This document shows positions 1 to 64,000 of a stretch of 64,000 bases of DNA, piece by piece; within the stretch, counting starts at the first letter, position 1; the number at the start of each line of letters is the position of its first letter. The notes beneath the pieces are model-generated. The model was not told where the DNA came from and ran no database searches. It was given only the letters and a program-made list of their open reading frames with translations. A program made the position numbers and the translations under genes. This stretch comes from a virus (Duplodnaviria; Caudoviricetes), in IMG/VR virus record IMGVR_UViG_3300028805_000086, positions 1-64,000 of that record; one strand, 5' to 3'.

Positions 1-115
1 ATTTGAAAAATCTCCGGGGGAGGTATTTTAGGATGCCTCTCCTGGATATTCCTCCAGATTTGATGGGGGAAAGTCGGGTAGTCATGTGACTTTTTTATTG
101 TGCTATGCGGATTTG

Positions 116-202
116 TACTTTTGAGAAGGGTGCCAGGTCTAACTGACACAGAAGTGGTTGGCTGTGTCCTCCTTTCAGAGCCTGACATCCTTCTCAAAAG
201 TA
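116..202 (+). ncRNA. Long hairpin presenting an anti-Shine-Dalgarno-like CTCCTTTC
   Basis: tacttttgagaagggtgccagg (116-137) pairs with cctgacatccttctcaaaagta (181-202). Inner hairpin gacacag/ctgtgtc; CTCCTTTC at 169-176. Confidence 0.5.
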
Positions 203-278
203 TGATGAAACATGGCTGAAACTCTTTTTATCGATATTGAAACCAGTCAGAAACTGCCGGAGAGGAAGTGAAAAGTGA

Positions 279-620
279 ATGGCTGGACGTCAAAACTCGA
301 ATTCGGCTAATTCACGCAGACGACCACCGGCTACGGATAATGAGATGAGGGAGAACCAAATGATCGCTTTGGCAATTGACGCCGCAGAGAGAGATCTTTT
401 AAGTCCAAATCCTTCTAAACAGATCGTTGTTCATTATCTAAAACTGGCTACAGTACAAGCACAGCTTGAAAGGGAAAAACTCCGACACGAGAATCAGTTG
501 CTAATTGCAAAGACCGATGCGTTGGAATCTCAAGCGCGAACCGAAGAGTTATATCGAAATGCAATTGAAGCGATGGCCTCGTATTCAGGAGGATTCCGTC
601 AAGAAAGCGAACCAGATTAA
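279..620 (+). CDS. Hypothetical protein, possible small terminase subunit
   Basis: 113-aa helical ORF after ggagagg. Role inferred only from its position upstream of HNH and terminase. Confidence 0.5.
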   Translation: MAGRQNSNSANSRRRPPATDNEMRENQMIALAIDAAERDLLSPNPSKQIVVHYLKLATVQAQLEREKLRHENQLLIAKTDALESQARTEELYRNAIEAMASYSGGFRQESEPD

Positions 621-666
621 TGGCAATTTTGGTTCTGCTATTTCGTACCTTTACAACTTAATACTT

Positions 667-753
667 AAACATGCGGTGGCGGAAAAGGTAGACGCTATTT
701 AAAGTAGGCTATTTTGTTAGTCATGTGAGGTGCAAATCCTTACCCGTTTGTTT
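667..753 (+). ncRNA. tRNA-like element (degenerate, no clear anticodon arm)
   Basis: D-arm-like GGTGGCGGAAAAGGTAGACGC, T-arm-like GTGAGG-TGCAAAT-CCTTAC, terminal pairing aaacatgcgg/ccgtttgttt. Confidence 0.5.
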
Positions 754-784
754 TTATGCGACTTTTGAGTAAAAGGAGATCAAA

Positions 785-1204
785 ATGGCGCAGATTATTA
801 GATGTTATCGAGAGCTAAGAAGACTCCCGACTTTTGAAGAGAGATATGAGTATCTTCGACTTGGTGGAATTGTTGGTGAAACAACATTTGGTTTTGAACG
901 TTATATGAATCAAATGTTATATTCATCCAGCCAATGGCGGAGAGTTAGAAATCAAGTTATCATTCGTGATAACGGATGTGATCTTGGTATAGATGGCTAT
1001 GAAATTGGTGATCGTATAATCATTCATCATATGAATCCAATTACTGCTGAACAAATAGAAGAATCTGCTTCTGAGATATTTGATCCAGAGTATCTTATTT
1101 GCGTTTCTAGACGTACGCATGATGCTATTCATTATGGTGATAAAGATTTACTTCCACAGCTTCCAATAGATCGTTCTCCTAGTGATATGTGCCCTTGGAG
1201 GTGA
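785..1204 (+). CDS. HNH endonuclease (packaging-associated)
   Basis: VIIRDNGCDLG...IIIHHMNP...LICVSRRTHDAIH; RBS aaggag; sits before the terminase. Confidence 0.85.
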   Translation: MAQIIRCYRELRRLPTFEERYEYLRLGGIVGETTFGFERYMNQMLYSSSQWRRVRNQVIIRDNGCDLGIDGYEIGDRIIIHHMNPITAEQIEESASEIFDPEYLICVSRRTHDAIHYGDKDLLPQLPIDRSPSDMCPWR

Positions 1205-1208
1205 CGAT

Positions 1209-1385
1209 ATGACAACTGCTATCGAAGAATCTACAGTTTTTGCATGCCCATTTGAAGATTTATGTGAAGAAGTATATTCTGAACCACAAATGAAAGAATT
1301 TCGTAAGCAATGTACTTTTGAAACTTGCAAAAAGTGCGACCATTATTGGGGCTTTTTTCAAGGTTATTGTGAAGCAATAGAATGA
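1209..1385 (+). CDS. Small Cys-rich hypothetical protein
   Basis: RBS ggaggtga then ATG 1209; several Cys residues (CPFEDLC, CTFETCKKC). Confidence 0.6.
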   Translation: MTTAIEESTVFACPFEDLCEEVYSEPQMKEFRKQCTFETCKKCDHYWGFFQGYCEAIE

Positions 1386-1403
1386 TATTAGGAGGACCAC
1401 TTT

Positions 1404-2000
1404 ATGAATCGGTATTTAATCCATCATGGCATTCGTGGTCAGAAATGGGGCGAACGCCGATTTCAGAATGAAGATGGAAGCCTTACTCCTGAAGGCAAAA
1501 TAAGATATGCTGGCGATTCATTAAAACGACAGCAAACTTTATTTGTATCTGGATCTTCTAAAACTCAAGATAAAACATCGGAGTATTATCGGAAAAAGCT
1601 TCCTAAAGAGATTCGAAAAGAATTGAAAAAAAGTATAAAACAAAAAGATAAAATCGTTGTTGGCGATGCTCCTGGTATTGACCGACAAGTACAAGATTTT
1701 TTGAAGAAGCATAAATACAAAGATGTTGAGATTTATGGACCTGGCAAGAAAGTTCGATATTCAGCAAATAAGAATTGGAAAACGCATCCTATAGATGATC
1801 CAAAGCATGAGCCTTTTTCGAAAGAATGGCTAGCGAAGAAAGACAAAGTAATGACCAGAGTAGCTGATAAAGGTCTTGCAGTGATCCTAGATGAAGGAGC
1901 TACTGCTACTAGAAATAATGTTCAGCGCCTTATTGATCAGAATAAGCAGGTTAAAGTATATAGCCTGAATCGATATGAAAAAGACAATTGGGTTGGCTAG
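1404..2000 (+). CDS. HHG-leader protein with SLOG/DprA-like domain
   Basis: N-terminal YLIHHGIRGQKWG. LFVSGS...IVVGDAPGIDRQVQ...GATATRNN resembles a SLOG Rossmann-like fold. Confidence 0.6.
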   Translation: MNRYLIHHGIRGQKWGERRFQNEDGSLTPEGKIRYAGDSLKRQQTLFVSGSSKTQDKTSEYYRKKLPKEIRKELKKSIKQKDKIVVGDAPGIDRQVQDFLKKHKYKDVEIYGPGKKVRYSANKNWKTHPIDDPKHEPFSKEWLAKKDKVMTRVADKGLAVILDEGATATRNNVQRLIDQNKQVKVYSLNRYEKDNWVG

Positions 2001-2011
2001 GAGGAATTGAT

Positions 2012-2380
2012 ATGGACGAAAGCATTCTTATAACTATTAAGAAAATGCTAGGGCTTGATGATGAGTATCAGCCTTTTGATGCAGATGTGATCGTTCTGAT
2101 CAATTCTGCTTTAATGACGTTAACACAGCTAGGAGTTGGTCCTAAGAATGGCTATGCCATTACTGATTACAATTCGAAATGGTCAGATTTCCTGGTAAAT
2201 GATATAAAACTTGAAGCTGTAAAAAACTATGTGTATCTAAAAGTTAGAGTAACATTTGACCCGCCGACTAGCAGTTCTGTTTTAGAAGCATATAAACAGC
2301 AATTAAATGAACTAGAATGGCGTTTAAATGTTCAGGCTGAATCTGTAGAGAATTTCAATTTTGTGAAAGAAACTATTTAA
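2012..2380 (+). CDS. Head-tail connector protein
   Basis: MDESILITIKKMLG...FDPPTSS...ELEWRL; RBS aggagg; lies in the head module. Confidence 0.7.
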   Translation: MDESILITIKKMLGLDDEYQPFDADVIVLINSALMTLTQLGVGPKNGYAITDYNSKWSDFLVNDIKLEAVKNYVYLKVRVTFDPPTSSSVLEAYKQQLNELEWRLNVQAESVENFNFVKETI

Positions 2381-2398
2381 TTAAAAGGAGGAATTACT

Positions 2399-2500
2399 AT
2401 GTTGACAAAGATCGTGGTAAGTCTGATCGTAATTACCGGGATTATTATGATAGTCGATTCGATTATGTTCGATGAAATTCCTCCCGATAGTGTTAAATAA
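2399..2500 (+). CDS. 33-aa membrane peptide (below ORF-track cutoff)
   Basis: aggagg RBS; MLTKIVVSLIVITGIIMIVDSIMFDEIPPDSVK; its TAA overlaps the terminase ATG (TAATG). Confidence 0.6.
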   Translation: MLTKIVVSLIVITGIIMIVDSIMFDEIPPDSVK

Positions 2501-4242
2501 TGCTGTCAAATACAGCAACTCCGTATTATTACGGTTTATTTAGAGACAAGGTTATTCGAGGAGAACTTCCAGTTTGCAAAGAAATAGAGATGGAAATGAA
2601 TCGAATCGATGCCTTGATTAGAAATCCCGGTGTCTACTATGATCCAGATGGGATCAATGGTTGGGTAGAATTTTGTGAAAATGAATTAACACTAACTGAT
2701 GGATCCGATCTCTTTTTATTAGATACGTTTAAGCTTTGGGGAGAAGAGATCTTCGGTTGGTATTATTTTGTAGATAGAAGTGTTCCGGTTCCAAATGCTA
2801 GTGGTTCCGGAGTGCATTACGAAACTCGTCGAATTAAGAAACGTTTGACAAATAAACAATTTCTTATAATTCCAAGAAATGCTGCCAAGTCAATGTATGC
2901 GAGTAACATACAAAGTTATTTTTTGACGGTTGATACGTCAACAACTCATCAGATTACAACTGCGCCTACTATGAAGCAGGCTGATGAGGTTATGAGCCCG
3001 ATTAGGACAGCAATAGCCAGATCACGAGGACCTTTATTTAAGTTCTTAACCGATGGAAGTCTTCAAAATACAACCGGTAGTAAAGCTAATCGCCAAAAAT
3101 TAGCATCTACCAAAAAAGGTATTGAAAACTTGCTTACTAATTCTCTTCTTGAGATTCGTCCTATGACTGTTGATAAACTTCAGGGTCTTCGTTGTAAAAT
3201 CGCAACCGTGGATGAATGGTTAAGTGGTGATGTTCGCGAGGATGTTATTGGTGCCATTGAGCAAGGTGCCAGTAAGAATGAAGATTATTTGATTGTTGCC
3301 ACAAGTTCCGAAGGCACTGTTCGAAATGGTAGCGGCGATACTATAAAGATGGAACTCATGAGCATTCTTCGTGGCGAATATTATAACCCGCATGTATCGA
3401 TTTGGTACTATAAGCTTGATGATATTAAAGAAGTTGCTGATCCAGATATGTGGATTAAAGCGAATCCTAATTTAGGTAAGACAGCAACTTATGAAACATA
3501 TCAGTTAGAAGTTGAACGTATGGAAAAAGCTCCCGCCAATCGAAATGATATTCTAGCGAAGCGGTTTAATATTCCTATGGAAGGCTGTACTTATTTCTTT
3601 ACTTATGAAGAAACACTTCCGCATAGAAGAAGAGACTTTTGGCAGATGCCTTGTGCTATGGGAGCCGACCTTTCCCAGGGTGATGACTTTACAGCATTTA
3701 CTTTTATGTTCCCATTAGGCGGAGGCTCATTTGGCATTAAGACTCGTTGCTATATTACTTCTTTAACACTTAATAAATTACCAGCAGCAATGAGAATGAA
3801 ATATGATAGCTTTATAAATGAAGGCAGTTTGATCATCATGGAAGGCACAGTTCTTGAGATGATGGATGTCTATGACGATCTTGATCGCCATATAGCTGAG
3901 TCTGGTTATGATGTGCGATGCTTTGGATACGATCCATATAATGCACGTGGATTTGTTGAACGCTGGATTCGAGAAAATGGTGAATTTGGTGTTGAGAAAG
4001 TAATCCAGGGAGCTAAAACAGAAAGTGTACCTCTTGGAGAACTTAAGAAATTAAGCGAAGAGCGAATGCTTATATTTGATCAGGATCTTATGACATTTGC
4101 TATGGGTAATGCTATTACTCTTGAAGATACAAATGGAAATCGTAAGCTTTTGAAGAAGCGGTATGATCAAAAGATTGACTCTGTGGCAGCCATGATTGAT
4201 GCTTATGTGGCATATAGGTTGAATACAGATATGTTTGAATAA
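2500..4242 (+). CDS. terL: Terminase large subunit
   Basis: Walker A-like IPRNAAKS, Walker B ATVDE, nuclease GADLSQGDDF and KIDSVAAMIDA. Confidence 0.95.
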   Translation: MLSNTATPYYYGLFRDKVIRGELPVCKEIEMEMNRIDALIRNPGVYYDPDGINGWVEFCENELTLTDGSDLFLLDTFKLWGEEIFGWYYFVDRSVPVPNASGSGVHYETRRIKKRLTNKQFLIIPRNAAKSMYASNIQSYFLTVDTSTTHQITTAPTMKQADEVMSPIRTAIARSRGPLFKFLTDGSLQNTTGSKANRQKLASTKKGIENLLTNSLLEIRPMTVDKLQGLRCKIATVDEWLSGDVREDVIGAIEQGASKNEDYLIVATSSEGTVRNGSGDTIKMELMSILRGEYYNPHVSIWYYKLDDIKEVADPDMWIKANPNLGKTATYETYQLEVERMEKAPANRNDILAKRFNIPMEGCTYFFTYEETLPHRRRDFWQMPCAMGADLSQGDDFTAFTFMFPLGGGSFGIKTRCYITSLTLNKLPAAMRMKYDSFINEGSLIIMEGTVLEMMDVYDDLDRHIAESGYDVRCFGYDPYNARGFVERWIRENGEFGVEKVIQGAKTESVPLGELKKLSEERMLIFDQDLMTFAMGNAITLEDTNGNRKLLKKRYDQKIDSVAAMIDAYVAYRLNTDMFE

Positions 4243-4267
4243 AAGCCATAATGGTGGAGGTGTTATT

Positions 4268-4816
4268 ATGTGGGAATACAATTATGAACTTTATCATCAT
4301 GGCATAAAAGGACAAAAATGGTATCAACGTAATTACCAGGATGTTAATGGAAAGCTTACATTAGCAGGTCGAATCAGATATGGCGTTGGACAAGGTTTGA
4401 AGAAAACAAAAGAAACCGTAAATAAAGGGATAACTAATATTAAAAATAATCATGATGCTCGAAATAATCGACCTATAGATGCTTATAGCACCAATAAAGA
4501 AGTTCAAAAGTTTTATGCAAAAGTTGCAGCGAAAACCGTAAAACAGAATAAAAAAGATCGGCAAATTGAAAAAAATAAAGCTGAAGAAAAGTACGGTTAT
4601 AAAATAAGTAATCGTCAAATGAAATTATATAATGAATTCAAGAAAAAAGGTTTTACCGAAGAACAAGCAATGGCTGCTGCTAAAAAACGAGCTAAAACGG
4701 AACGAATATTAAAGATGGCAGGTCCAAAACCATTGGCTGCTGCTTTAGTTTATACCGGTGCAAAGCAATATATTTCTGCTAATACTAATCATAAAAAAGA
4801 GTCCAATAATGGCTAA
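4268..4816 (+). CDS. Basic HHG-leader protein
   Basis: ELYHHGIKGQKW leader; Lys-rich; RBS ggaggtg. Confidence 0.7.
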   Translation: MWEYNYELYHHGIKGQKWYQRNYQDVNGKLTLAGRIRYGVGQGLKKTKETVNKGITNIKNNHDARNNRPIDAYSTNKEVQKFYAKVAAKTVKQNKKDRQIEKNKAEEKYGYKISNRQMKLYNEFKKKGFTEEQAMAAAKKRAKTERILKMAGPKPLAAALVYTGAKQYISANTNHKKESNNG

Positions 4817-4836
4817 TATTATATTTCCGAAACATA

Positions 4837-5334
4837 TTGGGAGTGAACCTTATGCATTTGGACAAATCAAATAAAAAAGGACACGGTTTCTCAGATCGTC
4901 CATTTTATAGTAATACTAATGCAACAATATATTCTACAGAGCTGTGGCATTATGGAGTTCCTGGAATGCATTGGGGAGAAATAACTAAAGGATATGTTAA
5001 AGTCGGTTCGAAGATAGGCTCTGCGATTAAAAGCAAAATCTCTTCAAAGACAGTATCGCCTATAAAGGACGCCATTTCTAAAATCGCTAATTTAGAAAAT
5101 ATTAAAAAGAAAATGCGTCAGAAACATGCTGACCAATCTAATCCTAACATCGTTCGTTATGACAATAAGGTTTTAACGATTAATCCAAGGCATAAAACAG
5201 AAAAAGATATTGCTAATTCTGGAGCAAAAGCCATAAATACTTTAGTCGAAAAGAAAGTAAAACCTGATAATACTAAAGATTATAGTTATGCCTTAGAACA
5301 AGTATTAAAGACCAGAAAAGTAAAAGGTAGGTGA
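4837..5334 (+). CDS. Basic HYG-leader protein (start uncertain)
   Basis: ELWHYGVPGMHWG motif; Lys-rich. Confidence 0.6.
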   Translation: MGVNLMHLDKSNKKGHGFSDRPFYSNTNATIYSTELWHYGVPGMHWGEITKGYVKVGSKIGSAIKSKISSKTVSPIKDAISKIANLENIKKKMRQKHADQSNPNIVRYDNKVLTINPRHKTEKDIANSGAKAINTLVEKKVKPDNTKDYSYALEQVLKTRKVKGR

Positions 5335-5339
5335 TTGAA

Positions 5340-5960
5340 ATGGGAGATGAGTACAGAGCCTGGAGATATAATTCTGATTATTTGTACCATTATGGAATTC
5401 ATGGTCAGAAATGGGGCGAACGTAATTTTCAAAATGAAGATGGTTCATTAACTGCTGCTGGAAGAATTCGTTATGGTGTCGGACAAGGTCTTAAGAAAGC
5501 AAAAGAAGTTACAAATAAAAAGATTACTAATGTTAAAGCTAAACACCAGGCTAAGAAAGATGCAAAGCCTGAAAGTACAACGTGGAAATCTAAAGAAGCC
5601 AAATATTTGTCTGAAGCAGAACTAAATCGGCGAAATAATAGACTCCAGAAAGAAGAACAGTATAAGCGTATGACAGAAAGTCGCTGGAGTAAAAGAAAGC
5701 GCGGATTTAAAACTACGCTTAGTGCAATTGCTGTTGGCAGTGCGGTTGGTGTTGGGAAAGAACTTGCGAAAGCCAATTATAAGAAGTTATTTAATTCAAT
5801 TGGCAAAACACAAATTGCAAAAGCCGGAAAGAATTTTATAAAAGAGCATTCTAAAACTTTGGCAAAGAACATAATGAAAAATCCTGCAGTTAAGTCCGTT
5901 GCAAAAAAAGTTACAAAGAATGTTACTAAATGGGCTGCAAAGGGCGGAGCTTCCGCATAA
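5340..5960 (+). CDS. Basic HYG-leader protein
   Basis: YLYHYGIHGQKWGERNFQNEDGSLT; shares GRIRYGVGQGLKK with the 4268 ORF. Confidence 0.7.
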   Translation: MGDEYRAWRYNSDYLYHYGIHGQKWGERNFQNEDGSLTAAGRIRYGVGQGLKKAKEVTNKKITNVKAKHQAKKDAKPESTTWKSKEAKYLSEAELNRRNNRLQKEEQYKRMTESRWSKRKRGFKTTLSAIAVGSAVGVGKELAKANYKKLFNSIGKTQIAKAGKNFIKEHSKTLAKNIMKNPAVKSVAKKVTKNVTKWAAKGGASA

Positions 5961-5996
5961 AACGTACAAGGTTAGATTGAAAGGAGGTGGCGCCGA

Positions 5997-7307
5997 TTGG
6001 CTGAAATGAATCAGGATGCACTGTCTTTTGGTCAAAGACTAAAACATGCATGGAATGTATTTACTGGTAGAGATCAGCAGAGAATCTTTCAACAAGATCT
6101 TGGTGCCTCCTATTATACTCGACCCGATAGAGTTCGTCTTAAATTAGGAAATGAACGAACTATATTGGCTAGTATTTATAGCAGAATTGCAATCGACGCC
6201 GCTAGTGTTAAAATTCAGCATGTACGTCTTGATGACTCAGATCGGTATATAGAGACTATTGATTCTGGTTTAAATTATTGTTTGAATGTAGAATCAAATA
6301 TTGATCAAACATCACGAGCGTTTAAACAAGATTTATACATGAGCATGCTGGATGAAGGGGTTGTGGCTGTTGTACCTGTAGATACTAGTTATAATCCTAT
6401 GGATACCAGTAGTTTTGATATTAATAGCCTTAGAACTGCTAAAATCTTGGACTGGTATCCGCAACATGTGCGACTTGAAATTTATAATGACCGAACGGGT
6501 CAGAAGGAAATTAAAATTCTTCCAAAAGAAACAGTCGCAATTATAGAAAACCCTCTTTATGCTGTGATGAACGAACCGATTTCTACTTTGAAACGGTTAA
6601 TTCATAAATTGAATTTGCTGGATAATGCCGATGAACAAAGCCTTAGTGGAAAATTGGACTTGATCATTCAATTGCCATACCCGATCAAGACTGAAATGCG
6701 AAGGCAGGAGGCAGAAAAGCGTCGTCGAGATATCGAAACGCAATTAACCAGCAACCGGTATGGCATCGCTTATACTGATGGAACCGAAAAGATAACTCAG
6801 TTAAATCGTGTTGTCGAAAATAAACTCATGGACCAAATCGAGTACTTTACGAGCATGCTATACAGCCAGTTGGGGATGACGAGGGAAGTCTTTGAGGGTA
6901 CTGCCGACGAACGAGTTATGTTGAATTATATCACTCGGACCATCGAGCCTCTTGTTGCTACTACCGCAGATGAGCTTAATAGAAAATTTCTAACAAAAAC
7001 AGCTCGAACAAGACATCAGCAAATAATGTATTTCAATGACATCTTCAAACTGGCGACTATGGACTCTATTGCGTCTGCTGGAAGCCAGTTGGTTGTTTCT
7101 GAAGTCATTACTAAGAATGAGCTTCGTCAAAAGATGGGTTACAAGCCTGTTAATGATCAAGCCGCAGATCAGCTGATGAACCCCAATATTAATCCTCAAA
7201 ATGGAAGCCAGATTCTATCAAGCGGGGAGAATACTGTGAATTTAACAAAGGATAGCGGTAGCGAGGGAATCAGCCTCTCTGAAATGAAGGTATCAGAGAT
7301 TATGTAA
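5997..7307 (+). CDS. Portal protein
   Basis: 436 aa between terminase and protease; SIYSRIAIDAA and ITKNELRQKMGYKP portal-type motifs. Confidence 0.9.
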   Translation: MAEMNQDALSFGQRLKHAWNVFTGRDQQRIFQQDLGASYYTRPDRVRLKLGNERTILASIYSRIAIDAASVKIQHVRLDDSDRYIETIDSGLNYCLNVESNIDQTSRAFKQDLYMSMLDEGVVAVVPVDTSYNPMDTSSFDINSLRTAKILDWYPQHVRLEIYNDRTGQKEIKILPKETVAIIENPLYAVMNEPISTLKRLIHKLNLLDNADEQSLSGKLDLIIQLPYPIKTEMRRQEAEKRRRDIETQLTSNRYGIAYTDGTEKITQLNRVVENKLMDQIEYFTSMLYSQLGMTREVFEGTADERVMLNYITRTIEPLVATTADELNRKFLTKTARTRHQQIMYFNDIFKLATMDSIASAGSQLVVSEVITKNELRQKMGYKPVNDQAADQLMNPNINPQNGSQILSSGENTVNLTKDSGSEGISLSEMKVSEIM

Positions 7308-7336
7308 TATTGCATAATCGGAAAGGACGAAAACGT

Positions 7337-9247
7337 ATGAAGAACAAACAATTTGACTTCGGCGGTTGGGCGACTAAAAATGATCTGCTCTGCGCCGATG
7401 GCAGAACCATTCGGAAGGACGCCTTCAAGGATGATGACGGTCGAACGGTTCCGCTTGTATGGCAGCATAATCATGATGATCCTACAAGAGTGATCGGTCA
7501 TGCTCTGCTGGAAAATAAGGAAGATGGCGTATATGCTTATTGCTCTTTTAATAATTCTGAACTTGGTCAGCATGTTAGAGAGCTGGTACGGCACGGTGAT
7601 GTTCGTAGTCTTAGCATTTATGCAAATCAGCTGAAACAGCACGGCGGCGATGTAGTTCATGGAGTTATCCGTGAAGTTAGCGTCGTTCTTGCTGGCGCGA
7701 ATCCTGGCGCAATTATTGAGTTCCCAATGCTCGCCCATGGCGAAGAAGCTACGGATGAGGCTGTGATTTGGAGCGGTGATGATATCGAACTCGACGATGA
7801 TCTGGCACACGCCGAAAATGATGAAAACGACTCCGAATCTGAAGAAGAACTCGCTCATGCGGATGATAAAGAATCTGAAAAGGGCGAAGATGAGGAAACT
7901 ATTCAGGACGTTCTTGACTCAATGAATGAAAAACAGCGCAAGGTTGTTGAGTATTTGGTTGGTCAGGCCCTGGAATCTGCTGAAGAAGAAAAAGCAGAGC
8001 ATGATGGAATGGAAGATGAAGAAAATCTGAGCCATTCCGATGATGAAGAAAATGACGAATCTAAAGAAGCTGATGATGCCGAATCCGAAAATGAAGAGGA
8101 GACTAAAGAAGAGGCTTCTGAAGAAGAAGTTGAACATTCTGATAATGAAGGAGAGGAATTCACTATGAAAAAGAATCTGTTTGATAATGATACTGCGAAT
8201 GAGAAGGAAGAGAACACCCTGACTCATGCACAGCTGGATACCTTGATTAGAGATGCAAAACGGCTCGGCAGTTTCCGTGCTTCCATTCTGGAGCATGGTG
8301 ATGACGATGAGCCTATTCATGTGCCCGCTACTTATGGCATTGACCATATTGATTACCTGATGCCCGAATATAAAGAGATTGGTAATGCTGCTCCTCAGTT
8401 TATCAAAAGGGATCAGACCTGGGTTGCGAAAGTGATGCAGGGTGTCCATCATATTCCGTTTAGCAAATTTAAGACTACTTTTGCTGACATTACTTCTGAT
8501 GAAGCTCGTGCCCGGGGCTATATTACCGGACATCGCAAGACTGAAGAAGTGTTCACTCTGCTTCGTCGGACCACTGATGCTACCACGGTTTACAAGAAGC
8601 AGAAGATGGATAGGGACAATGCTCTTGAAATCACAAGCTTTGACGTTATTGCCTGGCTGAAGAGCGAGATGCGGATGATGCTGGATGAGGAATTGGCTCG
8701 TGCTTTCCTGGTTGGTGATGGTCGTGATCCGTCTTCTGACGATAAGATTAATGAGTTGAACATTCGCCCCGTTCTGCGGGATGATGCTCTGTTCGTTGTT
8801 CGTCAGGAACTGGATCCTACCGGTGATTTGATTGATGCTGTGACTTATGGCTGGGAGAATTATCAGGGAAGTGGCAATTGCGTTGCTTTCATGACTCGGC
8901 ATACTTATAGTGGCCTGAAGTTGATGAAAGATAAGATGGGTCGTCGGATTTATGAAACTGATAGTGCTATCGCTAGTGCTCTTGGTGTTCGCGAAGTTAT
9001 CTTTGTGCCTCAGATGGGCGATGCTACTTCCGTGCGCGTTTCCGGTAACAAGACTTACAAGCCACTGGTTATCATTATGGACCTGAGTGATTATACGGTC
9101 GGCGCTGATAAGGGCGGCAGCATTAATATGTTCGAGGACTTCGATATCGACTACAACCAGATGAAGTATCTGATCGAAACTCGTTGCTCTGGTGCTCTGG
9201 TTAAGCCCTATAGCGCGATCGTGGTTGAGGAAGAAGTAAACCCTTAA
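7337..9247 (+). CDS. Prohead protease - acidic linker - HK97-fold major capsid fusion
   Basis: N-terminal FGGWAT...VPLVWQHNH...LSI...IREVSVVLAGANPGA (HK97-type protease). D/E-rich linker, then capsid domain. Possible internal RBS and ATG at 8165. Confidence 0.9.
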   Translation: MKNKQFDFGGWATKNDLLCADGRTIRKDAFKDDDGRTVPLVWQHNHDDPTRVIGHALLENKEDGVYAYCSFNNSELGQHVRELVRHGDVRSLSIYANQLKQHGGDVVHGVIREVSVVLAGANPGAIIEFPMLAHGEEATDEAVIWSGDDIELDDDLAHAENDENDSESEEELAHADDKESEKGEDEETIQDVLDSMNEKQRKVVEYLVGQALESAEEEKAEHDGMEDEENLSHSDDEENDESKEADDAESENEEETKEEASEEEVEHSDNEGEEFTMKKNLFDNDTANEKEENTLTHAQLDTLIRDAKRLGSFRASILEHGDDDEPIHVPATYGIDHIDYLMPEYKEIGNAAPQFIKRDQTWVAKVMQGVHHIPFSKFKTTFADITSDEARARGYITGHRKTEEVFTLLRRTTDATTVYKKQKMDRDNALEITSFDVIAWLKSEMRMMLDEELARAFLVGDGRDPSSDDKINELNIRPVLRDDALFVVRQELDPTGDLIDAVTYGWENYQGSGNCVAFMTRHTYSGLKLMKDKMGRRIYETDSAIASALGVREVIFVPQMGDATSVRVSGNKTYKPLVIIMDLSDYTVGADKGGSINMFEDFDIDYNQMKYLIETRCSGALVKPYSAIVVEEEVNP

Positions 9248-9366
9248 CGCCCCCTTCTGATGTCGGCAATGAAGGGGACAATACTCCAGGCGAGTCCGAC
9301 AATACGGATCCTACTATTACAGATCCTACTAATACGGATCCTACTAATACAGATCCTACTAATTAA
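9238..9366 (+). other. -1 programmed ribosomal frameshift signal and capsid C-terminal extension
   Basis: Slippery A AAC CCT (9238-9244). Pseudoknot stems 9251-9257/9271-9277 and 9261-9266/9296-9301. The -1 frame is open to TAA 9364-9366. Confidence 0.75.
9301..9363 (+). repeat. 15-bp tandem repeat x4 (AATACRGATCCTACT) encoding (N/I)TDPT
   Basis: Directly visible; in frame with the -1 extension. Confidence 0.9.
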
Positions 9367-9395
9367 TTCAAAATGGAAGTAAAGGAGGCATCGCT

Positions 9396-9758
9396 ATGGC
9401 AAAGTTTTATGGAATGATTGGCTTTGCTGAAGTTCGAGAAGGTACTGGCGACCGAATCGGAATTGATGAAGACGTCATTATTGAAAAACCTTACTATGGT
9501 GATGTTCTCCGAATTTCCAGGAGATATGAACATAGTGACAGCGTACTTGATGAACTGAAGATCGATAATAAAATAAGTATTGTAGCAGATGCGTATGCTC
9601 GGAATAATTTCTTTAGGATGAAATATATACAATGGATGGGTACTCTCTGGAATATTACAGGAGTAGAAGTAGAACGGCCGAGACTTATTTTAACAATCGG
9701 AGGTGTGTATAATGGGCCGACGGCAAGACTTGCACGCTCAACTGGTGAGCTTGTTTGA
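9396..9758 (+). CDS. Head-tail adaptor/closure protein
   Basis: Follows the capsid gene; ISIVADAYA...YIQWMGTLWNITGVEVERPRLILT. Confidence 0.7.
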   Translation: MAKFYGMIGFAEVREGTGDRIGIDEDVIIEKPYYGDVLRISRRYEHSDSVLDELKIDNKISIVADAYARNNFFRMKYIQWMGTLWNITGVEVERPRLILTIGGVYNGPTARLARSTGELV

Positions 9759-10026
9759 CCAATATACAAAACCTTGTGTTAAATATCAGCCCGGACCGAG
9801 TGTTACACTTACCTATCCAGCAATTGTGTATAAACTAGACGATATTCCGACAAATTTTGCAAATAACAAGCCATATATATTTAATCATCGATATGAAGTT
9901 CAAGTTATCGATCGGGATCCAGAAAGTGTTCTGAGAGATAAGATGGTGCGCTTGCCTATGTGCAAATTTACAAACAGTTTTGTTTCCGATAATCTCTATC
10001 ACTATGTGTTCGAGATATACTATTGA
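9712..10026 (+). CDS. Tail terminator/completion protein
   Basis: YQP...LTYPAIVY...YEVQVIDRDP; lies before the tail tube gene. Confidence 0.7.
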   Translation: MGRRQDLHAQLVSLFDQYTKPCVKYQPGPSVTLTYPAIVYKLDDIPTNFANNKPYIFNHRYEVQVIDRDPESVLRDKMVRLPMCKFTNSFVSDNLYHYVFEIYY

Positions 10027-10047
10027 TAATTTAAGGAGGAAAATACT

Positions 10048-10731
10048 ATGGCAGTTTTGAAATGGGACCAGACTGGTGAGAAAAAGTATGAAAATGGTGT
10101 AAGCAGGGGCGTTCTATATAAGAAAGATGAAACTACTGGCAAATGGCTGGGCGTATCCTGGAGCGGCCTGACTTCTGTGTCCGAAAGCCCCGAAGGTGCG
10201 GATAAGAATGATATTTATGCAGATAACATTAAGTACGCTTCGATGCGTGGCGCCGAGACCTTTGGCGGTACAATTGAAGCTTATACTTATCCGGAAGAGT
10301 TTGAAACCTGCGATGGTTCTGCTGAACTGATGACCGGCATTGTCATTCATCAGCAGAAGCGGGAGACCTTCCGTCTGTGCTATCGGACTGAGCAGGGAAA
10401 TGACGAGAAGGGTGCCGCCTTCGGTTATAAGATTCATCTGGTTTACGGATGCACTTGCAGCCCCTCTGAGCGTTCTTATGAGACGATCAACGATAGTCCT
10501 GATGCAATTACTTTCAGCTGGGATTTTGACTCTACACCTGTGGATGTTACCGGTCATAATCAGACCAGCCTGATCGTTATCGATTCTACAAAGTTCAAGA
10601 CTGAAGCTGAGAAAGCTAAGCTGAAGAAGCTGGAAGATGCTCTGTATGGTACCGATCCTGATGATCAGGGCGGAGAAGGAACTGCTGCCTATATGCCCGA
10701 TCCCGATAAGATCGTTGAGCTGCTGAGCTGA
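10048..10731 (+). CDS. Major tail tube protein
   Basis: WDQTGEKKYENGV...YADNIKY...TIEAYTYPEEF...GYKIHLVY. Confidence 0.9.
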   Translation: MAVLKWDQTGEKKYENGVSRGVLYKKDETTGKWLGVSWSGLTSVSESPEGADKNDIYADNIKYASMRGAETFGGTIEAYTYPEEFETCDGSAELMTGIVIHQQKRETFRLCYRTEQGNDEKGAAFGYKIHLVYGCTCSPSERSYETINDSPDAITFSWDFDSTPVDVTGHNQTSLIVIDSTKFKTEAEKAKLKKLEDALYGTDPDDQGGEGTAAYMPDPDKIVELLS

Positions 10732-10747
10732 AATTAATTGTCAATCT

Positions 10748-10795
10748 TGGGCCCTCTTCTATAAATGGGGAGGGCCCATTTATTTAATTTTTTAT
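10748..10795 (+). terminator. Rho-independent terminator
   Basis: tgggccctc...gagggccca followed by a T-rich tract. Confidence 0.8.
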
Positions 10796-10824
10796 TTACG
10801 GTATTTGAAAGGAGAAAAATAAAA

Positions 10825-11295
10825 ATGATTAAGAAGACTATTACTTTTGAAGATTATAATGGTGAAGAGCGCACTAAGGACTTTTATTTCCATATGAACC
10901 AGGTTGAATTCTCTAAGTTGAATGGTGAGGTTCCTGGTGGAATCGAACGTCGTATGCAGAAGATTATTGAAGATCGTGATGAAGATGCACTGCTTCGCAT
11001 TATTGATTTGCTGGTTAGCCGGAGCTATGGTGAATTCGATGACGAAGATGAGTTCACTAAGGTTAGCAAGACTGGTCGTCCTCTGTATGAAAAGTTTGTT
11101 AATACCGATGCTTATGACCAGCTGATCATTGAACTGATTCAGAATGAAGATAACATCGTGAATTTCTTGAAGAACATTATGCCTAAGAAGGTTCAGGGAC
11201 GAATCGATGAAGAAATGCATAAGCGGCAGGAAGAAGAAAATAAGGCTGTTAAATTGACTCCTGTATCTGCAGACGCTTCTTCTACCGTGGAGTGA
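10825..11295 (+). CDS. Tail assembly chaperone
   Basis: MIKKTITFEDYNGEERT; between tube and tape measure; RBS gaaaggag. Confidence 0.75.
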   Translation: MIKKTITFEDYNGEERTKDFYFHMNQVEFSKLNGEVPGGIERRMQKIIEDRDEDALLRIIDLLVSRSYGEFDDEDEFTKVSKTGRPLYEKFVNTDAYDQLIIELIQNEDNIVNFLKNIMPKKVQGRIDEEMHKRQEEENKAVKLTPVSADASSTVE

Positions 11296-11301
11296 TAAAT
11301 T

Positions 11302-11844
11302 GTGCTCCAGATTACGATCAAGGGAATGGAAATGTTTGACGAAGAACTGTGCAAACGCGTCAGAACCAAAGATGTTACCTTGCAGCTGGAGCACAGTCTT
11401 GTTTCCATTTCGAAATGGGAAAGCAAATGGAAAACACACTATATAAATAATGATAAGATGACACCCGAAATGAGTCTTGATTATGTACGTTGTATGACGA
11501 TTAGTCAAAATGTGGATCCTAAAGTGTATGACAGGTTAACTCAGGAAAATATGAAAGAGATAATTGAATACATTAATGATCCAATGACGGCAACTACATT
11601 TAAAAAAACAAGTCAGGGCGGAAGTCGAAGCGTTATAACAAATGAAATTATATATTACTGGATGACAACTCAGGGTATTCCATTTGACCCTTGTCAAAAA
11701 TGGCATCTAAATCGGTTGCTTACTTTAATTCGTGTTTGCGATGAAAAGAGTGCACCTAAAAAGCGTATGGGCAAACGTGAAGCCGCAGCTCAGCGCAGGA
11801 ATTTAAATGCAGCAAGACGTGCAAGAATGGGATCCAGAGGATAA
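11302..11844 (+). CDS. Second tail assembly chaperone-like protein
   Basis: LEHSLVSISKWESKW...CQKWHLNRLLTLIRVC; position in the tail module. Confidence 0.65.
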   Translation: MLQITIKGMEMFDEELCKRVRTKDVTLQLEHSLVSISKWESKWKTHYINNDKMTPEMSLDYVRCMTISQNVDPKVYDRLTQENMKEIIEYINDPMTATTFKKTSQGGSRSVITNEIIYYWMTTQGIPFDPCQKWHLNRLLTLIRVCDEKSAPKKRMGKREAAAQRRNLNAARRARMGSRG

Positions 11845-11859
11845 AGAGGAGGTGCCCTT

Positions 11860-12243
11860 ATGAAGAGTCCAATTGCGATAAAGCATAAGGGCAACTTCAA
11901 AAAAACAGAGACTTTTTATAAACGGTCTTTGAGAAGAGACTATATGCATATTATTGAAAGATATGGCAAGGAAGGTGTATTAATTCTTCAAAGTGCCACA
12001 CCGGTTGACTCTGGAGAAACTGCAGCTTCCTGGAATTATAAAATTTATGATGACGGTAACGCTATTCATGTAACATGGAATAATACAAACGAAAACGATG
12101 GTGTAAACATTGTTTTACTTTTAATCTATGGACATGGCTTACCAAATGGCGGTTATATACAAGGAAATGATTTTGTAACGCCTGCAATACAACCGCTTCT
12201 GCAGGAACTTGCGAGAAAAGCATGGAGGGGAGTGACGAAGTAG
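11860..12243 (+). CDS. HK97-gp10-like neck/tail component
   Basis: ATPVDSGETAASW...YGHG...FVTPAI. Confidence 0.7.
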   Translation: MKSPIAIKHKGNFKKTETFYKRSLRRDYMHIIERYGKEGVLILQSATPVDSGETAASWNYKIYDDGNAIHVTWNNTNENDGVNIVLLLIYGHGLPNGGYIQGNDFVTPAIQPLLQELARKAWRGVTK

Positions 12244-12244
12244 C

Positions 12245-15200
12245 ATGCCTGGAAAAGACACACGTGTTGTTGAAATGCAATTTCAAAATAAAGATTTTGA
12301 GAAGAACATTGCAACCAGTCAGAAATCTCTTAATAGATTCAAGAAAGATCTGAACTTCGATGACACCTCCAAAGGCCTCGAAAAGTTCGGCAAAAGCATG
12401 GACTCTTTAAAATTCGATAAATTCTTTGATAATATTCAAAGACTTACCGATAAATTTACAGGAATCGGCGATATCGGTGAATTTATGATTTCAAAGATTC
12501 GTCATTCTTTAGAAGAAGCTGCAAATAGTGCTATAAGATTCTCTAAAAGTCTCACTTTTGATCAGGTTGATGCTGGTAAAGAGAAATTTGAACAACTTAA
12601 TAAGAGCATTCAGACGATTAAAGCAGCTACTGGAAAAACAGAAGAAGAAGTACAGGGTGTTCTTAAGCGTTTGAATGATTATACTGATATGACAAGCTAT
12701 AGTTTTTCAGATATGGCTTCGAATATTGGTAAATTTACTTCTGTTGGTATTCCGCTTGAACAAGCAGAAAAACAGATGGAAGGTATTGCTAACTGGGCCG
12801 CTCGTTCTGGTGCTGGTATAGCAGAAGCTTCTCGTGCTATGTATAATTTAAGCCAGGCAATGGGTGTTGGTTCATTGAAATTGATGGACTGGAAATCCAT
12901 TGAGAATGCTGGTATGGCGACCAAAGAGTTTAAACAACAGTTAATCGAAGCTGGATTGGCTGCTGGCACATTGGTTGCCGAAGCGAAAAAAGATGCTAAT
13001 GGCGTGGAACAGATTGTTTACAAAACTGCTAAAAATTTAGGTAAGCAGGTCGAAGTAAACTTTCAAAATATGTCTCAGACCTTAAGTAAGGGATGGGCCA
13101 ATACAACAGCCATTGGTAATGCTTTGCTTGGATATTATTATGAAGATCTTAAGTTCGAGAACGAAGAAGGAATGAAAGATCTTACGGACGATCAGAAGAA
13201 AATGTTTGATGAAATGTTCAAACAGTATGGCAAGATTGATGATAAATCTTGGAAAAAACTTTCTGATCAGGGTCTTGGCTCCGATGATCTTAAGCAAAGT
13301 TTATTGGACACTGCTGAAGCTATGGGTGCTTTAACTGCAGAAGTTAATGCTGATGGCAAAAAGATTTATACAACTACTGATAAGACTGGAAAGAAGATAG
13401 AATTTACTCTTGATACTTTTGAAAAAGGTCTTGGTGGTGGCTGGTTAACTCGTAGTATTGCCAAAACAGTTTATTCATTTGATGACCTTGCTAAAGGTTC
13501 TTATGATGCTGCTATGAAGTGCCTGTCTTTCACCGATGTACTAAATGCCTGGAAAGATATGATTAGTACAGGATGGATGGCTTCAATTCAGCATATATTT
13601 GGTGGATTGTCTGATTCCATAGAAGTATTTACAGCGATGTGCGATAAAGCTGGAGAAATGCTAGGTAACATATTCGGCGTAAATGGTGCTATTAATAAAA
13701 TACTCGGTTTGTGGGATACAAAAGAGCACCGTGATACTTTATGGGGAATGATCATTGGTGAATATGGTGAAGGCGAAGACAAACTTTATGCAGGCGCTTA
13801 TGGTTTATTAGATGTAATAAAAGATGTTGGCAGTATTATTTCTGGAGCTTTCTGGGATATAATGAAAGACTTCGCCGAACCATTTTATGGCGAGGATAAA
13901 CTTGAAGAATGGGAAAACGATACTGAAGTTCGATATCAATTTCTTGCAGATCAAATGCAAGTATTTGTTGAAAAAATACGTTATGCTATTCTTAATATTA
14001 AAGAATTCTTTCAGGAAATACCAGAAGGCGCATCCAAGAGTCGCTGGGAAACGATTAAAGATATTGTCGGTGCTGTTTTTAGAGTAGTAAGTATTGCTGC
14101 ACAAACGATTAGCGGTATATTTACATTCTTTGGCAAAATTAAAAAGCAACTAGAGCCAAGTATAATAGCAGTTTCTGATTTGATTACTTCTTTGGCTGGC
14201 GGTATTACAGGCGCTGAGAAAGATTTACGTAAATCGAAAGGCATTCAAACATTCTTTTCTAATTTTGCCGATGCTCTAGTTCCAGTAACTAATTTTATTA
14301 ATAAGGTAGTCGTAGGTTTAGCTAAATTAATAAAAGGTTTCTTTGAATGGGGAATAGAAGGCGGTAACTTCATAAAAATATGGGAAACCATAAAGTCTGT
14401 ATTCAAGGGAATTATTAATATATTTGACAAGATCAGTGGTCCAATTTTAGACTTCTTTAAAGAGATTGGCCCTGCAATTGGAGATTTCTTTACTAAAGGG
14501 CTCAATAAAGATACTTTAAAGAATTTTGGAAAAACTTTAGGCAAGTCATTAGGTAATCTTATAAATACTCTTGTTAATTATATTCCTGGATTATGGAGTA
14601 AAATTAAGAATTTCTTCTCAAGTATCTTTAATACAGCAAAAGACGTGCTTGGTGCTGAAGAACCTGGAATATTGAATTCAATTATTAACTTTATAAAAGG
14701 CGTATTTGGCGGAGTTTGGGAATTCTTAAAGAATCTTGGAAATCGTTTATCTGATGAAAATTCTTTAGCAAGTCTTATATTACGACTTCTTGGAACTGGA
14801 ATTGGATTTGTTGCTGATTTATTAGGTAAAATTCGTGATTCAATAAGCGGTATTTCATTATACGATGTCGTAATAATGATTACTGGTGGTTTTATATTGT
14901 TTACTGCATTTTCACTTATTAAGTCAGCGCTTAATGTTATTAGGGGCATTTCCGAAATTGTTGGCGGTTTTGGAGAAATTTTAGATGCTATTGCATATCG
15001 AATCAGAGGTGTTGACAGTAGCGAAAAGTTCCTTCGTGTGTCACAAGGAATTGCACTTATTGCATTAGCTGTCGTTGTATTAGGGCAGATGAAGTGGCAA
15101 GAAGCCCTTCAAGGTGTTATTGCTATTGGTGCAATCGGCGGTATTGTTATACTTTTAACGAAAGTAATGACAAAAATGCTTGAGAAAGTTAAATTCTCAA

Positions 15201-18200
15201 GTACTATAAAAATGGCTATTGCACTTGCATCTTTGAGTGCAGGATTGCTAATTTTCTCGGCTGGTGTATTTGTACTTGTTCGAGCATTAAAACCTCTTGC
15301 TAATACAAATTGGGAAGGCCTTGCAAAGATGGGTGTAGGCCTTGCTGGAATATTATATTTATTCTCTTTATTCTCATTCGTTAGCAAGCTTGCAAAAGTT
15401 AGTTTCAAATCAATGGCCGGATTGGGCATACTTGCCATTGGCATCGGGATTCTTGTGGATTCTCTTAAACCCTTGGCCGAAGTTAATTGGTCTCAAATGG
15501 CTAAAATGGGTGTTGGACTTGCGGCTATTTTATTGATGTTCGCTGGATTTAGTCGCATTATGGGTAGCATTAAAGATAAAGGAATAAGTCAAACTGCATT
15601 CCTGGCTATTGGCATCGCTATACTTGTGCAATCTTTATTGCCTCTTGTTAGTATGGATTGGAGTCAAATGGCTAAAATGGGGGTTGGTCTATTAGCTATT
15701 CTCGTCCTTCTTGCTGGTTTTAGTCATATTGCCGGATCGCTTAAAGGCAAAGGAATGTTCAGTACTATCACTTTAGCAGCCGGTATTGTTATTCTTATGG
15801 AAGCAATCAAACCATTAGCCGATTATAATTGGGAAAAACTCGGCAAAATGGGTGCTGGTTTGCTTGTTGTGTTGTTCTTCCTTGCTGAATTCACAAAAAT
15901 ATCCGGAAGCTTAAAAGGCAAGAGTATGAAGAGTACAATTGCTTTGGCTCTTGGAATTATATTGTTAATGGAAGCAATTAAGCCATTGGCGGAGTATAGC
16001 TGGGAAAAACTTGGAAAAATGTTTGCAGGCCTTACTCTTACGCTTCTTGAATTAGCCGAATTTACAAAGTTAATGGTTAGCATTAAAGATAAAGGAATGA
16101 GCAAAATCATTCTTTTAGCTGCTGGAATATGGATTCTAATGGAAACCATTAAACCGCTTGCCGATATTAATTGGGAAGATCTTGGCAAAATGTTTGCTGG
16201 ACTTGGTGTAGTTTTGTTCGAACTTGCTGAATTTAGTAAACACATGGCAAGTGTAAAAGACAAGGGTCTTGGTAACACTATTCTTCTTGCTGCTGGCATT
16301 TATATTCTGATGGAAGCTCTCAAACCCCTTGGCGAAATGGATTGGGAAGCTATCGGAAAAATGGGTGCCGGACTTACTGGCATATTAGTAATACTGGTTG
16401 CTGCAAGTAAAAAGATGGGGCAGATTAAAGCTAAAACTTCCTTTGGTGTTCTGCTTTTCAGCGTTGCTTTGTACGGACTATTATATGTCTTAAAGCCTCT
16501 TGCTAATTACAAGTGGGAAGAATTAGGCAAATTAGGAGTAAGTTTACTGGCGGTAATACTGATGCTTGGTGTAGCAGCCAAAGCAATTAAGGGCATTGAC
16601 TGGAAGAGCGCCGTAGGATCATTTGCTATGATGCTTGGTATGGCTGTAATGATTTCTGTATTTGGAAAGACAGTTGACAAAGTAAAAGATATTAAATCAA
16701 CTAAGTTATTAGCATTTGCCGGATCAATTGTTATTCTTTCAATAGCAATAAGAATTGTATTATCTTCGATTAATAAATTGGAAGCACAGTCTAAAGGCGT
16801 CGAAATCGGTAGTAAACTGGCAATGATTGCTGCGGCATTGGTTACCGTTGGTTTACTGATGTTTGAACTGTCTTTGCTTATACCGAGGATTAACAGTGCA
16901 AATATTAAGAAACTTTTAGGTTTCTCAATTGCTGTTGATTTGTTAATGCCATCAATGATTATTGCGGCATCAGCTATTAACAAGATTAATAATGTTCGGA
17001 CGGGGGCTGATGTTGGTAAAAAGTTGGCTCTCATTGGTATGGCTTTAATTTCAGTTGGCATATTAATGGCAGAACTTGCACTATTTATTCCACGGATTAA
17101 TAATAGTGATACACTGAAGATATTAGGTTTCTCAATAGCGGTTGATGTTTTAATGCCGTCTTTGATTATAGCTGCTATAGCAATTAATAAAATTAATGAC
17201 GTTCGCACTGGTGCTGATGTTGGCAAGAAATTTGCTTTAACTATTGCTGCTTTAATCTCAGTAGGTGTATTGATGGCGGAATTAGCATTATTCATTCCAA
17301 GAATTAATAATGCCGATATTCTAAAAGTCGCAGGTTTTTCTGTTGCTGTAGATATTTTAATGCCCTCGCTGATTATTGCTGCGATGGCGATCAATAAGAT
17401 CCAGGTTCCAAAAACTGGTAAAGAAACGTTCGGAAAGTTTTCTTTACTTATCGGAGCATTGATATCTGTTGCTGTAATTATGGGTGAACTTGCATTGCTT
17501 ATTCCTTTAATTGATAGCACTGATGATTGGCTTGAAAGTAGTGCCAAGTTAATAGGATTTGCTATCGCTGTAGAAGCTGTAATGCCAGCATTGATTACTG
17601 CAGCTATGGCAATTAACAAAATTAAAGTTACGACTGTGGCAAAGGGATCTGGAAAAAATAAAAAAGAAGCGACATCAATAAAAGAAACATGCGAAAAATT
17701 ATTGTTATTCTCTGGAGCTATCGCAGCTGTTGGACTATTAATGTTTGAATTGGCATTGCTACTTCCTATTATTGATGGAATGAAAGATTGGGCTGAAAGT
17801 AGTGCAAAATTAATAGGTTTTGCAGTTGCCGTAGAAGCAGTTATGCCTGCATTAATTACGGTTGTAATTGCCATGAATAAAATAAGGGTTCCTAATATTG
17901 GTGGTAAACAGTCTAAAAAAGGAAAGAATAATGGATCAAATAATAAAAAGTTTGATCAGGTTTATGCTTTGATTAGTCTTGTTGGCACTGCTGTTTTAGC
18001 TATGGGTCTTATTATGGCGGAGCTTGCATGGATTGCACCTCGTATCGATAGTCTTGATAATTGGGCCGAAAGTAGTGCTAAACTAATAGGCTTTGCGGTC
18101 GCTGTCGAAGCTGTTATGCCCGCGTTAATATCCGTTGCTAAAGCGATTAATACTATAAAGGTTCCAACTTTAAAAACCGGAGGAAAAAAAGTAGACGCAA

Positions 18201-21200
18201 CCAAATATTATAAGGGACGAAAACAGCGAGTTAAAGAACATGATGTAACATCGAACGATGGCAATGAACAAGTATTGCCATTTAAGCAGTTGCTTGGATT
18301 CTTTGCTGTAATTGGTATAGCTGTTTTAGCTATGGGCCTTATTATGGCTGAGCTTGCATGGATTGCACCTCGTATCGATAGTCTTGATAATTGGGCAGAA
18401 AGTAGCGGTAAACTAATAGGTTTTTCTATTGCTGTTGAGGCCGTTATGCCTGCATTAATTGTAGTTGCTAAAGCTATCAATGAAATTAAAATACCTACAA
18501 TGATGAAGGGCAATGGCAAAAATAAGAAAGAAGAAACTATTAAGTTTAAAGAGCTTACTGGATATTTTGGAATAATTGGAATTGCTGTATTGGCTATGGC
18601 TGCTATTATGAGCCTTCTTGCATTGTGGACTCCATATATTGGCAAGATGGATGAAGGTTCAATAGGCAAATTATGGGGATTTGCTATAGCTTTTGAAATA
18701 ATTATGCCTGCATTGATTACCGTTGCCAAAGCTATTAATGAAATTAAGATTCCAACATTGTCTAATGGAACTGGTAAGGATAAGAAAACGGCGACTATTA
18801 AGTTTAAAGAATTAACTGGATATTTTGCAATAATTGGAATTGCTGTATTAGCGATGGGCGCCATTATGGCTGAATTTGCAGTCATAATACCGTTAATCAA
18901 TAAAATTGATAGTTGGGAAGGTTTAGCTAAGCTTGTTGTATTTGCAATAGCATTCGAACTAATAGTTCCAGCGCTCTTAAATGTTGTTGATGCAATTAAT
19001 AAAGTAAAAATACCTAAAATAGATAAAAAGCCTGCGAAATTTAAAGACTTAACTGGTTATTATGCAGTTATTGGTATAGCGGTATTGACTATGGGAGCTG
19101 TTATGGCTGAACTTGCAGCACTTATTCCGCTTATTAACGGCATCGATAGCTGGGAAGGTTTAGCAAAGCTTGTTGTATTTGCTTTTGCTATTGATTTGGT
19201 TATGCCTGCTTTGATAACAGTTGCAGAGGCTATAAGTAAAATAGAATTACCTAAAAATGGTAAACAACTTTATAAAGCAAAAGATTTAAGTGGGTATTTT
19301 ATAACAATAGGACTTGCAGTTGGAGCCATGGCTGTGGTTATGGCAGAACTAGCATTCTTAATTCCTTTGATTAATGACATTGATAGCTGGGAAGGTTTAG
19401 CTAAGCTTGTTGTGTTTGCTTTTGCTATTAATCTGGTTATGCCTGCTTTAATAACTGCTGCTGAAGCTATTAATTCTATTGAATTGCCGATGAACGGGAA
19501 AAAAGTTCTTAAAGCAAAAGATTTAAGTGCTAAATTTGCATTAATAGGAATGGCGATTGGTACTGTTGCTTTGCTTATGGGCGAACTTGCTCTATTGATT
19601 CCTGCTATTAATGGAATAGAAGGAATTGGCGGCATGGTTAAATTAGTAGTATTCACTATTAGTATTAACATTTTAATGGCTTCATTGAGTACCGTTGTAC
19701 AAGCCATTAACGATATTAAGACACCTACATCAAAAGAAGCTCTTAAGAAGAAGATGCTTATTCTTGCTGAGGTAATGGGCGTAGTTGCGCTGCTTACTGC
19801 AGAAATGGCATTGTTTATTTATAGAATTAACGATGCTGATATTATTCGTTTAATAGGTTTTGCAATTGCTGTCAGAGCACTAATGCCAGCCCTTAATAGT
19901 GTTGTAAAAGCTATAAACAATATTCAGACGCCGACTTCCAAAGAGGCTCTTACTAAGAAACTTTGGATTCTTGGCGGATCTTTGATAACCGTTGCCGTTA
20001 TCATTGCAGAAATGTCATTGTTTATTGATCAGATTAATTCTAGTGATTTTGAGAAATTGTTAGGATTTGCCGCTGCCGTATATCTGGTTATGCCATCCCT
20101 TGAAAAAGTAGTTGGTATGATTAATGATATTGAAGCTCCTGAAGAAGGCAAAGAACTTGGTTTTAAAATGGCCATTCTTGGAGGTGCATTTATTGCCGTT
20201 GCTGCTATTATTGCCGAGTTGGCACTACTTTCAAATCAAATAAATAATTCAAATTTCGAAAGTATGCTTGGAATAGCAGCTGCAGTATATCTTATTCTTC
20301 CGGCCTTAAGCAAAGTAATAGAAGCTATTGGTGAAATTGAAGCTCCTGAGGAAGGCAAAGAAGTAGGATTTAAGCTGGCTATTATGGCAGGCGCATTAAT
20401 TGCCGTTGCTGCAATTATAGCCGAACTTGCGCTTCTTGGTGGAATGATAAGTAATGCCGACGTTCTCAAAATTATGGGTTTTGCTCTAGCTGTTGATATT
20501 ATCATGCCAGCTTTGATTATGGCAGTTTATGCAATTAATAAGATCGAAGCTCCTGAATCATGGGGTGATGTCGGCAAAAAGATAGCAATGATGGCTGTCG
20601 CTGTTATTGCCGTTGGCGGCTTGATGGCAGTGCTTGCTCTTGTGATCGATAAAGTTCAGGGAATTGAGCCAGTTGCAATGCTTGCGTTTACTGCAGGCGT
20701 ATTAGTACTTGGCATAGCAGTTGCTTTGATGGTTGCTGTTATTGGCGGAATTAAGCAGTCAGCTATGAATAATCTAGGCAAAAAGTTAGCTGTAATTATT
20801 GTAGCAGTAATCGCTATTGGCGCACTTATGTATATCTTTAGCGAAATGTTAGACTCAATAAAAGATATCGATCCAAAAGCGATGCTTACATTCTCAGCAA
20901 GTATTATATTGTTAGTAATAGCACTTGCTGGTGCTGCTGCTATTATATCAGTACTTGGTAAAGTTGATGCTGGTACTATTGCAAAAGGTTCAGCTGGTTT
21001 AGTTGCAGTTGGAACAGCACTAGGAGCCGTGATCGATGTTATAGCTGGATTTGCAGCTAGCGCTATCGATAAAATGACTAGCGCTTTAATCGATATTGGT
21101 ACTTCTTTAAGATGGTTTGATGAAGATGTTTCTTTGGTTAACTCAGATCGTGTTAGAGATGGAATGAGTTTAGTTAAAGATTTATGTGAACTAGCCATTT

Positions 21201-23878
21201 ATGTGGCCGATAAAGGTGATCTTTCTGGGAATATTGACCGATATTCTACAACCATGGCTCGACTAGGTGCTGGTATTTCTTTATTTAATGGAAATGCCGG
21301 AGGATCGGCTGGTATAAGTAGAGCTAAAACTGCTATCTCTGATATTGTTGAAATGTCAAGTGAGCTTTCAGCGTTAACCACAATAAGCGATGTATCTAGT
21401 ACAATATCGAATATAGCAGGCGCAATTAAAATCTATATCAATACGCTTGAAGGTAAGACCTTAGAAGGAACGCCTGATTCTAGTAAAATAAGAGATGTAT
21501 TTATTGCTTTAAATGAAGCCATTCCAGATGATACAATGGTCGCTGACGCATCAGCCTTTGCTGATGAAACAAAAGCGTCTTCATTAAATTCTTATGCGAT
21601 AGGCTTAGCTAATATTTCTACTGCTTTAGAATCATTTGCTAAAGGTACCGAAACGATGGACTTTAAGTCTATTAGCACGGCGATCACTAAACTTCAAGCA
21701 ATTTCTGATCTCGGGCCCCTTATTAAAGAAACTGTTACAACAAAAGTTGATATTGGGGGTTTTATAACTTTTGAAAAAGAGGTTGTAAAAGAAAAAGAAA
21801 GTTTGCAATCTTTTGCTACAGATATTACGTCGCTTACTACTGCTTTAACCAACTTCGGTACAGAAATGGGAAATATTACTGACGAAGGTTGGGGTCGAAT
21901 TGATGCTGGAATTGGTCATTTGCAAGCTTTTGCTAAACTTGAAGGTAGTTTAACGCCTCTTGGAGGTCTTGTAGAATTCGTCATTGGCAAAAGAGATTTA
22001 ACTTCTTTTAGCAAAAAGATTGGACCATTAGGCAAAGGCTTAAAAGAATTTTGTGATCATATTGTTGGAGCACCATCATTAAACAATGGGGAAGCAGATA
22101 CCGCTTCTGATGTGTTGATTAAATTAGCAACAGCAGCTTCAACTATGCCACGTAATTCTGGAATATTTTCTAAGTTTTCAAATACTAACATTACAAAATT
22201 TGCAGATCAAATACCTTCTTTGGGTACAGGTGTTTGCGGATATGCTAATGCTGTACGAGATATAACTGGTTTGGGAAGTGAAAAATTAGAAACCGCAACC
22301 AAGGTTCTTGTTGCCATTTGTGAAGCTGCTTCTAAAATTCCTGCAAATGAAGGAATGATTACTTTATGGAGCAATATTGATTATGATAAATTTGGCGACG
22401 GATCAATGACTTCTCTTGGTAAAGGCGTAACTAATTTTGCAGAAGCTGTTAAATCTGCACCCGGATTATCTGATACAAGTTTAGAAACCGCAACTAAGGT
22501 CCTTGTTGCCATTTGTGAAGCTGCCGCATTGATTCCTGAAAATTCTGGATTAGTTACCTTGTTTAAAGGTGTTAACTATTCAACATTTGAGAGTGATATG
22601 GGGCATATGGGTGCTGGTTTGCTTGCTTTTGCTAGAAATGTTGGAGGTCTTGTAGCTCAGGATCATAAACTTAAAGCTAAAGACTTAACTGATGGAGAAC
22701 GTGAAAATATTCAGGTTGTCACAAGTATAGTTGATTCTTTTACTAAGTTAATCGAAATACTTTCAACTTTAACAGATTTGAGTACAGATTTAACAAGTGC
22801 GAGCGAACGTATAAAAAAGAAAATGTCAGAAATTGGAAATGATCTTGGCCAAGCGATGATATTGTTCTTAGAAGGCTTTTTTAATGAGAATGAAGCAAGC
22901 GCCGATGTACGTAGAGATAAACTAGATAAAATTGTAAGTGAATATGATACCTATTTACCAGCAATTGAAGAATTTGTCGAAGTGCTTTCTGGATTATCTT
23001 CAATTTCGTTCATTAATCCTTCTAATATAGAAACCATGCTTACAGGTGTTTCTACTGGCTTAACCTCTATATTAACGTTTGATGACGAAATACCATGGAC
23101 TCAAAAGCATAACAACATATTGGATCGAGTTGTGAATATATGTGATGCTCTTGGTAAAATGCGTGATTATATTGGCGCTTACGAATCTAAGTCTATAGAG
23201 AAATGGTTTGGCGATCTAGTTAATGCCTATTATATGTATCGAAAAGCAATACTATACGAAGGTTGGGATGATCGTAGAGAAAATGTAACCAATCATATTA
23301 TCAAAATATGTGAAGGATTAGGATTAATTAGTGATTATATTCATGATTATAATTCTAAATCTATAGAACAATGGTTTGTTGATTTAGTAGATGGATATAA
23401 AGCATTTGCCGATGGCATCAATAATATTTATGCTGATGAAAGTGGGCAATTTGCTTGGACTGAAGGAACACAAACCGCTTTTGATAGAATTAAAGAAATG
23501 GTTAATATTATACAAACCCTTGATGGTATTGAATCACCAACAATTTCTCCGGTTATGGACTTTAATACAGTTGAACAGCAGCTAATGCAATGGGGTAATA
23601 AGCCACTTCCTGGTATAAGTACCATGCTAAATGGTGATATTAGCTTGAAATTGGATGCTTCTCAATTAGAAGCCATCACTCCCAAAGATTACACAGTTTA
23701 TTTCGATTCAATAACTACAAAGATGAACGAAATGAATAAAGATATTGTTAATCTTGGTAGTGAGATACGGCGTATGAAAGTTGTTATGGACACTGGTGCT
23801 GTTGTTGGCGCCATTGGCGATGGTGTTGATTACCATATTGGTAAAAACGCATTCTTTGAATCGCGGTTAAAAGGTTAA
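12245..23878 (+). CDS. Tape measure protein (3877 aa)
   Basis: N-terminal tape-measure domain (LNDYTDMTSYSFSDM...ASRAMYNLSQA) and long amphipathic/hydrophobic repeats; followed by a Dit-like gene. Confidence 0.95.
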   Translation: MPGKDTRVVEMQFQNKDFEKNIATSQKSLNRFKKDLNFDDTSKGLEKFGKSMDSLKFDKFFDNIQRLTDKFTGIGDIGEFMISKIRHSLEEAANSAIRFSKSLTFDQVDAGKEKFEQLNKSIQTIKAATGKTEEEVQGVLKRLNDYTDMTSYSFSDMASNIGKFTSVGIPLEQAEKQMEGIANWAARSGAGIAEASRAMYNLSQAMGVGSLKLMDWKSIENAGMATKEFKQQLIEAGLAAGTLVAEAKKDANGVEQIVYKTAKNLGKQVEVNFQNMSQTLSKGWANTTAIGNALLGYYYEDLKFENEEGMKDLTDDQKKMFDEMFKQYGKIDDKSWKKLSDQGLGSDDLKQSLLDTAEAMGALTAEVNADGKKIYTTTDKTGKKIEFTLDTFEKGLGGGWLTRSIAKTVYSFDDLAKGSYDAAMKCLSFTDVLNAWKDMISTGWMASIQHIFGGLSDSIEVFTAMCDKAGEMLGNIFGVNGAINKILGLWDTKEHRDTLWGMIIGEYGEGEDKLYAGAYGLLDVIKDVGSIISGAFWDIMKDFAEPFYGEDKLEEWENDTEVRYQFLADQMQVFVEKIRYAILNIKEFFQEIPEGASKSRWETIKDIVGAVFRVVSIAAQTISGIFTFFGKIKKQLEPSIIAVSDLITSLAGGITGAEKDLRKSKGIQTFFSNFADALVPVTNFINKVVVGLAKLIKGFFEWGIEGGNFIKIWETIKSVFKGIINIFDKISGPILDFFKEIGPAIGDFFTKGLNKDTLKNFGKTLGKSLGNLINTLVNYIPGLWSKIKNFFSSIFNTAKDVLGAEEPGILNSIINFIKGVFGGVWEFLKNLGNRLSDENSLASLILRLLGTGIGFVADLLGKIRDSISGISLYDVVIMITGGFILFTAFSLIKSALNVIRGISEIVGGFGEILDAIAYRIRGVDSSEKFLRVSQGIALIALAVVVLGQMKWQEALQGVIAIGAIGGIVILLTKVMTKMLEKVKFSSTIKMAIALASLSAGLLIFSAGVFVLVRALKPLANTNWEGLAKMGVGLAGILYLFSLFSFVSKLAKVSFKSMAGLGILAIGIGILVDSLKPLAEVNWSQMAKMGVGLAAILLMFAGFSRIMGSIKDKGISQTAFLAIGIAILVQSLLPLVSMDWSQMAKMGVGLLAILVLLAGFSHIAGSLKGKGMFSTITLAAGIVILMEAIKPLADYNWEKLGKMGAGLLVVLFFLAEFTKISGSLKGKSMKSTIALALGIILLMEAIKPLAEYSWEKLGKMFAGLTLTLLELAEFTKLMVSIKDKGMSKIILLAAGIWILMETIKPLADINWEDLGKMFAGLGVVLFELAEFSKHMASVKDKGLGNTILLAAGIYILMEALKPLGEMDWEAIGKMGAGLTGILVILVAASKKMGQIKAKTSFGVLLFSVALYGLLYVLKPLANYKWEELGKLGVSLLAVILMLGVAAKAIKGIDWKSAVGSFAMMLGMAVMISVFGKTVDKVKDIKSTKLLAFAGSIVILSIAIRIVLSSINKLEAQSKGVEIGSKLAMIAAALVTVGLLMFELSLLIPRINSANIKKLLGFSIAVDLLMPSMIIAASAINKINNVRTGADVGKKLALIGMALISVGILMAELALFIPRINNSDTLKILGFSIAVDVLMPSLIIAAIAINKINDVRTGADVGKKFALTIAALISVGVLMAELALFIPRINNADILKVAGFSVAVDILMPSLIIAAMAINKIQVPKTGKETFGKFSLLIGALISVAVIMGELALLIPLIDSTDDWLESSAKLIGFAIAVEAVMPALITAAMAINKIKVTTVAKGSGKNKKEATSIKETCEKLLLFSGAIAAVGLLMFELALLLPIIDGMKDWAESSAKLIGFAVAVEAVMPALITVVIAMNKIRVPNIGGKQSKKGKNNGSNNKKFDQVYALISLVGTAVLAMGLIMAELAWIAPRIDSLDNWAESSAKLIGFAVAVEAVMPALISVAKAINTIKVPTLKTGGKKVDATKYYKGRKQRVKEHDVTSNDGNEQVLPFKQLLGFFAVIGIAVLAMGLIMAELAWIAPRIDSLDNWAESSGKLIGFSIAVEAVMPALIVVAKAINEIKIPTMMKGNGKNKKEETIKFKELTGYFGIIGIAVLAMAAIMSLLALWTPYIGKMDEGSIGKLWGFAIAFEIIMPALITVAKAINEIKIPTLSNGTGKDKKTATIKFKELTGYFAIIGIAVLAMGAIMAEFAVIIPLINKIDSWEGLAKLVVFAIAFELIVPALLNVVDAINKVKIPKIDKKPAKFKDLTGYYAVIGIAVLTMGAVMAELAALIPLINGIDSWEGLAKLVVFAFAIDLVMPALITVAEAISKIELPKNGKQLYKAKDLSGYFITIGLAVGAMAVVMAELAFLIPLINDIDSWEGLAKLVVFAFAINLVMPALITAAEAINSIELPMNGKKVLKAKDLSAKFALIGMAIGTVALLMGELALLIPAINGIEGIGGMVKLVVFTISINILMASLSTVVQAINDIKTPTSKEALKKKMLILAEVMGVVALLTAEMALFIYRINDADIIRLIGFAIAVRALMPALNSVVKAINNIQTPTSKEALTKKLWILGGSLITVAVIIAEMSLFIDQINSSDFEKLLGFAAAVYLVMPSLEKVVGMINDIEAPEEGKELGFKMAILGGAFIAVAAIIAELALLSNQINNSNFESMLGIAAAVYLILPALSKVIEAIGEIEAPEEGKEVGFKLAIMAGALIAVAAIIAELALLGGMISNADVLKIMGFALAVDIIMPALIMAVYAINKIEAPESWGDVGKKIAMMAVAVIAVGGLMAVLALVIDKVQGIEPVAMLAFTAGVLVLGIAVALMVAVIGGIKQSAMNNLGKKLAVIIVAVIAIGALMYIFSEMLDSIKDIDPKAMLTFSASIILLVIALAGAAAIISVLGKVDAGTIAKGSAGLVAVGTALGAVIDVIAGFAASAIDKMTSALIDIGTSLRWFDEDVSLVNSDRVRDGMSLVKDLCELAIYVADKGDLSGNIDRYSTTMARLGAGISLFNGNAGGSAGISRAKTAISDIVEMSSELSALTTISDVSSTISNIAGAIKIYINTLEGKTLEGTPDSSKIRDVFIALNEAIPDDTMVADASAFADETKASSLNSYAIGLANISTALESFAKGTETMDFKSISTAITKLQAISDLGPLIKETVTTKVDIGGFITFEKEVVKEKESLQSFATDITSLTTALTNFGTEMGNITDEGWGRIDAGIGHLQAFAKLEGSLTPLGGLVEFVIGKRDLTSFSKKIGPLGKGLKEFCDHIVGAPSLNNGEADTASDVLIKLATAASTMPRNSGIFSKFSNTNITKFADQIPSLGTGVCGYANAVRDITGLGSEKLETATKVLVAICEAASKIPANEGMITLWSNIDYDKFGDGSMTSLGKGVTNFAEAVKSAPGLSDTSLETATKVLVAICEAAALIPENSGLVTLFKGVNYSTFESDMGHMGAGLLAFARNVGGLVAQDHKLKAKDLTDGERENIQVVTSIVDSFTKLIEILSTLTDLSTDLTSASERIKKKMSEIGNDLGQAMILFLEGFFNENEASADVRRDKLDKIVSEYDTYLPAIEEFVEVLSGLSSISFINPSNIETMLTGVSTGLTSILTFDDEIPWTQKHNNILDRVVNICDALGKMRDYIGAYESKSIEKWFGDLVNAYYMYRKAILYEGWDDRRENVTNHIIKICEGLGLISDYIHDYNSKSIEQWFVDLVDGYKAFADGINNIYADESGQFAWTEGTQTAFDRIKEMVNIIQTLDGIESPTISPVMDFNTVEQQLMQWGNKPLPGISTMLNGDISLKLDASQLEAITPKDYTVYFDSITTKMNEMNKDIVNLGSEIRRMKVVMDTGAVVGAIGDGVDYHIGKNAFFESRLKG

Positions 23879-23907
23879 AAATTATTTATTGAAAGGAAGG
23901 AATCAGT

Positions 23908-24357
23908 GTGTATCACTCCATAATTTTTATTGACGGTAATGTTTCTAGGAATACGTGGGATCATTGGCACCTGATTCCTTCCTCTCGTCCTGTTGTATCC
24001 AGACCGAACCCCGTCTATAAGTATATAGATATTCCAGGCATGGATGGTTCTTTGGATATTACAAATTATTTAGTAGGAAGACCTACTTATTCGGATTGTA
24101 CAGGAACGTTTGACTTTATTGCAGCTAATGATGAGCCTAGTTATGGTGACTGGACATTCCGTAAATCTACGATTTCTTCATTCCTCGATGGTCGAGAAAT
24201 GAAGATGGTTCTCGAGGATGATAGCCAGTATTATTATGTAGGAAGATTTTACATGAAAAATTGGCAATCGGGCCCAAACTATTCAACCGTTACAATCGAA
24301 TATCGGGTAAAACCGTATAAATTCAGATCATATAATGGGGAGAAGGTGTGGGCTTAA
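23908..24357 (+). CDS. Distal tail protein (Dit-like)
   Basis: YIDIPGMDGSLD...LDGREMKMVLEDDSQYYYVGR...KPYK; immediately after the tape measure. Confidence 0.8.
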   Translation: MYHSIIFIDGNVSRNTWDHWHLIPSSRPVVSRPNPVYKYIDIPGMDGSLDITNYLVGRPTYSDCTGTFDFIAANDEPSYGDWTFRKSTISSFLDGREMKMVLEDDSQYYYVGRFYMKNWQSGPNYSTVTIEYRVKPYKFRSYNGEKVWA

Positions 24358-27300
24358 TGTTTAAAATTTATGCAATGCATTTTAATCAAAATGGAAGTAT
24401 ACAGGAAGCAAAAACACTGATTCAATCAATTCCGGCAACTGATGAAAATGGTATTTATTTATTAAATCCTAAAGTTACAACTAAGGTTGGTAGTGCTGAA
24501 AGTTTTGATTTTAGTTTGCAGCCGGGCACAAAATATTACGATGCCTTTATTCAGCTTAGAACATATTTCTATGTTGAATATGATGGCGATTTGATATTTT
24601 ATGGTCGTGTTTTGACAATCGAAAATGGCTTTTGGGGCGAACAACAAGTCAAATGCGAAGGTGCTTTTGCTTTCTTTAACGATAGTTATTTTCCAAGTGA
24701 TGAGGAATCTAAACGTCCGATTCGTTCGACTGCCGAGTATATCACGGCAGTACTAGAGAATCATAATACGCAGCTTCATGACCCTTTACGGTATGTTTAT
24801 CCTGGAGAGATACCAGGAATGTATACTAATGCTACCTCCGTCGAACAAAGAGTAGAAGAAGATAGTAGAGCATTCGGTGAGAATGGATGGCGTCAAACAA
24901 AAGCAGCTCTCGATGATCTTACAAGTCATTATGGTGGGATGTTTAGGATTCGTCATGGAAATGATGATAAATTATATTTGGATTGGTATAAGCATTATTA
25001 TAATGCTACAATTAGCGATCAAATTATAGAAGTGAGTAAAAACCTGATCGATGTAACTCGTATTACTGAGGTTAATAATATATTTACGGTTGTTGTTCCA
25101 ATTGGAAAAGGCACAAGTGAAGACACAAAATTGTATATTGATGGAATGTATTTTCCGGTGAGTAGAGTAAGCGAATTTTATACGCCTGAAGAATTACGAT
25201 CCGGGTATCATTTACCTGAAGATTATGCACAAGCTGAAAGCAGATACGGTATTATTATCAAGCCTCAGGAATTTAATGAGTGCACCACTCAAGATGAATT
25301 ACTTAGAGAATGTGCGAAATGGGTAAAAGAAAATTATCAGGGCGGAATAGAAGAATTTTCAGTTTCAGCGGTCGATCTACATCAGCACGGTGTCGATGTA
25401 CGAAAAATTATGTCTGGCGATAGGAATATTATTCGATATCCTATTGGCAATGGAAAAACTGCGGATCGAACACTTACTTGCACATCGGTATCATTCGAAC
25501 TTTATAATCCTGAAAATAATCAATACACTTTTGGGATTCCTGCAAGTTCATTAAGTAAAGGATATAGTGTAACTTCTAAGAAAAGTGATAAAGATGCTGA
25601 TGATATTATTAAAGATATGCCTACTCCTGGTGGAGGTGGCGGAAAAATACCGAATCCTTATGAAGAGTGGTATGATGATACATTAGCTTGGCTGAAAAGT
25701 CATCGTGTTTGGTGGGCTCATTTGACAACTGATGAAAAAAATAGGTTTCCTCGTGGGTCAGGCCCGAATGGTAATACAATTACTAGTAATTTTATTTATG
25801 ATATTGCTCAAAAAGATGCTGATGGTGATGCATTAACTAATATTTGGGTTCCATATTTTGAAAGAACTCACAATGTAGGAACTGCGAAAGAACCTAAATA
25901 CATATATGACTGGCGTATTGTTGGCGGAAGACCAACTGGAAGATGGAAAAGTATAAAAAGAAAAAAGCTAAAAGATTATTCATATGATCTGAAGAGCGAT
26001 CATTTATTTGAGTATGTATATAATGAATGGAATAAGAAAAACTTTTCCAGTGATATGCCATTATTTAATCCAAGTAATCCTGAAGAAATTTTTAGTATGC
26101 TAAATGAATCCGGTTTCACTTTTGATACTGGAGCAATTGACAAGTATTTGAATATTGGCGATACTATAATGAGCGCCTTAAGTCCTAAGAATCTTCTTGG
26201 TTTAGGTGAAGGCTCATGGGGAGATTTCATTGTTAATAAATTAGATGAATGGGGACTCGGCGATAATCCAGTTGTCATTAAAGGAAAAGAGTTTATTAAC
26301 AGCCTTGATGAAAAAGTTAATAACATATTTTCATTTGGCGATGGAAATTACAGTTTAGGTGCTTTAAAAGAAGATCTTGAAGGTAAATTCGATTTTAAGC
26401 AGATACTTGTTGATGCTGCCAATGGATATCTTGAAAGCTCGGGCGATATTCACTGTGGTGGTGATATTACTTGGTTTGATGATATGGGCGATCTTGCAAG
26501 TGCTAAGGAACTTCAAATCGAGGCAATTAATACTAAAACTGAATTTGGTAGTTTGGTTAATGACTATTTTACGAATCCGATTACAGGAGAACGAGAAATT
26601 TATGCTTATAAATTTTCACAAGCTATAGAAGAGTACGCTAATGGTCAATTGGTCGTAGCGACTGTCGACGGTAATGTTGTTAAACTTGGTGGTAACCACA
26701 CAGCTAGTGTAATAACCACTGCTCTTAATAATATTTCAAATGTTTGTGGTGAATTTACATATTCAGTTGACCCAAATACCGGAGAACGTAAAGTTGTTTT
26801 GCATAATGGAACCGGTATGTTTATGACTAGAAATAATACACAATATGGCGTATTTGATGATGGTAATCTTACAGCCGGTGTTATGGTTGAAAAATTTGAA
26901 GATATAACTGAAACCGATAGAGTAAAAGCTCGAACTAGTTTTGGATTCTATGATAATGATACTCTTACCGGCGGCATAATGGTTGAAAAACTAAACGATA
27001 ACACCGTAACAACCCATATCAAGGGCGATCGGGTTATTGTCGGAACGGTTGACGATCAGACAGCCCAGACAATGCAGAGCAAGTTCGGGGAACTGGACGG
27101 TCTGGTGGCGGCAAAAGCTACGATCGGGCAGTTAAATGCATTAAGTGCAAGGGTTGGCGATATTGAGGCTGATTATATTACTACTCAGAATTTGGTGACC
27201 GAAGTAGCAAGAGCTACCAAGATTACAACCAGAGCCCTTGACGTTGGAGGAAATCTCCGCGTCGTCGGTGATCAGGGAAATGCGTACACTGTTACATTTG

Positions 27301-28847
27301 GTAATTATGTTACTACAAACATTTCTTCTCCAAACACATATGACTACGAAGGTACAAGCGTTGACATGCGGAAAGCTTTTTACGATGTCGAAAAAGAGGT
27401 TAATGGTAATGAAGTTACCTTAGTCTTCAAGACAATGTATGGGCTTTCAACTCAAGAGAAACGAGTAACTTTTAATAGAGCTGCTTCGGTAAATCTCACC
27501 GGAAGCTGGAGCAGCAGCAGAACATTTACCGTTACGGAAACTAATTCCGGTGAAACATATTCGGAGACACCCGTGTATAGCACAGGGGCTGGATATAGTC
27601 AGTACGACAGCATTACTGTAGACTCTTTCAGTAGTGCACATTATGCATATGCGAGGGTTTCTTCCAGTTCCAACCAAGGTGGTAATGTGTTGTTCGGATT
27701 TAAGATTGATGCGAATGGGCAATATAATTCCGGATGGGATTATGGACAAACCCAAATAACTCGGGCAACAAGGGCAGCTACAAGTCAAGAAACAACAGTA
27801 AAAACACTTGATTATTCTGAACGATTTGCCATTGTTGACGCATATACAAAATCAGATGGAACAACTTCAGAAATAAAGTATATTGTAGAAGCAAAAGCGG
27901 ATCGATATTCAGATGGCCAAGCTGCTGTTACACTGACGGATCCTTCTTGGAATTCTATTTCTACATTAACCTCGAGCCGCACTGTAACCGTCAGCACAAG
28001 TGGACGGCCTACCAAGTTGAGTAAAAGCAAAACAGTATTTTTAACAACTGGCTCGTGGGGAAGCGGGAGTATCCCTATTTATATTAGGGACGGAAGTACC
28101 AGTGGAACTATTGTTGCCCAAAGTAGTGTATCGTTACCAGGTGTATCTGGATTTGATACTGCAGCACCGGCAAATGAGTCTTACACCAGTTCTGGTGGAA
28201 CAACTTATACCAACAACAGTAGCGGGTATCAAATACTATCTACTGGTTCATCTGGAACTGCAGCCATTGTGGTAAAGAGCACATGGACCCAGGGTGGATC
28301 AACAGTAACTGGAAAGAGTTATCTGAGCGCTGCTCCGACAGCACTGTACAGGGCCGCTTATTCAAGCGGTGATACGGCCGGATATAATAGGAGTGCTGCT
28401 GAATCTCCAACAGGATTTAGCAGTAGTTCGCCGGCTAATGAATCTTATGCTATTTCTGGTGGAACCACAATAACCAATAATAGCGATGGCTATTATTTGC
28501 AATCTAGTGGAAGTAGTGGAGTGGCATATATAGTTGTTACAGGAAGTTGGACACAAAGTGGCCATAGTAAAACTTCAAAAAACTATCTTAGAAGTGCCCC
28601 GACTGCCATATATCGAAAAGGATACTCAGATGGCGCGGCTTCTTCGGCAAGCCCAGAATGGATCGGCCAAGGATATGTAGCAAATACGAATAATTTACCA
28701 GATGGAACAAAGCATTCGTTAAGCGGTTTAAAAACCGTGATAGTTGATAACCGTAGTAAACAAGGGTACATTTACTTCAGGATTAAAATCAGTGGAACTT
28801 ATCACGTATATTACTTCGTTGATAATGGAAATGGCTGGACTTCGTAA
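24357..28847 (+). CDS. Tail tip/Tal-like protein with long receptor-binding extension
   Basis: Tail-endopeptidase-like N-terminus (IFYGRVL...VKCEGAFAFFND). Ser/Thr/Gly-rich C-terminus with an internal duplication (PANESY...SGGTT.TNNS.GY). Confidence 0.8.
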   Translation: MFKIYAMHFNQNGSIQEAKTLIQSIPATDENGIYLLNPKVTTKVGSAESFDFSLQPGTKYYDAFIQLRTYFYVEYDGDLIFYGRVLTIENGFWGEQQVKCEGAFAFFNDSYFPSDEESKRPIRSTAEYITAVLENHNTQLHDPLRYVYPGEIPGMYTNATSVEQRVEEDSRAFGENGWRQTKAALDDLTSHYGGMFRIRHGNDDKLYLDWYKHYYNATISDQIIEVSKNLIDVTRITEVNNIFTVVVPIGKGTSEDTKLYIDGMYFPVSRVSEFYTPEELRSGYHLPEDYAQAESRYGIIIKPQEFNECTTQDELLRECAKWVKENYQGGIEEFSVSAVDLHQHGVDVRKIMSGDRNIIRYPIGNGKTADRTLTCTSVSFELYNPENNQYTFGIPASSLSKGYSVTSKKSDKDADDIIKDMPTPGGGGGKIPNPYEEWYDDTLAWLKSHRVWWAHLTTDEKNRFPRGSGPNGNTITSNFIYDIAQKDADGDALTNIWVPYFERTHNVGTAKEPKYIYDWRIVGGRPTGRWKSIKRKKLKDYSYDLKSDHLFEYVYNEWNKKNFSSDMPLFNPSNPEEIFSMLNESGFTFDTGAIDKYLNIGDTIMSALSPKNLLGLGEGSWGDFIVNKLDEWGLGDNPVVIKGKEFINSLDEKVNNIFSFGDGNYSLGALKEDLEGKFDFKQILVDAANGYLESSGDIHCGGDITWFDDMGDLASAKELQIEAINTKTEFGSLVNDYFTNPITGEREIYAYKFSQAIEEYANGQLVVATVDGNVVKLGGNHTASVITTALNNISNVCGEFTYSVDPNTGERKVVLHNGTGMFMTRNNTQYGVFDDGNLTAGVMVEKFEDITETDRVKARTSFGFYDNDTLTGGIMVEKLNDNTVTTHIKGDRVIVGTVDDQTAQTMQSKFGELDGLVAAKATIGQLNALSARVGDIEADYITTQNLVTEVARATKITTRALDVGGNLRVVGDQGNAYTVTFGNYVTTNISSPNTYDYEGTSVDMRKAFYDVEKEVNGNEVTLVFKTMYGLSTQEKRVTFNRAASVNLTGSWSSSRTFTVTETNSGETYSETPVYSTGAGYSQYDSITVDSFSSAHYAYARVSSSSNQGGNVLFGFKIDANGQYNSGWDYGQTQITRATRAATSQETTVKTLDYSERFAIVDAYTKSDGTTSEIKYIVEAKADRYSDGQAAVTLTDPSWNSISTLTSSRTVTVSTSGRPTKLSKSKTVFLTTGSWGSGSIPIYIRDGSTSGTIVAQSSVSLPGVSGFDTAAPANESYTSSGGTTYTNNSSGYQILSTGSSGTAAIVVKSTWTQGGSTVTGKSYLSAAPTALYRAAYSSGDTAGYNRSAAESPTGFSSSSPANESYAISGGTTITNNSDGYYLQSSGSSGVAYIVVTGSWTQSGHSKTSKNYLRSAPTAIYRKGYSDGAASSASPEWIGQGYVANTNNLPDGTKHSLSGLKTVIVDNRSKQGYIYFRIKISGTYHVYYFVDNGNGWTS

Positions 28848-28872
28848 AAGTAGTAAAAGGAGCAAATAATTT

Positions 28873-29076
28873 ATGACTGATGTTGATATTATTAAAAATG
28901 CAGTTGATGTGCTTGGATCAATTGCAATTCCCGTAAATCTTCTTGAATCCGTTGGAGCACCTATTTATCAGGTTCGTAAAAATTTGAATATATTGCTTAA
29001 CGCGATTATTGAAAAAACCAAGCAGGAACAAGAAAATATCGAGCAAAAAGAAGTAACAGAACAAGAAACCGAATAA
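28873..29076 (+). CDS. Hypothetical protein
   Basis: ORF with RBS aaggag. Confidence 0.65.
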   Translation: MTDVDIIKNAVDVLGSIAIPVNLLESVGAPIYQVRKNLNILLNAIIEKTKQEQENIEQKEVTEQETE

Positions 29077-29100
29077 TCAAAATGGAAGGAGAAGACGGCA

Positions 29101-29376
29101 ATGGACTACTATGAAACGCCTACATTAATCTTAAAAGACGGGACGGTTCTTGAAGGAAGCGAATGCGGCTATGCTGACCATAATTTGTGGTGCTATATAA
29201 AGAATTTGTCGTTAACGGAAACCTTTGCCGTCTTCTCTGATCCTTCCAAAACCGAAACTATTATCTTCAGATATGGAAATACAGAAGAAAAGTATGTCGG
29301 GTTCACTAATCTGGACATCGTTCATAAAAAAGAATTCACGGTTGATGTTCGATTAACCGGCGGTCAGAAGGAGTGA
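29101..29376 (+). CDS. Hypothetical tail-region protein
   Basis: ORF with RBS ggaga. Confidence 0.65.
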   Translation: MDYYETPTLILKDGTVLEGSECGYADHNLWCYIKNLSLTETFAVFSDPSKTETIIFRYGNTEEKYVGFTNLDIVHKKEFTVDVRLTGGQKE

Positions 29377-29705
29377 TAGTAAAAATGTACAGAGGAACTA
29401 CACCCACAATTCCTATTCGCATTAAAGGGATTGATCTGACAGGAGCAAAATTATTTCTCACTTTTCAAAATGCTCTTGGAAAAAAGCTAACGTTAGAGTG
29501 CCCTGGTGACTTTTCCGTTGAAATGGATGGTAATGACACCGTTGGCCAGGTAACCTTAACCCAGGAGCAGACTTTGCAACTAAGTGCTAAAAAGCATTCT
29601 GTCCAAGTAAGATGGGTTGACGCGCATGGTACAGCAGGAGCTACAAAGATTCAAGAAATCTGCGTAAAGGATATTCTGCTTGATGGGGTGATAAGTTATG
29701 AATAA
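29373..29705 (+). CDS. BppU-N-like baseplate/fibre adaptor
   Basis: RGTTPTI...LTQEQTLQL...VQVRW. Confidence 0.6.
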   Translation: MIVKMYRGTTPTIPIRIKGIDLTGAKLFLTFQNALGKKLTLECPGDFSVEMDGNDTVGQVTLTQEQTLQLSAKKHSVQVRWVDAHGTAGATKIQEICVKDILLDGVISYE

Positions 29706-29967
29706 CTGTCAATGCGGAATTGAATTTGAAATTGGCGATGAAAGCGAAGTTTCTTTTCTGTTTGATGCGGAACAAGAGACTTTGCTTGAAACCGGGGATC
29801 CAGTAATTCCTATAGAAACGAGAAATTATGAAATCCTCGACAATAAGCCTCAGATTAATGGGGTTGAACTGTTGGGAAATAAAACTTCGTCTCAGCTTAA
29901 GATAAAAGAATCCGATTCGATGAGCAATTTTGATATCGAAGAGGTTCTATATAACATATTTAATTAA
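29698..29967 (+). CDS. Tail fibre-associated protein
   Basis: NYEILDNKPQINGVELLGNKTS motif. Confidence 0.6.
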   Translation: MNNCQCGIEFEIGDESEVSFLFDAEQETLLETGDPVIPIETRNYEILDNKPQINGVELLGNKTSSQLKIKESDSMSNFDIEEVLYNIFN

Positions 29968-29984
29968 ATGAAGGAGTGGTCGAC

Positions 29985-30911
29985 ATGAGCGAGCATACTG
30001 AAACAAGACTTGACAAAAATGGTCTTCTTTATTTGGTTCAAAGATTGAGAACGATCTTTGGCAATCTTTTCCAGGCAAAGGAAGCGGGGAAAGGGCTCAG
30101 CACGAATGATTACACCACTGCTGAGAAAACGAAGCTTTCCGGAATCGCTGAAGGAGCTACGGCAAATGTTGGTACCGTAACCGGCATTACAATGAACGGT
30201 GCTTCTAAGACCGTTGGCGCAAATGGTGTTGTAGATCTTGGAACGGTTATTACTCAGCATCAGGATATTTCAGGAAAGGCAAACCTCACTGATATTCCGA
30301 CAAAAACCAGTGATTTAACAAACGATAGCGGTTTTACGACAAATGTGGGCACTGTAACCGGTATTACAATGAACAGTGCTTCTAAAACCGTCGATGCTAA
30401 TGGCGTTGTAGATTTGGGAACGGTTATTACTCAGCATCAGGACATTTCTGGGAAGGCGGACATTACCGATATCCCAACAAAAACAAGCGATTTAACAAAT
30501 GACAGTGGTTTTCTTACTCAGCATCAGGACATTACAGGAAAGGCAAATGTAGATAGCCCTGCTTTTACCGGAATTCCGACAACGCCGACTGCCGCAACAG
30601 CTTCTGATAATACTCAGGTAGCGAATACAGCGTTTGTGAAAGCTGCTATAGCTGCTGCATTGAGCGGCAAAATTGATCTGCAGTTTCTGTTTTTGCAGAC
30701 CCTTCCGGCAACAGGTGTAGTAGGAACATTCTACTTTATACCAAATCCCGATTCTGTTACGGGTGATGAATGGATTGAGTATGTGTGGGATGCCACAAAC
30801 AGCAAATTTGAGAAGATCGGATCGGCAGCTGTTGATTTAACCGGATATTTTAACACTGAGAATCTTCCAGCCATTACGAATGCTGAGATTGATACGATTT
30901 TAGCGACTTAA
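29985..30911 (+). CDS. Tail/head fibre protein with internal duplication
   Basis: GKGLSTNDYTTAEKTKL; a ~60-aa unit (NVGTVTGITMN...TKTSDLTNDSGF) present twice; SPAFTGIPTTPTA. Confidence 0.75.
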   Translation: MSEHTETRLDKNGLLYLVQRLRTIFGNLFQAKEAGKGLSTNDYTTAEKTKLSGIAEGATANVGTVTGITMNGASKTVGANGVVDLGTVITQHQDISGKANLTDIPTKTSDLTNDSGFTTNVGTVTGITMNSASKTVDANGVVDLGTVITQHQDISGKADITDIPTKTSDLTNDSGFLTQHQDITGKANVDSPAFTGIPTTPTAATASDNTQVANTAFVKAAIAAALSGKIDLQFLFLQTLPATGVVGTFYFIPNPDSVTGDEWIEYVWDATNSKFEKIGSAAVDLTGYFNTENLPAITNAEIDTILAT

Positions 30912-30927
30912 TGGAGGTGCAAAATCG

Positions 30928-31860
30928 ATGGCTAACCGACTCGATAGCACCGGTCTTTCTTATTTATGGGGGAAATTGAAAGCACTATTTTCGCAGAAAG
31001 CTGATAATACAGTTTTTCAAGGAGCCAGCAGTGTATCCGCTGGCGAAAAAGGTCTTGTTCCTGCTCCCGAAGCAGGTACAATCAATCGTGTGCTGAGAGG
31101 AAGCGGAATGTGGACATCTTTAGTTCAGGATTTTTCACAATCATCCTCAAATGCAGATATACCTAGTACAGCCGCCGTTGTTAATTATGTCGGAACAAAA
31201 ATTGTTGACCTTGTTTATCCGGTAGGCTCCATATATATGAGCGTTGCAAGTACATCGCCGAGCGTTTTGTTTGGTGGGACGTGGCAACGGCTTGAAGATC
31301 GTTTTCTTGTAGGAGCAAGCGCACAAAGCCAGAGCTATCCGGCAGGAGCGACTGGCGGCGCTGCAAGCGCAAGTTACACCCCTGCCGGCACGGTTGGGAA
31401 CCACACGCTGACAATAGATGAAATACCGAGCCACAGTCACGGATTAAACTCTCATGTGCATAGCGTTGGCAAACACGCACACGGGCTTAATTCGCACACA
31501 CATGGCGCTGGTACGTATAAGGCAGCGAGCAATGGATCGCATTCACACACATTCAATGACTATTGGAGCGTGTCAGCGACAACAAAAGACAGACAATGCG
31601 TGTCTTTTTCCTCAAATAGTTCAAACGTAGGAGCATCAACAAATTCGGCTGGAGCACACGAGCATTCAATATCAGGATCATCTGGCGCGGCTTCTGGCAA
31701 TACGGCGGACAGCACAGCGTTCAATTCTGGACAGGCGACTGGAAACACTGCAGCTAACGGAAGCGGAAATGCACATAGCCACGGGTTCACAGGTACGGCA
31801 GCAACGATAGCGACGGTACCTCCGTACTTGGCAGTATATATGTGGAAAAGGACAGCATAA
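30928..31860 (+). CDS. Tail fibre/baseplate protein with HxH repeats
   Basis: YPVGSIYMS...FGGTW; many HSH/HTH/HAH motifs; PPYLAVYMWKRTA end. Confidence 0.8.
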   Translation: MANRLDSTGLSYLWGKLKALFSQKADNTVFQGASSVSAGEKGLVPAPEAGTINRVLRGSGMWTSLVQDFSQSSSNADIPSTAAVVNYVGTKIVDLVYPVGSIYMSVASTSPSVLFGGTWQRLEDRFLVGASAQSQSYPAGATGGAASASYTPAGTVGNHTLTIDEIPSHSHGLNSHVHSVGKHAHGLNSHTHGAGTYKAASNGSHSHTFNDYWSVSATTKDRQCVSFSSNSSNVGASTNSAGAHEHSISGSSGAASGNTADSTAFNSGQATGNTAANGSGNAHSHGFTGTAATIATVPPYLAVYMWKRTA

Positions 31861-31876
31861 ACAGGAAGGAGAAAAC

Positions 31877-32344
31877 ATGAAAGCAGTTGTAAACGAGCAG
31901 ACAATTAACAATGTTGCATGGAGCGCAAACGAAGGAACAGGGGTGCTTCAGTTTCAAACAAGCAGGACTATAGCCGAGCTTGAGGAAATCTTCAATTCTT
32001 CCAATGCAATAAATATCAGCATATACACGGAAGAAGACCAACTTGAAGAAATGTGGTATTTGCGTACATTGCACGAAATTTCATGCAAAAAGGCGAATGA
32101 CGAATGGATTGCGTCCGTTACGTTTAAGGTTTCGGCGATCGATAACAACAGCGAGGCAGAAATTCGTGGCAGCATCAGCGACAGCGATGATGCTCTGATT
32201 GAACTTGCCGGAATGATTTCTGATATTGCTGATTCTCTGGAAAATACCGATTCACGCATTCAAACGCATCAAGAAATTTTGGACAGGATTTCAAACCTTT
32301 ATGATGCGCTTGCCGACAGAGTAGCGATCCTTGAAAACAAATAA
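31877..32344 (+). CDS. Hypothetical protein with C-terminal coiled coil
   Basis: ORF with RBS aggaga; DDALIELA motif. Confidence 0.65.
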   Translation: MKAVVNEQTINNVAWSANEGTGVLQFQTSRTIAELEEIFNSSNAINISIYTEEDQLEEMWYLRTLHEISCKKANDEWIASVTFKVSAIDNNSEAEIRGSISDSDDALIELAGMISDIADSLENTDSRIQTHQEILDRISNLYDALADRVAILENK

Positions 32345-32358
32345 AGGGGCGGAACGAA

Positions 32359-32460
32359 ATGGTTAAAATTTACGTTAAGCAGATCAGGTCTGGAAAAATG
32401 ACAATTGATCAAGTGCCGGAAAAGTGGCGTGAAGAGGTCCGAAAAGCTTTGGAAGAATGA
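32359..32460 (+). CDS. CD1375-like small protein
   Basis: MVKIYVKQIRSGKMTIDQVPEKWREEVRKALEE; typical small gene after tail fibres. Confidence 0.7.
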   Translation: MVKIYVKQIRSGKMTIDQVPEKWREEVRKALEE

Positions 32461-32655
32461 TATCTTCACATAAGGAGAATGCCATGCATAAAGCAGTTGA
32501 TGATGCTCTTAAATGTACGCATCCCGGTAGACGGTGGAAGCGAAAATATAAGAGAGCAAAACGGGCAATAATTATGTCACATAAGGAAAAAACAATGAAC
32601 TTCGCATAAGGAAAATATCTATAAAAAACTGAATTCGTAAAAGGATGTTTTTGAT

Positions 32656-33030
32656 ATGTGGATCTATGCTAATCCGAATCCTTTACGTAAACAAGTCCCA
32701 GATTGTGTAATTCGAGCTATATGCATAGCACTCAATAAGAGTTGGCTAGAAGTATACGACGATTTATGCAATCTGGGACGTTCTGAGTTTAATATGCCTT
32801 CAGCAGATGTTGTCTGGGGCAAATACCTTTATCAATTAGGCTTCGAGCCTTTTTTACTACCCTATAGTTGCCCAAGATGTGTGACTATTAGAGAGTTTTC
32901 TAAAATATTTCAAAATGGAACCTATATTATTGGCACAGGCAGTCATGCCGTGGCTATAATTAATGGTAATTATTACGATAGCTGGGATAGCGGAGATGAA
33001 ATTCCCAGTTTCTTTTGGAAAATAACATGA
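32656..33030 (+). CDS. Conserved-looking protein with Cys/His/Asp motifs (papain-like peptidase fold possible)
   Basis: NPNP...DCVIRAI...GSHAVAI...YYDSWDSG. Confidence 0.65.
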   Translation: MWIYANPNPLRKQVPDCVIRAICIALNKSWLEVYDDLCNLGRSEFNMPSADVVWGKYLYQLGFEPFLLPYSCPRCVTIREFSKIFQNGTYIIGTGSHAVAIINGNYYDSWDSGDEIPSFFWKIT

Positions 33031-33050
33031 GATGAAAGGGGCTTTGTTAT

Positions 33051-33542
33051 ATGCCAAATTATTACAATCCGAATTTATTCTATCCAGCTACTTATCAGAA
33101 TGCATATTCTAATCCTGTATATCCTCTTCCTCAACAACAGGTTGCTCAATCTGGCATGGCTATGACTGACGACCTTGTTATGAAGTGGGTAGATGGAGAA
33201 GTTGGTGCTAAAGCATTTCAAATGCCTCCGGGATGGCCGGCAAATAAGCCAATTCCACTTTGGGATAGCACCGATACGAATGTGTTTTTGAAAAGTTGGA
33301 GCCCTATGGGCTTTCCGAATCCTATTCAGAAACTTCATTACACGATGCCTGAGCAGCAAGCACCTTCTGTTTTGCCTGCAGGACAAAGTGGACAGACCTC
33401 TGAAGCGTCAGCTCCTGATATGAGCCAGTATGTTACAAAAGACGATTTGAATCAAATGAAACAAGAAATCCGTAATATGCTGAACAATCAAAATGGAAGA
33501 GGAAATCAGCGAAATGATGGAAACAGAGGTGAGAATCGATGA
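33051..33542 (+). CDS. Pro/Gln-rich hypothetical protein
   Basis: WVDGEVGAKAF...LWDS...YVTKDDL. Confidence 0.7.
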   Translation: MPNYYNPNLFYPATYQNAYSNPVYPLPQQQVAQSGMAMTDDLVMKWVDGEVGAKAFQMPPGWPANKPIPLWDSTDTNVFLKSWSPMGFPNPIQKLHYTMPEQQAPSVLPAGQSGQTSEASAPDMSQYVTKDDLNQMKQEIRNMLNNQNGRGNQRNDGNRGENR

Positions 33543-33811
33543 ATCCACTTTATCAAAATTTGATGAATATGGGTATGCCGGTTCAACAACCAACATCGTT
33601 TAGTGGTATGACTTTTCAGAATCCTATGCAGAAAATGCAGTATATCATGCAAGCAATGAATAATCCTGCTGCTTTTGTAAGACAGGCAATCCCTGATATT
33701 CCACCAGAGATTGCTAATGATCCAAATCAAATTCTGCAATATCTGCAGAAAACTAGAGGTATCTCTAATGAGCAGATTCAACAGGCTGCTATGCAGATAC
33801 CGAGGTTTTAG
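33539..33811 (+). CDS. Gln/Met-rich hypothetical protein
   Basis: MNPLYQ...NDPNQILQYL; coupled to the upstream ORF (ATGA). Confidence 0.7.
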   Translation: MNPLYQNLMNMGMPVQQPTSFSGMTFQNPMQKMQYIMQAMNNPAAFVRQAIPDIPPEIANDPNQILQYLQKTRGISNEQIQQAAMQIPRF

Positions 33812-33821
33812 GAGGTAAGTA

Positions 33822-34103
33822 ATGGATACGATTTTTGATAAACCTTTAAATAAGGAATTGAATGATAAACCTGACTATGCTACCGAAATGCCGATGAGCG
33901 ACTCAGATTCAACTTCAGTATCGCAGGCTATTGTGAACTTACAGGAGCAGACAAGTAAGAGGATCCCATCCGAACCGCCGGATACAAATTATGGCATCGT
34001 GTCAAATATGTTTGTTAGCTATGACAGTGGTACATGGTACTTGAATTTAGTAACACCATCGTCTTCAACATGGAAAAAAGTAGCACTAACGAATGTTACT
34101 TAA
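33822..34103 (+). CDS. Hypothetical protein
   Basis: RBS aggaggt. Confidence 0.6.
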   Translation: MDTIFDKPLNKELNDKPDYATEMPMSDSDSTSVSQAIVNLQEQTSKRIPSEPPDTNYGIVSNMFVSYDSGTWYLNLVTPSSSTWKKVALTNVT

Positions 34104-34132
34104 CTTCGCAAAAGGAAAACACGGAGAGTAAC

Positions 34133-34306
34133 ATGGAATTTGAAGAAGTTAAACAAATTGCATTGAATTCCGTTGATGAATCGGCAAACATGAATGAACT
34201 GATACAAATTGTTATTAACAAGATTTATCAGCAAGGTGTTGAAGATGGGAAAATGGAACATAATGGGAACCGCGAAAAACATTATGATGTCAGACAAACC
34301 ACATGA
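34133..34306 (+). CDS. Hypothetical protein
   Basis: RBS ggagag; MEFEEVKQ. Confidence 0.55.
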   Translation: MEFEEVKQIALNSVDESANMNELIQIVINKIYQQGVEDGKMEHNGNREKHYDVRQTT

Positions 34307-34669
34307 TATGGCGAAGAAATATTATTATCTACGATACACGGATATTGTTGTTGTGTATCTTACATATGAAGAAAAGGATAGTTTCATCCGTAAGAACTGG
34401 AGTGTAACACTGATTCCGTGTGAGTAACTAAAGTAAAAAGGAGCGTATTGCGTACATGAACATGGACAATTTCAAGCCATTGCAAGAATGGATGGATAGC
34501 ATACCGGAGCCGAAATGGTGGCAGTTCAGAACACGATTCATCTGTTGGTTGTCTGACAGGATTGATGATCACAACACGAGAAAGCATGAACGAAAACTGA
34601 TAAAAATCGTACCAAAGGATTAACTTCGCAAAAGGAAAATATTTAAAGGCGACTAAAGGAGAAAAGAAA

Positions 34670-34891
34670 ATGAGTAGAGTTGTTGTTATTGAAAAAAATA
34701 AGGATGGAAAAATTGAACTCACAAAAGAAGAACTTCAGAAAATGCTTGATGATGCATACACCCAAGGATACAGAGACCACCAAGTAAGATATGAAACGAT
34801 TACATATCCAAGTTATCCAGTTTGGTATGCAACTACAAATACAATAAGTAAAGACTCCGTGACGTTGAACAGTACTGACGTTAGCATTTAA
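34670..34891 (+). CDS. Hypothetical protein
   Basis: RBS aaggag. Confidence 0.6.
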   Translation: MSRVVVIEKNKDGKIELTKEELQKMLDDAYTQGYRDHQVRYETITYPSYPVWYATTNTISKDSVTLNSTDVSI

Positions 34892-35164
34892 AGGCGACTT
34901 TGCAAAAAGGAAAAACAGTAAATTTTCTACATTTTTCTAATGATTGTTAACCAAATCCTCCCTCGCTATCCCGAAACGGATATAAGCATTTTACGCGTAT
35001 GCTTGACTTGAAGGATTTGGAGCAATAAAGAAGATCGTTTCGTTATGAGGCGGTCTTCTTTCATTTTCATATTTTTATCAGCTAGTAGATAAGCTATCAG
35101 GTTGAAAGATATTTGCAAAACTGATAAAACATCAAATTTCTTTTTTCATCTAGGAGGGATCAGA

Positions 35165-35812
35165 ATGACTGGTGAAAATGGAACAATGTATATGCCTGTG
35201 GCACCTGCGTATGGTGGTAACGACATGTTCGGTGGAAATTCTGCTTGGTGGATTATTATTCTGTTGATCTTCGGCGGATGGGGCTGGGGAAACAACGGCT
35301 ATGGTGGCAATGGAGGCATCGGATCCGAGGTACAACGTGGTTTTGATCAGAATGCCATTATGAATGGCCTGTCTGGAATTCAGAATGCTATTACTACCGG
35401 CAATGCTGCAATGCAGAGTTCTTTCCAGAATTGTTGTTGCCAGAATCAGCTTGGAATCGCCGATCTTAAGTACACTGTTGCCACTGAAGCTTGTGCCGAT
35501 CGTAATACTGTATCTATGGCTCTTCGAGATGTTCTTGAGGCTAACAATGCGTCTACTCAGCGTATTCTGGATACCATGTGCCAGGATAAGATTGATGCAA
35601 AGAATGAACTGATTGCTAATCTGCGTCAGCAGCTGGCTGCTGCTCAGGCTGCGGCTTCTCAGAATGCTCAGACTGCTGCAATCATTGCTAATAATGAAGC
35701 TCAGACAGCGGCTCTTGAACAGTATCTTGCGCCAGTCCCGCGTCCTGCTTATATTGTGCAGAATCCTAATGGCTGCAATTGCGGTGCTAATTTCGGTTGC
35801 GGCACTATTTAA
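35165..35812 (+). CDS. Gly-rich membrane-anchored coiled-coil protein with CCC motif
   Basis: WWIIILLIFGGWGWG, QRGFDQ, NCCCQN, Cys-rich C-terminus; RBS aggagg. Confidence 0.8.
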   Translation: MTGENGTMYMPVAPAYGGNDMFGGNSAWWIIILLIFGGWGWGNNGYGGNGGIGSEVQRGFDQNAIMNGLSGIQNAITTGNAAMQSSFQNCCCQNQLGIADLKYTVATEACADRNTVSMALRDVLEANNASTQRILDTMCQDKIDAKNELIANLRQQLAAAQAAASQNAQTAAIIANNEAQTAALEQYLAPVPRPAYIVQNPNGCNCGANFGCGTI

Positions 35813-35827
35813 TTTAATATGTCATAT

Positions 35828-35862
35828 TGGGGCTATTGCATCGCTGTGATAGCCCCATTTTT
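35828..35862 (+). terminator. Rho-independent terminator
   Basis: tggggctat...atagcccca followed by ttttt. Confidence 0.75.
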
Positions 35863-35906
35863 AGTCAAATTACTAAATAGACTAATTTTGATGGAGGTAA
35901 AAAGTT

Positions 35907-36365
35907 ATGGCTGAATTTATTTATAACGAGATTCAGCAGATTCCTGCTGGTTCTTCTGCTTTGCTTAATGATGCGATTCCATGCAATCGCGGATATGTTC
36001 TTCATCGTCCTGGTTCTGGTATTCTTACTCTTAAAGGTGCGGTTAATAATCCTTGTGCTCGCTTCGCGAGATATAAAGTAGTTTATGATGGTAATATTGC
36101 AGTTCCAACAGCAGTTGCTCCTGGAGAGATTCAGGTAGCTATTGCAATCGGAGGAGAAGTTCTGTCTTCAAGTATCGCTGCTGCAACTCCGACAGTTGCC
36201 GATGCATATTGGAATGTTTCGGGCTTTGCGATCATCGATGTACCAGTAGGATGCTGCTATACTGTCGCTATTGAAAATGCTACCGTTTCTGAAGATCCCG
36301 CTACTACGCCGGCTATTCCGATTAATATGCGGAATCTTAATGTTGAAGTAACCAGACTGGCGTAA
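35907..36365 (+). CDS. Beta-sandwich protein (BclA-C/C1q-like, tentative)
   Basis: HRPGSGILTLKG...YKVVYDGNIA...IAIGGE...NLNVEVTRLA. Confidence 0.6.
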   Translation: MAEFIYNEIQQIPAGSSALLNDAIPCNRGYVLHRPGSGILTLKGAVNNPCARFARYKVVYDGNIAVPTAVAPGEIQVAIAIGGEVLSSSIAAATPTVADAYWNVSGFAIIDVPVGCCYTVAIENATVSEDPATTPAIPINMRNLNVEVTRLA

Positions 36366-36379
36366 AGGAGGAAATCAAA

Positions 36380-36745
36380 ATGGAAGTAAAAAAGCATGAA
36401 ATGCTAGAGCAGAAAATGTGTAAAGAACTGGATATGCTTGAAGAAAAGATGAGAACTGGCGGAGAAATGAGCATTCAGGATCTCGATAAGATTGATAAGC
36501 TTTATCATGCATTGAAGAGTATGGCTACTTATAATGCTATGAAAGAAGCTGAAGAATATGGATATTCTGAAGATGGAATGAGTGGTCGTCGTGGACGTGA
36601 TGCTTCTACTGGAAGGTATATTAGTCGGGATGATGGCAGAAGTTATACCGATGGGTATTCCAGGGGATATTCTGAAGCGATGAATCAAATGAATAATAGC
36701 GGACATTACCCTCCTATGCCTGATTATACTCCTCGGCGGTGGTGA
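36380..36745 (+). CDS. Hypothetical protein
   Basis: Helical N-terminus; RGRDASTGRYISRD motif; RBS aggagg. Confidence 0.7.
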   Translation: MEVKKHEMLEQKMCKELDMLEEKMRTGGEMSIQDLDKIDKLYHALKSMATYNAMKEAEEYGYSEDGMSGRRGRDASTGRYISRDDGRSYTDGYSRGYSEAMNQMNNSGHYPPMPDYTPRRW

Positions 36746-36749
36746 TTTT

Positions 36750-37106
36750 ATGCTGACAATTACCATGCCGAGAGGAGATATTAAAATCGTCAGATTCCAG
36801 GTTTATGATCTTCAAACCGGAGATTTAAGCCAGACTGATTTTACCAAAATCTACATGTCGGTGAAAAGGACCATACATGAAAGAGATGTTTTGTTCCAGA
36901 AGCGATTGAGTGATGGAGGAATTGAGAAGCTCGGCACTGGTGATTATCAGATTAAAATCGATGGACCTGATACTGAGTCGCTTAATTTCAATACATCCTA
37001 TCCTTTCGATATCGAATTACTCTATGGAAATGAGATCAAGCAAACAGAATATGGCGAACTGGAACTTACGCCTGAGGTAACCTGTGTATGGAATGAGGTG
37101 AAGTAA
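36750..37106 (+). CDS. BppU-N-like adaptor protein
   Basis: ITMPRGD...YMSVK...LFQKRL...DTESL...YPFDIEL. Confidence 0.6.
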   Translation: MLTITMPRGDIKIVRFQVYDLQTGDLSQTDFTKIYMSVKRTIHERDVLFQKRLSDGGIEKLGTGDYQIKIDGPDTESLNFNTSYPFDIELLYGNEIKQTEYGELELTPEVTCVWNEVK

Positions 37107-37406
37107 TTGAGCACTTCGCCACTAAAAAACGCATTACAAACTCCGCAAACGTACAGAATAAACATATCCGATCAGGTATTGCATTCGATCGGTGTGGCTC
37201 CAGCGATTCCTTATGGAATGGCTAAGCTTACGATGGACACGACCGCACATTGGGCTGCTGGATCTGTAACGCCTGGTACTGCTGGTACTCCGACAGCCGT
37301 TACTTTGCCTACAACTAAAAACACGTCTGTGCTAAGTGCAGTTTCTGCCGAATTAAGTGGTGCTCCGACATTTACTGGAACCGCCGGAACTGTTACGGTG
37401 TCCTAA
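37107..37406 (+). CDS. Thr/Gly-rich fibre-like protein, possibly truncated
   Basis: TTG start after gaggtg; APTFTGTAGTVTVS end. Confidence 0.45.
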   Translation: MSTSPLKNALQTPQTYRINISDQVLHSIGVAPAIPYGMAKLTMDTTAHWAAGSVTPGTAGTPTAVTLPTTKNTSVLSAVSAELSGAPTFTGTAGTVTVS

Positions 37407-37423
37407 TATCGAATTTGCAAAAT

Positions 37424-37450
37424 GGGGCTGTGAAATTAAGTAGCAGCCCC
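37424..37450 (+). terminator. Terminator-like hairpin, identical copy at 54531
   Basis: ggggctgtgaaattaagtagcagcccc at both positions. Confidence 0.75.
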
Positions 37451-37484
37451 TATTTATATTAAAAGAAAGGAGTGCTTTCATCTT

Positions 37485-38264
37485 ATGGCTGATATTTCAA
37501 AAATTGTAACTACTTCTGGCGATTCATATGATATTAAAGATGCGATTGCCAGAACTGACTTAGAGTTGAAAGCGCCTAAAGCGAATCCGGTATTTACTGG
37601 ATCGATAAGTCTTGGAAGAACCAGTGGAACCAATGTCGGTTCGAATTCAGTAGCTCTTGGTTCTGGTATAATTTCTTCCGGGTATTATACTTTTGCAGAA
37701 GGTTATGGAACAACTTCTTCGGGTATAGCGTCACATGCTGAAGGATGGTCTACAATTGCTAAAAATACAGCATCTCATGCTATGGGTATGAGTACTGTTG
37801 CTAATGGAAATTATTCATTAGTGTTTGGTAAGCAGAATGTTCCCGATAGTATTAACAATTTTCCGCTTTGGGAAGCCAATACTTATTACAAAGTCGGTGA
37901 CATAGTAAGACGTTCTGATGGATATACTGCATATTGTAAAACAGCTCATACCAGTCAGCAAACATATAATGCGGATAGTAATAAATGGGAACCATCTCTT
38001 GGACTATATAAATATGTAGAAATTGTTGGGAATTGTTTGGATGGGGTTTCTTCGCATGTATCTAATGCTAGAGCTTTGGATTGGCATGGAAATGAGCATT
38101 TAAATGGTGATCTATATATTAAATGTAATTCTGATTCATCGAACGGCATCAAAGTTTCTGATGGTTTGCTGAGTACGACAGATAGAACTAAATTAAATAA
38201 TTTGAAAACTGTTAGCATTACTTACAATTCTTCTGATGACTGTATAGAAGTCGCGTATACATAA
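37485..38264 (+). CDS. Fibre/adhesin with Hep-Hag (YadA-head-like) repeats and a small carbohydrate-binding-like module
   Basis: SHAEG/FAEG/SHAMG repeats; WEANTYYKVGDIV...YCKTAHTS. Confidence 0.7.
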   Translation: MADISKIVTTSGDSYDIKDAIARTDLELKAPKANPVFTGSISLGRTSGTNVGSNSVALGSGIISSGYYTFAEGYGTTSSGIASHAEGWSTIAKNTASHAMGMSTVANGNYSLVFGKQNVPDSINNFPLWEANTYYKVGDIVRRSDGYTAYCKTAHTSQQTYNADSNKWEPSLGLYKYVEIVGNCLDGVSSHVSNARALDWHGNEHLNGDLYIKCNSDSSNGIKVSDGLLSTTDRTKLNNLKTVSITYNSSDDCIEVAYT

Positions 38265-38304
38265 TGAATAATAGGGAATATTCGAATAGAATTTCCCTTT
38301 TTAT

Positions 38305-38375
38305 GGGCGGGTCCGATATGAAATGACTAATACGGCTTAGTAAGCGATGCTGGTTGGAATCCGGCTCCGTCCACC
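38305..38375 (+). ncRNA. tRNA-like element (degenerate)
   Basis: Acceptor gggcggg/tccgtcc + ACC; T-arm gctgg-TTGGAAT-ccggc; no canonical D or anticodon arm. Confidence 0.45.
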
Positions 38376-38421
38376 TTCTAATAAAAATTCAAAATGGAAG
38401 TATAAAAGGAGCGACAAATAC

Positions 38422-39927
38422 ATGGAAGAACAGATTTATAGGTTTTTGTGGGAGCGTATAGGCAATCCCATAGGGGTATGCGCGTTAATGGGAAATCTTT
38501 ATGTAGAAAGTCATTTGAATCCCGGATTGTTAGAAGATAGCAAAGCTAAAAAAATGGGAATTACTTCTGAAGAATATGCACGAAAGATTGATTCAGGAGA
38601 AATTGATTGTGAAAAATTCAGTCATGATGGTGCCGGATATGGTCTTGGACAATGGACATACTGGAGTCGTAAAAAGGGATTGTACGAGTATGCCAAGAAA
38701 ACAGGAAGATCGATTAAAGATTTAAATATGCAGCTTGAATATCTTTGGAATGAAATCCAGACGTATAAAACAGTTGTAAAAGCCATGCTTTCCGCTACAA
38801 ATCTTAGAGAAGTTTCTGATGTTATTGCTTTGAAATATGAAAAACCGGCTCATACTGAAGAGAAATATCTTCAGAACAGGGCAAACTATGGACAAAAGTA
38901 TTATGAAAAATATGGAATCAAAATGGAAGAGAAGGAGGTCAAGATGACTATGTATTCTGCTAATTATGTCGATCAACAGATCGAGGTCATTAAGAACAAA
39001 GGTATTCCACTTTCTGACAAAGCTTGGGAATTGGCTAAACTATGTCTTGAATGGGCATATGTGTTTGGTGCATATGGTGAATATTGTGATCCATCCAACC
39101 GTAGAAGTAGGGCTCGTGATGATCATCCTACAATTAAGTCCAGGTGTAAGAATTTTAACGGACGGGATACCGTTCCTTCCGGATGTATGGGTTGTAAGTG
39201 GTTCCTTGGAAGTGCTAGTTCCGATGAATCAAAGCATGAAGGACGTACAAGATTCTTCGATTGCCGAGGATTTGTGTATTATGTGCTACATAAAATGTTT
39301 GGGTTCTGGAGTAAATGTCCTGCAGGAGCGACTTCGATGTGGAATACTGACAGCAATTGGGAATCTAAAGGCTTGATCAAAGATGGTGTTCCTAATGATA
39401 CATTGGTGTGTCTGTTCTATCAGAGTAAATCTGATCCACGAAAAATGGAGCATATCGGGTTTGGCTATAAAGGTGAAACTATTGAATGCTCAAATGGAGT
39501 CGAATACCACAGCACTTATAATAAGAAGTGGACGCATTGGGCTGTTCCGAAGTGCGTAGTTGGATCGGGTGAAACTATTCCTATGCCAGCACCTGCTGAC
39601 GACATGCCAACTGGTTTCCCGACACTTAGACAGGGAGCAAAAGGCGATATCGTTAAAACTATGCAGAAAATGCTTTCCGATAGTGGTAGTACATTGACTA
39701 TTGACGGAATCTTTGGAAGCGGAACAGCCAGCGCTGTAAGAGCTTTCCAGAAGAAATACGGTTTGTCTATCGATGGCATCGTTGGACCTAAGACCTGGGC
39801 AAAATTGATTGAGGTTTCAAAAACAGTAATCGACAAAGGTCTTTATACGGTGACTTTGGTTCATGTTCCTTCAAAAGAAGCCGATGAACTAGTTAAAAAG
39901 TATGGCGGTCAAGCCACTGCTGAATAA
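38422..39927 (+). CDS. Endolysin: phage-tail-lysozyme + NlpC/P60(CHAP)-like + peptidoglycan-binding domain
   Basis: ALMGNLYVES...GYGLGQWT; FDCRGFV...HIG; LRQGAKGDIVKTMQ...DGIFGSGT...FQKKYGLSIDGIVG. Possible internal start at 38944. Confidence 0.9.
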   Translation: MEEQIYRFLWERIGNPIGVCALMGNLYVESHLNPGLLEDSKAKKMGITSEEYARKIDSGEIDCEKFSHDGAGYGLGQWTYWSRKKGLYEYAKKTGRSIKDLNMQLEYLWNEIQTYKTVVKAMLSATNLREVSDVIALKYEKPAHTEEKYLQNRANYGQKYYEKYGIKMEEKEVKMTMYSANYVDQQIEVIKNKGIPLSDKAWELAKLCLEWAYVFGAYGEYCDPSNRRSRARDDHPTIKSRCKNFNGRDTVPSGCMGCKWFLGSASSDESKHEGRTRFFDCRGFVYYVLHKMFGFWSKCPAGATSMWNTDSNWESKGLIKDGVPNDTLVCLFYQSKSDPRKMEHIGFGYKGETIECSNGVEYHSTYNKKWTHWAVPKCVVGSGETIPMPAPADDMPTGFPTLRQGAKGDIVKTMQKMLSDSGSTLTIDGIFGSGTASAVRAFQKKYGLSIDGIVGPKTWAKLIEVSKTVIDKGLYTVTLVHVPSKEADELVKKYGGQATAE

Positions 39928-40007
39928 ATAAGTTATCCAGTCAGCGAGCGCCCGACCGCATCCGATTAATTTAAACTTAGTTAGGGTTTATCGGGCTTTA
40001 ACCTACT

Positions 40008-40052
40008 AATGGGAGATCAGGCGGTTTGCTCCTTTCAGCCTGGTCTCCCATT
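40008..40052 (+). ncRNA. Hairpin with anti-SD-like CTCCTTTC loop (may also act as terminator)
   Basis: aatgggagatcaggc/gcctggtctcccatt; loop ggtttgctcctttca. Confidence 0.55.
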
Positions 40053-40108
40053 TTTACATATATGGTTCCACAAAGGAGACAGAAATAAAAAGGAAGGGGT
40101 TGTAGCTT

Positions 40109-40381
40109 ATGCAACTAAATTGGAAAGTCCGGTTCAAGAACAAAGTATGGTTGACCAGTTTCCTATCTCTCATTGTTGGATTCGTGTTTAGTATGCTGTC
40201 TCTCTTTGACGTTTTTCCAAAGGTTACAGAAAATCAGGTTCTCAATATCGTAAATCAAATTCTGACATTCCTTGGTCTCATTGGTGTGGTAGTAGACCCG
40301 ACAACATCTGGTCTTAATGATAGTAATAGAGCTATGCAGTATCAAGAGCCATGGGTTGATGAACCTCCAGAAAAGGAGTGA
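40109..40381 (+). CDS. Holin (phi LC3 family-like)
   Basis: NWKVRFKNKVW...GVVVDPTTSGLNDSNRAMQYQEP; two transmembrane segments. Confidence 0.9.
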   Translation: MQLNWKVRFKNKVWLTSFLSLIVGFVFSMLSLFDVFPKVTENQVLNIVNQILTFLGLIGVVVDPTTSGLNDSNRAMQYQEPWVDEPPEKE

Positions 40382-40387
40382 TATTAA

Positions 40388-40741
40388 ATGGACGGCCTCG
40401 ATGATAAAATACTGCTTATTATTAGTGCAGTATTTGCATCATCCGGTCTTTGGGCATTTCTCGGAAACAGATTTAGTAATAAGAATGCTAAAAGTCGGAT
40501 GATTCTCGGACTCGGCCACGATAGATTGATGTTTTTATGCTCTAAATACATTGACCGTGGTTGGATTACAGATGACGAATATGAGGATTTATACAAGTAC
40601 CTATACAAACCATATAAAGACATGGGTGGTAATGGTATAGTAGAGAGGATGATGCATGATATTCAACAGCTTCCGATCCGGCATATAAGTTATCGTGGTG
40701 AAAAGAAACATTTTTGGAATAGGCGCCAACGAAAAAGATAA
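40388..40741 (+). CDS. Lysis-module membrane protein
   Basis: N-terminal TM; LGLGHDR...YKPYKDMGGNG...LPI. Confidence 0.7.
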   Translation: MDGLDDKILLIISAVFASSGLWAFLGNRFSNKNAKSRMILGLGHDRLMFLCSKYIDRGWITDDEYEDLYKYLYKPYKDMGGNGIVERMMHDIQQLPIRHISYRGEKKHFWNRRQRKR

Positions 40742-40829
40742 ACAAAGGAGTTGATTATCCATGACCTAAAAATAGGCCACTGGTAAAATCCTATTCCTGG
40801 GCTCTCTTAAATAGGGAGCCCCTTTATAA

Positions 40830-40948
40830 GCCAGTGAAAGATAGATACAATTCAGGAACTTCCTTCCACCATATCACCTCCTTTTTATATAAAACCATTA
40901 ACTGTATTTATCTTGGTTCGTCTTCAGGTTCGATTCCTGACACTGGTA
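40830..40948 (+). ncRNA. tRNA-like RNA with an anti-SD insert
   Basis: Acceptor gccagtg/cactggt; T-arm tcagg-TTCGATT-cctga; long stem aagatagataca/tgtatttatctt enclosing ATCACCTCCTTT (40873-40884). Confidence 0.6.
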
Positions 40949-41026
40949 TGAAAAGCAAAGGGACACGTCATGGCGCGGAGCGTGTTCCTTTCTTTTCATT
41001 ATTTTTTTTCTGAAAGGAGAAAACAT

Positions 41027-41272
41027 ATGTTCTATTTGTTTACCAAATTCCCTATAAAGATTAAGGATCAAGGAAAACGAGTTGGCGAAATCTCAAAAAT
41101 GCTTTCAAAGCATGGATCTAAGATTAAATATACTGAAATATACACGATTGGACTTCAAAGTGCAGTGATTAGTTTTCAAAAGAAGCACGGCCTTGAACCA
41201 ACAGGTGTAGTCGACAAAACTACTTGGAAAGCCCTTCATAAGAAAATCAAAATGGAAGTAAAAATCGCATAG
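41027..41272 (+). CDS. Peptidoglycan-binding-domain protein
   Basis: AVISFQKKHGLEPTGVVDKTTWKAL. Confidence 0.75.
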   Translation: MFYLFTKFPIKIKDQGKRVGEISKMLSKHGSKIKYTEIYTIGLQSAVISFQKKHGLEPTGVVDKTTWKALHKKIKMEVKIA

Positions 41273-41305
41273 GAAACACCTTCTTTAATGAAGGAGGTGT
41301 CTATT

Positions 41306-41491
41306 ATGACATTAGAGAGAGCAATCGAGTTGTTGAAGATTGAACAGGCTTGTGTTGAGCGCAATACTAAAGGATGTGATAGGAATTGCGCAAAATGTGA
41401 TCTTGTTCAAAAAGATTGGGAATTGCTAGACATGTATCAATATGTCATAGACAAAATATCTGGTGATATTTATAAGGCCGTCGTTCGGTGA
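41306..41491 (+). CDS. Small Cys-containing hypothetical protein
   Basis: CDRNCAKCDL; after motif 41265. Confidence 0.7.
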   Translation: MTLERAIELLKIEQACVERNTKGCDRNCAKCDLVQKDWELLDMYQYVIDKISGDIYKAVVR

Positions 41492-41570
41492 ACACGGCTT
41501 TATTTTTTTCTCGCATGATCAACATGTTTATTAATGGAAGGAACTATATAAAAAAAAGGAGGTTTTATCT

Positions 41571-41702
41571 ATGTTTACAACAATTATGATTACGACATTT
41601 ACTGTTATAGGAATTGCCACTACATACAAGAAAGTGGTAGACAAAACGACAAAAATGGCGAATGCATATTTAAAGTATAGAAAAGAAAATTCTGATAAAT
41701 AA
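41571..41702 (+). CDS. 43-aa membrane peptide
   Basis: aggagg RBS; MFTTIMITTFTVIGIATT... Confidence 0.6.
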   Translation: MFTTIMITTFTVIGIATTYKKVVDKTTKMANAYLKYRKENSDK

Positions 41703-41787
41703 TCCTTCCAAAAGAGAGTCAAACATAGACTCTCTTTTTTGCCTCGCACGATCAACATGGCTATTAATGAAAGGAAGGTGTTAAAAA

Positions 41788-41949
41788 ATGAAGATGGAAA
41801 AAATAATTAAAAGAATGAAGAAAGAGTTAGAAAGAAGAGAAAGGAAGACTAAAAAACTGGAAAACCAACTGGATTCACTTCTGGCTGAAGCTATGAGAAT
41901 TACAGAATACGGCTTTAAGGAAGAAAAAAAGGAGGTTACTAAAGTGTAA
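41788..41949 (+). CDS. 53-aa coiled-coil peptide
   Basis: aggaagg RBS; MKMEKIIKRMKKELERRE... Confidence 0.6.
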   Translation: MKMEKIIKRMKKELERRERKTKKLENQLDSLLAEAMRITEYGFKEEKKEVTKV

Positions 41950-42050
41950 AGGGCTTTGCCCTTTCTCTTTTTCTCAAACATGGACTATATTTTTTCGCAT
42001 ATGAAACATGTTTATTAATGGAACCTATAAAATATAAGGAGGTATCTTTT

Positions 42051-42200
42051 ATGTTCACAAAGTTTTGCAGTGTTGTAGGTGCAATAGTGGTAGGAGCTAT
42101 TGGTGGAATACTGTTAGTAGGAGTTATGGACAAAGTAGAGATGGTGTACCTTAAGTTTACAGGTGAAAAGAAGAAAAATGTAAAATTAGAAGAAAAATAA
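42051..42200 (+). CDS. Small membrane protein
   Basis: aggagg RBS; hydrophobic N-terminus. Confidence 0.65.
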   Translation: MFTKFCSVVGAIVVGAIGGILLVGVMDKVEMVYLKFTGEKKKNVKLEEK

Positions 42201-42307
42201 ATGATAAAAAGCAGGCAAAACATGTCCTGCTTTTTTTTCGCATGCCGAACATTTGTATTAATGGAAGATCTTATGATCTTACTAAAAACATTAAAGGAGA
42301 AATAAAC

Positions 42308-42754
42308 ATGAAAGAATTATTAGTAAGACCGATATTCAAGACTCATGGGTTTGAGTCTGGCAAGGAGATTACGGAAGAAGAATTTGAGAATCTTAAAGAA
42401 GAGTTTATTTCTATGCATAATTGTTTTGCTCGTTTAACTAATCCATTGATGGATAAAATTAATGAATCATGGGCGAATTATGAAGAGATTGAGGAGATGT
42501 CGAAGATAATAAATGTTTCATCATCGCTCGATCAGATACGTAAGGCTATGGAAATTAATGATAATACAAGATATTGTGATTGGGTAAAAAAGTGGTATGA
42601 CGAGGTATGTAAGGAAATGGAACGGCTTCCGGATATAAAGAAGTTAAATATTAGACCGTATATCTTTATTGAAGATGAGAATCCAATTCTTGGAGCTCGG
42701 TTGAAGCAAAATGAAAATTGGTGGTTTGAAATGTTTTTAAAAATGATCGAATAA
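42308..42754 (+). CDS. Hypothetical protein
   Basis: aaggag RBS; cassette gene. Confidence 0.7.
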   Translation: MKELLVRPIFKTHGFESGKEITEEEFENLKEEFISMHNCFARLTNPLMDKINESWANYEEIEEMSKIINVSSSLDQIRKAMEINDNTRYCDWVKKWYDEVCKEMERLPDIKKLNIRPYIFIEDENPILGARLKQNENWWFEMFLKMIE

Positions 42755-42831
42755 GAAAATGGCGGTTGAAACATACCGCCAATATTTTTCGCATATGAAA
42801 CACTTTATATAATGAAAGGAGGGCAAATAAT

Positions 42832-43221
42832 ATGCCAGAGAAAAAGACGTTTAAAGATTTTATTAAAGGATGGAAGGACAAGGAATCTATCAAAGACAAA
42901 ATCAAAAGAGGTTTTCGTAAAGGAAAAGAAAAACTGGTTAACACTGTAAAGTGGATCAAAGAGAATCCGCAAGAAGCTGCGATTTACGCTTCTATGATTG
43001 CCGGTCTAACTGGCGTTTTAAAGAAAGGCCTTAGGCATGTGAATCTGAAGCAGGAGCAGCGTATGAAAGATCGGTATATCTATGATTTTAGCAATAGGTG
43101 TTATCTTGAGACAAGAAGAAAACTGAATAGGAATGATGTAGTAAGTATTAATAGGCTTCGTCGCGAACATCCAGGAATGAAGATGAGTGAAGCTCTGGAA
43201 TACTTAAATTTGCTCAAGTAA
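42832..43221 (+). CDS. Hypothetical basic protein
   Basis: aggagg RBS; cassette gene. Confidence 0.7.
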   Translation: MPEKKTFKDFIKGWKDKESIKDKIKRGFRKGKEKLVNTVKWIKENPQEAAIYASMIAGLTGVLKKGLRHVNLKQEQRMKDRYIYDFSNRCYLETRRKLNRNDVVSINRLRREHPGMKMSEALEYLNLLK

Positions 43222-43332
43222 CAAATAAAGCGGTTGAAACATACCGCTTTAATTTTTTGAAAATAGGTCCAAATGACTGGATAAATGTGGTGAATTATCA
43301 TTATTGACCCGCGTAAGAAACACGGTTATTAA

Positions 43333-43424
43333 TGGAATAAGAACCAAAGAAAGGTTATGTAATGATAGACCCGCGTCTATCGATAATTGCAAGTGCGGAC
43401 TTGCGACATATCCTTTCTTTTTTT
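43333..43424 (+). ncRNA. Putative small structured RNA 1
   Basis: After motif 43309. Closing stem gaaaggttatgt/acatatcctttc encloses hairpins gatagac/gtctatc and gcaagt/acttgc; T-tract follows; no convincing ORF. Confidence 0.6.
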
Positions 43425-43470
43425 CAAAATGGAAGTAAAAATAACCTCGCACCATTAACATGTTTATTAA

Positions 43471-43665
43471 TGGAAGAAGTAAGGATAAACCTTGAAGCGG
43501 TCGTATACAGGAATGTATGAATCCGCGCGAAGAAAGTGGATAAATCAAGGAGGTGTCGTATGCAGACATGCATGAATCACTAGCTTCTAAGTAAAAAGGA
43601 GATCTGAAATGATCTAAGGAGAGTTAATAGCTATAACTCGAAAGCAACACGCCCTTTTTATTTTT
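43471..43665 (+). ncRNA. Putative small structured RNA 2
   Basis: After motif 43447. Two copies of a tcgtatRcagRNatgYatgaatc hairpin; several (A)GGA motifs; only very short ORFs. Confidence 0.5.
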
Positions 43666-43688
43666 TCGCATATGAAACATATTATATA

Positions 43689-43871
43689 ATGAAGGAAAGA
43701 TTATTCAACCTTAAGACACCAAAGTGTGGGATAGACGATTGAGATCTATTTGGATTTTAAATCCCCTGAATAATCATAAGTGCTTGCGGAGGCAGCCTTC
43801 ATTGGCTATGTTACGACTAAGTGTCGTTGGTAAGCTTAAGCATGCAGCTTAGCACATGGATTATATTTTTT
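43689..43871 (+). ncRNA. Putative small structured RNA 3
   Basis: After motif 43666. atgaagg/ccttcat and gattattca/tgaataatc close a multi-hairpin domain; no convincing ORF. Confidence 0.55.
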
Positions 43872-43926
43872 TCGCATGATCAACATGGATATTAATGGAG
43901 TAGAAATATGAAAGGAGAGAACAATT

Positions 43927-44133
43927 ATGTTTTTAATTATATTTTGGAGTATAATAGGGATCATAACATTATACGGCTACGTTATTGTAGCAAAAGAATG
44001 CGTATGGGAATTATATACTGATCAGCATATGTTTGAGAACAATAAAGTGCTGAAAGTAATAATGAGCGTAACGTGGCTTGTTACATTCTGGCCGTTTATG
44101 TATGTAATTATTTATAGAGAAATTAAAAAGTGA
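43927..44133 (+). CDS. Small two-TM membrane protein
   Basis: Two hydrophobic segments; RBS aaggag. Confidence 0.7.
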   Translation: MFLIIFWSIIGIITLYGYVIVAKECVWELYTDQHMFENNKVLKVIMSVTWLVTFWPFMYVIIYREIKK

Positions 44134-44159
44134 TTTTAATCAAATATTAAATAATCTAC

Positions 44160-44214
44160 TCCGGAAATAAATCCGGGTAAGGACGAATTAAAAACTCGGA
44201 TTTATTTTTTTCGC
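44160..44214 (+). repeat. ~50-bp duplicated hairpin/spacer, second copy at 49811
   Basis: tccggaaataaatccgggtaaggacgaattaaaaactcggatttattttt identical at both sites. Confidence 0.9.
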
Positions 44215-44263
44215 GTATCGAACATATTTATTAATGGAACTAAAAATGAAAGGGGATAACAAT

Positions 44264-44488
44264 ATGAATGACATGATTGAGCTTCTTGAAACATTGAACG
44301 AAGGATGTGATGTGCTTAGTAAAGCACGTGATCAATATGATAAAATTAAGGATAATTTGATTTTTACAACTGAAGATGGTAAAAAATTTTTAGATCTTTT
44401 GGGATCAATGATCAAAAATACTAATCTAGGGACATTACAGTTCGGAATTATGATGCTAAAGTATCAATTATACAATAAAAATAAATAA
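44264..44488 (+). CDS. Hypothetical protein
   Basis: Cassette gene with RBS. Confidence 0.65.
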   Translation: MNDMIELLETLNEGCDVLSKARDQYDKIKDNLIFTTEDGKKFLDLLGSMIKNTNLGTLQFGIMMLKYQLYNKNK

Positions 44489-44595
44489 TTTTGGTTCCAT
44501 AAAAGCGTACACAAAACGTGTTACGCTTTTTTTTCGCATGATCAACATGGATATTAATGGATAGAATCCAAATAAAATAGAAAGGATGAGGAAAA

Positions 44596-44886
44596 ATGAC
44601 AGCAAAAGAGTATCTTGACAAACTTGATAAAATTGAAGAAAAGAGGTGCAAAAAATTAGCTCTCGATGGGTACAAGTGGTTCTATATTGGGTATATGTTT
44701 GGAAGCGGATATATCCATGATGAAACAAACAACCAAGAAGCTAAAGAAATGGCAAATGAAATTTTAAAGACGTATAAGGATAATCTTGATGTTATTATGA
44801 AAGAATGGATTCTGCCAATAACAAATGAAGAAAATGAGGCAAAAGTTCTAAAATTATGCGAAATTATTCAAAATCTGAAAGTATAA
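44596..44886 (+). CDS. Hypothetical protein
   Basis: Cassette gene with RBS. Confidence 0.7.
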   Translation: MTAKEYLDKLDKIEEKRCKKLALDGYKWFYIGYMFGSGYIHDETNNQEAKEMANEILKTYKDNLDVIMKEWILPITNEENEAKVLKLCEIIQNLKV

Positions 44887-44969
44887 AATATTAATCGTAT
44901 AAAGGGCATTTTGCCCTTTTTTTTTTCGCGTATGAAACACTTTATATAATGAAGGAGGTGGCTTGTATA

Positions 44970-45272
44970 ATGAAAGCTACGGAAGTTGTAAGAAAAGCTA
45001 TATTTGGAATGTATTCGATAGAAGAATTAAAAGAACAGCAAAGGACAATATTCCTTAAGGATATCGATGAACAGTATAGTGACTTTGTAATAGACCACAT
45101 ATTTACAGATAAAGGCGATGGCGTGTTCTATTTCATAGTAGGACTATATGTTATAGATAAAGGGCATTTTGTTCCTTTGTACATTGGAACAAATATTGGG
45201 TATACTTCTAAAGAGCTCGTAAATGAAGCAGCTCGAGTTATAAAAGAAGTCATGAAAAGTTTCAAAAAATAA
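44970..45272 (+). CDS. Hypothetical protein
   Basis: aggaggtg RBS. Confidence 0.7.
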   Translation: MKATEVVRKAIFGMYSIEELKEQQRTIFLKDIDEQYSDFVIDHIFTDKGDGVFYFIVGLYVIDKGHFVPLYIGTNIGYTSKELVNEAARVIKEVMKSFKK

Positions 45273-45360
45273 AGAAAATGCCCACAAAACGTGGGCTCTT
45301 ATTTTTTTTCGTTTACGAAACATGCCTTCTAATGAAAATAATCATTAGGAGGATTTTAAA

Positions 45361-45618
45361 ATGTATGTGATCATTGAGACTCGTAAACAAAAACGAATGC
45401 CTAACGATGATTTTACCGTGCTGTGGACAATTCCATGTCGTGGTTTTACTAGTAAGGAAACGGCGCAAGATTATTTAAAAGGAAATGAGATTTTTAAGAA
45501 ATTGTTGTCAAATAGTAAACAGCATTGGAAACTATCTGAAAGCAGTAATAATCATTTAGTATTCGTTAATGAGTATGGTAGTATTTTAATGGATTACATG
45601 ATAAAACCTAAGGAGTAA
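45361..45618 (+). CDS. Hypothetical protein
   Basis: aggagg RBS. Confidence 0.7.
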   Translation: MYVIIETRKQKRMPNDDFTVLWTIPCRGFTSKETAQDYLKGNEIFKKLLSNSKQHWKLSESSNNHLVFVNEYGSILMDYMIKPKE

Positions 45619-45738
45619 TTATTATAAATAAGAGCTCCTGAAACAAGGACTCTTATTTTTTTTCATTCAAAATGGAAGTTGTACGAAAGTGTACGGACGT
45701 TTTTAAAACATTCTCCAAAACGAAAGGGGAGTGTTGAC

Positions 45739-46872
45739 ATGGAACTTCAAGATATTTATGATTTATTGGAATCGCACCTTGGCAATGGAATATTAAACCG
45801 CTCAAACGAGAAAATGAAAAGAGTTAAACTTCCGATTCCAAAGGAATATGGTGGCGGATGGGCAACTGGCGATACCACAGAAGATGCTATCCGCAACATG
45901 ATTAATCGTTTAAATCTGAAAATTAAAAAAGAAACGCCGTTATTTTCTGATTATGCTAGCAAATGGTTAGAGATAAAGAAAGGCGAGGAACGATCGGAAT
46001 CAACAATTAAGAACTATGAATTCATACTCGAAACTCGCCTTAAACCATTTTTCGAAAATAAGAAAATTAATGAGATTACAGCCGATGATGTACAGCTATA
46101 TTTTAACAGTATAATAGATCTCAGCAAGAGTATGAGCGTGCAAAGTAAAGCAATACTCAGTGGAATCTTCGAAAGAGCAGATCGTAATGGTCTTGTTGAC
46201 AGAAATATTATGAAATACAAGTATCAGACTAGCTCTAAAACTGGTGAGAAAGTAGTTCTCCAGGATGATGAACTCATAAATGTTATTGATAAGCTCGAAG
46301 ATTTGTTATCGACAGGCGACGTACGAGACTATCTATACTTCTGCTTTTTGTGTTTTACAGCGCTTCGAAGAGGGGAAATTCTGGGTCTTAAATGGGCAGA
46401 TATCGACTTTGATAACGATTTGATTTACGTGAATCGCAATGTTACGTTTCCAAATGGCGAAAATAATTATCGAATTGGCAAGCCTAAAGATGGTAGTTCT
46501 GGCATTGTGCATCTTCAAAGTGGATTAAAAGATCATATTCTCAGTTATAAAGGTTCTTCTAAAGAGTACATCATATATAATAGGAAAGAATTCAAAATGG
46601 AACCAATAACCAGGAGTATGTTTTCTAAAATGTGGTATAGATGCCAGAAAGTTCTGGATCTTAAAGGTGCAACGTCACATAGTTTCAGGGCGTCGTATGC
46701 TACGATGATGAATGCGCATTGTGATCACATTGATCCTAAGGCTTTACAGGGAGCTTTACGACATAAAACGCCAGATTTGGCTATTAAAGTCTATACGAAA
46801 GAGAATCATGATAAAACCAGAGCTGCTGAGAAAGAATATGATGATTGGCTTAAGCGAAATTCCGCACTCTGA
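45739..46872 (+). CDS. int: Tyrosine recombinase/integrase
   Basis: SAM-like core-binding region; catalytic TALRRGEILGLKWADIDF, K (PKD), HSFR, LRH, VY. Confidence 0.95.
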   Translation: MELQDIYDLLESHLGNGILNRSNEKMKRVKLPIPKEYGGGWATGDTTEDAIRNMINRLNLKIKKETPLFSDYASKWLEIKKGEERSESTIKNYEFILETRLKPFFENKKINEITADDVQLYFNSIIDLSKSMSVQSKAILSGIFERADRNGLVDRNIMKYKYQTSSKTGEKVVLQDDELINVIDKLEDLLSTGDVRDYLYFCFLCFTALRRGEILGLKWADIDFDNDLIYVNRNVTFPNGENNYRIGKPKDGSSGIVHLQSGLKDHILSYKGSSKEYIIYNRKEFKMEPITRSMFSKMWYRCQKVLDLKGATSHSFRASYATMMNAHCDHIDPKALQGALRHKTPDLAIKVYTKENHDKTRAAEKEYDDWLKRNSAL

Positions 46873-46905
46873 ACACGCCTCTTAATGAAAGGAGGCGAAT
46901 ACGCC

Positions 46906-47298
46906 ATGTTAGAAAAAGAATTAAAAAAGATTCAGGTAGGTACAGGTAAAAAAATAACCGATGATGAGGTCTATTTGAGAATTGAAGACCAATATTCAAT
47001 TACTGGTGTTTTAAATCTGTGCTGGCTTAATGAAGAAGAAACTGAAAAACTAATAGGCTATTTGCAAGAATCAAAAAGGAGACTGGAAGAAAAAAGAATT
47101 AAATTGAAAGAAATAATTAGTACTACAGATTTTAGCAAAATGTATATAGAATTTGAAAGTAAGTATAATAAGTATCCGGTTACGATGGCTCCTTATGAAG
47201 CATTTGGATGTGCACATAAGGATAATCTAATAGACGATGATACATATTATGCAGCGAGTAAATATTATGGAAAAATGTGGAATTATGTTGGAGACTAA
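46906..47298 (+). CDS. Hypothetical protein
   Basis: aggagg RBS; motif 46862 overlaps the int stop codon. Confidence 0.7.
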   Translation: MLEKELKKIQVGTGKKITDDEVYLRIEDQYSITGVLNLCWLNEEETEKLIGYLQESKRRLEEKRIKLKEIISTTDFSKMYIEFESKYNKYPVTMAPYEAFGCAHKDNLIDDDTYYAASKYYGKMWNYVGD

Positions 47299-47403
47299 TT
47301 TCTTTTGGAAGATCGAACACCGGTCTTCCTTTTTCGCGCAAGAAACACCTCTTATAATGAAGAAACCGTAGGTTTCTAATATTATAATAGGAGGTATCTA
47401 AAA

Positions 47404-47730
47404 ATGGGTACAGTTACGATTGTAGGAGCAATGGTCTATGAAAATGATGGAGGAATGCCTGGAAAAATGATAATCGATACTCTATTCGGAGTATTTAGCA
47501 CCAGAGCGAAAGCTATGGATGTGTGGAATGACAAGTTGGAAACATATGGAATTACCAACGTCAAAGCATACAGTCCGATGAAGAACTGGCTGGTGCCGGG
47601 AGTTACGAATAGGTATTTATATCTTAATTCCTTGGGGCATTCTTGTGAAAAACAGGACGATGCAGATTTTATAGTTGAAATGTACATTAAAGATGTAGAG
47701 ATCGACCACGTATTAGAACCAGGGGAATGA
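47404..47730 (+). CDS. Hypothetical protein
   Basis: aggagg RBS. Confidence 0.7.
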   Translation: MGTVTIVGAMVYENDGGMPGKMIIDTLFGVFSTRAKAMDVWNDKLETYGITNVKAYSPMKNWLVPGVTNRYLYLNSLGHSCEKQDDADFIVEMYIKDVEIDHVLEPGE

Positions 47731-47984
47731 ACAATGGAAAAGAAGGGGACACAAAACGTGTTCTCTTCACTTTTTCAAAAATGCATAATTATACAATTCA
47801 TATGGAACAAAAAATTGGATAATAAGAAAAATGCTGGAATGCTTATATTTCAAAGGAAAGAGGCGATTTAAAGAATTCAAAATGGAATAGAAAATGGAAT
47901 ATTTTAGGATTGTTAAGTGTACGGACGACTATTTCTAGGTAAATGAAAAACCCCGGAAGCCTTGATATTCTTGACTTCCGGGCC

Positions 47985-48028
47985 GTACACCATTAGGGAC
48001 TCGAACCCTAGACACCCTGATTAAGAGT
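47985..48028 (-). other. attP core: 3' half of tRNA-Lys(CTT)
   Basis: Minus strand ACTCTTAATCAGGGTGTCTAGGGTTCGAGTCCCTAATGGTGTAC gives the anticodon loop (CTT), T-arm and 3' acceptor strand; the 5' half is absent; near int. Confidence 0.85.
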
Positions 48029-48121
48029 TAGGAAAAATGTATAATTATGCATTGATCTATAAAATATTCATATAATATACAAAATGAAAGGAGAAGGGCG
48101 GTTTATATTCCGCGATTTTTT

Positions 48122-48307
48122 ATGAAGAAGGTTTATTATATTCTGTGGTTGATTGCTAGTTTTAAACTCGGTTTAGCTATCGGTGATATGCAAATTGAGG
48201 AACTTAAGAAAAGAATAAGTGAACTTGAGAAACGTAAAGAAGAAAAGAAAGAAATAATTAAACGACTTAAGGAAATGATTGCTAGATATCGAATTGATTG
48301 CGCATAA
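48122..48307 (+). CDS. Small TM + coiled-coil protein
   Basis: Hydrophobic N-terminus, charged C-terminus. Confidence 0.55.
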   Translation: MKKVYYILWLIASFKLGLAIGDMQIEELKKRISELEKRKEEKKEIIKRLKEMIARYRIDCA

Positions 48308-48415
48308 AAATAGGTATTGAAAAAGATTGCCCACAAAACGTGGGCTTTCTTTTTTCGCATCCAAAACACGGCTAATAATGGGAAACCAATAAATAATTTA
48401 AGGAGGAATCTAAAA

Positions 48416-48616
48416 ATGGATACTCAGAAAGCTAAGAGAATTGTGGCAGGTTGTCTTATGGTGACCAACGTGGCACTGGCGGTTATTAATATTGCTAGCG
48501 TCAGATTGGCATTGAAAGAAAGCGAAGAAAAGCAGATCGAAGCTGACACTAAGTTTAATGAGTTTTTGGGATTTTTGGAAAATAAATTCGATACAAGGTT
48601 TCCCAAACAGGAATAA
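48416..48616 (+). CDS. Small membrane protein
   Basis: aggagg RBS; one TM. Confidence 0.7.
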   Translation: MDTQKAKRIVAGCLMVTNVALAVINIASVRLALKESEEKQIEADTKFNEFLGFLENKFDTRFPKQE

Positions 48617-48701
48617 AAGATTGCCCGCAAAACGCGGGCTTTCTTTTTTCGCACTTTAAACATTGCGATATATGGAATGATATTTTAAAGGAGGTTTTAA
48701 T

Positions 48702-49076
48702 ATGGCTAAAACTAAAATGTTGGGTTCATTCATTATTTGTGGTGTATACGTGGCTGCAATATGTTGGTATATGCACTATTTAAAAAAAGTAATGAATCCG
48801 GTAAAAACTTTGGCTGAACCAATCGAAAGAAAGGAGCAAAAGAAAAAAATATCGGCCCAAAATAAAGAAAGAGCTAGAATAAAAGAGGCAAAAAGAAGGC
48901 TGTTGGAATGCGAAAAAGCTTTAAATAGGCTTAAACATAATGCTGAGATCGAAGGAAAAGGAAAAACAGTATTAGAATTTATTAATTTTGTTGAAGAGAA
49001 TGATGATCTTCGACAGATTGTAAATGAGAATGCTATTATCCTAAAAGATCTTGGTAAGAACAAGAAGGAGTTTTGA
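48702..49076 (+). CDS. TM + coiled-coil protein
   Basis: aggagg RBS. Confidence 0.7.
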   Translation: MAKTKMLGSFIICGVYVAAICWYMHYLKKVMNPVKTLAEPIERKEQKKKISAQNKERARIKEAKRRLLECEKALNRLKHNAEIEGKGKTVLEFINFVEENDDLRQIVNENAIILKDLGKNKKEF

Positions 49077-49177
49077 GTATTCTGCAGTAAGAGCTATGAA
49101 AAACATGGCTCTTTCTTTTTCGCATATGAAACACACTTATTAATGGTAAACCATAAAATAAAAAAGAAGGTATTTTT

Positions 49178-49543
49178 ATGTTTAAAAAGCTTAAGGAATT
49201 AATAAGAAAGGATAAGATTTTGAACGAAAAGATAACAAATATGGTTAATGAAACAAAAGAAGGAACTATGGAACTGTTTAAAAGTACTAAGAAATTAGAA
49301 TATCAGAATGGGATTCTTGCTGAAATTCATCAGGATCTTGATGAAAATTATTATGGAGTAGAGTCTTATGATGCAGAAAAGAATGATGATAAAAAACTTG
49401 AAATGATGAGGAAAGATATAGAGACATTGACTCGTATTCAAGATAAATTATATGAATGCGGAATAAGCAAAAAACCTCCACAATTTAGAAATTTCGAAGA
49501 ATTTGATAAGTTTATGCAGGGTGATGAACCTTTAAGATTGTAA
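49178..49543 (+). CDS. Hypothetical protein
   Basis: Cassette gene. Confidence 0.7.
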   Translation: MFKKLKELIRKDKILNEKITNMVNETKEGTMELFKSTKKLEYQNGILAEIHQDLDENYYGVESYDAEKNDDKKLEMMRKDIETLTRIQDKLYECGISKKPPQFRNFEEFDKFMQGDEPLRL

Positions 49544-49659
49544 TATCTTATTACGAGCTATGGAAACATAGCTCTTTCTTTTTTGTCTAAAAATGACCTC
49601 GCACGATCAACATGTATATTAATGGAAAGGAAGAACCAAAAATAAAGGAGGAATTGATT

Positions 49660-49758
49660 ATGTTTAGGGAAATGGCAAAAATGATTAAGACTGTGTTCTA
49701 CCTGGCAGGAGCTGCGATTATTATTACAGCAGCGATTGCATTGGCAGGCGTTGTCTAA
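49660..49758 (+). CDS. 32-aa hydrophobic peptide
   Basis: aggagg RBS; MFREMAKMIKTVFYLAGAAIIITAAIALAGVV. Confidence 0.65.
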   Translation: MFREMAKMIKTVFYLAGAAIIITAAIALAGVV

Positions 49759-49924
49759 TCAGAAAACACACAAAAACAAATCTACTAAAATTGAATACGG
49801 AAAATTCCAATCCGGAAATAAATCCGGGTAAGGACGAATTAAAAACTCGGATTTATTTTTTTTTTCGCATGATCAACATGTTTATTAATGGAAACTAAAT
49901 ATTATTTAAAGGAGGATACAAATT

Positions 49925-50218
49925 ATGGGTACTATTGGAAAGTATGTCTACAAATATGCAATCGAAATTAATGGGGATTTTATGAAAGGGATGGTATATA
50001 CTAATACCAGGGAAGAAGCTTATGAGCGGCTTCCAATTGAGATGCAGATAGGTTTGGAAAAGCTTAATAAAGCTTATCCTTGGGATAAGCATTATATCAT
50101 TACAGAAAAACGGAATCTATTAGGAATTGACGGTCTTGTAGATACTTATCCGGCGTGTGCTGATTATTATTACCCTTGGATAAGTTATAAGGTTAGAAAA
50201 GTAAGGGTACCCGTGTAA
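49925..50218 (+). CDS. Hypothetical protein
   Basis: aggagg RBS. Confidence 0.7.
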   Translation: MGTIGKYVYKYAIEINGDFMKGMVYTNTREEAYERLPIEMQIGLEKLNKAYPWDKHYIITEKRNLLGIDGLVDTYPACADYYYPWISYKVRKVRVPV

Positions 50219-50268
50219 ACAACACGGGTTCTTTTTTTTCGCACATCAAACATGTTGCTAAATAGGAG

Positions 50269-50595
50269 GTGATAAATGTGTGCATCGAAAATAAAATTGA
50301 TCCGCACCATGGAATTCCATATTCTAGGTATATCATTAGCTGGTTGAAAGTCGTGGTTTATGGCGATGTAAATGAACGACTTGAAAACGTAGGGGCTTTT
50401 ATCCATTATGGTAAAGACAAAAGTAAAAAATGGTTAGATTATGATCGCATTTTTTACGGAAATGGTAAATTTACTGAGTGGCTTAAGTCTTTAGGATTCA
50501 ATGACGATGAGTGTCGTGAGATTCGCGAATTGGCCACTAGTGGTAAACTGGAGTTGGAAGATTCAGTACGGAATTTTTTAAAAGAGAACACATAA
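50269..50595 (+). CDS. Hypothetical protein
   Basis: YSRYIISW...FTEWLKSLG...SGKLELE; RBS aggaggt. Confidence 0.7.
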   Translation: MINVCIENKIDPHHGIPYSRYIISWLKVVVYGDVNERLENVGAFIHYGKDKSKKWLDYDRIFYGNGKFTEWLKSLGFNDDECREIRELATSGKLELEDSVRNFLKENT

Positions 50596-50724
50596 ACCGT
50601 ATAATATAGACTATCGTCAAAGGACATAGTCTATATTTTTTCAAAATGGAAGTAAAAACCATCTCGCGTGATCAACATGCTTATTAATGGAAACTATACT
50701 ACTATTTTAAGGGAGGCAAATCTT

Positions 50725-50880
50725 ATGGAAATGTATGGACTTATGTTAATCTTGGGTTTGGTAACCGGTTTATATCTAGGAAAAATCGGTGAGAACCGAC
50801 GGTTAAGAAAGAACCAGCATAATCCTGTAGGAAACCAAAATTGGAAAGGAGGTAGTAACCAGAAGAAGAGGGCTGCATAA
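50725..50880 (+). CDS. Small membrane protein (paralog of next ORF)
   Basis: TM GLVTGLYLGK; basic tail ending QKKRAA. Confidence 0.65.
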   Translation: MEMYGLMLILGLVTGLYLGKIGENRRLRKNQHNPVGNQNWKGGSNQKKRAA

Positions 50881-50990
50881 GTGAATATTATGGAGAGACT
50901 GCAAAACGCAGCCTCTCTTCTTTTTTTCGCACTTCGAACATGCCTTTAAATAGGGAAGGTTCCCTAATATATATTTTAAGGAGGTTCATT

Positions 50991-51197
50991 ATGAACTGGG
51001 TACATGTGGTAATGCTGGCAGTAGGTTTATTTATGGGACTGTATTTTAGTAAAACATTACAGTTCCGAAGGATGGAGAAAGAAAAAGAAGCCATACGTTA
51101 TCACTATCAGAAAAAGTTTAATGAACGACATGATAATAAGAATGGAAAGGTGGTGAACTTCCCGAACACAAATAAGCAGCAAAAGGCTGCAAGATAA
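50991..51197 (+). CDS. Small membrane protein
   Basis: TM GLFMGLYFSK; tail QQKAAR. Confidence 0.65.
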   Translation: MNWVHVVMLAVGLFMGLYFSKTLQFRRMEKEKEAIRYHYQKKFNERHDNKNGKVVNFPNTNKQQKAAR

Positions 51198-51300
51198 TTT
51201 ATTAAAGAGGTCGCAAAACGCGGCCTCATTTTTTTTTTTCGCATACGGAACACGCTGCATAATGGGAGTAATCCTAATATATTTTAAGGAGGAATCTGAA

Positions 51301-51597
51301 ATGTGGATTCTGTATGTAGCAATTTACTTAATTGGCTGTTATGTGGCAATGCGTCTATGCACTAAACAAGAGGTAGAAAATTGTAAACGACTAGAAAAAT
51401 ATGGAAACGAAGCAATTAGAATGTATTACGAAAATAAGCATTACATCGCTTCTCCGGAAAGTACAAAATTACTCGTTGGCAGTGCAATAGCAATAATCAT
51501 TGTTATAATTATGTTATGGCCAATAGTATTCAGTATTACGGCAGTGTGGAATTATATTGATTTTAGAATAACTGAGAAAAAGTTTAAAAAGGATTAA
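51301..51597 (+). CDS. Two-TM membrane protein
   Basis: aggagg RBS; LWP motif like the FWP of the 43927 ORF. Confidence 0.7.
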   Translation: MWILYVAIYLIGCYVAMRLCTKQEVENCKRLEKYGNEAIRMYYENKHYIASPESTKLLVGSAIAIIIVIIMLWPIVFSITAVWNYIDFRITEKKFKKD

Positions 51598-51699
51598 CTT
51601 CTATAAAAGAGGGTCTAACATAGACTCTCTTTTTTCGCATCATTAACACGGCCTTTAATGGGAATACTATTAACCCTAAAAATAAAGGAGGAAGTAAAA

Positions 51700-51972
51700 A
51701 TGAAAAAGGGTTTTATTATCGGAGTAGTATGCACTATGTTGGTAGTTATTGGAGTAATGTTTTACTGTAATTGGTATAATTCAGTTGAACATCTAGGAAT
51801 TAAAATAGATTATGATGATCCATGGATGTTTAATGGAAGTATACATTATTACACTGAATGGATTGACGAACAAGGGAGTAAACATGGGCAATGGATATCC
51901 GAGGATAAAGCATTGTTCATGGTAGAGCAACGAAAAAAAGGGCAAATAGTATATCCTGGAAAATGGAACTAA
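51700..51972 (+). CDS. Membrane-anchored protein
   Basis: aggagg RBS; N-terminal TM. Confidence 0.7.
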   Translation: MKKGFIIGVVCTMLVVIGVMFYCNWYNSVEHLGIKIDYDDPWMFNGSIHYYTEWIDEQGSKHGQWISEDKALFMVEQRKKGQIVYPGKWN

Positions 51973-52093
51973 AAGACCGAGCCGCAAAATTAACAGCGGC
52001 TCTTTCTTTTTTCGCACAAAAAACACAGATGTATATGGGAGGCAATATAAACGTTGCCTCTTAATTTTTTAATAATAAAAAGGAGGAAACAAA

Positions 52094-52462
52094 ATGGACA
52101 GCATGTTTGCGTTTGTTCTTGGAGAAATGAATCGGCACAAAGAGCTGATGGTGTTCGATTGGGACAAAGCAGCAGAGATCATTAAGGAAAGAAAAGCTAC
52201 CAGTGCTATTGCTGGGTTACAGAATGATCTCGAATGGACGGGAGGACATATTTTGGACGGAGGGAAACCAATTGCTGATTCATATACGTATTTATCATCG
52301 ACTTGGGCTATGCCTGTTTTAATTCTTGATGATGAATATGAAGATGAAATACCATGTTTCAAAATGGAGCATGAAACAGCATATACTTGCGATACTAAAT
52401 GGCCTAATTCAGCATTAAACATTTTAGGATTAACGAAGGAGGATTTTGTATGCAAGGAATAA
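52094..52462 (+). CDS. Hypothetical protein
   Basis: VFDWDKAAEIIKE...AGLQNDLEWTGG; aggagg RBS. Confidence 0.75.
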   Translation: MDSMFAFVLGEMNRHKELMVFDWDKAAEIIKERKATSAIAGLQNDLEWTGGHILDGGKPIADSYTYLSSTWAMPVLILDDEYEDEIPCFKMEHETAYTCDTKWPNSALNILGLTKEDFVCKE

Positions 52463-52830
52463 GACCATGCCCCTATTGTGGAGGAGAAGTCGAGGTTGTC
52501 AAATTAGTAAAAAGAAAGGAAGAGAAGAAACCACCGTATCGAATTCAGTGTCTTAAATGTAAAGCGCTTGTCGCTCGAGGCATTGGGTTTCCAAATGAAT
52601 CAGTTGCTGAGGCAAAAGAAAGAATCCAGCAGTATGACGAGGTAATTGCTAAGAAAATGGGGCCACTTGGGAGTCGAGATACAATCTTAACTGCTGCAGC
52701 AAAGCGTCGTGATATCATAAAAGCAAAGGCTATTTTGGTTGATAAGAATGATGCGGTTTTTGACATTCATGATGCAACAGGATCCTTTGGCCACACTGTT
52801 CGAGGTGGAACTGGCAAGTTCGAACATTAA
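52450..52830 (+). CDS. Zn-ribbon protein (Lar-like N-terminus)
   Basis: IRPCPYCGG...IQCLKC. Confidence 0.65.
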   Translation: MQGIRPCPYCGGEVEVVKLVKRKEEKKPPYRIQCLKCKALVARGIGFPNESVAEAKERIQQYDEVIAKKMGPLGSRDTILTAAAKRRDIIKAKAILVDKNDAVFDIHDATGSFGHTVRGGTGKFEH

Positions 52831-52849
52831 ATTCAAAATGGAGGTAAAA

Positions 52850-53227
52850 ATGAACTATCAAAAGCAAATATTTGATAATTTAATACATCAACTTAAAAAA
52901 TATGTCGACGATGAGACTTATGTTGATGTAGGAATTGGCGCAGAATATTTGTATCGCGTTTCCAGAGAACGGTTATTAAAGGCTGTTAAAGTATTGCAGA
53001 ATGAAGGTTATTATGTCACTTCAATAAGAAGTAAAGTAAAGCATATGGGTAATATTAAGCTTTTATCTAAAAATCCAATAACAGCTGAGGAAAAAATCGT
53101 TCATGTTTTGGAATGGAATAATAATAGAGTTAACATTCGACTTGAAGCTGAATATACAAAAAGGGTTAATCGGAATTATCGAGATTGCATGAGACTTTTA
53201 AAAAATCGATTAAATGAAAAGGAGTAA
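52850..53227 (+). CDS. Hypothetical protein with winged-helix-like segment
   Basis: VDVGIGAEYLYRVSRERLLKAVKVLQNEGY. Confidence 0.65.
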   Translation: MNYQKQIFDNLIHQLKKYVDDETYVDVGIGAEYLYRVSRERLLKAVKVLQNEGYYVTSIRSKVKHMGNIKLLSKNPITAEEKIVHVLEWNNNRVNIRLEAEYTKRVNRNYRDCMRLLKNRLNEKE

Positions 53228-53233
53228 TGAATT

Positions 53234-53836
53234 ATGGAAAGTTTGAAGAAAGTTCTTAATGAGGATGCTATTCGTGGTATTTTGGCTCGTACTTATGGTG
53301 TTACTGTTGCTGACGTTGATTTGCACATGGGTACGGACGAGGAAGGAAGCAGCATGATTGAGGCCATTATTTATCAGACTCATGAGCAGCTTGAGAATAA
53401 TATAGCTGAAACTATCGCGTGCAATATGTATCATCCGAATAACGAAAAGGCGATTGAGGAAACTCGAGAAGAACTTCGGAATATGCTTCAGAAAATTTCT
53501 AGGTTGTATAATAAAGAGGAAATGGGAGAATTCCTTACGAAATACTATGACGAGGAAGGATATCCTAAGACACAAAAAGCTCATAATATTGTTACAGGCG
53601 ATGCGGTAAAACTGGCACGTGATGTTATGAGAAGAGGTGGAACTAAAGAGGAAGTTAATCTGGCTCTTACTTATCTTATGCTATGTATTAATTCGCATAA
53701 GCATAAACTCAGCGTGTATAAGTTCCGCCAGGAAAATGATATTCAGAATCTTAGGAAAAAGTATCAGCCTAATCGGTTTAAGAAGCATATCATTAAAGCG
53801 GTTGATGATCAGATGACTGATGATCCAACAGAATGA
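53234..53836 (+). CDS. Hypothetical protein
   Basis: aaggag RBS; GGTKEEV...INSHKHKL...ENDIQNLRKKYQ. Confidence 0.7.
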   Translation: MESLKKVLNEDAIRGILARTYGVTVADVDLHMGTDEEGSSMIEAIIYQTHEQLENNIAETIACNMYHPNNEKAIEETREELRNMLQKISRLYNKEEMGEFLTKYYDEEGYPKTQKAHNIVTGDAVKLARDVMRRGGTKEEVNLALTYLMLCINSHKHKLSVYKFRQENDIQNLRKKYQPNRFKKHIIKAVDDQMTDDPTE

Positions 53837-53920
53837 TCGCACAAGAAACATGGATTTAAATAGGAAGAGATGACAAAACGTCGTCTCTTCTATTTTTTCA
53901 AAATGAAAGGAGAAAGGATT

Positions 53921-54523
53921 ATGTTTGGGAAAATCGGGGTTGCTATTAGTAGTTGCGCATTGGCGGTTGCGTTGACAAATCTGGTTCTCGCTTATAAGGA
54001 AAAGAAAAAGCTTGAGAAACAGATGAATGATCATGAGAAAATGGTAAAGAACATGGTTAAGTCTGCTGATAAGGCAATCGAAGATCTCTCTGAAGATATC
54101 TCCGTTGATATCAAGGACGAAATTGTTGAAAAAGCAATGAAATTGGCCATTGACAAGGAAGTTACGATTACGGCACGGAATGCTGCTACCGAAGCAAAGA
54201 ATGATATTCGTGCCGACATCTCCAGTATTATTCGTAAAGAAGTTCAATCGCAAAAAGATCGCATCGTCAATGATGTTGATCAAAAACTGGTAGATGAAAT
54301 TAGTAAGATTTCAAAGAATGACATCATTGATGATATTCAAAGGAAAGTATCTGGCGAAATCATTGATAAAATTGATAAGAATCTCTCAAATATGAGGGAA
54401 ACCTGTGAGAAGAAGCTTAAGGATAATGTTGATTCCCTCACAAGAGATGCTCGTAATCGTATGGACATTTGGCTCGATAATTATAAGAGCGATTATATTA
54501 CCTGGCGTTATCGGCGCATATGA
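53921..54523 (+). CDS. TM + long coiled-coil protein
   Basis: N-terminal TM; heptad-rich body. Confidence 0.75.
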   Translation: MFGKIGVAISSCALAVALTNLVLAYKEKKKLEKQMNDHEKMVKNMVKSADKAIEDLSEDISVDIKDEIVEKAMKLAIDKEVTITARNAATEAKNDIRADISSIIRKEVQSQKDRIVNDVDQKLVDEISKISKNDIIDDIQRKVSGEIIDKIDKNLSNMRETCEKKLKDNVDSLTRDARNRMDIWLDNYKSDYITWRYRRI

Positions 54524-54605
54524 GTATTCAGGGGCTGTGAAATTAAGTAGCAGCCCCTTTTAAAATAGATATTTTAGAGAAAGGAGCATGTATTTAAACT
54601 AAAAA

Positions 54606-55070
54606 TTGAGTATTTCAAGAATGGAGGGATGCAAACCCAAGAGCATCAGAGGAAGACAACTTAATAAGACGACAACCATTTACAACAAAGGATATGAAGT
54701 AGAAATTGATATTGTACCAGATATTGGTACACCGGCGGTTGATGACGTATTCGATAAAGTCAATCGCAAGTTAGCACTCGGCAGGAGTGTTAGTCTTTCA
54801 GATATTCAGGATATGCTAGGAGTTAAAGGAAGTCGTAAAAGCGATGGATACTGCCTGGATCCTAATATTATGAGAGATTCAGAGATGGATTACGATTGGC
54901 AGTATTTGATTGACTATGATCCCTATTTAGGAAAAACAGTGTACGGACGTAAAGTCATTATATGGGGGTTGGTTAATCAGAAACGTAAAATGCCAAGCGA
55001 TGTTCATAGAAATAAGAGAAGAACTTATGAATCGGATGATAATTTCCGATTTGATGAAACCGCCTTATAA
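54606..55070 (+). CDS. Hypothetical protein (start uncertain)
   Basis: 154-aa ORF; the upstream RBS/ATG is in another frame. Confidence 0.55.
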   Translation: MSISRMEGCKPKSIRGRQLNKTTTIYNKGYEVEIDIVPDIGTPAVDDVFDKVNRKLALGRSVSLSDIQDMLGVKGSRKSDGYCLDPNIMRDSEMDYDWQYLIDYDPYLGKTVYGRKVIIWGLVNQKRKMPSDVHRNKRRTYESDDNFRFDETAL

Positions 55071-55086
55071 AGAAAGGAGAATCAAA

Positions 55087-55362
55087 ATGGAAGGCGTTTA
55101 TTATAAATGCCCTAATTGTGGGAGCTATGTTTCGGACAATTCTGAAAAAGATATTTTGAAATGCGAACATTGTGGAACGACTATTACAAAACCATATACG
55201 TGGTATGATAAAAGCCTTCAATTTCTTTATAGGCGAGCAAAAGCTAAAGAAAAATTGGAGCAGGAAAAAATAGCCCGCGAAGCAAAAGCCGCAAAGATTT
55301 CTGCATGGGGGCTTTGCATCACGTTAGTCTGCGCGATTATTATGGTATTAATATTTGCATAA
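55087..55362 (+). CDS. Zn-ribbon protein with C-terminal TM
   Basis: CPNCG...CEHCG; hydrophobic C-terminus. Confidence 0.75.
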   Translation: MEGVYYKCPNCGSYVSDNSEKDILKCEHCGTTITKPYTWYDKSLQFLYRRAKAKEKLEQEKIAREAKAAKISAWGLCITLVCAIIMVLIFA

Positions 55363-55438
55363 TGTCGCACGAGAAACACGTGTATAAATAGGAGATAACG
55401 AAACGTTGTCTCTTTAATTTTTTACAAATTGGAGGAGA

Positions 55439-55960
55439 ATGAAAACTATGGCTAAGACTAAACGAATGAAGGAATTCAAGGAACGGCTTAAGAGGAATGG
55501 AGAATTCTTTGTAGGCCAAATCGAGAAATCCAAGATGGACCAGTGCGACGAATTTATTGATAAACTGGCCAACATTCTTGGTGACAACTATGAGATGGTT
55601 GCCTCATGCAATAAAGACCTTAGCCGGTATCTCGTTCCTAAAGGAACAAAAGATCAGATTACTTATTATGGAAAACCTGAAATGAGTTTCCGAGTAAGTG
55701 ATCATTGGAACTGGTATTCCAGTACAGAAAAGTGTACGAATGAGCGCTATGTTCAGTGCTTCAGCATGGACCTCCCCAATCCTCGTCCAAGACCGGCTCC
55801 TGGTGTAGGCACCAATGCAATCAGTGCGTATCAGGTCGCTATCCAAGTGGACGGACGATACCATCATGTATTCGGCGACAAATATAATCGTCGAATTCGT
55901 AGATGGGAATGGGAAGAAAATGATCCGGAGAAAATTCTCCAGCAGTATAATTTGATTTAA
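55439..55960 (+). CDS. Hypothetical protein
   Basis: SRYLV...SFRVSDHWNW; ggagg RBS. Confidence 0.75.
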   Translation: MKTMAKTKRMKEFKERLKRNGEFFVGQIEKSKMDQCDEFIDKLANILGDNYEMVASCNKDLSRYLVPKGTKDQITYYGKPEMSFRVSDHWNWYSSTEKCTNERYVQCFSMDLPNPRPRPAPGVGTNAISAYQVAIQVDGRYHHVFGDKYNRRIRRWEWEENDPEKILQQYNLI

Positions 55961-55967
55961 CAAATTC

Positions 55968-56462
55968 GATGGCAGCTAATGTGATTTACTACTTTTATAA
56001 AAGATTGATAAAGACAATCGCATAATTACGCCATCCCGTAAAGCACTGGATTCTAATCTTAAAAGCTAAATTGGCTTACTTCACATAATACTTTAAATAT
56101 TAAATAGTCAATTAATTTCTTTACAGATTAGAAACCAGTCATGAGGAAGCTATTCAAACTTACTACTACTTTTAAAAAGATGCTTAAAAATAGTTTGAAA
56201 ATCTCTCCTCAAATCACCTCCTTTATTCCTAGCTAGTGTTGCTTACTTCATTGGCGGATATGAAGCAGCACAATATCAGGAGGTGCACTATTCTGGAAGG
56301 ATCTTGGCAGCTAACATAATTTACTTCATAATTATAGATTTTTTATTATTCAATTATGTGCTTTCGCCAAGGTCCTTTCATTTCCTTTCTTTTTTGTAAG
56401 CTAACAGGGCTTACTTCACATAAATAAATTAATTTAATTCAGTCCTGTAATTTTATGCAAAA
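55968..56462 (+). ncRNA. Tandem array of six structurally identical RNA stem-loops
   Basis: Each unit: P1 stem, AGCTA, 8-bp P2, loop beginning TACT(T/A)C, P2', ~6-nt linker, P1'. AGCTA at 55974, 56064, 56148, 56231, 56309, 56399. Confidence 0.85.
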
Positions 56463-56488
56463 ATGATATTTGAAAGGAGCAAATCAAA

Positions 56489-57580
56489 ATGGAAAAGATT
56501 TTTAAGGACTATCTGTTTCAGCATCATATTTTGGTGTCTGAAAAAGAAGGCACTATTGGTGAGGCCTTCAACACAATCACTGCTCTAGCGAATGTTTACA
56601 GTATTCGCATTGTTAAAGGAGCAAAATATGCTTGTGAGAGCATGCTGCAGGATGCAGCCGATAATTTAGGAGATCGTGTACCAGAACCATTTTACAGAAT
56701 GTTTCCTAACTCTGTCAGAGCGATGACACCGGATCAACTGCTGTACGATCAGCTTTATCACTATACTCAGACGTATGGCATGGGCTGGTTCGATGCTCCA
56801 GCGGGGCATTCTATTTTCGAAGAAGAGACTCCTTCAGAAATGGCGGATGAGTCTAATCGCGAAAAATTCTTCGATAAAATGGTCGTAGAAAAATCCGAGG
56901 CTAAGAATTTTGTGATCATGACCGAAGACGATGCCGTTGCTAAATTGGTTGAATATCTTCGTGAATTGATCGAAAGTCCTCGACCTCTCAATGAAGGGCA
57001 AATGCGTTTTCTTTACGAAGGATTCATCAAATATGATACGGCAATTACTGCTAATACGAATATTCCTTGTAAAAGAATCGCAGTTGAGCTTTTCTATCTG
57101 ACAAAGAGTATTGTATTTGCTAAAAAGCTTAAGCTTAGTGATACCATTAAGCTTGTTGAATATATTCAGAATAACTTGTATGGAAGTACCGATCTTAAGA
57201 AGCTTAATTTCAAGAATAAAGATCGGAAATTAATCACTGCTTTTATTGATTATCATCTTTCCGCTGAGCATTTTGAAGGTTATAAAGAAGTTCGGAAAGC
57301 CTTCAATCAGCGTAAAATTTGGTGCGGCTTGCTGCATCATATTCATTATAAACCGAAAGGCCGGATTGCTCAGAAGTTTGTAAAAGATATTCGTGAAGGC
57401 AAAAATCAGTCTTTGAATAGTGGTTTCGAGCGGTGTATGCGCCATGATCGACCTGTAGAAGCTGCTGAATACCTTAAGAACAATGAAGGAAGCGGTGCAC
57501 TTATGAGAAATATGAATTATATTCTCAGTCGCTGCAAGAACGACAAGGAGATTGAGGAGGTGATCTCATGTCTGGAGTAA
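56489..57580 (+). CDS. Alpha-helical TROVE/Ro-like protein (tentative), N-terminal half of a TerD-associated family
   Basis: EPFYRMFP, LYDQLYHY, LNFKNKDRKLI, GALMRNMNYIL; overlaps the next ORF. Confidence 0.6.
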   Translation: MEKIFKDYLFQHHILVSEKEGTIGEAFNTITALANVYSIRIVKGAKYACESMLQDAADNLGDRVPEPFYRMFPNSVRAMTPDQLLYDQLYHYTQTYGMGWFDAPAGHSIFEEETPSEMADESNREKFFDKMVVEKSEAKNFVIMTEDDAVAKLVEYLRELIESPRPLNEGQMRFLYEGFIKYDTAITANTNIPCKRIAVELFYLTKSIVFAKKLKLSDTIKLVEYIQNNLYGSTDLKKLNFKNKDRKLITAFIDYHLSAEHFEGYKEVRKAFNQRKIWCGLLHHIHYKPKGRIAQKFVKDIREGKNQSLNSGFERCMRHDRPVEAAEYLKNNEGSGALMRNMNYILSRCKNDKEIEEVISCLE

Positions 57581-58638
57581 ATCCTATTATTCTTATTCAG
57601 ATGCTGAATCAGTATCATAACTATAAAGAAGGGAATCGTATTTTCAGATTTGTTAAGAATAATCTTATGAAAGTGCATACTGAAACCGATAAAGAAATGG
57701 CTAAGCGCAAGTCTGTTCTTAGTAAGAAGACAAGAGATGTTGCAGCAAGGGCCATTCGGAATCGGCTTGACAAATACCTTGATGGCAAAATTGGGAATCT
57801 TTATATTTCTGATAAGATGAAGAATATTACAGTGCCGCTTCAGCTCAGTACGAGTGAAAGCGGTTATGGCGTTCTTTCTACAGGAAGTCGGATTGATATT
57901 CCTGAAGGCCGGTTTATCAGAGCATTCACTTATTGGGAAAAGGTAAACGACATTGATATTTCCGGATTTGCTATCAAGGAAAACGGGGAGCAAATGGAAT
58001 TTAGCTGGCGTAATATGTGGTATAAGCAAAGCGAAGAAATTTGCTTCAGTGGCGATGAAACTAACGGATATTATGGCGGAAGCGAATACTTCGATATTGA
58101 TCCAGAGTTATTCAAGAAAAATAATCCCGACTACAGATATATCGTATTCTGTGATAATATTTATACCAGTGGTGGTTCCATTCATTTTAAAGATTGCGAG
58201 GCAACTGGTGGCTTCATGATCCGTGAAAAGATGGAACCGAATACTCGTGGATACGGAAGCGAGGGAAAGACTTTCGAGATATTTGATCCGAAGACGGTAG
58301 AGACCTCGTTCAAACTGCAAAGTGATTCGTCATTCTGCTATATGTTTGCGATCGATCTCAAAAATAGGCAAATGGTTTGGCTTGATATTTCCAGAGAAGG
58401 AAATCATGCAATTGCCGGAGATACCAGTATGAGATGGCTGTTGAACTATATGTCCATGACAGAGGTATATAGCGTATACGATTTGTTTGTATCAATGTGC
58501 ACAAATCATGTAGAAAATCCGAAATACGCGGATATCCTGGTTACGGACGAACCTGATATCAAGCCGATCAAAGAAAATGCCATACTTATCCACAGCTGGG
58601 ATACTGAAAAAATATTTAAGTATCTTCAGGTTGGATAA
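57568..58638 (+). CDS. TerD-like domain protein
   Basis: GSRIDI...IRAFTYW...DIDISG...FSGDETNG...GSEYFDID...FDPKTV...IDLKNRQMVWLD. Confidence 0.7.
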   Translation: MSGVNPIILIQMLNQYHNYKEGNRIFRFVKNNLMKVHTETDKEMAKRKSVLSKKTRDVAARAIRNRLDKYLDGKIGNLYISDKMKNITVPLQLSTSESGYGVLSTGSRIDIPEGRFIRAFTYWEKVNDIDISGFAIKENGEQMEFSWRNMWYKQSEEICFSGDETNGYYGGSEYFDIDPELFKKNNPDYRYIVFCDNIYTSGGSIHFKDCEATGGFMIREKMEPNTRGYGSEGKTFEIFDPKTVETSFKLQSDSSFCYMFAIDLKNRQMVWLDISREGNHAIAGDTSMRWLLNYMSMTEVYSVYDLFVSMCTNHVENPKYADILVTDEPDIKPIKENAILIHSWDTEKIFKYLQVG

Positions 58639-58725
58639 AAAACTGTTCACTATTTGGAAAGTAGATAGCTGTGAACCCGCTAGATTGGCTGGTAATGATC
58701 ACTATCTATTCTCCATTTTTATCTG

Positions 58726-58764
58726 AAAAAAAGGGTGTGCAACCAGCATGCCCTTATTTTTTTT
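58726..58764 (+). terminator. Rho-independent terminator
   Basis: aagggtgtgc...gcatgccctt followed by a T tract. Confidence 0.7.
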
Positions 58765-58873
58765 GACTTTTATTTATGGTCATATTGACCGCGTACTAAA
58801 CACGTTTAGTAATGAAGGAACAATATAGTTCTTTCGGTCAAAAATACAAAAAAGAGAAAAGGAGTAATGAACT

Positions 58874-59242
58874 ATGGAAAGCAAGGTATTAAGTTATGTG
58901 TATTTTAAAGGGATTCAAACGGGATATAAAGACGTGACAGTACCTGACCCCGGACGGTATATGAAAAATCTACATAGGATTGAGGCAAATGGATTTTTTA
59001 AATATATCGATTATGCGGGCCAGTTTACCGCAACGATCGAAGGAAAACCCGGTATTTATTATGGATATAGCATTATTGCTAATAGAGAAATTACAAAAGA
59101 AATATTAAATTTGATCGACTATGACTATTCAGAGTCCTTCGATATGGAAACTAATGAAAAATTAGATAAAGATTTAGGAACATTTGATGACTATTTGAAA
59201 GAAATAGCAGACGAAATTTGGTCTGAAGTGACCAGAAAATAA
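58874..59242 (+). CDS. Hypothetical protein
   Basis: aaggag RBS. Confidence 0.7.
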   Translation: MESKVLSYVYFKGIQTGYKDVTVPDPGRYMKNLHRIEANGFFKYIDYAGQFTATIEGKPGIYYGYSIIANREITKEILNLIDYDYSESFDMETNEKLDKDLGTFDDYLKEIADEIWSEVTRK

Positions 59243-59257
59243 AAGGAGGAAATTACT

Positions 59258-59740
59258 ATGGAAATCATGGGAATTCTGAAAGAATTGGAGCTCGAATTGG
59301 TTGAGCAGAAAACCCTGCTGGATGAGCAGGAAACAAAACTCGCGGAATGCGAGAGAATTGCCGAAGAGGCACTTGCGGCGGTTGACGCCGTGACTAAGAT
59401 GCGTAATTGCATCAAGGAGCGCTATGAAGCGCTGGCAAAGGCCAAGGAGGCCTTAAGCGGGATTGATATCCCGACGGAAATAAAAGAAATCGAGGAAAAA
59501 ACCACTGAAAAGGTGGAAAAGACAGGAAAGACGAAGCGGATCAAACAGATCCAGTGGACCCGTAAGAACGGGACATTAGTCCGGTATGACCGGAACGGAA
59601 AAGAAATGCAAAAGTTTGTGTCGCAGAAAGCGGCAGCAAGAGAACTGGGATGGGACCAGTCAAGTATGAGCATTTTTGTGCGTCTTAAGCCGGAAGAGCA
59701 GATCCGGCGTAAAGGATTTTACTTTAGGTGGATCCCGTAA
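59258..59740 (+). CDS. Coiled-coil protein with NUMOD1-like HTH
   Basis: RYDRNGKEMQKFVSQKAAARELG...GFYFRW. Confidence 0.7.
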   Translation: MEIMGILKELELELVEQKTLLDEQETKLAECERIAEEALAAVDAVTKMRNCIKERYEALAKAKEALSGIDIPTEIKEIEEKTTEKVEKTGKTKRIKQIQWTRKNGTLVRYDRNGKEMQKFVSQKAAARELGWDQSSMSIFVRLKPEEQIRRKGFYFRWIP

Positions 59741-59843
59741 TGGGATCCGGTATAAAGGTGAGTGCGGTTTGTGCTTGCCTTTATATTTTTTCGCGTAAGG
59801 AACATTTCTCTATATGAGAAATGAAAGAAAGGAGGTGAAAGCA

Positions 59844-60176
59844 ATGTTTGTTAACCTGACACCCCATGCGATTAACATCGTAGATGAGGCGAATCAGGTC
59901 ATCAGGACCTTCGTTTCGGAGGGAGTGGCTCGTGCCGCCCAAAGAACCGAACTCGTCGGCGAGATCGACGGAGTACGGATCACGAAGAGCGCTTTCGGAG
60001 AACCGGTAGATTTACCGGAGTACCGAGATGGCGTTTTTCTGATCGTATCTCTGGCTACGGTCAACGCCGCTCGAGCTTTCGGTCGTCGGGTGGACGATCT
60101 GCTCATTACGAACGAGGCCGTTCGTGATGACCAGGGTCACATCATCGGGTGCCGATCGCTGGGCAGGGTGGATTAA
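59844..60176 (+). CDS. Conserved-looking hypothetical protein
   Basis: VNLTPHAINI...LPE...LIVS...VRDDQGHIIGCRSL; locally GC-rich. Confidence 0.75.
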   Translation: MFVNLTPHAINIVDEANQVIRTFVSEGVARAAQRTELVGEIDGVRITKSAFGEPVDLPEYRDGVFLIVSLATVNAARAFGRRVDDLLITNEAVRDDQGHIIGCRSLGRVD

Positions 60177-60278
60177 GGCAGGCAAGCATGCCTCCACCTT
60201 TTTTTCGCGTAAGGAACACGCACATAAATAGAAAGGAATAAAAACGTTCCTTTTATATTTTTGAAAGGAGAAAGGACC

Positions 60279-60782
60279 ATGCAACAAAGTAAAAAATGGT
60301 ACTCAGAAAGGAACTCAAAGATTTTTCAACGTTATGAAAAAGGAGGCATAACGCTGGACAAACTGGCAAGTGAGTATGAAGTTACTCGTGGACGAATTTC
60401 TCAAATAGTTAATGAAGAAAAAAGCAAACGTAAGAAAATGGACACAATGGTATTTAAACAGGGAGAATGTGTTTCGTTAAGAGATCGCATGGTTGCGGTC
60501 TTTTCTTTTATTGATAATGAAGAATCAAAAGAAAAAATGAGCACTGCAAATGTGAAAAGTTCAATATACTGCGTTTTTAGATATTTAAAATTTAATCGTA
60601 ACATTGCTAATCCGAAAGAAGTATTGAATGAATTTCTTAAGTTTAGGTACGAGGATCTTATTAAGATAAGGAATGTCGGTATTAGAAAAGCATATATTAT
60701 CCAGCGGATTCAAGATGAAATTGAGTCTAACTGGGATAAATATGAAATGTTGTTGACTAAAAATTGTGTAATTGTATGCTGA
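60279..60782 (+). CDS. Sigma-region-4-like HTH + alpha-CTD-like protein
   Basis: ERNSKIF...TLDKLASEYEVTRGRISQIV; DLIKIRNVGIRK. Confidence 0.6.
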   Translation: MQQSKKWYSERNSKIFQRYEKGGITLDKLASEYEVTRGRISQIVNEEKSKRKKMDTMVFKQGECVSLRDRMVAVFSFIDNEESKEKMSTANVKSSIYCVFRYLKFNRNIANPKEVLNEFLKFRYEDLIKIRNVGIRKAYIIQRIQDEIESNWDKYEMLLTKNCVIVC

Positions 60783-60806
60783 AAATTCGAAAGGAGAACT
60801 ATATTT

Positions 60807-61031
60807 ATGAATCTTATTAAATGCAACAAATCAGATTGTTTTCAGAACTATTGTGGAACTAGCTGTAGACTTCTCAATGCGCCTATAACTGATCATGCAT
60901 GTCCGTTTTATAAAACAGAAGCAGAAGTTGATAATGGGCGCATCAAAACACACAATATACTTCTTGAAAAAGGTCGTAAAGATCTGATAGAGCAATATGA
61001 ATACAATCCTTACAGGAGGGGGAGCTGGTGA
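60807..61031 (+). CDS. Cys-rich hypothetical protein
   Basis: DCF...CRLL...CPFYKT. Confidence 0.7.
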   Translation: MNLIKCNKSDCFQNYCGTSCRLLNAPITDHACPFYKTEAEVDNGRIKTHNILLEKGRKDLIEQYEYNPYRRGSW

Positions 61032-61288
61032 TGGAAAACTGGCATCCTGGAACTCAACCGCCTTCCGCTGGTGGGAAATATTTAGTTCTTATTAAGCTAA
61101 CGAAGAGCGTTAATAATGAGTTTGATATTGCTGAATATTATCCGGCACTAGATAAATGGAGACCGTTAACTTACATTGGAACGGTTATATGGTGGACCAA
61201 ATTGCCAAGTAAAAGGCAGTTTGAACTTGCTCGCATCGCGAACACTTCTATAAATGAGAGAAAGCCAATTGAAAGGAGAAGAGTATGA
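61028..61288 (+). CDS. DUF551-like protein
   Basis: WHPGTQPP...YLVL...VIWWTKLP. Confidence 0.6.
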   Translation: MMENWHPGTQPPSAGGKYLVLIKLTKSVNNEFDIAEYYPALDKWRPLTYIGTVIWWTKLPSKRQFELARIANTSINERKPIERRRV

Positions 61289-61653
61289 AAAAGAAGTGGC
61301 AAAGGATTAAAGGTTTTTTTGGTTTTTTGAAGACCAAAATCAAAAAAATAAAGATTTTCACTTGGCGAACTGATATGAGAGAATTGCAGGACAATATTAA
61401 GAAATTGCATGCAGCGAGGAAACAGGTTGAAAAAGGAAGCGACACATATGAGAAATTACAATGCGAATTAAAAACGGAATATGAACTGCTTAAGAAATTG
61501 AAGGAAAGTAAGCATTCAGTTCCGCCGCAAATCACAGCAACTCTCTGTGTGGTTGGAACAATAGCATTCTTCGCTATATGCTTAGACCAGGAGAGTCCCA
61601 AGGCTCTTAAGTTGGCCCAATTTGTGGTTAAATTATTTAAATTAGGAGGTTGA
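61285..61653 (+). CDS. Hypothetical protein with C-terminal hydrophobic segment
   Basis: gaaaggag RBS; after motif 61231. Confidence 0.7.
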   Translation: MKKKWQRIKGFFGFLKTKIKKIKIFTWRTDMRELQDNIKKLHAARKQVEKGSDTYEKLQCELKTEYELLKKLKESKHSVPPQITATLCVVGTIAFFAICLDQESPKALKLAQFVVKLFKLGG

Positions 61654-61764
61654 GAAAAGAAAAAACTTTAATGGCTATTTATATTTGGATGACTTTCTCT
61701 CAATTGAGGACAAGGTAAAAACATGCCTTGTCCTCTTTTTATATTTTTAGAAAGGACAATATTT

Positions 61765-62019
61765 ATGAGCAGAGCACTTAGATGTGATCAATGCAAAAAC
61801 TTTTTTGATCCGCTTGAATCTGGTGTTTTCACAAATGAAAGGCTTCATATAACAAATTTGGAAATAATGGACCCTGTTGGAACAAAAAATAATCAATTTG
61901 TAAAGCAACTTACAAATCTTGATTTTTGTCCTCAGTGTTCAAATAAACTTTTTAAATGGTTTGCTGGAAAAGCAAAAATAGTGGAGGATGAACAAAATGA
62001 TGAGCATTATGCGGAATGA
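61765..62019 (+). CDS. Zn-finger protein
   Basis: CDQC...DFCPQC. Confidence 0.7.
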   Translation: MSRALRCDQCKNFFDPLESGVFTNERLHITNLEIMDPVGTKNNQFVKQLTNLDFCPQCSNKLFKWFAGKAKIVEDEQNDEHYAE

Positions 62020-62132
62020 TTCCGGCCATTACGAAATGTATATCGATGATAAATTTTATGGTAGTTACGACACGGTTAGTGATGCTGCACGAGATTACGA
62101 CGAATATATCGAGAATAAGGAGGACACACCCG

Positions 62133-62660
62133 ATGCAGTTTAGAGATCCTACGGCAGTTATTGTACGATTGATAATTATTACAATATTGGCCATCATTGT
62201 TCTTGGTTTGTTTTCGTCGTATTTGGGAGTTGATCAAGTGGCATCTGAATCAGTTACTACTCATGAGATGTTTGTTATATGCAGATCTGATGACTATATT
62301 CATATAAGGCTTAAACCTTCGAAAAAGAGTCAGTCAATTGGCTGGCTGGAATGCGGTGACTCTGTAATGTGCGATGGCAAAGAAAAGAATGGTTTTACAC
62401 ATGTGATCGGCGTTACTGAATACGATGAAGGATGGGTATATACTGGATATTTAGTCGATGAGCCGCCTATTGATAGCGGAGAAGCTCCATATTATATTTG
62501 CTCGAATGCCCGAGTTGCTTGCCGAAAAAGTATAGATGGCAAACGTCGTTGCTGGGCAAATCCAATGGAAACCTTGAAGGTGCTATTTTATACAGATGAA
62601 TGGTGCTTAACTAATAAAGGTTTTGTACAAACAAGATATTTGGATCCCGATCCGGAATAA
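62133..62660 (+). CDS. Membrane-anchored SH3-like domain protein
   Basis: TM then IHIRLKPS...IGWL...EGWVYTGYL and a second repeat GFVQTRYL; aggagg RBS. Confidence 0.7.
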   Translation: MQFRDPTAVIVRLIIITILAIIVLGLFSSYLGVDQVASESVTTHEMFVICRSDDYIHIRLKPSKKSQSIGWLECGDSVMCDGKEKNGFTHVIGVTEYDEGWVYTGYLVDEPPIDSGEAPYYICSNARVACRKSIDGKRRCWANPMETLKVLFYTDEWCLTNKGFVQTRYLDPDPE

Positions 62661-62675
62661 AAAGGAGAAATAAAA

Positions 62676-62930
62676 ATGACGATTGGTATTGATGAATTCT
62701 GTAATGAGCTTAAAATTCAAAAAGAACATGGGCAATTTCGTTGTTTCAGACCGCAGTTTTATAAAACAATAGCTAAGGACGGAAAGGCTATTTATAACTT
62801 TAGTGATGGTTCCGGTGTAATCAAGCAGTTTAAACTTATGCCAGAATATGAAGAAACCTGGACTCGTACTGTGGATACTACAGTGGAGCCCGCAACCTAT
62901 ACGTTATGGAATACTTATAAGGTTTGGTAA
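62676..62930 (+). CDS. Hypothetical protein
   Basis: aaggag RBS. Confidence 0.65.
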   Translation: MTIGIDEFCNELKIQKEHGQFRCFRPQFYKTIAKDGKAIYNFSDGSGVIKQFKLMPEYEETWTRTVDTTVEPATYTLWNTYKVW

Positions 62931-62965
62931 TTAATTGATATTTCTGAAAGGAGAAATAAAAGACC

Positions 62966-63907
62966 ATGGCACGTATAACTACTAAAGACATTATGGAGAA
63001 ATGCAATGTTAAAGTCCAAACTATTTATAATTGGATCAAAGAAGGTCAGCTTCATGGTATTCAGGTTGGCAATGGAAAACTGAAAAAATGGGAGTTTGAA
63101 GAAGAGGAATTTAATCGGTTTCTTCGTGAAGGAAATTATCCAGGAAAAGCCGATTATATTAAAACGAGCGAGTCTTTTACAAGAACGCCCAACGTTGAAG
63201 AATGTTATCCTGTTAACTTGTTGATGGCTGTTATGAATATCAATTCAGACAGAGATCCGATGGATGAAATTTGGAATTATGATATTCGTGCTTTCAAAGA
63301 AGTTATTAATAGTAAACTTACTGATCGTGAACAGAAAGTAATCAGTATGCGCTATCAATTTGGTGCATCGTTATACGAAGCAGGAAAAGCATTTGACGTT
63401 ACTAAAGAGCGTATACGACAAATCGAAGCAAAGGCTCTGCGTAAGCTTGCGCATTATAGCAGAGAAAATGAAAGATGTATTCTTATTTCTAGAGATAAAT
63501 ATGATGAGCTTAATAGTAAGTATACTAAATTGCTCGTCAGTTATGAGCGGGAATTGGCAAAGAACCACGAGAATACCAACATATTAGACACGATTGATAT
63601 TTGCGAGTTAGATTTGTCAGTTCGTCCGTACAATTGTCTTAAACGGGCAAGTATTAACACGCTCCAGGATATTATGGAGTTTGACAAAAACCAGGAAACC
63701 AAACGTAATTGGCTTACAATCAGAAATCTTGGACGAAGAAGTTTGTATGAAATAGCCTATAAAGTGTTTGATTATTGTGGATATAATATTCATCACCTTA
63801 ATGGCGAAGAAATTAAGGAAGGAGATTCTTATTATGGCCAGCAAGCGTACCAAAGAGCAGTGTATCACTTGGCTGAAAAGCGTAGCGGCGGACAAGAACA
63901 GCCTTGA
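62966..63907 (+). CDS. Excisionase-like HTH + sigma-70 region 4 + RNA polymerase alpha-CTD fusion
   Basis: VQTIYNWIKEGQL; LTDREQKVISMRY...VTKERIRQIEAKALRKL; LDLSVRPYNCLKRASINTL...IRNLGRRSLYEI. Confidence 0.85.
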   Translation: MARITTKDIMEKCNVKVQTIYNWIKEGQLHGIQVGNGKLKKWEFEEEEFNRFLREGNYPGKADYIKTSESFTRTPNVEECYPVNLLMAVMNINSDRDPMDEIWNYDIRAFKEVINSKLTDREQKVISMRYQFGASLYEAGKAFDVTKERIRQIEAKALRKLAHYSRENERCILISRDKYDELNSKYTKLLVSYERELAKNHENTNILDTIDICELDLSVRPYNCLKRASINTLQDIMEFDKNQETKRNWLTIRNLGRRSLYEIAYKVFDYCGYNIHHLNGEEIKEGDSYYGQQAYQRAVYHLAEKRSGGQEQP

Positions 63908-64000
63908 CGGTATTAATGCAGAATTATGTTTAAATTTAATCGACGAGCAAAAGAACAGATTAGATAAATTAGGAATGCAGTTTCATCAATTACAAACTGA

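Follow-up and report, generated by a model that had tools for sequence, protein, structure and literature searches.

What purpose is served by an asymmetric 12-letter word that recurs, always in the same orientation, across some 50 kb of a phage genome? The question is raised by a window comprising bases 1-64000 (64,000 nt) of a 95,642-bp (95.6-kb) virus record, in which TCAAAATGGAAG is repeated at intervals on one strand. No description of the motif was found in the literature searched.

Abundance, polarity and position of the 12-mer

The window contains 13 exact copies of TCAAAATGGAAG on the + strand, at every position listed in an earlier note on this DNA, and none on the - strand. One hundred dinucleotide shuffles gave a mean of 0.01 copies and a maximum of 1, in agreement with the earlier estimate of far fewer than one per 64 kb, and the comparison of both strands with shuffled sequence confirms that only the + strand is enriched. 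Allowing no more than one mismatch yields 19 sites, again all on the + strand, where 0.94 would be expected. Five of the six one-mismatch copies had been listed previously as near copies, while the sixth, at 53898, was missed; two further listed near copies are more distant, that at 52359 having two mismatches and that at 780 retaining the core only (Table 1). The region from 57 to 95 kb of the record holds no additional copy. The repeated word is confirmed as real.

As had been claimed, sites are found both in spacers and within genes, in differing reading frames, and codon usage does not explain them. A codon-aware null, in which synonymous codons were shuffled within genes and spacers were shuffled too (300 trials), gave on average 1.26 copies of the 12-mer and at most 5, compared with the 13 observed; for the 9-mer core, TCAAAATGG, the mean was 5.1 and the maximum 9, compared with 20 observed. 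This null is conservative, since coding sites partly survive the shuffling. Nine of the 13 exact sites lie on a start codon or no more than 75 nt upstream of one, against a background of 13% (P = 5e-6). Every credible gene of the genome is on the + strand, so the polarity of the 12-mer here is the direction of transcription; equally, strand bias in this one genome does not distinguish transcription from replication or packaging as the source of the polarity.

Table 1. Copies of the 12-mer and its core in the window, with their genomic context.
Type	Position	Strand	Context
Core-only (9-mer + GCG)	780..791	+	ATG 785 is the start codon of an HNH endonuclease gene, behind SD
Exact	7196..7207	+	3' end of portal gene; 141 nt before start of protease-capsid gene (7337)
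Exact	9368..9379	+	Spacer after capsid gene; 16 nt before ATG 9396 (phrog_4270 gene)
Exact	24386..24397	+	~30-40 nt inside 1499-aa tail gene
Exact	29077..29088	+	Directly after TAA stop; GGAAG runs into SD; ATG 29101 12 nt on
One-mismatch	32910..32921	+	Inside gene 32656-33030
Exact	33488..33499	+	Within final codons of gene 33051-33542; ATG 33539 39 nt on
Exact	36375..36386	+	121-aa gene starts at ATG 36380, SD in front
Exact	38389..38400	+	Spacer before endolysin gene (ATG 38422)
Exact	38918..38929	+	Inside endolysin gene; own ATG in frame; SD and ATG 38944 follow
Exact	41247..41258	+	6 nt upstream of 26-nt promoter-like motif (41265)
Exact	43424..43435	+	Right behind hairpin and T-run; 11 nt upstream of 26-nt motif 43447
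Exact	45667..45678	+	Right behind terminator hairpin and T-run; 60 nt before integrase start (45739)
One-mismatch	46592..46603	+	Inside integrase gene
One-mismatch	47877..47888	+	544-nt gap after integrase operon; upstream of probable attP
Exact	50641..50652	+	Right behind terminator; 11 nt upstream of 26-nt motif 50664
Two-mismatch, core intact	52359..52370	+	Inside gene 52094-52462
One-mismatch (GGAGG)	52833..52844	+	Gene junction; possible starts ATG 52838, ATG 52850
One-mismatch	53898..53909	+	Behind hairpin 53863-53891 and T-run; ATG 53921 11 nt on
Exact	55082..55093	+	91-aa gene starts at ATG 55087, SD in front
One-mismatch	56484..56495	+	ATG 56489 starts a 363-aa gene, behind SD

Conservation of the core among related phages

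The phage encodes a predicted two-barrel RNA polymerase of 934 aa, which matches phrog_4291 (E = 0), has a GADFDGD centre at residue 544 and gives HTH hits at both ends. Polymerases of the phrog_4291 type have been predicted to be RNA polymerases (10.1101/842583), and the gene is the signature of a supercluster uniting Lactococcus 1706, Faecalibacterium FP_oengus and actinophages. The core was sought in 25 genomes or records, all recruited as relatives of the window's polymerase or terminase; the polymerase gene was confirmed in all of them except G001, a 42%-complete fragment.

In 16 genomes TCAAAATGG has 155 copies on the coding strand and two on the other, with 12 (12.2) expected, and in most of the 25 it shares the strand of the polymerase gene. 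The counts by strand are 44 and 3 in G001-G005 and, for a 10-mer in FP_oengus, 12 and 1 (0.27 expected). Five cultured actinophages of 45-62% GC, without an integrase and included among the 16 genomes, have it on the coding strand exclusively (ReqiPepy6 nine copies, Damascus six, Conley five, HotFries and Nason three each), expected counts being 0.03-0.36 over a 20-60 kb stretch of each genome. Copies are few in G015, which has the polymerase and a single core, and in Lactococcus P092, with only two of the 10-mer. The consensus across the group is A-W-TCAAAATGG-A/G-A-G. Without exception among the genomes, the sites populate the half downstream of the polymerase and terminase genes, while the early/replication half has next to none. 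Within the supercluster they mostly follow stop codons or terminators, 6-75 nt before a ribosome site, or fall on a start codon; in many relatives the motif lies 0-6 nt past a stop codon.

Individual placements are also retained. The position of site 9368 is kept in FP_oengus, G010, G011, G013, G014, G015 and Nason, an ortholog of site 33488 in G006, G007, G008, G010 and G011, and a core that overlaps or closely precedes the protease-capsid start codon in G007, G012, G013, FP_oengus, Nason, HotFries, Conley and Damascus. Conservation at synonymous sites, proposed earlier as a check, is evident in two conserved genes in which the core is kept with rare codons: actinophages encode a conserved SKWE and the IKME of TerL with TCA AAA and ATC AAA, TCA making up 5-18% of their Ser codons and AAA 5-39% of their Lys codons, and the codons adjoining the motif vary freely. 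Non-coding TCAAA before the capsid start codon is likewise kept in genomes of 37-62% GC. Such patterns indicate that selection acts on DNA or RNA and not on protein. The earlier idea of an oriented, selected site independent of codon usage is upheld, but not its stoperator and Chi/KOPS or packaging proposals, both of which are unlikely.

The first of these, the leading suggestion of the earlier note, would have an immunity repressor bind asymmetric sites and block prophage transcription, in the manner of L5 gp71 in Cluster A mycobacteriophages. Cluster A stoperators (L5 gp71 sites) are asymmetric, 12-13 bp long and present in ~20-30 copies, in one orientation relative to transcription and mostly in short spacers of temperate phages. 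They are mentioned in PMC3203893, and the 12-mer resembles them in its asymmetry, 12-bp length, ~20 sites, single orientation and preference for short spacers, three copies abutting promoter-like motifs; the phage is, moreover, temperate, with a tyrosine integrase (45739-46872) and a probable attP near 48.0 kb. However, the core is invariant from rumen Firmicutes phages to those of Actinobacteria, and immunity specificities change over distances of this size. It is carried, too, by the five cultured actinophages and the complete relative G006, in none of which a tyrosine or serine recombinase was found, and is missing from the early half of the genome. The HTH protein encoded at 62966-63907, previously suggested as the binder, has a homologue in fewer than three of the ten relatives compared, most of which carry the motif. 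We consider such an operator very improbable.

Strict polarity across ~50 kb might instead reflect DNA handling, whether through a Chi/KOPS-like word, a nick site as in T5-like and tf-like phages or a linker for module recombination. Related rumen phage DNA contigs do lose similarity to the window exactly at four pairs of sites (36391>38384, 38400>45657, 38417>43415 and 41260>50636), although the joints are based on only 21-27 shared letters and such joints often arise from repeats or other organisms. Known Chi and KOPS words are shorter than 9-12 bp. A DNA-handling or packaging signal would not account for the strong association with gene starts or for the copies that immediately follow terminators, and half of the genome is devoid of sites, making a function of this kind scarcely credible.

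A second motif, terminators and RNA contigs

The genome also contains 33 copies of a 26-nt promoter-like motif, YCGC-N6-AACA-N7-WAATR, with rigid spacing. All are at 41-91 kb and none in 1-41 kb, a distribution complementary to that of the 12-mer. Aligned on AAT, this motif continues G-G-A-A-G (24, 23, 25 and 15 of the 33 copies) as does the 12-mer, and the extension falls outside the positions used to define it. The two motifs share genomes, strand, an AAT-G(G)A(A)G 3' end and the slot between terminator and ribosome site. In contrast to the three rigid blocks of the 26-nt motif, found at early genes and cassettes, the 12-mer has the 3' block only, preceded by an invariant TCAA, and is found at late genes. 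In G007 and G008 the 26-nt motif ends in TATAAT-G, with an SD immediately after and an ATG ~8 nt later, so that RNA from it must start at about that G, whereas a sigma-70 enzyme would start 7 nt further on.

A stable hairpin and T-run directly precede six sites (43424, 45667 and 50641 here, 31040 in G006, 33569 in G013 and 6070 in FP_oengus). Upstream of the integrase the 12-mer is the sole conserved element between terminator and gene, no 26-nt motif lying between 45667 and 45739, and in cassettes the 26-nt motif occupies the same slot behind the terminator as the 12-mer. Site 53898 may merely represent a common SD context. Rumen RNA contigs from a sheep-gut metatranscriptome, being assembled contigs that cannot show transcript ends, break between 38181 and 38415, the next contig starting 15 nt past site 38389; depth across this site rises from 11.7 to 23.5, contig depth being a poor measure. 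At three 26-nt-type motifs, too, RNA contigs begin 10-27 nt past the predicted start, while two RNA contigs begin 34-57 nt upstream of 26-nt motifs. DNA contigs are uninterrupted through all these places, and the RNA breaks hint faintly at starts by the sites.

The association with start codons could alternatively mean that the motif acts in mRNA, where a conserved phage protein would bind it or it would serve, beside the initiation region, as a leader that loads ribosomes or enhances translation. The AUG within it is a real start codon behind an SD in three to four genes here and, for the capsid-protease gene, in at least six relatives; ATG 38944, following site 38918, is a possible internal start in the endolysin gene. 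Other copies lie 6-75 nt before an SD or start codon. The 3' part is SD-like (GGAG in FP_oengus, GGGAG in actinophages), and since this GGAG resembles a working SD, 6-11 nt before ATG at some sites in relatives, a role at the RNA level fits these equally well. Reasoning without a specific host, we know of no complementarity of the motif to the 16S 3' end beyond GGAG. TCAAA is merely the third commonest 5-mer before starts in this genome (4 of 150 genes). The start-associated sequences (SAS) described in Cluster K mycobacteriophages and Cluster EF Microbacterium phages (PMC3203893, PMC7302621), for which a role of this kind has been proposed, offer a parallel, being likewise asymmetric words of 12-13 bp, with 10-19 copies in one orientation, adjoining start codons, partly SD-like and conserved in a phage group. 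SAS, however, have a fixed position 3-7 bp before the start codon, that of a ribosome site, and occur in the non-structural half, whereas the 12-mer contains ATG, lies at variable distances from start codons in the late half, crosses host phyla and is conserved synonymously in mid-gene (TerL and the SKWE gene), hundreds of nt from any start. Furthermore, sites 41247, 43424 and 50641 are just upstream of the next 26-nt motif, two of them behind a hairpin and T-run, and 45667 directly follows a strong terminator, so these copies should be scarce in RNA unless transcription begins at the motif itself. We regard an mRNA element as rather unlikely.

An antitermination or pause-type role is possible. 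In its most specific form, the phage polymerase would pause or terminate on meeting a promoter-core-like word in the non-template strand, and the stall might shield late genes from early read-through or allow an elongation factor to be loaded; comparable cases are the class II signal of T7 RNA polymerase and sigma-dependent pauses at -10-like words. The polymerase has recognition modules of its own, AAT-GGAAG is common to the 12-mer and to the 3' core of the 26-nt motif, and gene ends are frequent locations. Every site lies downstream of the polymerase operon, and the whole genome is read in one direction; mid-gene copies are tolerated and conserved. Nevertheless, a pause directly behind a strong hairpin terminator would be redundant, the integrase and other genes behind a terminator and motif would be left with no promoter candidate, and the rise in RNA contig depth at 38389, poor measure though it is, runs the other way. 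This polymerase-stalling site seems improbable.

A candidate late promoter class

The reading that we favour, with a probability of roughly 0.45, is that the 12-mer and its core constitute a compact promoter class for the late genes of this phage group. The enrichment, polarity and genome position of the motif are directly observed, as are its conservation between host phyla and at synonymous positions and its presence in the promoter slot that follows terminators; from these we infer a start of RNA at the motif, its approximate point and the enzyme concerned. The AT-rich TCAAAAT stretch would melt and RNA start in or just after GGAAG, messages thus beginning a few to ~75 nt before the next start codon. 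Counting against a promoter, 9-14 bp is very short, and no further conserved element was found upstream of the motif. Where the motif's own ATG, preceded by an SD, genuinely starts the gene (36380, 55087, 56489 and, in many relatives, the capsid gene), an RNA start at GG would remove that codon, so such sites call for a message almost without a leader or for an effect on downstream genes alone.

Comparison may be made with T7-type class II/III promoters and the very short late promoters of phiKZ/AR9 two-barrel polymerases, similarly conserved words with 10-20 copies, all oriented with transcription, downstream of the polymerase gene and before capsid and tail genes, often behind terminators, in which an AT-rich stretch leads into a G-rich start. 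Here, by contrast, the enzyme is unrelated to T7 polymerase and distant from those of phiKZ/AR9, conservation extends over 9-14 bp and includes no upstream specificity region, the start site is a predicted one, and a second, longer motif class is present in the same genome. YonO of the Bacillus prophage SPbeta is a single-chain two-barrel RNA polymerase that transcribes late genes (PMC5467207); like the present enzyme it has a DxDGD centre, is encoded just upstream of the late operon and implies a private signal for late genes. SPbeta differs in that its single late operon has one mapped start. Neither the SPbeta yonN-yonK gap nor a 50-kb SPbeta stretch contains the motif, and a tblastn search of a phage collection with the polymerase returned no Bacillus phage among the named groups.

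The late promoter class would most likely be read by the single-chain two-barrel polymerase that the phage itself encodes, acting alone or together with a late factor; alternatively, host polymerase could be redirected by a conserved phage factor. The Lactococcus 1706 homologue is annotated in GenBank as a structural protein, and the polymerase may be an injected early enzyme, in which case what reads the late signal would be a separate question. The 12-mer would be the local form of a signal shared by the whole phage group, a promoter lacking a -35-type partner that defines a second class of transcription start. The first class, the 26-nt motif, would serve early genes and small-gene cassettes, and the 12-mer class the capsid, tail and lysis genes together with some cassette genes.

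A polar repeated word and its genome

The 12-mer TCAAAATGGAAG occurs 13 times on the + strand of the window and is absent from the − strand, the chance level obtained from dinucleotide-preserving shuffles being a mean of 0.01 copies. All 13 exact positions listed in the earlier note were confirmed, as was its claim of a single orientation, which extends to every one of the 19 sites in the window with at most one mismatch (0.94 expected). The same note held that codon usage does not explain the copies. This was assessed with a codon-aware null, in which synonymous codons were shuffled within genes and the spacers were also shuffled, and the claim stands: under the null the 12-mer averaged 1.26 copies and never exceeded 5, where 13 are observed, and the nine-base part that is kept in relatives (the core, TCAAAATGG) averaged 5.1 copies and never exceeded 9, where 20 are observed. 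The null is conservative, and its mean of 1.26 overstates chance, since the shuffle retains part of the true coding sites. The sequence logo is sharp-edged, with A and W at positions −2 and −1, the 12 bases themselves and then a weaker T-A-A-A-A; upstream of position −3 it has no information content.

The remaining 31.6 kb of the 95,642-bp record, which is rated complete, hold no copy of the 12-mer. Since all credible genes of the genome lie on the + strand, the strand bias of the motif is that of transcription; within this genome alone, such polarity is indistinguishable from that of replication or packaging.

Besides the genes listed in the table, the window encodes tail and fibre proteins, and genes for a primase-polymerase, a helicase and an exonuclease lie past its end. 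The long open frame of the tail module presumably encodes a giant tape-measure-like protein. Compared at the DNA level with the phages in GenBank, the stretch at 36-43.9 kb gave no match. The 934-residue predicted RNA polymerase has helix-turn-helix (HTH) hits at both ends, and its GADFDGD at residue 544 reads as the predicted catalytic loop of two-barrel RNA polymerases; a PDB sequence search with this protein gave no match. By tblastn about 250 GenBank phages carry it, their hosts being Arthrobacter, Gordonia, Streptomyces, Rhodococcus, Microbacterium, Lactococcus and Faecalibacterium. The supercluster of Lactococcus 1706, FP_oengus and actinophages was defined by Koert et al., in whose work the shared protein is an RNA polymerase by prediction only (10.1101/842583).

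Features of the genome and positions of the two motif classes
Feature	Position	Strand	Remarks
Terminase large subunit (TerL) gene	2500-4242	+	
Portal gene	5997-7307	+	
Protease-capsid fusion gene	7337-9247	+	
Tail-module protein, 3877 aa	12245-23878	+	one open frame; 22-51% identity among relatives, poorly conserved
Endolysin gene	38422-39927	+	
Tyrosine integrase gene	45739-46872	+	
Predicted RNA polymerase, 934 aa	92403-95207	+	full-length match to phrog_4291, E = 0
12-mer sites, upstream-type	9368, 29077, 33488, 38389, 38918, 41247, 45667, 50641	+	after stop codon or terminator, 12-72 nt before SD and ATG
12-mer sites, start-type	36375, 55082, 56484, core-only copy 780	+	ATG of the motif is the start codon, behind an SD
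26-nt motif copies	41265-64103 (window); 75578, 78999, 91370 (whole record, G000)	+	none in 1-41 kb

Placement of the sites and a second motif

For nine of the 13 exact sites a predicted start codon overlaps the site or follows within 75 nt, against a background of 13% (P = 5e-6). From the end of the 12-mer to the start codon the distance varies from an overlap, with the ATG within the motif, up to 72 nt, and most sites have a separate SD. The sites occupy the slot of a promoter, preceded by a terminator or the end of a gene and followed by the next gene's ribosome site. Six sites lie directly behind hairpin terminators, three in the window (43424, 45667 and 50641, each following a stable hairpin and a T-run) and the others in the related phages G006, G013 and FP_oengus. 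One of the two main rivals of a promoter, a signal at which the phage polymerase would pause or terminate in response to the sequence, also has to be weighed; we consider it distinctly improbable. Across 41-57 kb terminator-like sites are enriched five-fold and sigma-70-like matches are at chance (63 vs 62.5).

Two of the spacers and genes at these sites have features of their own. In the spacer behind the capsid gene, three tandem 15-base units resembling GATCCTACTAATAC (9323-9367) abut the 12-mer at 9368 on its upstream side. Within the endolysin gene (38918-38946), the 12-mer carries an in-frame ATG at 38923 and is followed by a strong SD with an in-frame ATG at 38944, an arrangement that suggests internal starts yielding a second, shorter product with the cell-wall-binding part.

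A second, promoter-like class was recovered by k-mer screening and mapping. This 26-nt motif, YCGC-N6-AACA-N7-WAATR, is present in 33 copies, all on the + strand and all at 41-91 kb, mostly between a terminator and an SD; one copy heads the exonuclease-polymerase operon. At 41247, 43424 and 50641 the 12-mer lies 6-11 nt upstream of such a copy. When the 33 copies are aligned on AAT, the motif goes on past its defining bases with G-G-A-A-G (at 24, 23, 25 and 15 of the copies); AAT-GGAAG is common to the 26-nt motif and the 12-mer, a likeness that is new here. In two related phages, G007 and G008, TATAAT-G closes the 26-nt motif and AAAGGAGG, an SD, comes immediately behind it, with an ATG some 8 nt further on. 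Were RNA to start 7 nt past the hexamer, in the sigma-70 manner, the ribosome site would be lost, and on this reading of the sequence, also new here, the RNA would therefore have to begin at about the terminal G. A search for cases in which one motif had been swapped for the other before orthologous genes gave a single weak one, involving paralogues of 24-30% identity, which is insufficient.

The integrase region, flanked by 12-mer sites, yielded several observations of separate interest. The 544-nt gap behind the integrase operon contains a stretch, at about 47990-48032, where DNA depth climbs 20-60-fold in two of the metagenome runs and where many contigs depart from the phage sequence, with short loose ends that resemble the 3′ end of a tRNA. 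This is probably an attP sharing its core with a host tRNA gene. A further word, (G)TACGGACG(A), has 8-12 copies on the + strand and one on the − strand (13183, 45692, 47920, 53332, 54942 and 58542, with more beyond 64 kb), two of them 25 and 43 nt after the 12-mer sites that flank the integrase operon; the word may serve the integrase as an arm-type site, or it may be a target of another regulator. Finally, the sole near-perfect sigma-70-type match in 41-57 kb (TTGACA, 17 nt, TATGAT; 45734-45762) overlaps the predicted integrase start; possibly the host reads it as a promoter, or possibly the integrase in truth begins further downstream.

Conservation among polymerase-carrying phages

Relatives were recruited through similarity of terminase and polymerase and their genomes searched whole. 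The core is enriched on the strand of the polymerase in most of the 25 genomes or records searched, a sample made up of polymerase carriers, the gene being confirmed in 24 of the 25 (the exception is the fragment G001). Three low-copy exceptions occur despite the polymerase: G015 with one core copy, Lactococcus P092 with two copies of a 10-mer and a partial record with none. The exact 12-mer recurs in G006 (8 copies in 101 kb) and G007 (7 copies in 95 kb), always on the coding strand. Over 16 genomes the core is found 155 times on the coding strand vs twice on the other (12.2 expected), and five further genomes give 44 vs 3. In FP_oengus, a cultured Faecalibacterium phage of 49.8% GC, a 10-mer is present 12 times vs once by strand (0.27 expected), and actinophages of 45-62% GC carry the core on the coding strand only, mostly in the form TCAAAATGGGAG (ReqiPepy6 9, Damascus 6, Conley 5, HotFries 3 and Nason 3 copies; 0.03-0.36 expected, as computed for the fetched stretches). 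The three bases that follow the core vary by lineage, being GAAG in this genome, GAAA in G011, GAAT in G012, GAG in FP_oengus and GCA in G010.

In every genome the core sites fill the half that lies downstream of the genes for polymerase and terminase, with nearly none in the early, replication half. Four sites in the annotated ReqiPepy6 genome occupy spacers, at 5-11 nt from the preceding stop codon and 6-38 nt from the gene that follows. Many genomes have the core at the same orthologous genes, in one configuration or the other: at the protease-capsid gene it falls on the start codon in G013, FP_oengus, Nason, HotFries, Conley and Damascus, and in this genome and G007 it lies upstream. The gene next behind the capsid gene carries the core in 8 of 11 genomes, and the 90-residue gene at 33539 in six.

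Two copies are conserved within coding sequence, at SKWE of a tail-module protein and IKME of TerL. Actinophages use TCA AAA and ATC AAA here, although in those genomes TCA accounts for 5-18% of the serine codons and AAA for 5-39% of the lysine codons, and the synonymous positions flanking these cores vary freely. The comparison of synonymous sites, a check named in the earlier note, thus shows constraint on both copies at the level of DNA or RNA.

The late-promoter reading, its rivals and its meaning

Taken with the distribution over the late half, the slot behind terminators and the initiation core shared with the 26-nt motif, the tolerated and conserved mid-gene copies lead us to read the 12-mer and its core, tentatively and with a probability of about 0.45, as a compact class of late promoter. 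By analogy with the 26-nt motif, the 12-mer would be melted over TCAAAAT, with RNA starting in or just after GGAAG. A sigma-70-type promoter is not what the motif resembles: CAAAAT keeps A-11 and T-7 of the −10 element, but C at −12 is invariant, and it has neither a −35 partner nor an extended −10 TG. Sigma-54 and ECF-type spacings, with the logo inspected by eye, likewise revealed no partner element. In a sheep-gut metatranscriptome, RNA contigs break at 38181-38415 (a 233-nt gap) and the next starts 15 nt after the 12-mer at 38389, at higher depth; DNA contigs run through this stretch. Contigs cannot show ends, and we take the break as a weak hint of a transcription start. Several parts of 36-56 kb have no RNA contig cover in runs X3 and X7.

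The late-promoter reading has weak points. With an RNA that began at GG, the start codon of the start-type sites would be cut off; there, RNA might start within the A-run, giving a near-leaderless message, or the site might serve downstream genes only. In some relatives, moreover, the GGAG of the motif resembles a working ribosome site. The other main rival, a start-associated element acting at the RNA level, would sit naturally beside such sites, and the constraint on the coding copies may be of either kind; most sites have an SD of their own and lie at a variable distance from the start codon, and we judge this alternative unlikely.

The trans-acting partner of the core must be conserved from phages of Firmicutes to those of Actinobacteria, and the polymerase is the obvious conserved sequence-reading protein, hence a candidate reader. 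That the HTH-flanked two-barrel polymerases of the supercluster all use the core as their late promoter, with the polymerase itself as the reader and the signal unchanged while phages moved between Actinobacteria and Firmicutes, is a more ambitious proposal, which we regard as somewhat doubtful. The Lactococcus 1706 homologue is called a structural protein in the GenBank annotation of ReqiPepy6, so the polymerase may be virion-borne and early-acting, in which case the host enzyme, assisted by a conserved factor of the phage, might be the reader of the late signal.

The stoperator-type immunity site proposed in the earlier note is unlikely. The core is invariant across host phyla, it is carried by six complete genomes that have no tyrosine or serine recombinase (five cultured actinophages and G006), and it is not spread over both transcription units, with no copies in 57-95 kb here and almost none in the early half of relatives. 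Of the ten relatives compared, fewer than three have a homologue of the binder suggested in that note, the HTH protein at 62966-63907. This 313-residue protein is an odd fusion of HTH_17, sigma-70 region 4 and the RNA polymerase alpha C-terminal domain, which could bridge DNA and host polymerase. Nor does a Chi/KOPS-like or packaging word, also proposed, fit sites that go with gene starts and terminators and occur in only one half of the genome, the late one.

Two further ideas were set aside. No guide RNA for the motif is encoded, the + strand of the genome having no complement to it even with 4 mismatches over 17 nt. Six hairpin units sharing AGCTA-N8-TTACT(T/A)C are arrayed at 55968-56490, upstream of the gene starting at 56489; their loops match only GAAGTAA, seven bases of the extended form, leaving the invariant core unmatched, and this we judge to be chance. 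In rumen DNA runs, the similarity of contigs of related phages to the window ends exactly at 12-mer sites (36391, 38384-38417, 41260, 43415, 45657 and 50636). These ends may be mosaic module boundaries or only short-repeat mis-joins; at 21-27 letters the joints are too short to be taken as recombinants.

Single-chain two-barrel RNA polymerases, among them YonO, the crAss-like and phiKZ-type enzymes and the HTH-flanked group, are widespread in phages. To our knowledge few of their promoters have been described. YonO of SPbeta, a distant relative of the polymerase considered here, transcribes late genes, its promoter having been left open in the YonO paper (PMC5467207), and we found no later paper settling the sequence. 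The yonN-yonK gap, where a YonO start is mapped, and a 50-kb SPbeta stretch contain no copy of our motif, which has no bearing on the question because YonO is too distant. In behaviour the 12-mer is nearest to the promoters of phage-encoded polymerases. In appearance it is nearest to stoperators and to the start-associated sequences (SAS) of Cluster K and EF actinophages (PMC3203893, PMC7302621), each of which differs in a defining feature: the SAS is likewise an asymmetric, single-orientation, multi-copy word tied to gene starts, but it is fixed at 3-7 bp before the start codon, in the position of the ribosome site, whereas the 12-mer lies at variable distance and mostly with a separate SD. 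A full-text literature search for the motif string returned primers and unrelated sequences and no phage paper, and nothing specific was found on repeated motifs in these phage clusters.

We rate the 12-mer and its core as a candidate phage-specific transcription signal of deep conservation, directly testable in cultured phages. A signal of 9-12 bases, invariant from rumen phages to soil actinophages and restricted to late genes, provides a concrete hypothesis for the late-transcription switch, one open to immediate test thanks to the many carriers already in culture, among them FP_oengus on Faecalibacterium and the Arthrobacter, Gordonia, Streptomyces and Microbacterium phages of the SEA-PHAGES collection. 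As an aid to annotation in the supercluster, the motif flags late transcription units and helps to set gene starts. Even as an RNA-acting element or pause site, it would be a cis-element of unusually deep conservation. If the polymerase does read the core, a minimal promoter of 9-14 bp, possibly useful as an orthogonal expression part, would be in hand. The two motif classes divide each genome into early and late halves and, on that same condition, the core together with the 26-30-nt early signal would make up a full early/late promoter pair for this group of enzymes.

Follow-up and report, generated by a model that had tools for sequence, protein, structure and literature searches.

A promoter-like motif of fixed spacing in a phage genome and its co-occurrence with a predicted single-chain RNA polymerase gene

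A promoter-like element with conserved spacing, YCGC-N6-AACAY-N7-WATR, is present in many copies in this phage genome, and it travels with the gene of a 934-aa protein that is a predicted RNA polymerase. We infer that the element is probably the promoter of a transcription system belonging to the phage lineage itself, with this polymerase as the predicted reader.

Sequence, polarity and placement of the motif

In the window, by which we mean the whole 64-kb stretch of DNA that was analysed, the pattern YCGC-N6-AACAY-N7-WATR has 32 exact matches, compared with 0.01 expected from shuffled sequences. They extend from 41265 to 61256, the span given in the initial annotation, and all 32 lie on the + strand, which bears out the constant spacing and single polarity described there. 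The earlier count of 33 was not reproduced by the exact pattern; a near-copy at 45309, in which CGT replaces CGC, may be the 33rd copy. When the scan was extended with a weight matrix to the whole 95.6-kb genome, as had been proposed, 38 sites were found on the + strand and none on the - strand (Table 1). Copies beyond the window are at 64103, 75578, 76247, 78999 and 91370, and the 41-kb structural module (1-41 kb) contains none. The extended consensus reads T-tract, TCGCRY, N4, AACAY, N5, TWAAT, G, RAA, with a signal of 29 bases. Its three conserved blocks, motif positions 1-3, 11-13 and 22-24, are about one helical turn apart, in agreement with the earlier reading, and the TATAAT of copy 42789 does begin 13-14 nt after the first block.

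The order of terminator hairpin, T-tract, motif and ribosome-binding site (RBS) noted previously was also recovered. A T-tract lies immediately upstream in 23 of 38 sites, a perfect-stem terminator hairpin precedes at least 16 of the 38, and leaders from motif to start codon are mostly 14-60 nt long. Between 41.3 and 52.1 kb, where nearly every gene had been credited with its own copy, this holds for 25 of 27 called genes. Terminator-like sites are enriched in the region 39.5-59 kb (40 versus 9.2 +/- 3.2), and sigma-70-like matches in the same region are not (74 versus 71 +/- 6.6). Little or no space is left before the Shine-Dalgarno core in 29 of 105 sites, where it begins 0-4 nt past motif position 25 and the start codon follows 13-20 nt past that position. 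Six operon-heading copies (52012, 53837, 55365, 60205, 78999 and 91370) have a hairpin with T-tract directly behind them, and leader hairpins start at motif position 25-28. Copy 91370 heads an exonuclease-polymerase operon, downstream of which there is neither a promoter copy nor a strong terminator.

Table 1. Motif copies and neighbouring features (coordinates of the window)
Feature	Position	Strand	Basis or detail
Promoter-like motif copy	41265..41293	+	RBS begins 1 nt after position 25
Motif copy behind terminator T-tract	41511..41539	+	exact match
Motif copy behind terminator	41744..41772	+	exact match
Motif copy, top match to consensus	41995..42023	+	exact match and weight matrix
Motif copy	42238..42266	+	exact match
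Motif copy, TATAAT at 42808, RBS adjoining	42789..42817	+	exact match
Motif copy (CCGC), then long ORF-free stretch	43309..43337	+	exact match
Motif copy, then long ORF-free stretch	43447..43475	+	exact match
Motif copy, then long ORF-free stretch	43666..43694	+	exact match
Motif copy	43872..43900	+	exact match
Motif copy	44211..44239	+	exact match
Motif copy, core same as copy 43872	44534..44562	+	exact match
Motif copy, RBS adjoining	44926..44954	+	exact match
Weak motif variant (TCGT for TCGC), ahead of gene 45361-45618	45309..45337	+	weight matrix
Tyrosine integrase, probable ATG at 45739	45739..46872	+	behind terminator, without own motif
Motif copy overlapping integrase gene end, RBS adjoining	46862..46890	+	exact match
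Motif copy	47334..47362	+	exact match
Motif copy	48355..48383	+	exact match
Motif copy	48649..48677	+	exact match
Motif copy	49120..49148	+	exact match
Motif copy	49599..49627	+	exact match
Motif copy	49865..49893	+	exact match
Motif copy (TAAATA type)	50239..50267	+	GGAGG from position 26, GTG start 14 nt past position 25
Motif copy	50664..50692	+	exact match
Motif copy (TAAATA type)	50927..50955	+	exact match
Motif copy	51239..51267	+	exact match
Motif copy	51635..51663	+	exact match
Motif copy at head of operon 52094-53836	52012..52040	+	exact match
Leader hairpin and T-tract, from 3' end of motif copy 52012	52036..52073	+	
125-aa paralog of polymerase residues 137-216	52850..53227	+	35% identity, E 2e-10
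200-aa protein, C-terminal half matching polymerase residues 567-655	53234..53836	+	33% identity, E 1e-8
Motif copy (TAAATA type), head of operon 53921-55362	53837..53865	+	exact match
Leader hairpin (12 bp, AAAAC loop) and T-tract adjoining motif copy 53837	53863..53899	+	
Motif copy (TAAATA type), ahead of gene 55439-55960	55365..55393	+	exact match
Leader hairpin and T-tract adjoining motif copy 55365	55390..55424	+	
Motif copy (CCGC) with leader hairpin	58789..58817	+	exact match
Motif copy	59791..59819	+	exact match
Motif copy (TAAATA type), leader hairpin and T-tract at 60231-60262	60205..60233	+	exact match
Motif copy, also present at the orthologous genes of relatives G001 and G002	61231..61259	+	exact match

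The predicted polymerase and its association with the motif

The suggested search for a DFDGD-motif RNA polymerase in the remainder of the genome yielded a single such gene, at genome positions 92403-95207, outside the window. Its product matches phrog_4291 (E = 0) and carries the catalytic DxDGD loop at residues 541-554, SGADFDGDTVLVIP. Residues D544, D546, G547 and D548 are invariant among 26 homologs, as are the ADFDGD loop and 70-odd further positions. An AlphaFold model (pLDDT 81.9) has the two-barrel fold. In a Foldseek search with this model QDE-1 was the best match (E 9e-9), together with RDR2, and cellular beta-prime chains followed later; the Thermus phage polymerases P74 gp62 (7e-6), P32 gp64 (1e-5) and P23-45 gp96 (8e-4) were also found. 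The TM-scores are low (about 0.3), meaning that the likeness is one of the core and not of the entire chain, and at BLAST level no sequence similarity to the P23-45 enzymes was detectable. Helix-turn-helix matches cover residues 58-126 and 903-933 and comprise two N-terminal modules and one C-terminal module, one of the three being sigma region 4-like. The invariant loop and the full modelled fold argue that this predicted single-chain two-barrel RNA polymerase is an active enzyme. No match to Pfam Sigma70 region 2 was obtained in the phage genome, and DxDxD is missing from the tape measure protein.

In databases most records of the family bear the label 'helix-turn-helix DNA-binding protein', and the homolog of Lactococcus phage 1706 is entered as a 'structural protein'. 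The polymerase gene stands at the end of the non-structural genes, and joining the genome ends places it directly ahead of the structural module. A fusion of sigma region 4 and alpha-CTD is encoded at 62966-63907; it is absent from motif-bearing relatives.

Loss of the motif in relatives was looked for, and the motif was found to be kept, also ahead of orthologous genes. The layout CGC-N7-ACA-N9-RTR occurs on the coding strand in relatives among Arthrobacter, Gordonia, Rhodococcus, Microbacterium, Faecalibacterium and Lactococcus phages, with the same spacing in Faecalibacterium phage FP_oengus, Arthrobacter phage Circum, Lactococcus phage 1706 and the Microbacterium, Gordonia and Rhodococcus phages. 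Forward and reverse matches number 6 versus 1 in the Microbacterium, 12 versus 0 in the Gordonia and 12 versus 3 in the Rhodococcus phage; four related genomes hold 38, 15, 20 and 32 copies and none on the opposite strand. Actinophage copies and many metagenomic ones read CTATAATG, with a perfect TATAAT as third block. In about 35 of 64 loci the polymerase gene is preceded, at a distance of 850-1150 nt, by a motif copy. A blind search of viral contigs with the motif only returned 45 contigs of at least 40 kb, 44 of which encode the polymerase, as do all 28 that are near-complete (at least 90% complete). The polymerase and the phage DNA polymerase occur in the same phage records (250 and 253). 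Because relatives devoid of the polymerase, the natural control, are absent, the co-occurrence of motif and polymerase may only reflect shared descent.

Start point and possible readers

Given that motif and polymerase gene occur together, the phage polymerase is most likely the reader, ahead of the host enzyme. The reading in which the host sigma-A holoenzyme uses TWTAAT/TATAAT as its -10 element, CGC and ACA are secondary contacts or an accessory-factor site, and the phage polymerase serves late genes only from a separate, unrecognised promoter, appears unlikely to us. It draws on the perfect TATAAT of the actinophage and metagenomic copies, on the genome announcement of Gordonia phage Vardy, which reads the motif in this way (PMC9671010), on the precedent of YonO, which transcribes one late operon, and on a structural module without motif copies that follows the polymerase gene. 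However, the would-be -11 (position 20) is usually T, with A in 6/38, 0/15, 2/32 and 0/6 sites of this phage, relatives G001 and G003, and FP_oengus, so that A is missing in 84-100% of sites; the constant positions are instead A23 (all lineages except 1706-type sites, which have G), T24 (throughout) and R25 (never varying in these four). There is no TTGACA 17 +/- 1 nt upstream, where the T-tract and TCGC stand instead, and the TG of ACATG misses the register of an extended -10, lying 3 nt upstream of it. Judged by its -10 hexamer and by its -35 or extended -10, the motif was thus not assignable to the sigma-70/sigma-A promoter class, as the initial annotation had held. If transcription began 7 nt past the hexamer, its first base would be within or beyond the Shine-Dalgarno sequence and the RBS would be lost in 29/105 sites, a poor fit to sigma-A geometry; the RBS in these sites places the start within TAATG, probably at position 26 or earlier. 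The leader hairpins beginning at position 25-28 also speak against sigma-A, as does the lack of regional enrichment of generic sigma-70-like sites, and a CGC/ACA spacing kept across host phyla needs a conserved reader.

A recruiting role is still less probable. As with MotA/AsiA of T4, the 934-aa protein or some other factor of the phage would attach to the motif and recruit or divert the host's RNA polymerase, which would then make the transcripts in place of the phage protein. The three helix-turn-helix modules with their sigma region 4-like member, the prevailing database label and the sigma-region-4/alpha-CTD fusion protein would suit such a recruiter, but the invariant catalytic loop and complete two-barrel model point to an active enzyme, the fusion protein is missing from motif-bearing relatives, and the start placed inside the motif disagrees with host holoenzyme geometry. 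We regard as very improbable a non-promoter role, either as a stoperator-type operator or as an integron-like recombination site that moves cassettes. The copies are indeed numerous, asymmetric and on one strand, an integrase is encoded among them and cargo turns over between relatives. Yet lytic relatives without an integrase (Circum, Tanis and 1706) carry the motif, its fixed site after terminators and just ahead of the RBS is the position of a promoter, no alternative promoter type is enriched that could express the genes, and, in contrast to attC sites, the hairpins consist of plain G+C stems followed by T-tracts.

The best-supported reading remains that part of the earlier proposal which saw a promoter for a phage-encoded polymerase or factor, now that the polymerase has been found and the motif travels with its gene across phyla. 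For promoter recognition by the phage polymerase we propose that +1 would be the conserved G or A at position 25, placing TCGCRY at -25 to -20, AACAY at -15 to -11 and the AT-rich TWAAT at -5 to -1, the start itself being rich in purines (G/A, R, A, A). The helix-turn-helix modules may contact both upstream blocks from the same side of the double helix, after which the polymerase would melt TWAAT and initiate at the purine. The hairpins behind the six operon-heading copies could be promoter-proximal terminators that delay those operons. Transcription from copy 91370 may in addition run over the joined genome ends into the structural genes, since no promoter copy or strong terminator follows. 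Two points weigh against this reading. The polymerase gene itself stands behind a motif copy, so its first molecules would have to be brought in by the virion or be made from a different promoter. YonO, by analogy, suggests a polymerase that might be confined to late genes and to one promoter, and the structural module does lack the motif. A fuller model, which we put forward tentatively and hold to be somewhat doubtful as a whole, is an orthogonal system of Firmicutes and Actinobacteria phages: a polymerase of about 100 kDa would enter with the virion, recognize duplex blocks at -25 and -14 through its built-in sigma-4-like helix-turn-helix without any sigma factor, and transcribe all non-structural genes, then its own and the late genes once the promoter-proximal terminator is overcome.

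The cassette array, known systems and implications

Each unit of the array at 41-52 kb would consist of promoter, short leader, RBS, ORF and intrinsic terminator, whose T-tract adjoins the next promoter. Comparison with the two closest relatives, as had been recommended, revealed no orthologs of the cargo genes in this region, while the frames of promoter and terminator are the same there; of the proposed gain and loss of cassettes by recombination, turnover is thereby supported. No paralogs were seen among the cargo genes. The suggested early host-takeover role was not borne out: the few genes scanned gave a single weak Lar-like match, and a tyrosine integrase with ordinary phage SAM-like and catalytic domains lies within the array. 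An integron cassette array was rejected, as the hairpins are not attC-type palindromes and integrase-less relatives keep the array. The frames resemble the PeSLs of T4-like phages (PMC2839356, PMC4122927), in that a stem-loop terminator and a promoter enclose variable single ORFs and cargo turns over in hyperplastic regions. In PeSLs, however, the promoter is an early one of sigma-70 type that the host enzyme uses, and recombination at the frames has been shown for them.

Two single-chain two-barrel polymerases are encoded by Thermus phage P23-45, the virion enzyme gp96 and the non-virion enzyme gp64, and a promoter motif of its own has been mapped for each (PMC10770324). Our phage is likewise a long-tailed siphophage with a predicted single-chain DFDGD polymerase and a many-copy phage-specific promoter-like motif ahead of putatively early genes, and the pairing of motif and polymerase extends to relatives of both. 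It differs in having one polymerase gene, helix-turn-helix modules at both ends of the protein and another motif, with predicted starts. YonO of the Bacillus prophage SPbeta (PMC5467207) is also a single-chain two-barrel DNA-dependent polymerase of a Firmicutes phage, encoded just upstream of the late structural operon; it has one late start with promoter sequence unknown, whereas the motif described here marks about 38 non-structural units. No SPbeta record was among the tblastn matches of our polymerase. The late promoters of the non-virion two-barrel polymerases of phiKZ and AR9 are short and reach up to the start, as the motif described here would; phiKZ has TATG, in which transcription begins at the G, and AR9 has AACA-N6-T(A/G) (PMC5312081). 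AACA and TATG recur in our motif, but AACA would be 12 nt from the proposed start compared with 8 nt in AR9, the phiKZ and AR9 enzymes are multisubunit, and a -25 block is additional here.

The polymerase belongs to PHROG 4291, described as the signature protein of a '1706 family' and as a putative polymerase that contains DxDGD and has a helix-turn-helix at either end (bioRxiv 10.1101/842583), and is 37-48% identical to actinophage, Lactococcus and Faecalibacterium members; that work mentions no promoter and does not link a motif to the polymerase. In Gordonia phage Vardy (cluster DJ) a 50-bp intergenic motif with five copies was read as a sigma-70 -10 element (PMC9671010). Compared by its description, it is probably the same element, being intergenic, in a middle region of small genes and with TATAAT, and Tanis, a cluster relative of Vardy, has 11 clear copies (12 pattern matches) of our layout. 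The Vardy motif was tied neither to a polymerase nor to other phyla. In the literature found, the pair is represented by a predicted polymerase and a single sigma-70 interpretation of the motif.

If the polymerase reads the motif unaided, the two would form a compact enzyme-promoter pair of a cellular-type polymerase lineage and an orthogonal expression tool that could work in both Gram-positive phyla. It would also offer a tractable model for sigma-free promoter recognition by a minimal two-barrel polymerase, a question not yet answered for YonO. A re-annotated gene together with a transcription map would follow for several hundred sequenced phages, and the terminator-promoter frames around fast-changing cargo would extend the PeSL idea from T4 to a second, unrelated transcription system.

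Distribution of the motif and its cassettes

A pattern scan of the window for the promoter-like repeat YCGC-N6-AACAY-N7-WATR (the motif; 29 bases, numbered 1-29 within a copy) returned 32 exact matches between 41265 and 61256, all on the + strand, against 0.01 expected from dinucleotide-preserving shuffles. The initial annotation had counted 33 copies; the repeated pattern and its confinement to one strand held up, and the number was corrected. Alignment of the copies gave a longer consensus of a T-rich tract, TCGCRY, N4, AACAY, N5, T-W-A-A-T, G or A, and purines. The complete record (95,642 bp, rated 100% complete, the window being its first 64 kb) was then covered by the genome-wide scan that had been proposed for it, by means of a weight matrix derived from these copies. 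This yielded 38 sites, including a weak one at 45309, every one on the + strand, as are the called genes throughout the genome; none lies in 1-41 kb.

A T-tract is found directly 5' of the motif in 23/38 sites, a perfect-stem hairpin precedes it in at least 16 of the 38, and the distance to the next start codon is mostly 14-60 nt. Between 39.5 and 59 kb, terminator-like sites were about fourfold enriched (40 versus 9.2 ± 3.2 expected), and generic sigma-70-like matches occurred at chance level (74 versus 71 ± 6.6 expected). The earlier view that nearly every gene from 41.3 to 52 kb has its own copy was borne out, as 25 of the 27 genes there are single units with their own promoter-like copy and terminator. 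One of the few array genes lacking a copy of its own is the tyrosine integrase, which follows a terminator and may be expressed independently of the motif system. The ATG of the motif was considered as a leaderless start codon and rejected, being in frame in 14/32 copies and open in 9, near chance. Three successive copies at 43309-43871 are each followed by 90-240 nt devoid of a convincing ORF, and these promoters may drive small RNAs; Rfam returned nothing there, and across 40-64 kb neither Rfam nor tRNA scanning gave a match.

The small cargo genes framed by motif copies and terminators at 41-52 kb have no orthologs in the close relatives G001 and G002 and few in a third, G003, while the genes for replication and structure share 40-83% identity with those of the relatives, in agreement with the gain and loss of cassettes that had been suggested. 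No paralogy was detected among the cargo genes, and an origin of the cassettes as tandem duplicates was rejected on this ground. The PeSL of T4-like phages likewise combine conserved terminator-promoter frames with changing cargo (PMC2839356, PMC4122927); in contrast to these, the promoter described here is judged not to be of the sigma-70 type, reading by host sigma-A being unlikely.

Other repeats were observed in the same region. An A-rich loop, AAAAC or AAACAT, recurs among the terminator hairpins of 41.5-53.9 kb; it resembles the AACA block of the promoter, and two of the hairpins are identical. Terminators of P23-45 also carry a conserved motif, and those of Faecalibacterium phage FP_oengus share the loop GAGAAATC, unlike that of the window phage. 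The 12-mer TCAAAATGGAAG (one mismatch allowed) occurs 19 times where 0.94 would be expected; genes often use its ATG as start codon (36380, 55087, 56489), and the 12-mer also lies between some terminators and motif copies. A gene-free stretch of about 500 nt after 55960 precedes genes for proteins of 363 and 356 aa, which have no Pfam match and are conserved as a pair in G001 (44-47% identity).

Coordinates of features in the window phage and in phage HotFries
Feature	Position	Strand	Remark
Motif copies beyond the window	genome 64103, 75578, 76247, 78999, 91370	+	weight matrix
Operon-heading copies with leader hairpin	52012, 53837, 55365, 60205, 78999, 91370	+	TAAATA form in 3/6: 53837, 55365, 60205
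A-rich-loop hairpins, examples	window 45280-45296, 48329-48345, 48623-48639, 51207-51227, 53863-53891
12-mer sites	window 7196-56495	+ only
Tyrosine integrase	window 45618-45760 region		probable ATG 45739
Gene-free stretch and following gene pair	window 55968-58638
Tape measure protein	window 12245-23878	+	3877 aa
Sigma70 region 4 protein	window 62966-63907	+	313 aa
Polymerase	genome 92403-95207	+	934 aa
SGRYPWGSG motif	genome 92460-92530		polymerase N terminus
Paralogs of polymerase segments	window 52850-53227, 53234-53836; genome 75816-76223		residues 137-216, 567-655, 596-654
DUF7211-like head proteins	window 1404-2000, 4837-5334, 5331-5960
HotFries (L088) variant copies	record 22690-27067	coding

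The phage-encoded polymerase and its occurrence with the motif

The left 40 kb of the genome form a siphovirus structural module (large terminase, portal, protease-capsid fusion, tape measure, tail proteins and lysin), and the right end encodes a 1441-aa primase-polymerase, a helicase, a Cas4-like exonuclease and a 934-aa protein. The latter is the DFDGD polymerase for which the initial annotation had recommended a search. Along its whole length it matches phrog_4291 ('RNA-dependent RNA polymerase'; E = 0); it reads SGADFDGDTVLVIP at residues 541-554 and has helix-turn-helix matches at residues 58-126 and 903-933. Its AlphaFold model (26 homologs, mean pLDDT 81.9) retrieved QDE-1 first in Foldseek (E 9e-9), then plant RDR2, followed by Thermus phage P74 gp62, P32 gp64 and P23-45 gp96 and then cellular beta-prime chains. 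DxDxD was not found in the tape measure protein, whose length implies a very long tail, and thus there is no fused virion polymerase in the style of P23-45. In an earlier description, members of the protein family are putative polymerases with helix-turn-helix ends and serve as the marker of a supercluster comprising actinophages together with Lactococcus 1706-like and Faecalibacterium phages; a promoter is not mentioned there (bioRxiv 10.1101/842583).

Segments of the polymerase have paralogs in three small proteins (33-36% identity), none of which contains the catalytic loop. Two of them sit in the first operon with a leader terminator, and they may modulate the polymerase. In a further protein, HTH_17 is combined with the C-terminal domain of an RNA polymerase alpha subunit (E 4.5e-15) and with Sigma70 region 4 (Pfam E 2.6e-14), the latter sharing about 50% identity with region 4 of RpoD; no match to Sigma70 region 2 was found in the genome. 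It has no homolog in supercluster relatives and was rejected as reader of the motif, since it is absent from all motif-carrying relatives. The protein may act on host RNA polymerase as a decoy or adaptor.

A search of 2.9 million viral contigs with the motif only (TCGC-N7-ACA-N4-CTATAATG) gave 45 matching contigs of at least 40 kb, all of which were examined for the polymerase by profile. It was present in 44 of the 45 and in all 28 rated at least 90% complete; the sole contig without it is 69% complete. The polymerase and the phage DNA polymerase occur in the same phage records (250 and 253), so that no natural knock-out, a relative devoid of the polymerase, exists among them and co-occurrence cannot separate function from shared descent.

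Megablast of the 41-53 kb region against the phage collection found no close relative. A self-similarity scan with no prior pattern revealed about 17 copies of GACGCGAAAAAWNCAG-N-CTTTATGGARG in the small-gene array 3' of the FP_oengus integrase, with CGC, ACA and ATG blocks spaced exactly as in the window phage. Copies were also found in Arthrobacter phage Circum (9 on the coding strand, as TCGCGTAAATTACACGGGCTATAATG), Microbacterium phage Count (6 forward, 1 reverse), Gordonia phage Tanis (12 forward, 0 reverse), Rhodococcus phage ReqiPoco6 (12 forward, 3 reverse) and Lactococcus phage 1706 (about 12, coding strand, as C(G/A)C...TTTACA...CTATAGTAG). G001, G002 and G003, with polymerases 79%, 73% and 75% identical, have 15, 20 and 32 forward copies, respectively, and no reverse ones; the pattern read backwards matched 0-1 times per record. 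Orthologs of motif-preceded genes are usually motif-preceded in relatives as well, and of 64 loci retrieved with the polymerase protein as query, about 35 have a copy 850-1150 nt upstream of the polymerase gene. Since the motif is kept in relatives and before orthologs, the loss that had been named as evidence against the promoter reading was not seen. Streptomyces phage HotFries has 5 coding-strand copies in which TTCC mostly replaces ACA, the middle block, with TCGCA and TAATG-AGACCCCTAC, blocks 1 and 3, retained at unchanged spacing. This variant is a natural case for assigning each block to the part of the polymerase that would read it.

Published work covers the family as a predicted polymerase (10.1101/842583) and a 50-bp motif that was reported in five copies from Gordonia phage Vardy and interpreted as a sigma-70 promoter (PMC9671010). 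No publication linking the motif to the polymerase or showing its spread across phyla was found in the literature, of which our coverage was incomplete.

Recognition of the motif and start of transcription

A -10 hexamer of the sigma-70 family requires A at -11 and T at -7. For reading by host sigma-A we tested the register in which positions 19-24 are the hexamer, with position 20 as -11 and position 24 as -7. T24 is constant in every set, as are A23 (G in 1706-type sites) and a purine at 25; position 20, however, is A in 6/38 sites of the window phage, 0/15 in G001, 2/32 in G003 and 0/6 in FP_oengus. There is no TTGACA at a distance of 17 nt upstream, and the common TG does not fall in register for an extended -10. 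Of 105 sites from four genomes, 29 have a Shine-Dalgarno core that begins 0-4 nt past position 25, with an ORF of 35 or more codons starting 13-20 nt past that position, as in GATAAT-GGAGGTGATTTAT-ATG. If transcription began about 7 nt after a hexamer whose last base is position 24, these genes would lose their ribosome-binding site. Judged from sequence, this geometry is the stronger argument against sigma-A, and host sigma-A is an unlikely reader. With the ribosome-binding site so near the motif end, the predicted transcription start can be no later than position 26, which places it within the conserved TAATG. Locating it from the 5' edge of leader hairpins was abandoned, as folding from position 12 was too noisy.

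Phage-encoded polymerases use promoters that are conserved up to the start, AT-rich from -5 to -1 and purine-rich at the beginning of the transcript. By its sequence features we class the motif with putative promoters specific to a phage-encoded polymerase. In phiKZ, late promoters consist of TATG, the G being the start (PMC5312081), and in Thermus phage P23-45 a separate motif has been mapped for each of two single-chain two-barrel polymerases (PMC10770324). The motif is very probably a promoter, whichever enzyme reads it; that it has no promoter function is highly improbable given its placement between terminators and start codons. Redirection of the host enzyme to the motif by a phage factor appears distinctly unlikely, and we favor the phage's own two-barrel polymerase as its probable reader.

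Leader hairpins and supply of the polymerase

A strong hairpin with a T-tract lies directly 3' of six operon-heading copies and begins at position 25-28. The copy at 91370 heads the polymerase operon, and a hairpin and T-tract follow the corresponding copy in most of 35 distinct lineages; the first paired base is 0-3 nt from position 25 in 27/35, and stem sequences differ. We infer that the leader hairpins would be promoter-proximal terminators that delay middle and late operons, a delay that could be lifted by antitermination or a change of the polymerase, in a scheme like that of lambda PR'-tR'. From 91.5 kb across the genome ends to about 10.7 kb there is neither a motif copy nor a strong terminator, and hence the structural genes may be reached by read-through from the 91370 copy.

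A DUF7211-like leader (HHGIRGQKWGE and similar) starts three head-module proteins, with sub-threshold Pfam matches. The invariant N-terminal SGRYPWGSG of the polymerase resembles it by eye only; a shared capsid-targeting leader was rejected, as Pfam did not link the polymerase N terminus and the DUF7211 proteins. If the leader were capsid-targeting, it would fit packaging of the polymerase.

The phage 1706 homolog, orf75, is labelled 'structural protein' (GenBank record only), and the ReqiPoco6 record carries the same label. Delivery of a polymerase with the DNA occurs in N4, crAss-like phages and P23-45, and if the label is right, the polymerase considered here could likewise enter with the DNA. 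Almost all relatives have its gene at the far right end, and once the ends join, this position puts it just upstream of the structural genes, a location that hints at late expression and packaging of the polymerase.

Follow-up and report, generated by a model that had tools for sequence, protein, structure and literature searches.

What is made from a promoter-like motif that is followed by no credible gene? The question arises three times in succession at positions 43309-43871 of the DNA analysed here, a stretch of 64,000 nucleotides (the window) from an uncultivated rumen-type phage, whose IMG/VR record is 95.6 kb long and rated complete; the window covers its first 64 kb. The genes of this phage include a TerL-type terminase (with nuclease and ATPase domains), a tail lysin and a tyrosine integrase. 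The most closely related records stem from metagenome assemblies of rumen and gut type, and 64 IMG/VR contigs are related via a conserved 934-aa protein. To our knowledge, few phage structured RNAs are understood, and phage accessory regions have mostly been read for proteins alone. An earlier, sequence-only reading of the locus proposed that the three units express structured RNAs rather than proteins, and that these may be early phage sRNAs.

A promoter-like motif precedes three units without a credible gene

Between ~41.2 and 52 kb, a plus-strand motif of the form CGC-N6-AACA-N6/7-TTAATG stands ahead of almost every small gene. Loose-pattern matches number 23 where 5.5 are expected, and ~30 same-strand copies occur across the genome, including the three considered here. 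Usually, the motif directly adjoins the T-run of the terminator before it and lies 15-35 nt 5' of a strong ribosome-binding site (RBS). We call the motif promoter-like because its hexamer spacing is unlike that of σ70 promoters and a σ70 scan found no good plus-strand promoter in the cassette region; it is probably a promoter. A Pfam search of the conserved 934-aa protein showed no RNA-polymerase domain, only HTH and sigma-region-4-like ends.

The motif copies placed by the sequence-only reading at 43309, 43447 and 43666 were confirmed, with the following boundaries:

43309..43336, + strand: cassette 1 promoter-like motif, of the CGC-N6-AACA-N6/7-TTAATG type
43446..43474, + strand: cassette 2 promoter-like motif
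43665..43691, + strand: cassette 3 promoter-like motif

Behind them lie ~90, 195 and 180 nt (43332-43424, 43470-43664 and 43689-43870) in which, as had been stated, there is no convincing ORF: none with a normal RBS was found in the three stretches. The gene upstream of the units ends in its own standard terminator. The sequence at the junction between cassette 1 and the cassette 2 motif is reused at ~41250 and ~50636.

The same motif lies immediately 5' of the homologous cassette 1 RNA in the related records G001, L029 and G003, and also 5' of the cassette 3 homologues in G003, G006 and L129. In relatives, the closing helix of the RNA (P1) starts 0-4 nt past the ATG of the motif. Since P1 of cassette 3 starts inside or right after this ATG, and its two outermost pairs covary, the RNA should begin at or before the ATG, which would put the transcription start at or just 5' of it.

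The three cassettes hold four structural modules, designated c1, c2a, c2b and c3. Compared with dinucleotide shuffles, the dense pairing claimed for all three stretches stands for cassette 1 (z = -4.07, positions 43336-43415) and cassette 2 (z = -3.63, 43474-43665). For the whole 178-nt fold of cassette 3 it is marginal (z = -1.96, 43693-43870), because the conserved domain is the first 114 nt only. Pairing between the 5' and 3' ends was also considered as a rule for all cassettes and was set aside. The mean is 7.1 bp against 6.4 bp in the control, a modest difference, with at least 8 bp of such pairing in 35% of cassettes and 19% of the control.

Searches for known RNAs and further copies

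The sequence-only reading had suggested an Rfam search as a check on its proposal. No Rfam 15 family matched the whole window at gathering thresholds, or 43200-43950 with permissive filters at E up to 10, and the rest of the genome returned nothing. Rfam models of small self-cleaving ribozymes (hammerhead and others) gave no match at E up to 10, and a tRNA search found none.

Using 42700-44600 as the query, blastn in distant mode found no match in the phage GenBank collection. The neighbouring 129-aa protein alone retrieved no related loci from IMG/VR, and tblastx for decayed genes matched only the promoter motifs and the c1 core. Genome contigs scanned with the c1 core and the neighbour protein family gave no match and no clue to a host or prophage. 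The search for antisense targets in phage transcripts yielded only chance-level matches of 10-16 nt, none of them significant.

Pattern and model searches delimited the set of homologues. A first exact pattern scan for c1 gave one chance match (L019), and an exact pattern scan for c2b gave five, in coding DNA; refined exact patterns for c1 and c3 found nothing beyond the known records. Covariance models of c1 and c3 (R1 and R2, respectively) detected no further divergent copies in 30 related phage records and 8 extra loci.

Cassette 1 carries a three-way junction found in three lineages

The RNA of cassette 1 has the following parts:

43332..43424, + strand: c1 RNA, three-way junction
43349-43360 / 43406-43417: P1, 12 bp with one mismatch
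43364-43370 / 43375-43381: P2, 7 bp, loop CCGC at 43371-43374
43382-43387: J2/3, 6 nt
43388-43394 / 43399-43405: P3, 7 bp, loop GCGG at 43395-43398
43418-43424: U-tract, seven U directly after P1

J3/1 is 0 nt. The three-way junction described in the sequence-only reading is the minimum-free-energy fold, closed by the two 12-nt strands, and the same fold is predicted in every relative that carries c1. Homologues collected with model R1 are present in L020-L024, in G001/L029 and in G003, a 95-kb phage, so that c1 is represented by three lineages (window/L020, G001/L029 and G003). L020 shares 95-99% identity with the window overall and 94-98% in the RNA region; as the latter is no better conserved than the background, L020 was dropped as evidence of selection.

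G001 (63 kb) was found via the promoter motif and carries c1 directly 3' of a homologue of the upstream 129-aa gene that is only 43% identical. One inserted loop base is the sole difference between the window and G001 in the inner 53 nt of c1 (~98% identity), and the outer P1 has a different sequence in G001 with its complementarity kept. In a whole-genome blastn comparison of G000 with G001, coding DNA showed ≤72% identity, except for a stretch of 86 nt at 81%. Identity rose to ~90% in just two short islands, one of which contains c1.

Across five distinct sequences, the proportion of paired cells in c1 is 96.3%, and five pairs are double-changed (compensatory), four in P1 and one in P3. None of 500 shuffles reached the observed score, and slid controls showed 25-49% pairing. 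The changed pairs are all carried by P1 and P3; P2, both loops and the junctions are invariant. Loop-loop pairing (CCGC with GCGG) is possible and unproven, and is without covariation support because the loops never vary.

All changes in the c1 core (a base added to a loop, a substitution in a junction, two G-C pairs turned into G-U and one compensatory pair) suit an RNA and not a symmetric DNA operator, since half-site spacing is altered. An operator reading of the c1 palindromes was considered and is less likely, given that the half-site spacing shifts by 1 bp and substitutions make G-U pairs. Model R1 scores 93 bits on the plus strand and 24 bits on the minus strand; the G-U pairs and this far lower minus-strand score point to a plus-strand RNA rather than a DNA site.

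Cassette 2 combines two modules and is a poor candidate for a CsrA sponge

Cassette 2 is predicted to fold into two domains, whose parts are:

43470..43590, + strand: c2a, 5' module of cassette 2
43471-43476 / 43584-43589: c2a closing helix
43490-43495 / 43545-43550: c2a helix
43497-43526 and 43552-43581: c2a hairpins A and B, respectively
43593..43664, + strand: c2b, 3' module of cassette 2, three-way junction and U-tract
43593-43599 / 43652-43658: c2b P1, A-rich/U-rich, then the U-tract
43600-43604 / 43611-43615: c2b P2
43616-43620: c2b J2/3, invariant AAGGA(G)
43621-43626 / 43634-43639: c2b P3
43640-43648: c2b J3/1, invariant CGAAAGCAA

The duplicated hairpin noted in the earlier reading is real. 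Hairpins A and B share an identical internal loop (UCG opposite AAU), their 23-nt cores at 43501 and 43556 are the only copies in the genome, and they differ from each other by three compensatory pairs. Beyond near-identical relatives, no homologue of c2a was found by tblastx, DNA search of related records or sensitive blastn, and model R3 of the hairpin detected no credible copy among 30 related records. Two of the three c2a substitutions between the window and L020 change G-U to G-C in predicted helices. It is plausible that c2a is an RNA, judging by its folding energy and the covariation between its two hairpin copies.

For c2b, sensitive blastn detected a homologue in G001 (L010 ~4133-4212). 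There it follows a promoter motif and precedes the RBS of a homologue of the window gene at 41288-41491. Six of the 17 predicted pairs differ by compensatory changes between the window and G001. As only two lineages are available, this comparative support is good but thin.

The sequence-only reading had also pointed to about six GGA motifs in cassette 2 and suggested a sponge in which these motifs titrate host CsrA. Six are indeed present in 191 nt; however, the local mean is 4.4 ± 2.0 and 29% of local windows reach six, so the number is not above chance. Moreover, only one GGA is in a hairpin loop and two are inside predicted helices; no GGA is found in hairpin B, which duplicates hairpin A, and just one in the c2b homologue of G001. 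AAGGA is mildly enriched in the cassette (4 against ~1.1 expected) and the loop of hairpin A, ACAGGAAUGU, is similar to the CsrA SELEX consensus; both would suit a sponge. Taken with the GGA counts and positions, they leave this explanation very improbable.

Cassette 3 carries a multi-helix domain rewritten by compensatory changes

Cassette 3 consists of a conserved domain and an extension:

43689..43802, + strand: c3 conserved domain, 114 nt, multi-helix
43689-43695 / 43796-43802: P1, 7 bp
43699-43707 / 43767-43775: P2, 9 bp
43717-43720 / 43724-43728: P2a
43731-43736 / 43743-43749: P3
43752-43756 / 43761-43764: P4
43782-43785 / 43790-43793: P5, weak, loop GCGG
43803..43870, + strand: cassette 3 extension, 68 nt, two local hairpins and a T-run

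Hairpins P2a, P3 and P4 lie within P2, and P5 forms in the segment that separates the 3' strands of P2 and P1. The structure was obtained with RNAalifold and covariance model R2. Among 29 related records reached via the 934-aa protein, G003 and G006 have copies that are 74-78% identical to 43665-43800. Lookups of the DUF6353 protein family added the loci L129 and L133, the second of which is G006, and c3 is thus found in four lineages (window/L020, G003, G006 = L133, and L129).

The proportion of paired cells in c3 is 98.8% (five distinct sequences) and 16 of 34 pairs are double-changed; 0 of 500 shuffles reached this result, and slid controls pair at 32-49%. The two closing helices proposed from the sequence, of 7 and 9 bp, are borne out by compensatory changes in relatives, and in L129 P2 is wholly rewritten with its pairing kept. 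The invariant unpaired segments are CCUUAAGAC, the P3 loop CG-N3-GAGA, and AAGUGCUUGCGG. The 68-nt extension is found only in the window and the near-identical L020-L024. G003, G006 and L129 lack it and have a U-tract directly after P1; in the window, the U-tract comes only after the extension.

The modules are more consistent with RNA than with micro-peptides

Small peptides would be the alternative cargo of the three units. They could be translated from an internal ATG in c1, from a 7-codon ORF in cassette 2 that has a strong RBS 6 nt 5' of its ATG (~43549-43563), or from the 2-codon ORF ATG-NTC-TAA in c2b. The RBS of the 7-codon ORF is good, the 2-codon ORF is also present in G001, and the c1 ATG is conserved and leads a frame common to G001, L029 and G003. 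However, this frame, the only one shared in c1, is shifted in the window and L020 by a 1-nt indel, and its products vary from 16 to 70 aa among lineages, which argues that c1 is non-coding. If c1 were translated, the compensatory changes in P3 would result in non-conservative residue changes. Similarly, the stop of the 7-codon ORF is lost in L020, giving 15 codons, and c3 has no frame open in all lineages. No reading frame stays open across all lineages, and none was found whose start and RBS are conserved among them. We consider micro-peptides a highly unlikely explanation.

That the cassettes encode RNA rather than protein is therefore well supported by comparative evidence for c1, c2b and the 5' domain of c3, given their covariation, frame-breaking indels and G-U pairs on the plus strand only; for c2a, the same proposal is plausible. 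The structural conservation that was sought in relatives was found for three of the four modules (c1, c2b and c3). Judged by this strong covariation, the modules are genuine, uncatalogued RNA elements, to which we assign no function.

The modules occur both as stand-alone units and as leaders

The DNA that follows each module differs among lineages:

c1 in G001 and L029: RBS, 30-aa ORF, 100-aa ORF and DUF6353 gene, with no promoter motif between
c1 in G003: RBS and 89-aa ORF
c2b in G001: RBS and small ORF
c3 in G006/L133: RBS and DUF6353 gene
c3 in L129: second hairpin terminator, RBS and 129-aa ORF
c3 in G003: new promoter unit
c1, c2 and c3 in the window: a new promoter unit after each

In 5 of 8 lineage-instances, the module is thus a leader with a built-in terminator, and in 3 of 8 it stands alone. 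An intrinsic-terminator layout (a helix followed by a U-tract) is found for c1 in the window (7 U) and, with longer tracts, in G001, L029 and G003; it is also found for c2b P1, and for c3 P1 in G003 and G006, though not in the window. The U-tracts are predicted to terminate transcription. Since in relatives the modules often lie between a promoter and the RBS of a promoter-less ORF, they also behave as terminator-bearing leaders, and this position adds a cis-regulatory reading to the RNAs. The proteins encoded downstream of the modules in relatives are DUF6353, phrog_16527 and small unknowns, and had matches in uncharacterised families only.

All three units are missing from one relative whose neighbour gene is 63% identical, which indicates that they are dispensable. 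Genes neighbouring the modules in relatives encode Tad4, Lar-type restriction alleviation, ADP-ribosyl glycohydrolase and pyrimidine-dimer excision proteins. Such neighbours fit an accessory, host-interaction region, by association only.

The leader position raises the possibility that the modules are cis-acting regulated attenuators, in which the closing helix and U-tract would terminate transcription unless the invariant junctions and loops are bound. The promoter-proximal RNA would then act as a sensor, binding a small ligand or a factor from the phage or the host, and the window units would be leaders in series, or leaders orphaned by recombination at reused cassette junctions. Several observations are in line with this. 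With no promoter intervening, c1 is directly 5' of an RBS and ORF in G001, L029 and G003, as is c3 in G006/L133 and L129 and c2b in G001, and ordinary genes of these phages carry the promoter motif immediately before the RBS. c1 and c3 have unrelated folds and are both found upstream of a DUF6353 gene, in different phages. Helices that vary around constant junctions and loops form a pattern like that of an aptamer or protein-binding site, and the junction sequence past c1 is reused elsewhere in the genome. However, P1 of c1 is 12-16 bp long and should therefore form without a ligand, and no alternative antiterminator fold is evident. In addition, each window unit is followed by a fresh promoter, the window c3 has no U-tract right after P1, and c3 is also free-standing in G003. 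Regulated attenuation is a possibility that we take seriously but regard as doubtful.

Another explanation is that the modules serve only as intrinsic terminators of elaborate form, or as ends that stabilise the RNA, with no specific partner, and that their conservation reflects recent exchange of cassettes. All modules do finish in a helix and U-tract, cassettes have clearly been shuffled among relatives, and 5'-3' end pairing is also seen in several ordinary gene cassettes. Against this, the upstream gene already has a standard terminator of its own. Terminators would not need invariant junctions, loops and a 7-bp P2 in phages whose coding DNA is ≤72% identical, and recent transfer would leave no compensatory changes in P1, P2, P3 and P4. 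We therefore think it quite unlikely that the modules are nothing but terminators.

A model for the three RNA units

Our preferred explanation, in which we have somewhat less than even confidence, is that the units are three autonomous transcription units with RNA cargo, and that the terminated RNAs are the products. Each unit would start at the phage's own promoter-like motif and encode a compact RNA closed by P1, the pairing of its 3' end with a strand situated at the 5' end or close to it. All would end at a U-tract, in the case of the window c3 only past the 68-nt extension, so that short terminated RNAs would be made once this promoter class fires. The invariance of single-stranded and loop positions implies a specific partner; the invariant loops and junctions would be read by that partner, most likely a protein, and the RNAs would probably act on it in trans. 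As each module has its own intrinsic terminator, it should also throttle transcription into downstream DNA, and relatives may exploit this by placing modules as leaders ahead of ORFs.

Three considerations favour RNA products. c3 stands alone, with a new promoter next, in two distinct lineages (the window and G003), and its fold has been kept by compensatory change in both, which suggests that selection acts on the RNA even when there is no dependent ORF. Closure by a 5'/3' helix, together with a U-tail, is a typical feature of stable RNAs, and the long P1 of c1 should form unaided. On the other hand, a purely cis role would account just as well for the leader position in 5 of 8 lineage-instances. 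It also counts against RNA products that the units are dispensable, that c2a has no comparative support, and that no significant complementarity to phage transcripts was found.

The sequence-only reading suggested that the RNAs of cassettes 1 and 3 might be anti-defence decoys, which is a speculative proposal. A more far-reaching form of the trans-acting hypothesis is that a family of rumen phages possesses an RNA-only toolbox for host takeover or anti-defence, in which each RNA would trap or mimic a host protein's ligand. c1, c2b and c3, with more such RNAs elsewhere in the genome, would be fired from the phage-specific promoter and exchanged among phages like protein-coding accessory genes, and c1 might form kissing-loop oligomers via its CCGC and GCGG loops, as in pRNA and ROOL. 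We consider a toolbox of this kind unlikely. Returning to autonomous units with RNA products, and allowing for the leaders seen in relatives, we read them as modular units, both small RNAs and attenuators, within an accessory region made up of small single-gene cassettes.

This stretch of DNA provides three covariation-supported RNA folds that have no Rfam family. The modules appear interchangeable, as free-standing units or terminator-bearing leaders, across a large family of uncultivated gut and rumen phages. At 65-115 nt, they are small, concrete targets for structure probing, partner pull-downs and termination assays, and they help define a non-σ70 promoter class, including its likely start site.

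Comparison with known RNA systems

Unlike a sponge of the CsrB/RsmZ type, cassette 2 has GGA motifs near background level, of which only one is displayed in a loop. The order of promoter, structured RNA, terminator and ORF in relatives is like that of type III toxin-antitoxin systems. However, there is no tandem-repeat array, the sole repeat being the two-copy c2a hairpin, and the downstream ORFs are not ToxN/AbiQ-like by the searches run.

Like phi29 pRNA and the ornate RNAs ROOL and GOLLD (PMC12286853), c1 has a three-way junction closed by a helix between the 5' and 3' ends, and its complementary 4-nt loops could pair between or within molecules. Unlike phi29 pRNA (RF00044), it has no match to the model and is ~70 nt long rather than 120 or more. 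Furthermore, the phage is not a phi29-like podovirus, as indicated by its size of ~96 kb and its TerL-type terminase.

With the purine riboswitch (RF00167), c1 shares a 'tuning fork' architecture. In c1, P1 closes a junction with two equal 7-bp hairpins that have complementary loops, the J3/1 of 0 nt favours P1-P3 stacking, and the junctions and loops are invariant while the helices vary. In relatives, c1 is also a 5' leader with a terminator. On the other hand, c1 has no covariance-model match at E up to 10, its loops are 4 nt rather than 7, its P2 is invariant, and its P1 of 12-16 bp doubles as the terminator stem, with no separate expression platform.

Promoter-proximal antitermination RNAs are known from phages, for example lambda nut/boxB and HK022 put, as are leader-terminator attenuators. 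The modules share with these a conserved hairpin RNA between a phage promoter and promoter-less genes, and a terminator between promoter and gene. They differ in that the terminator helix lies within the conserved RNA or around it, in that three unrelated folds share the position, and in that the window modules have no dependent ORF.

Phages are also known to encode small RNAs, such as RNA anti-CRISPRs and prophage sRNAs, that have a promoter and an intrinsic terminator of their own. The cassettes are unlike known phage-encoded small RNAs in having no Rfam 15 match and no antisense target found in the phage. They are like them in being non-coding, in their compact folds, and in that promoter, RNA and terminator form stand-alone units, located among the small single-gene cassettes of an accessory region. 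We therefore place the modules as new RNA families among the phage-encoded small structured RNAs and leaders.

Promoter-like motif and its predicted start site

window 41264-52040, + strand: promoter-like motif (CGC-N6-AACA-N6/7-TTAATG type), about 24-30 sites

The motif stands ahead of most small genes and of each of the three structured-RNA units, and its spacing does not match that of sigma-70. Judging from the RNA helices, the transcript 5' end would coincide with the motif's ATG or lie immediately upstream of it, because base pairs in the closing helix (P1) of the RNA module c3 covary and because of the position at which P1 starts in the c1 and c2b modules of relatives. Such a 5' end suggests a promoter that contains its own start site.

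Further probable non-coding elements and a two-codon ORF

G000 75605-75705 (outside the window; L042 about 11605-11705) and G001 42559-42656: second island of ~90% nucleotide identity
L108 1300-1470 (G003): hairpin-rich stretch without ORFs, about 170 nt long, directly upstream of the c3 copy
window 43605-43613 and L010 about 4150-4158 (G001): two-codon ORF within the inner helix (P2) of c2b

When the whole phage record (G000) is compared with the related genome G001, coding DNA aligns at <=72% identity, versus ~90% in the island. The promoter motif lies immediately 5' of the island, which contains a tRNA-like T-arm sequence and has no Rfam match. This is probably a further conserved non-coding RNA. 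In a second related genome, G003, the hairpin-rich stretch has a terminator at its end, suggesting that this phage too has clustered non-coding units at this locus.

The two-codon ORF in c2b is preserved, reading ATG-ATC-TAA in the window and ATG-GTC-TAA in G001, with a GGAG-like sequence a few bases 5' of it. It may serve as a start-stop element, or it may result by chance from the sequence of the helix.

Genomic surroundings and cassette mosaicism

The c3 copies of relatives are located in the region around the DUF6353 gene. Since the neighbours of this gene in L127-L134 include genes for Tad4 (anti-Thoeris), Lar-type restriction alleviation, ADP-ribosyl glycohydrolase, Pyr_excise, ThyX and DUF2828/DUF7788, the region looks like an accessory, anti-defence-type region.

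Set against its relatives, window 43887-45299 shows mosaicism at the level of cassettes. L020 (95% identical) has a single cassette in place of four gene cassettes here, and in L025 the 129-aa gene is followed directly by a small membrane-protein gene, without RNA units. The junction sequence 3' of c1 also occurs at about 41250 and 50636 in the window.

A conserved 934-aa protein and a candidate transcription factor

G000 92403-95207 (L041 8404-11208, outside the window): 934-aa protein
window 62966-63907, + strand: 313-aa protein with an N-terminal HTH, a sigma-70 region 4 domain and an RNA polymerase alpha C-terminal domain

The 934-aa protein, whose Pfam domains are limited to HTH and sigma-region-4-like ends, is kept in 64 IMG/VR contigs at 36-79% identity and serves as a marker for a large phage family with genomes of 60-100 kb. 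The 313-aa protein is a candidate transcription factor for the promoter class of this phage, and its combination of domains is an unusual fusion.
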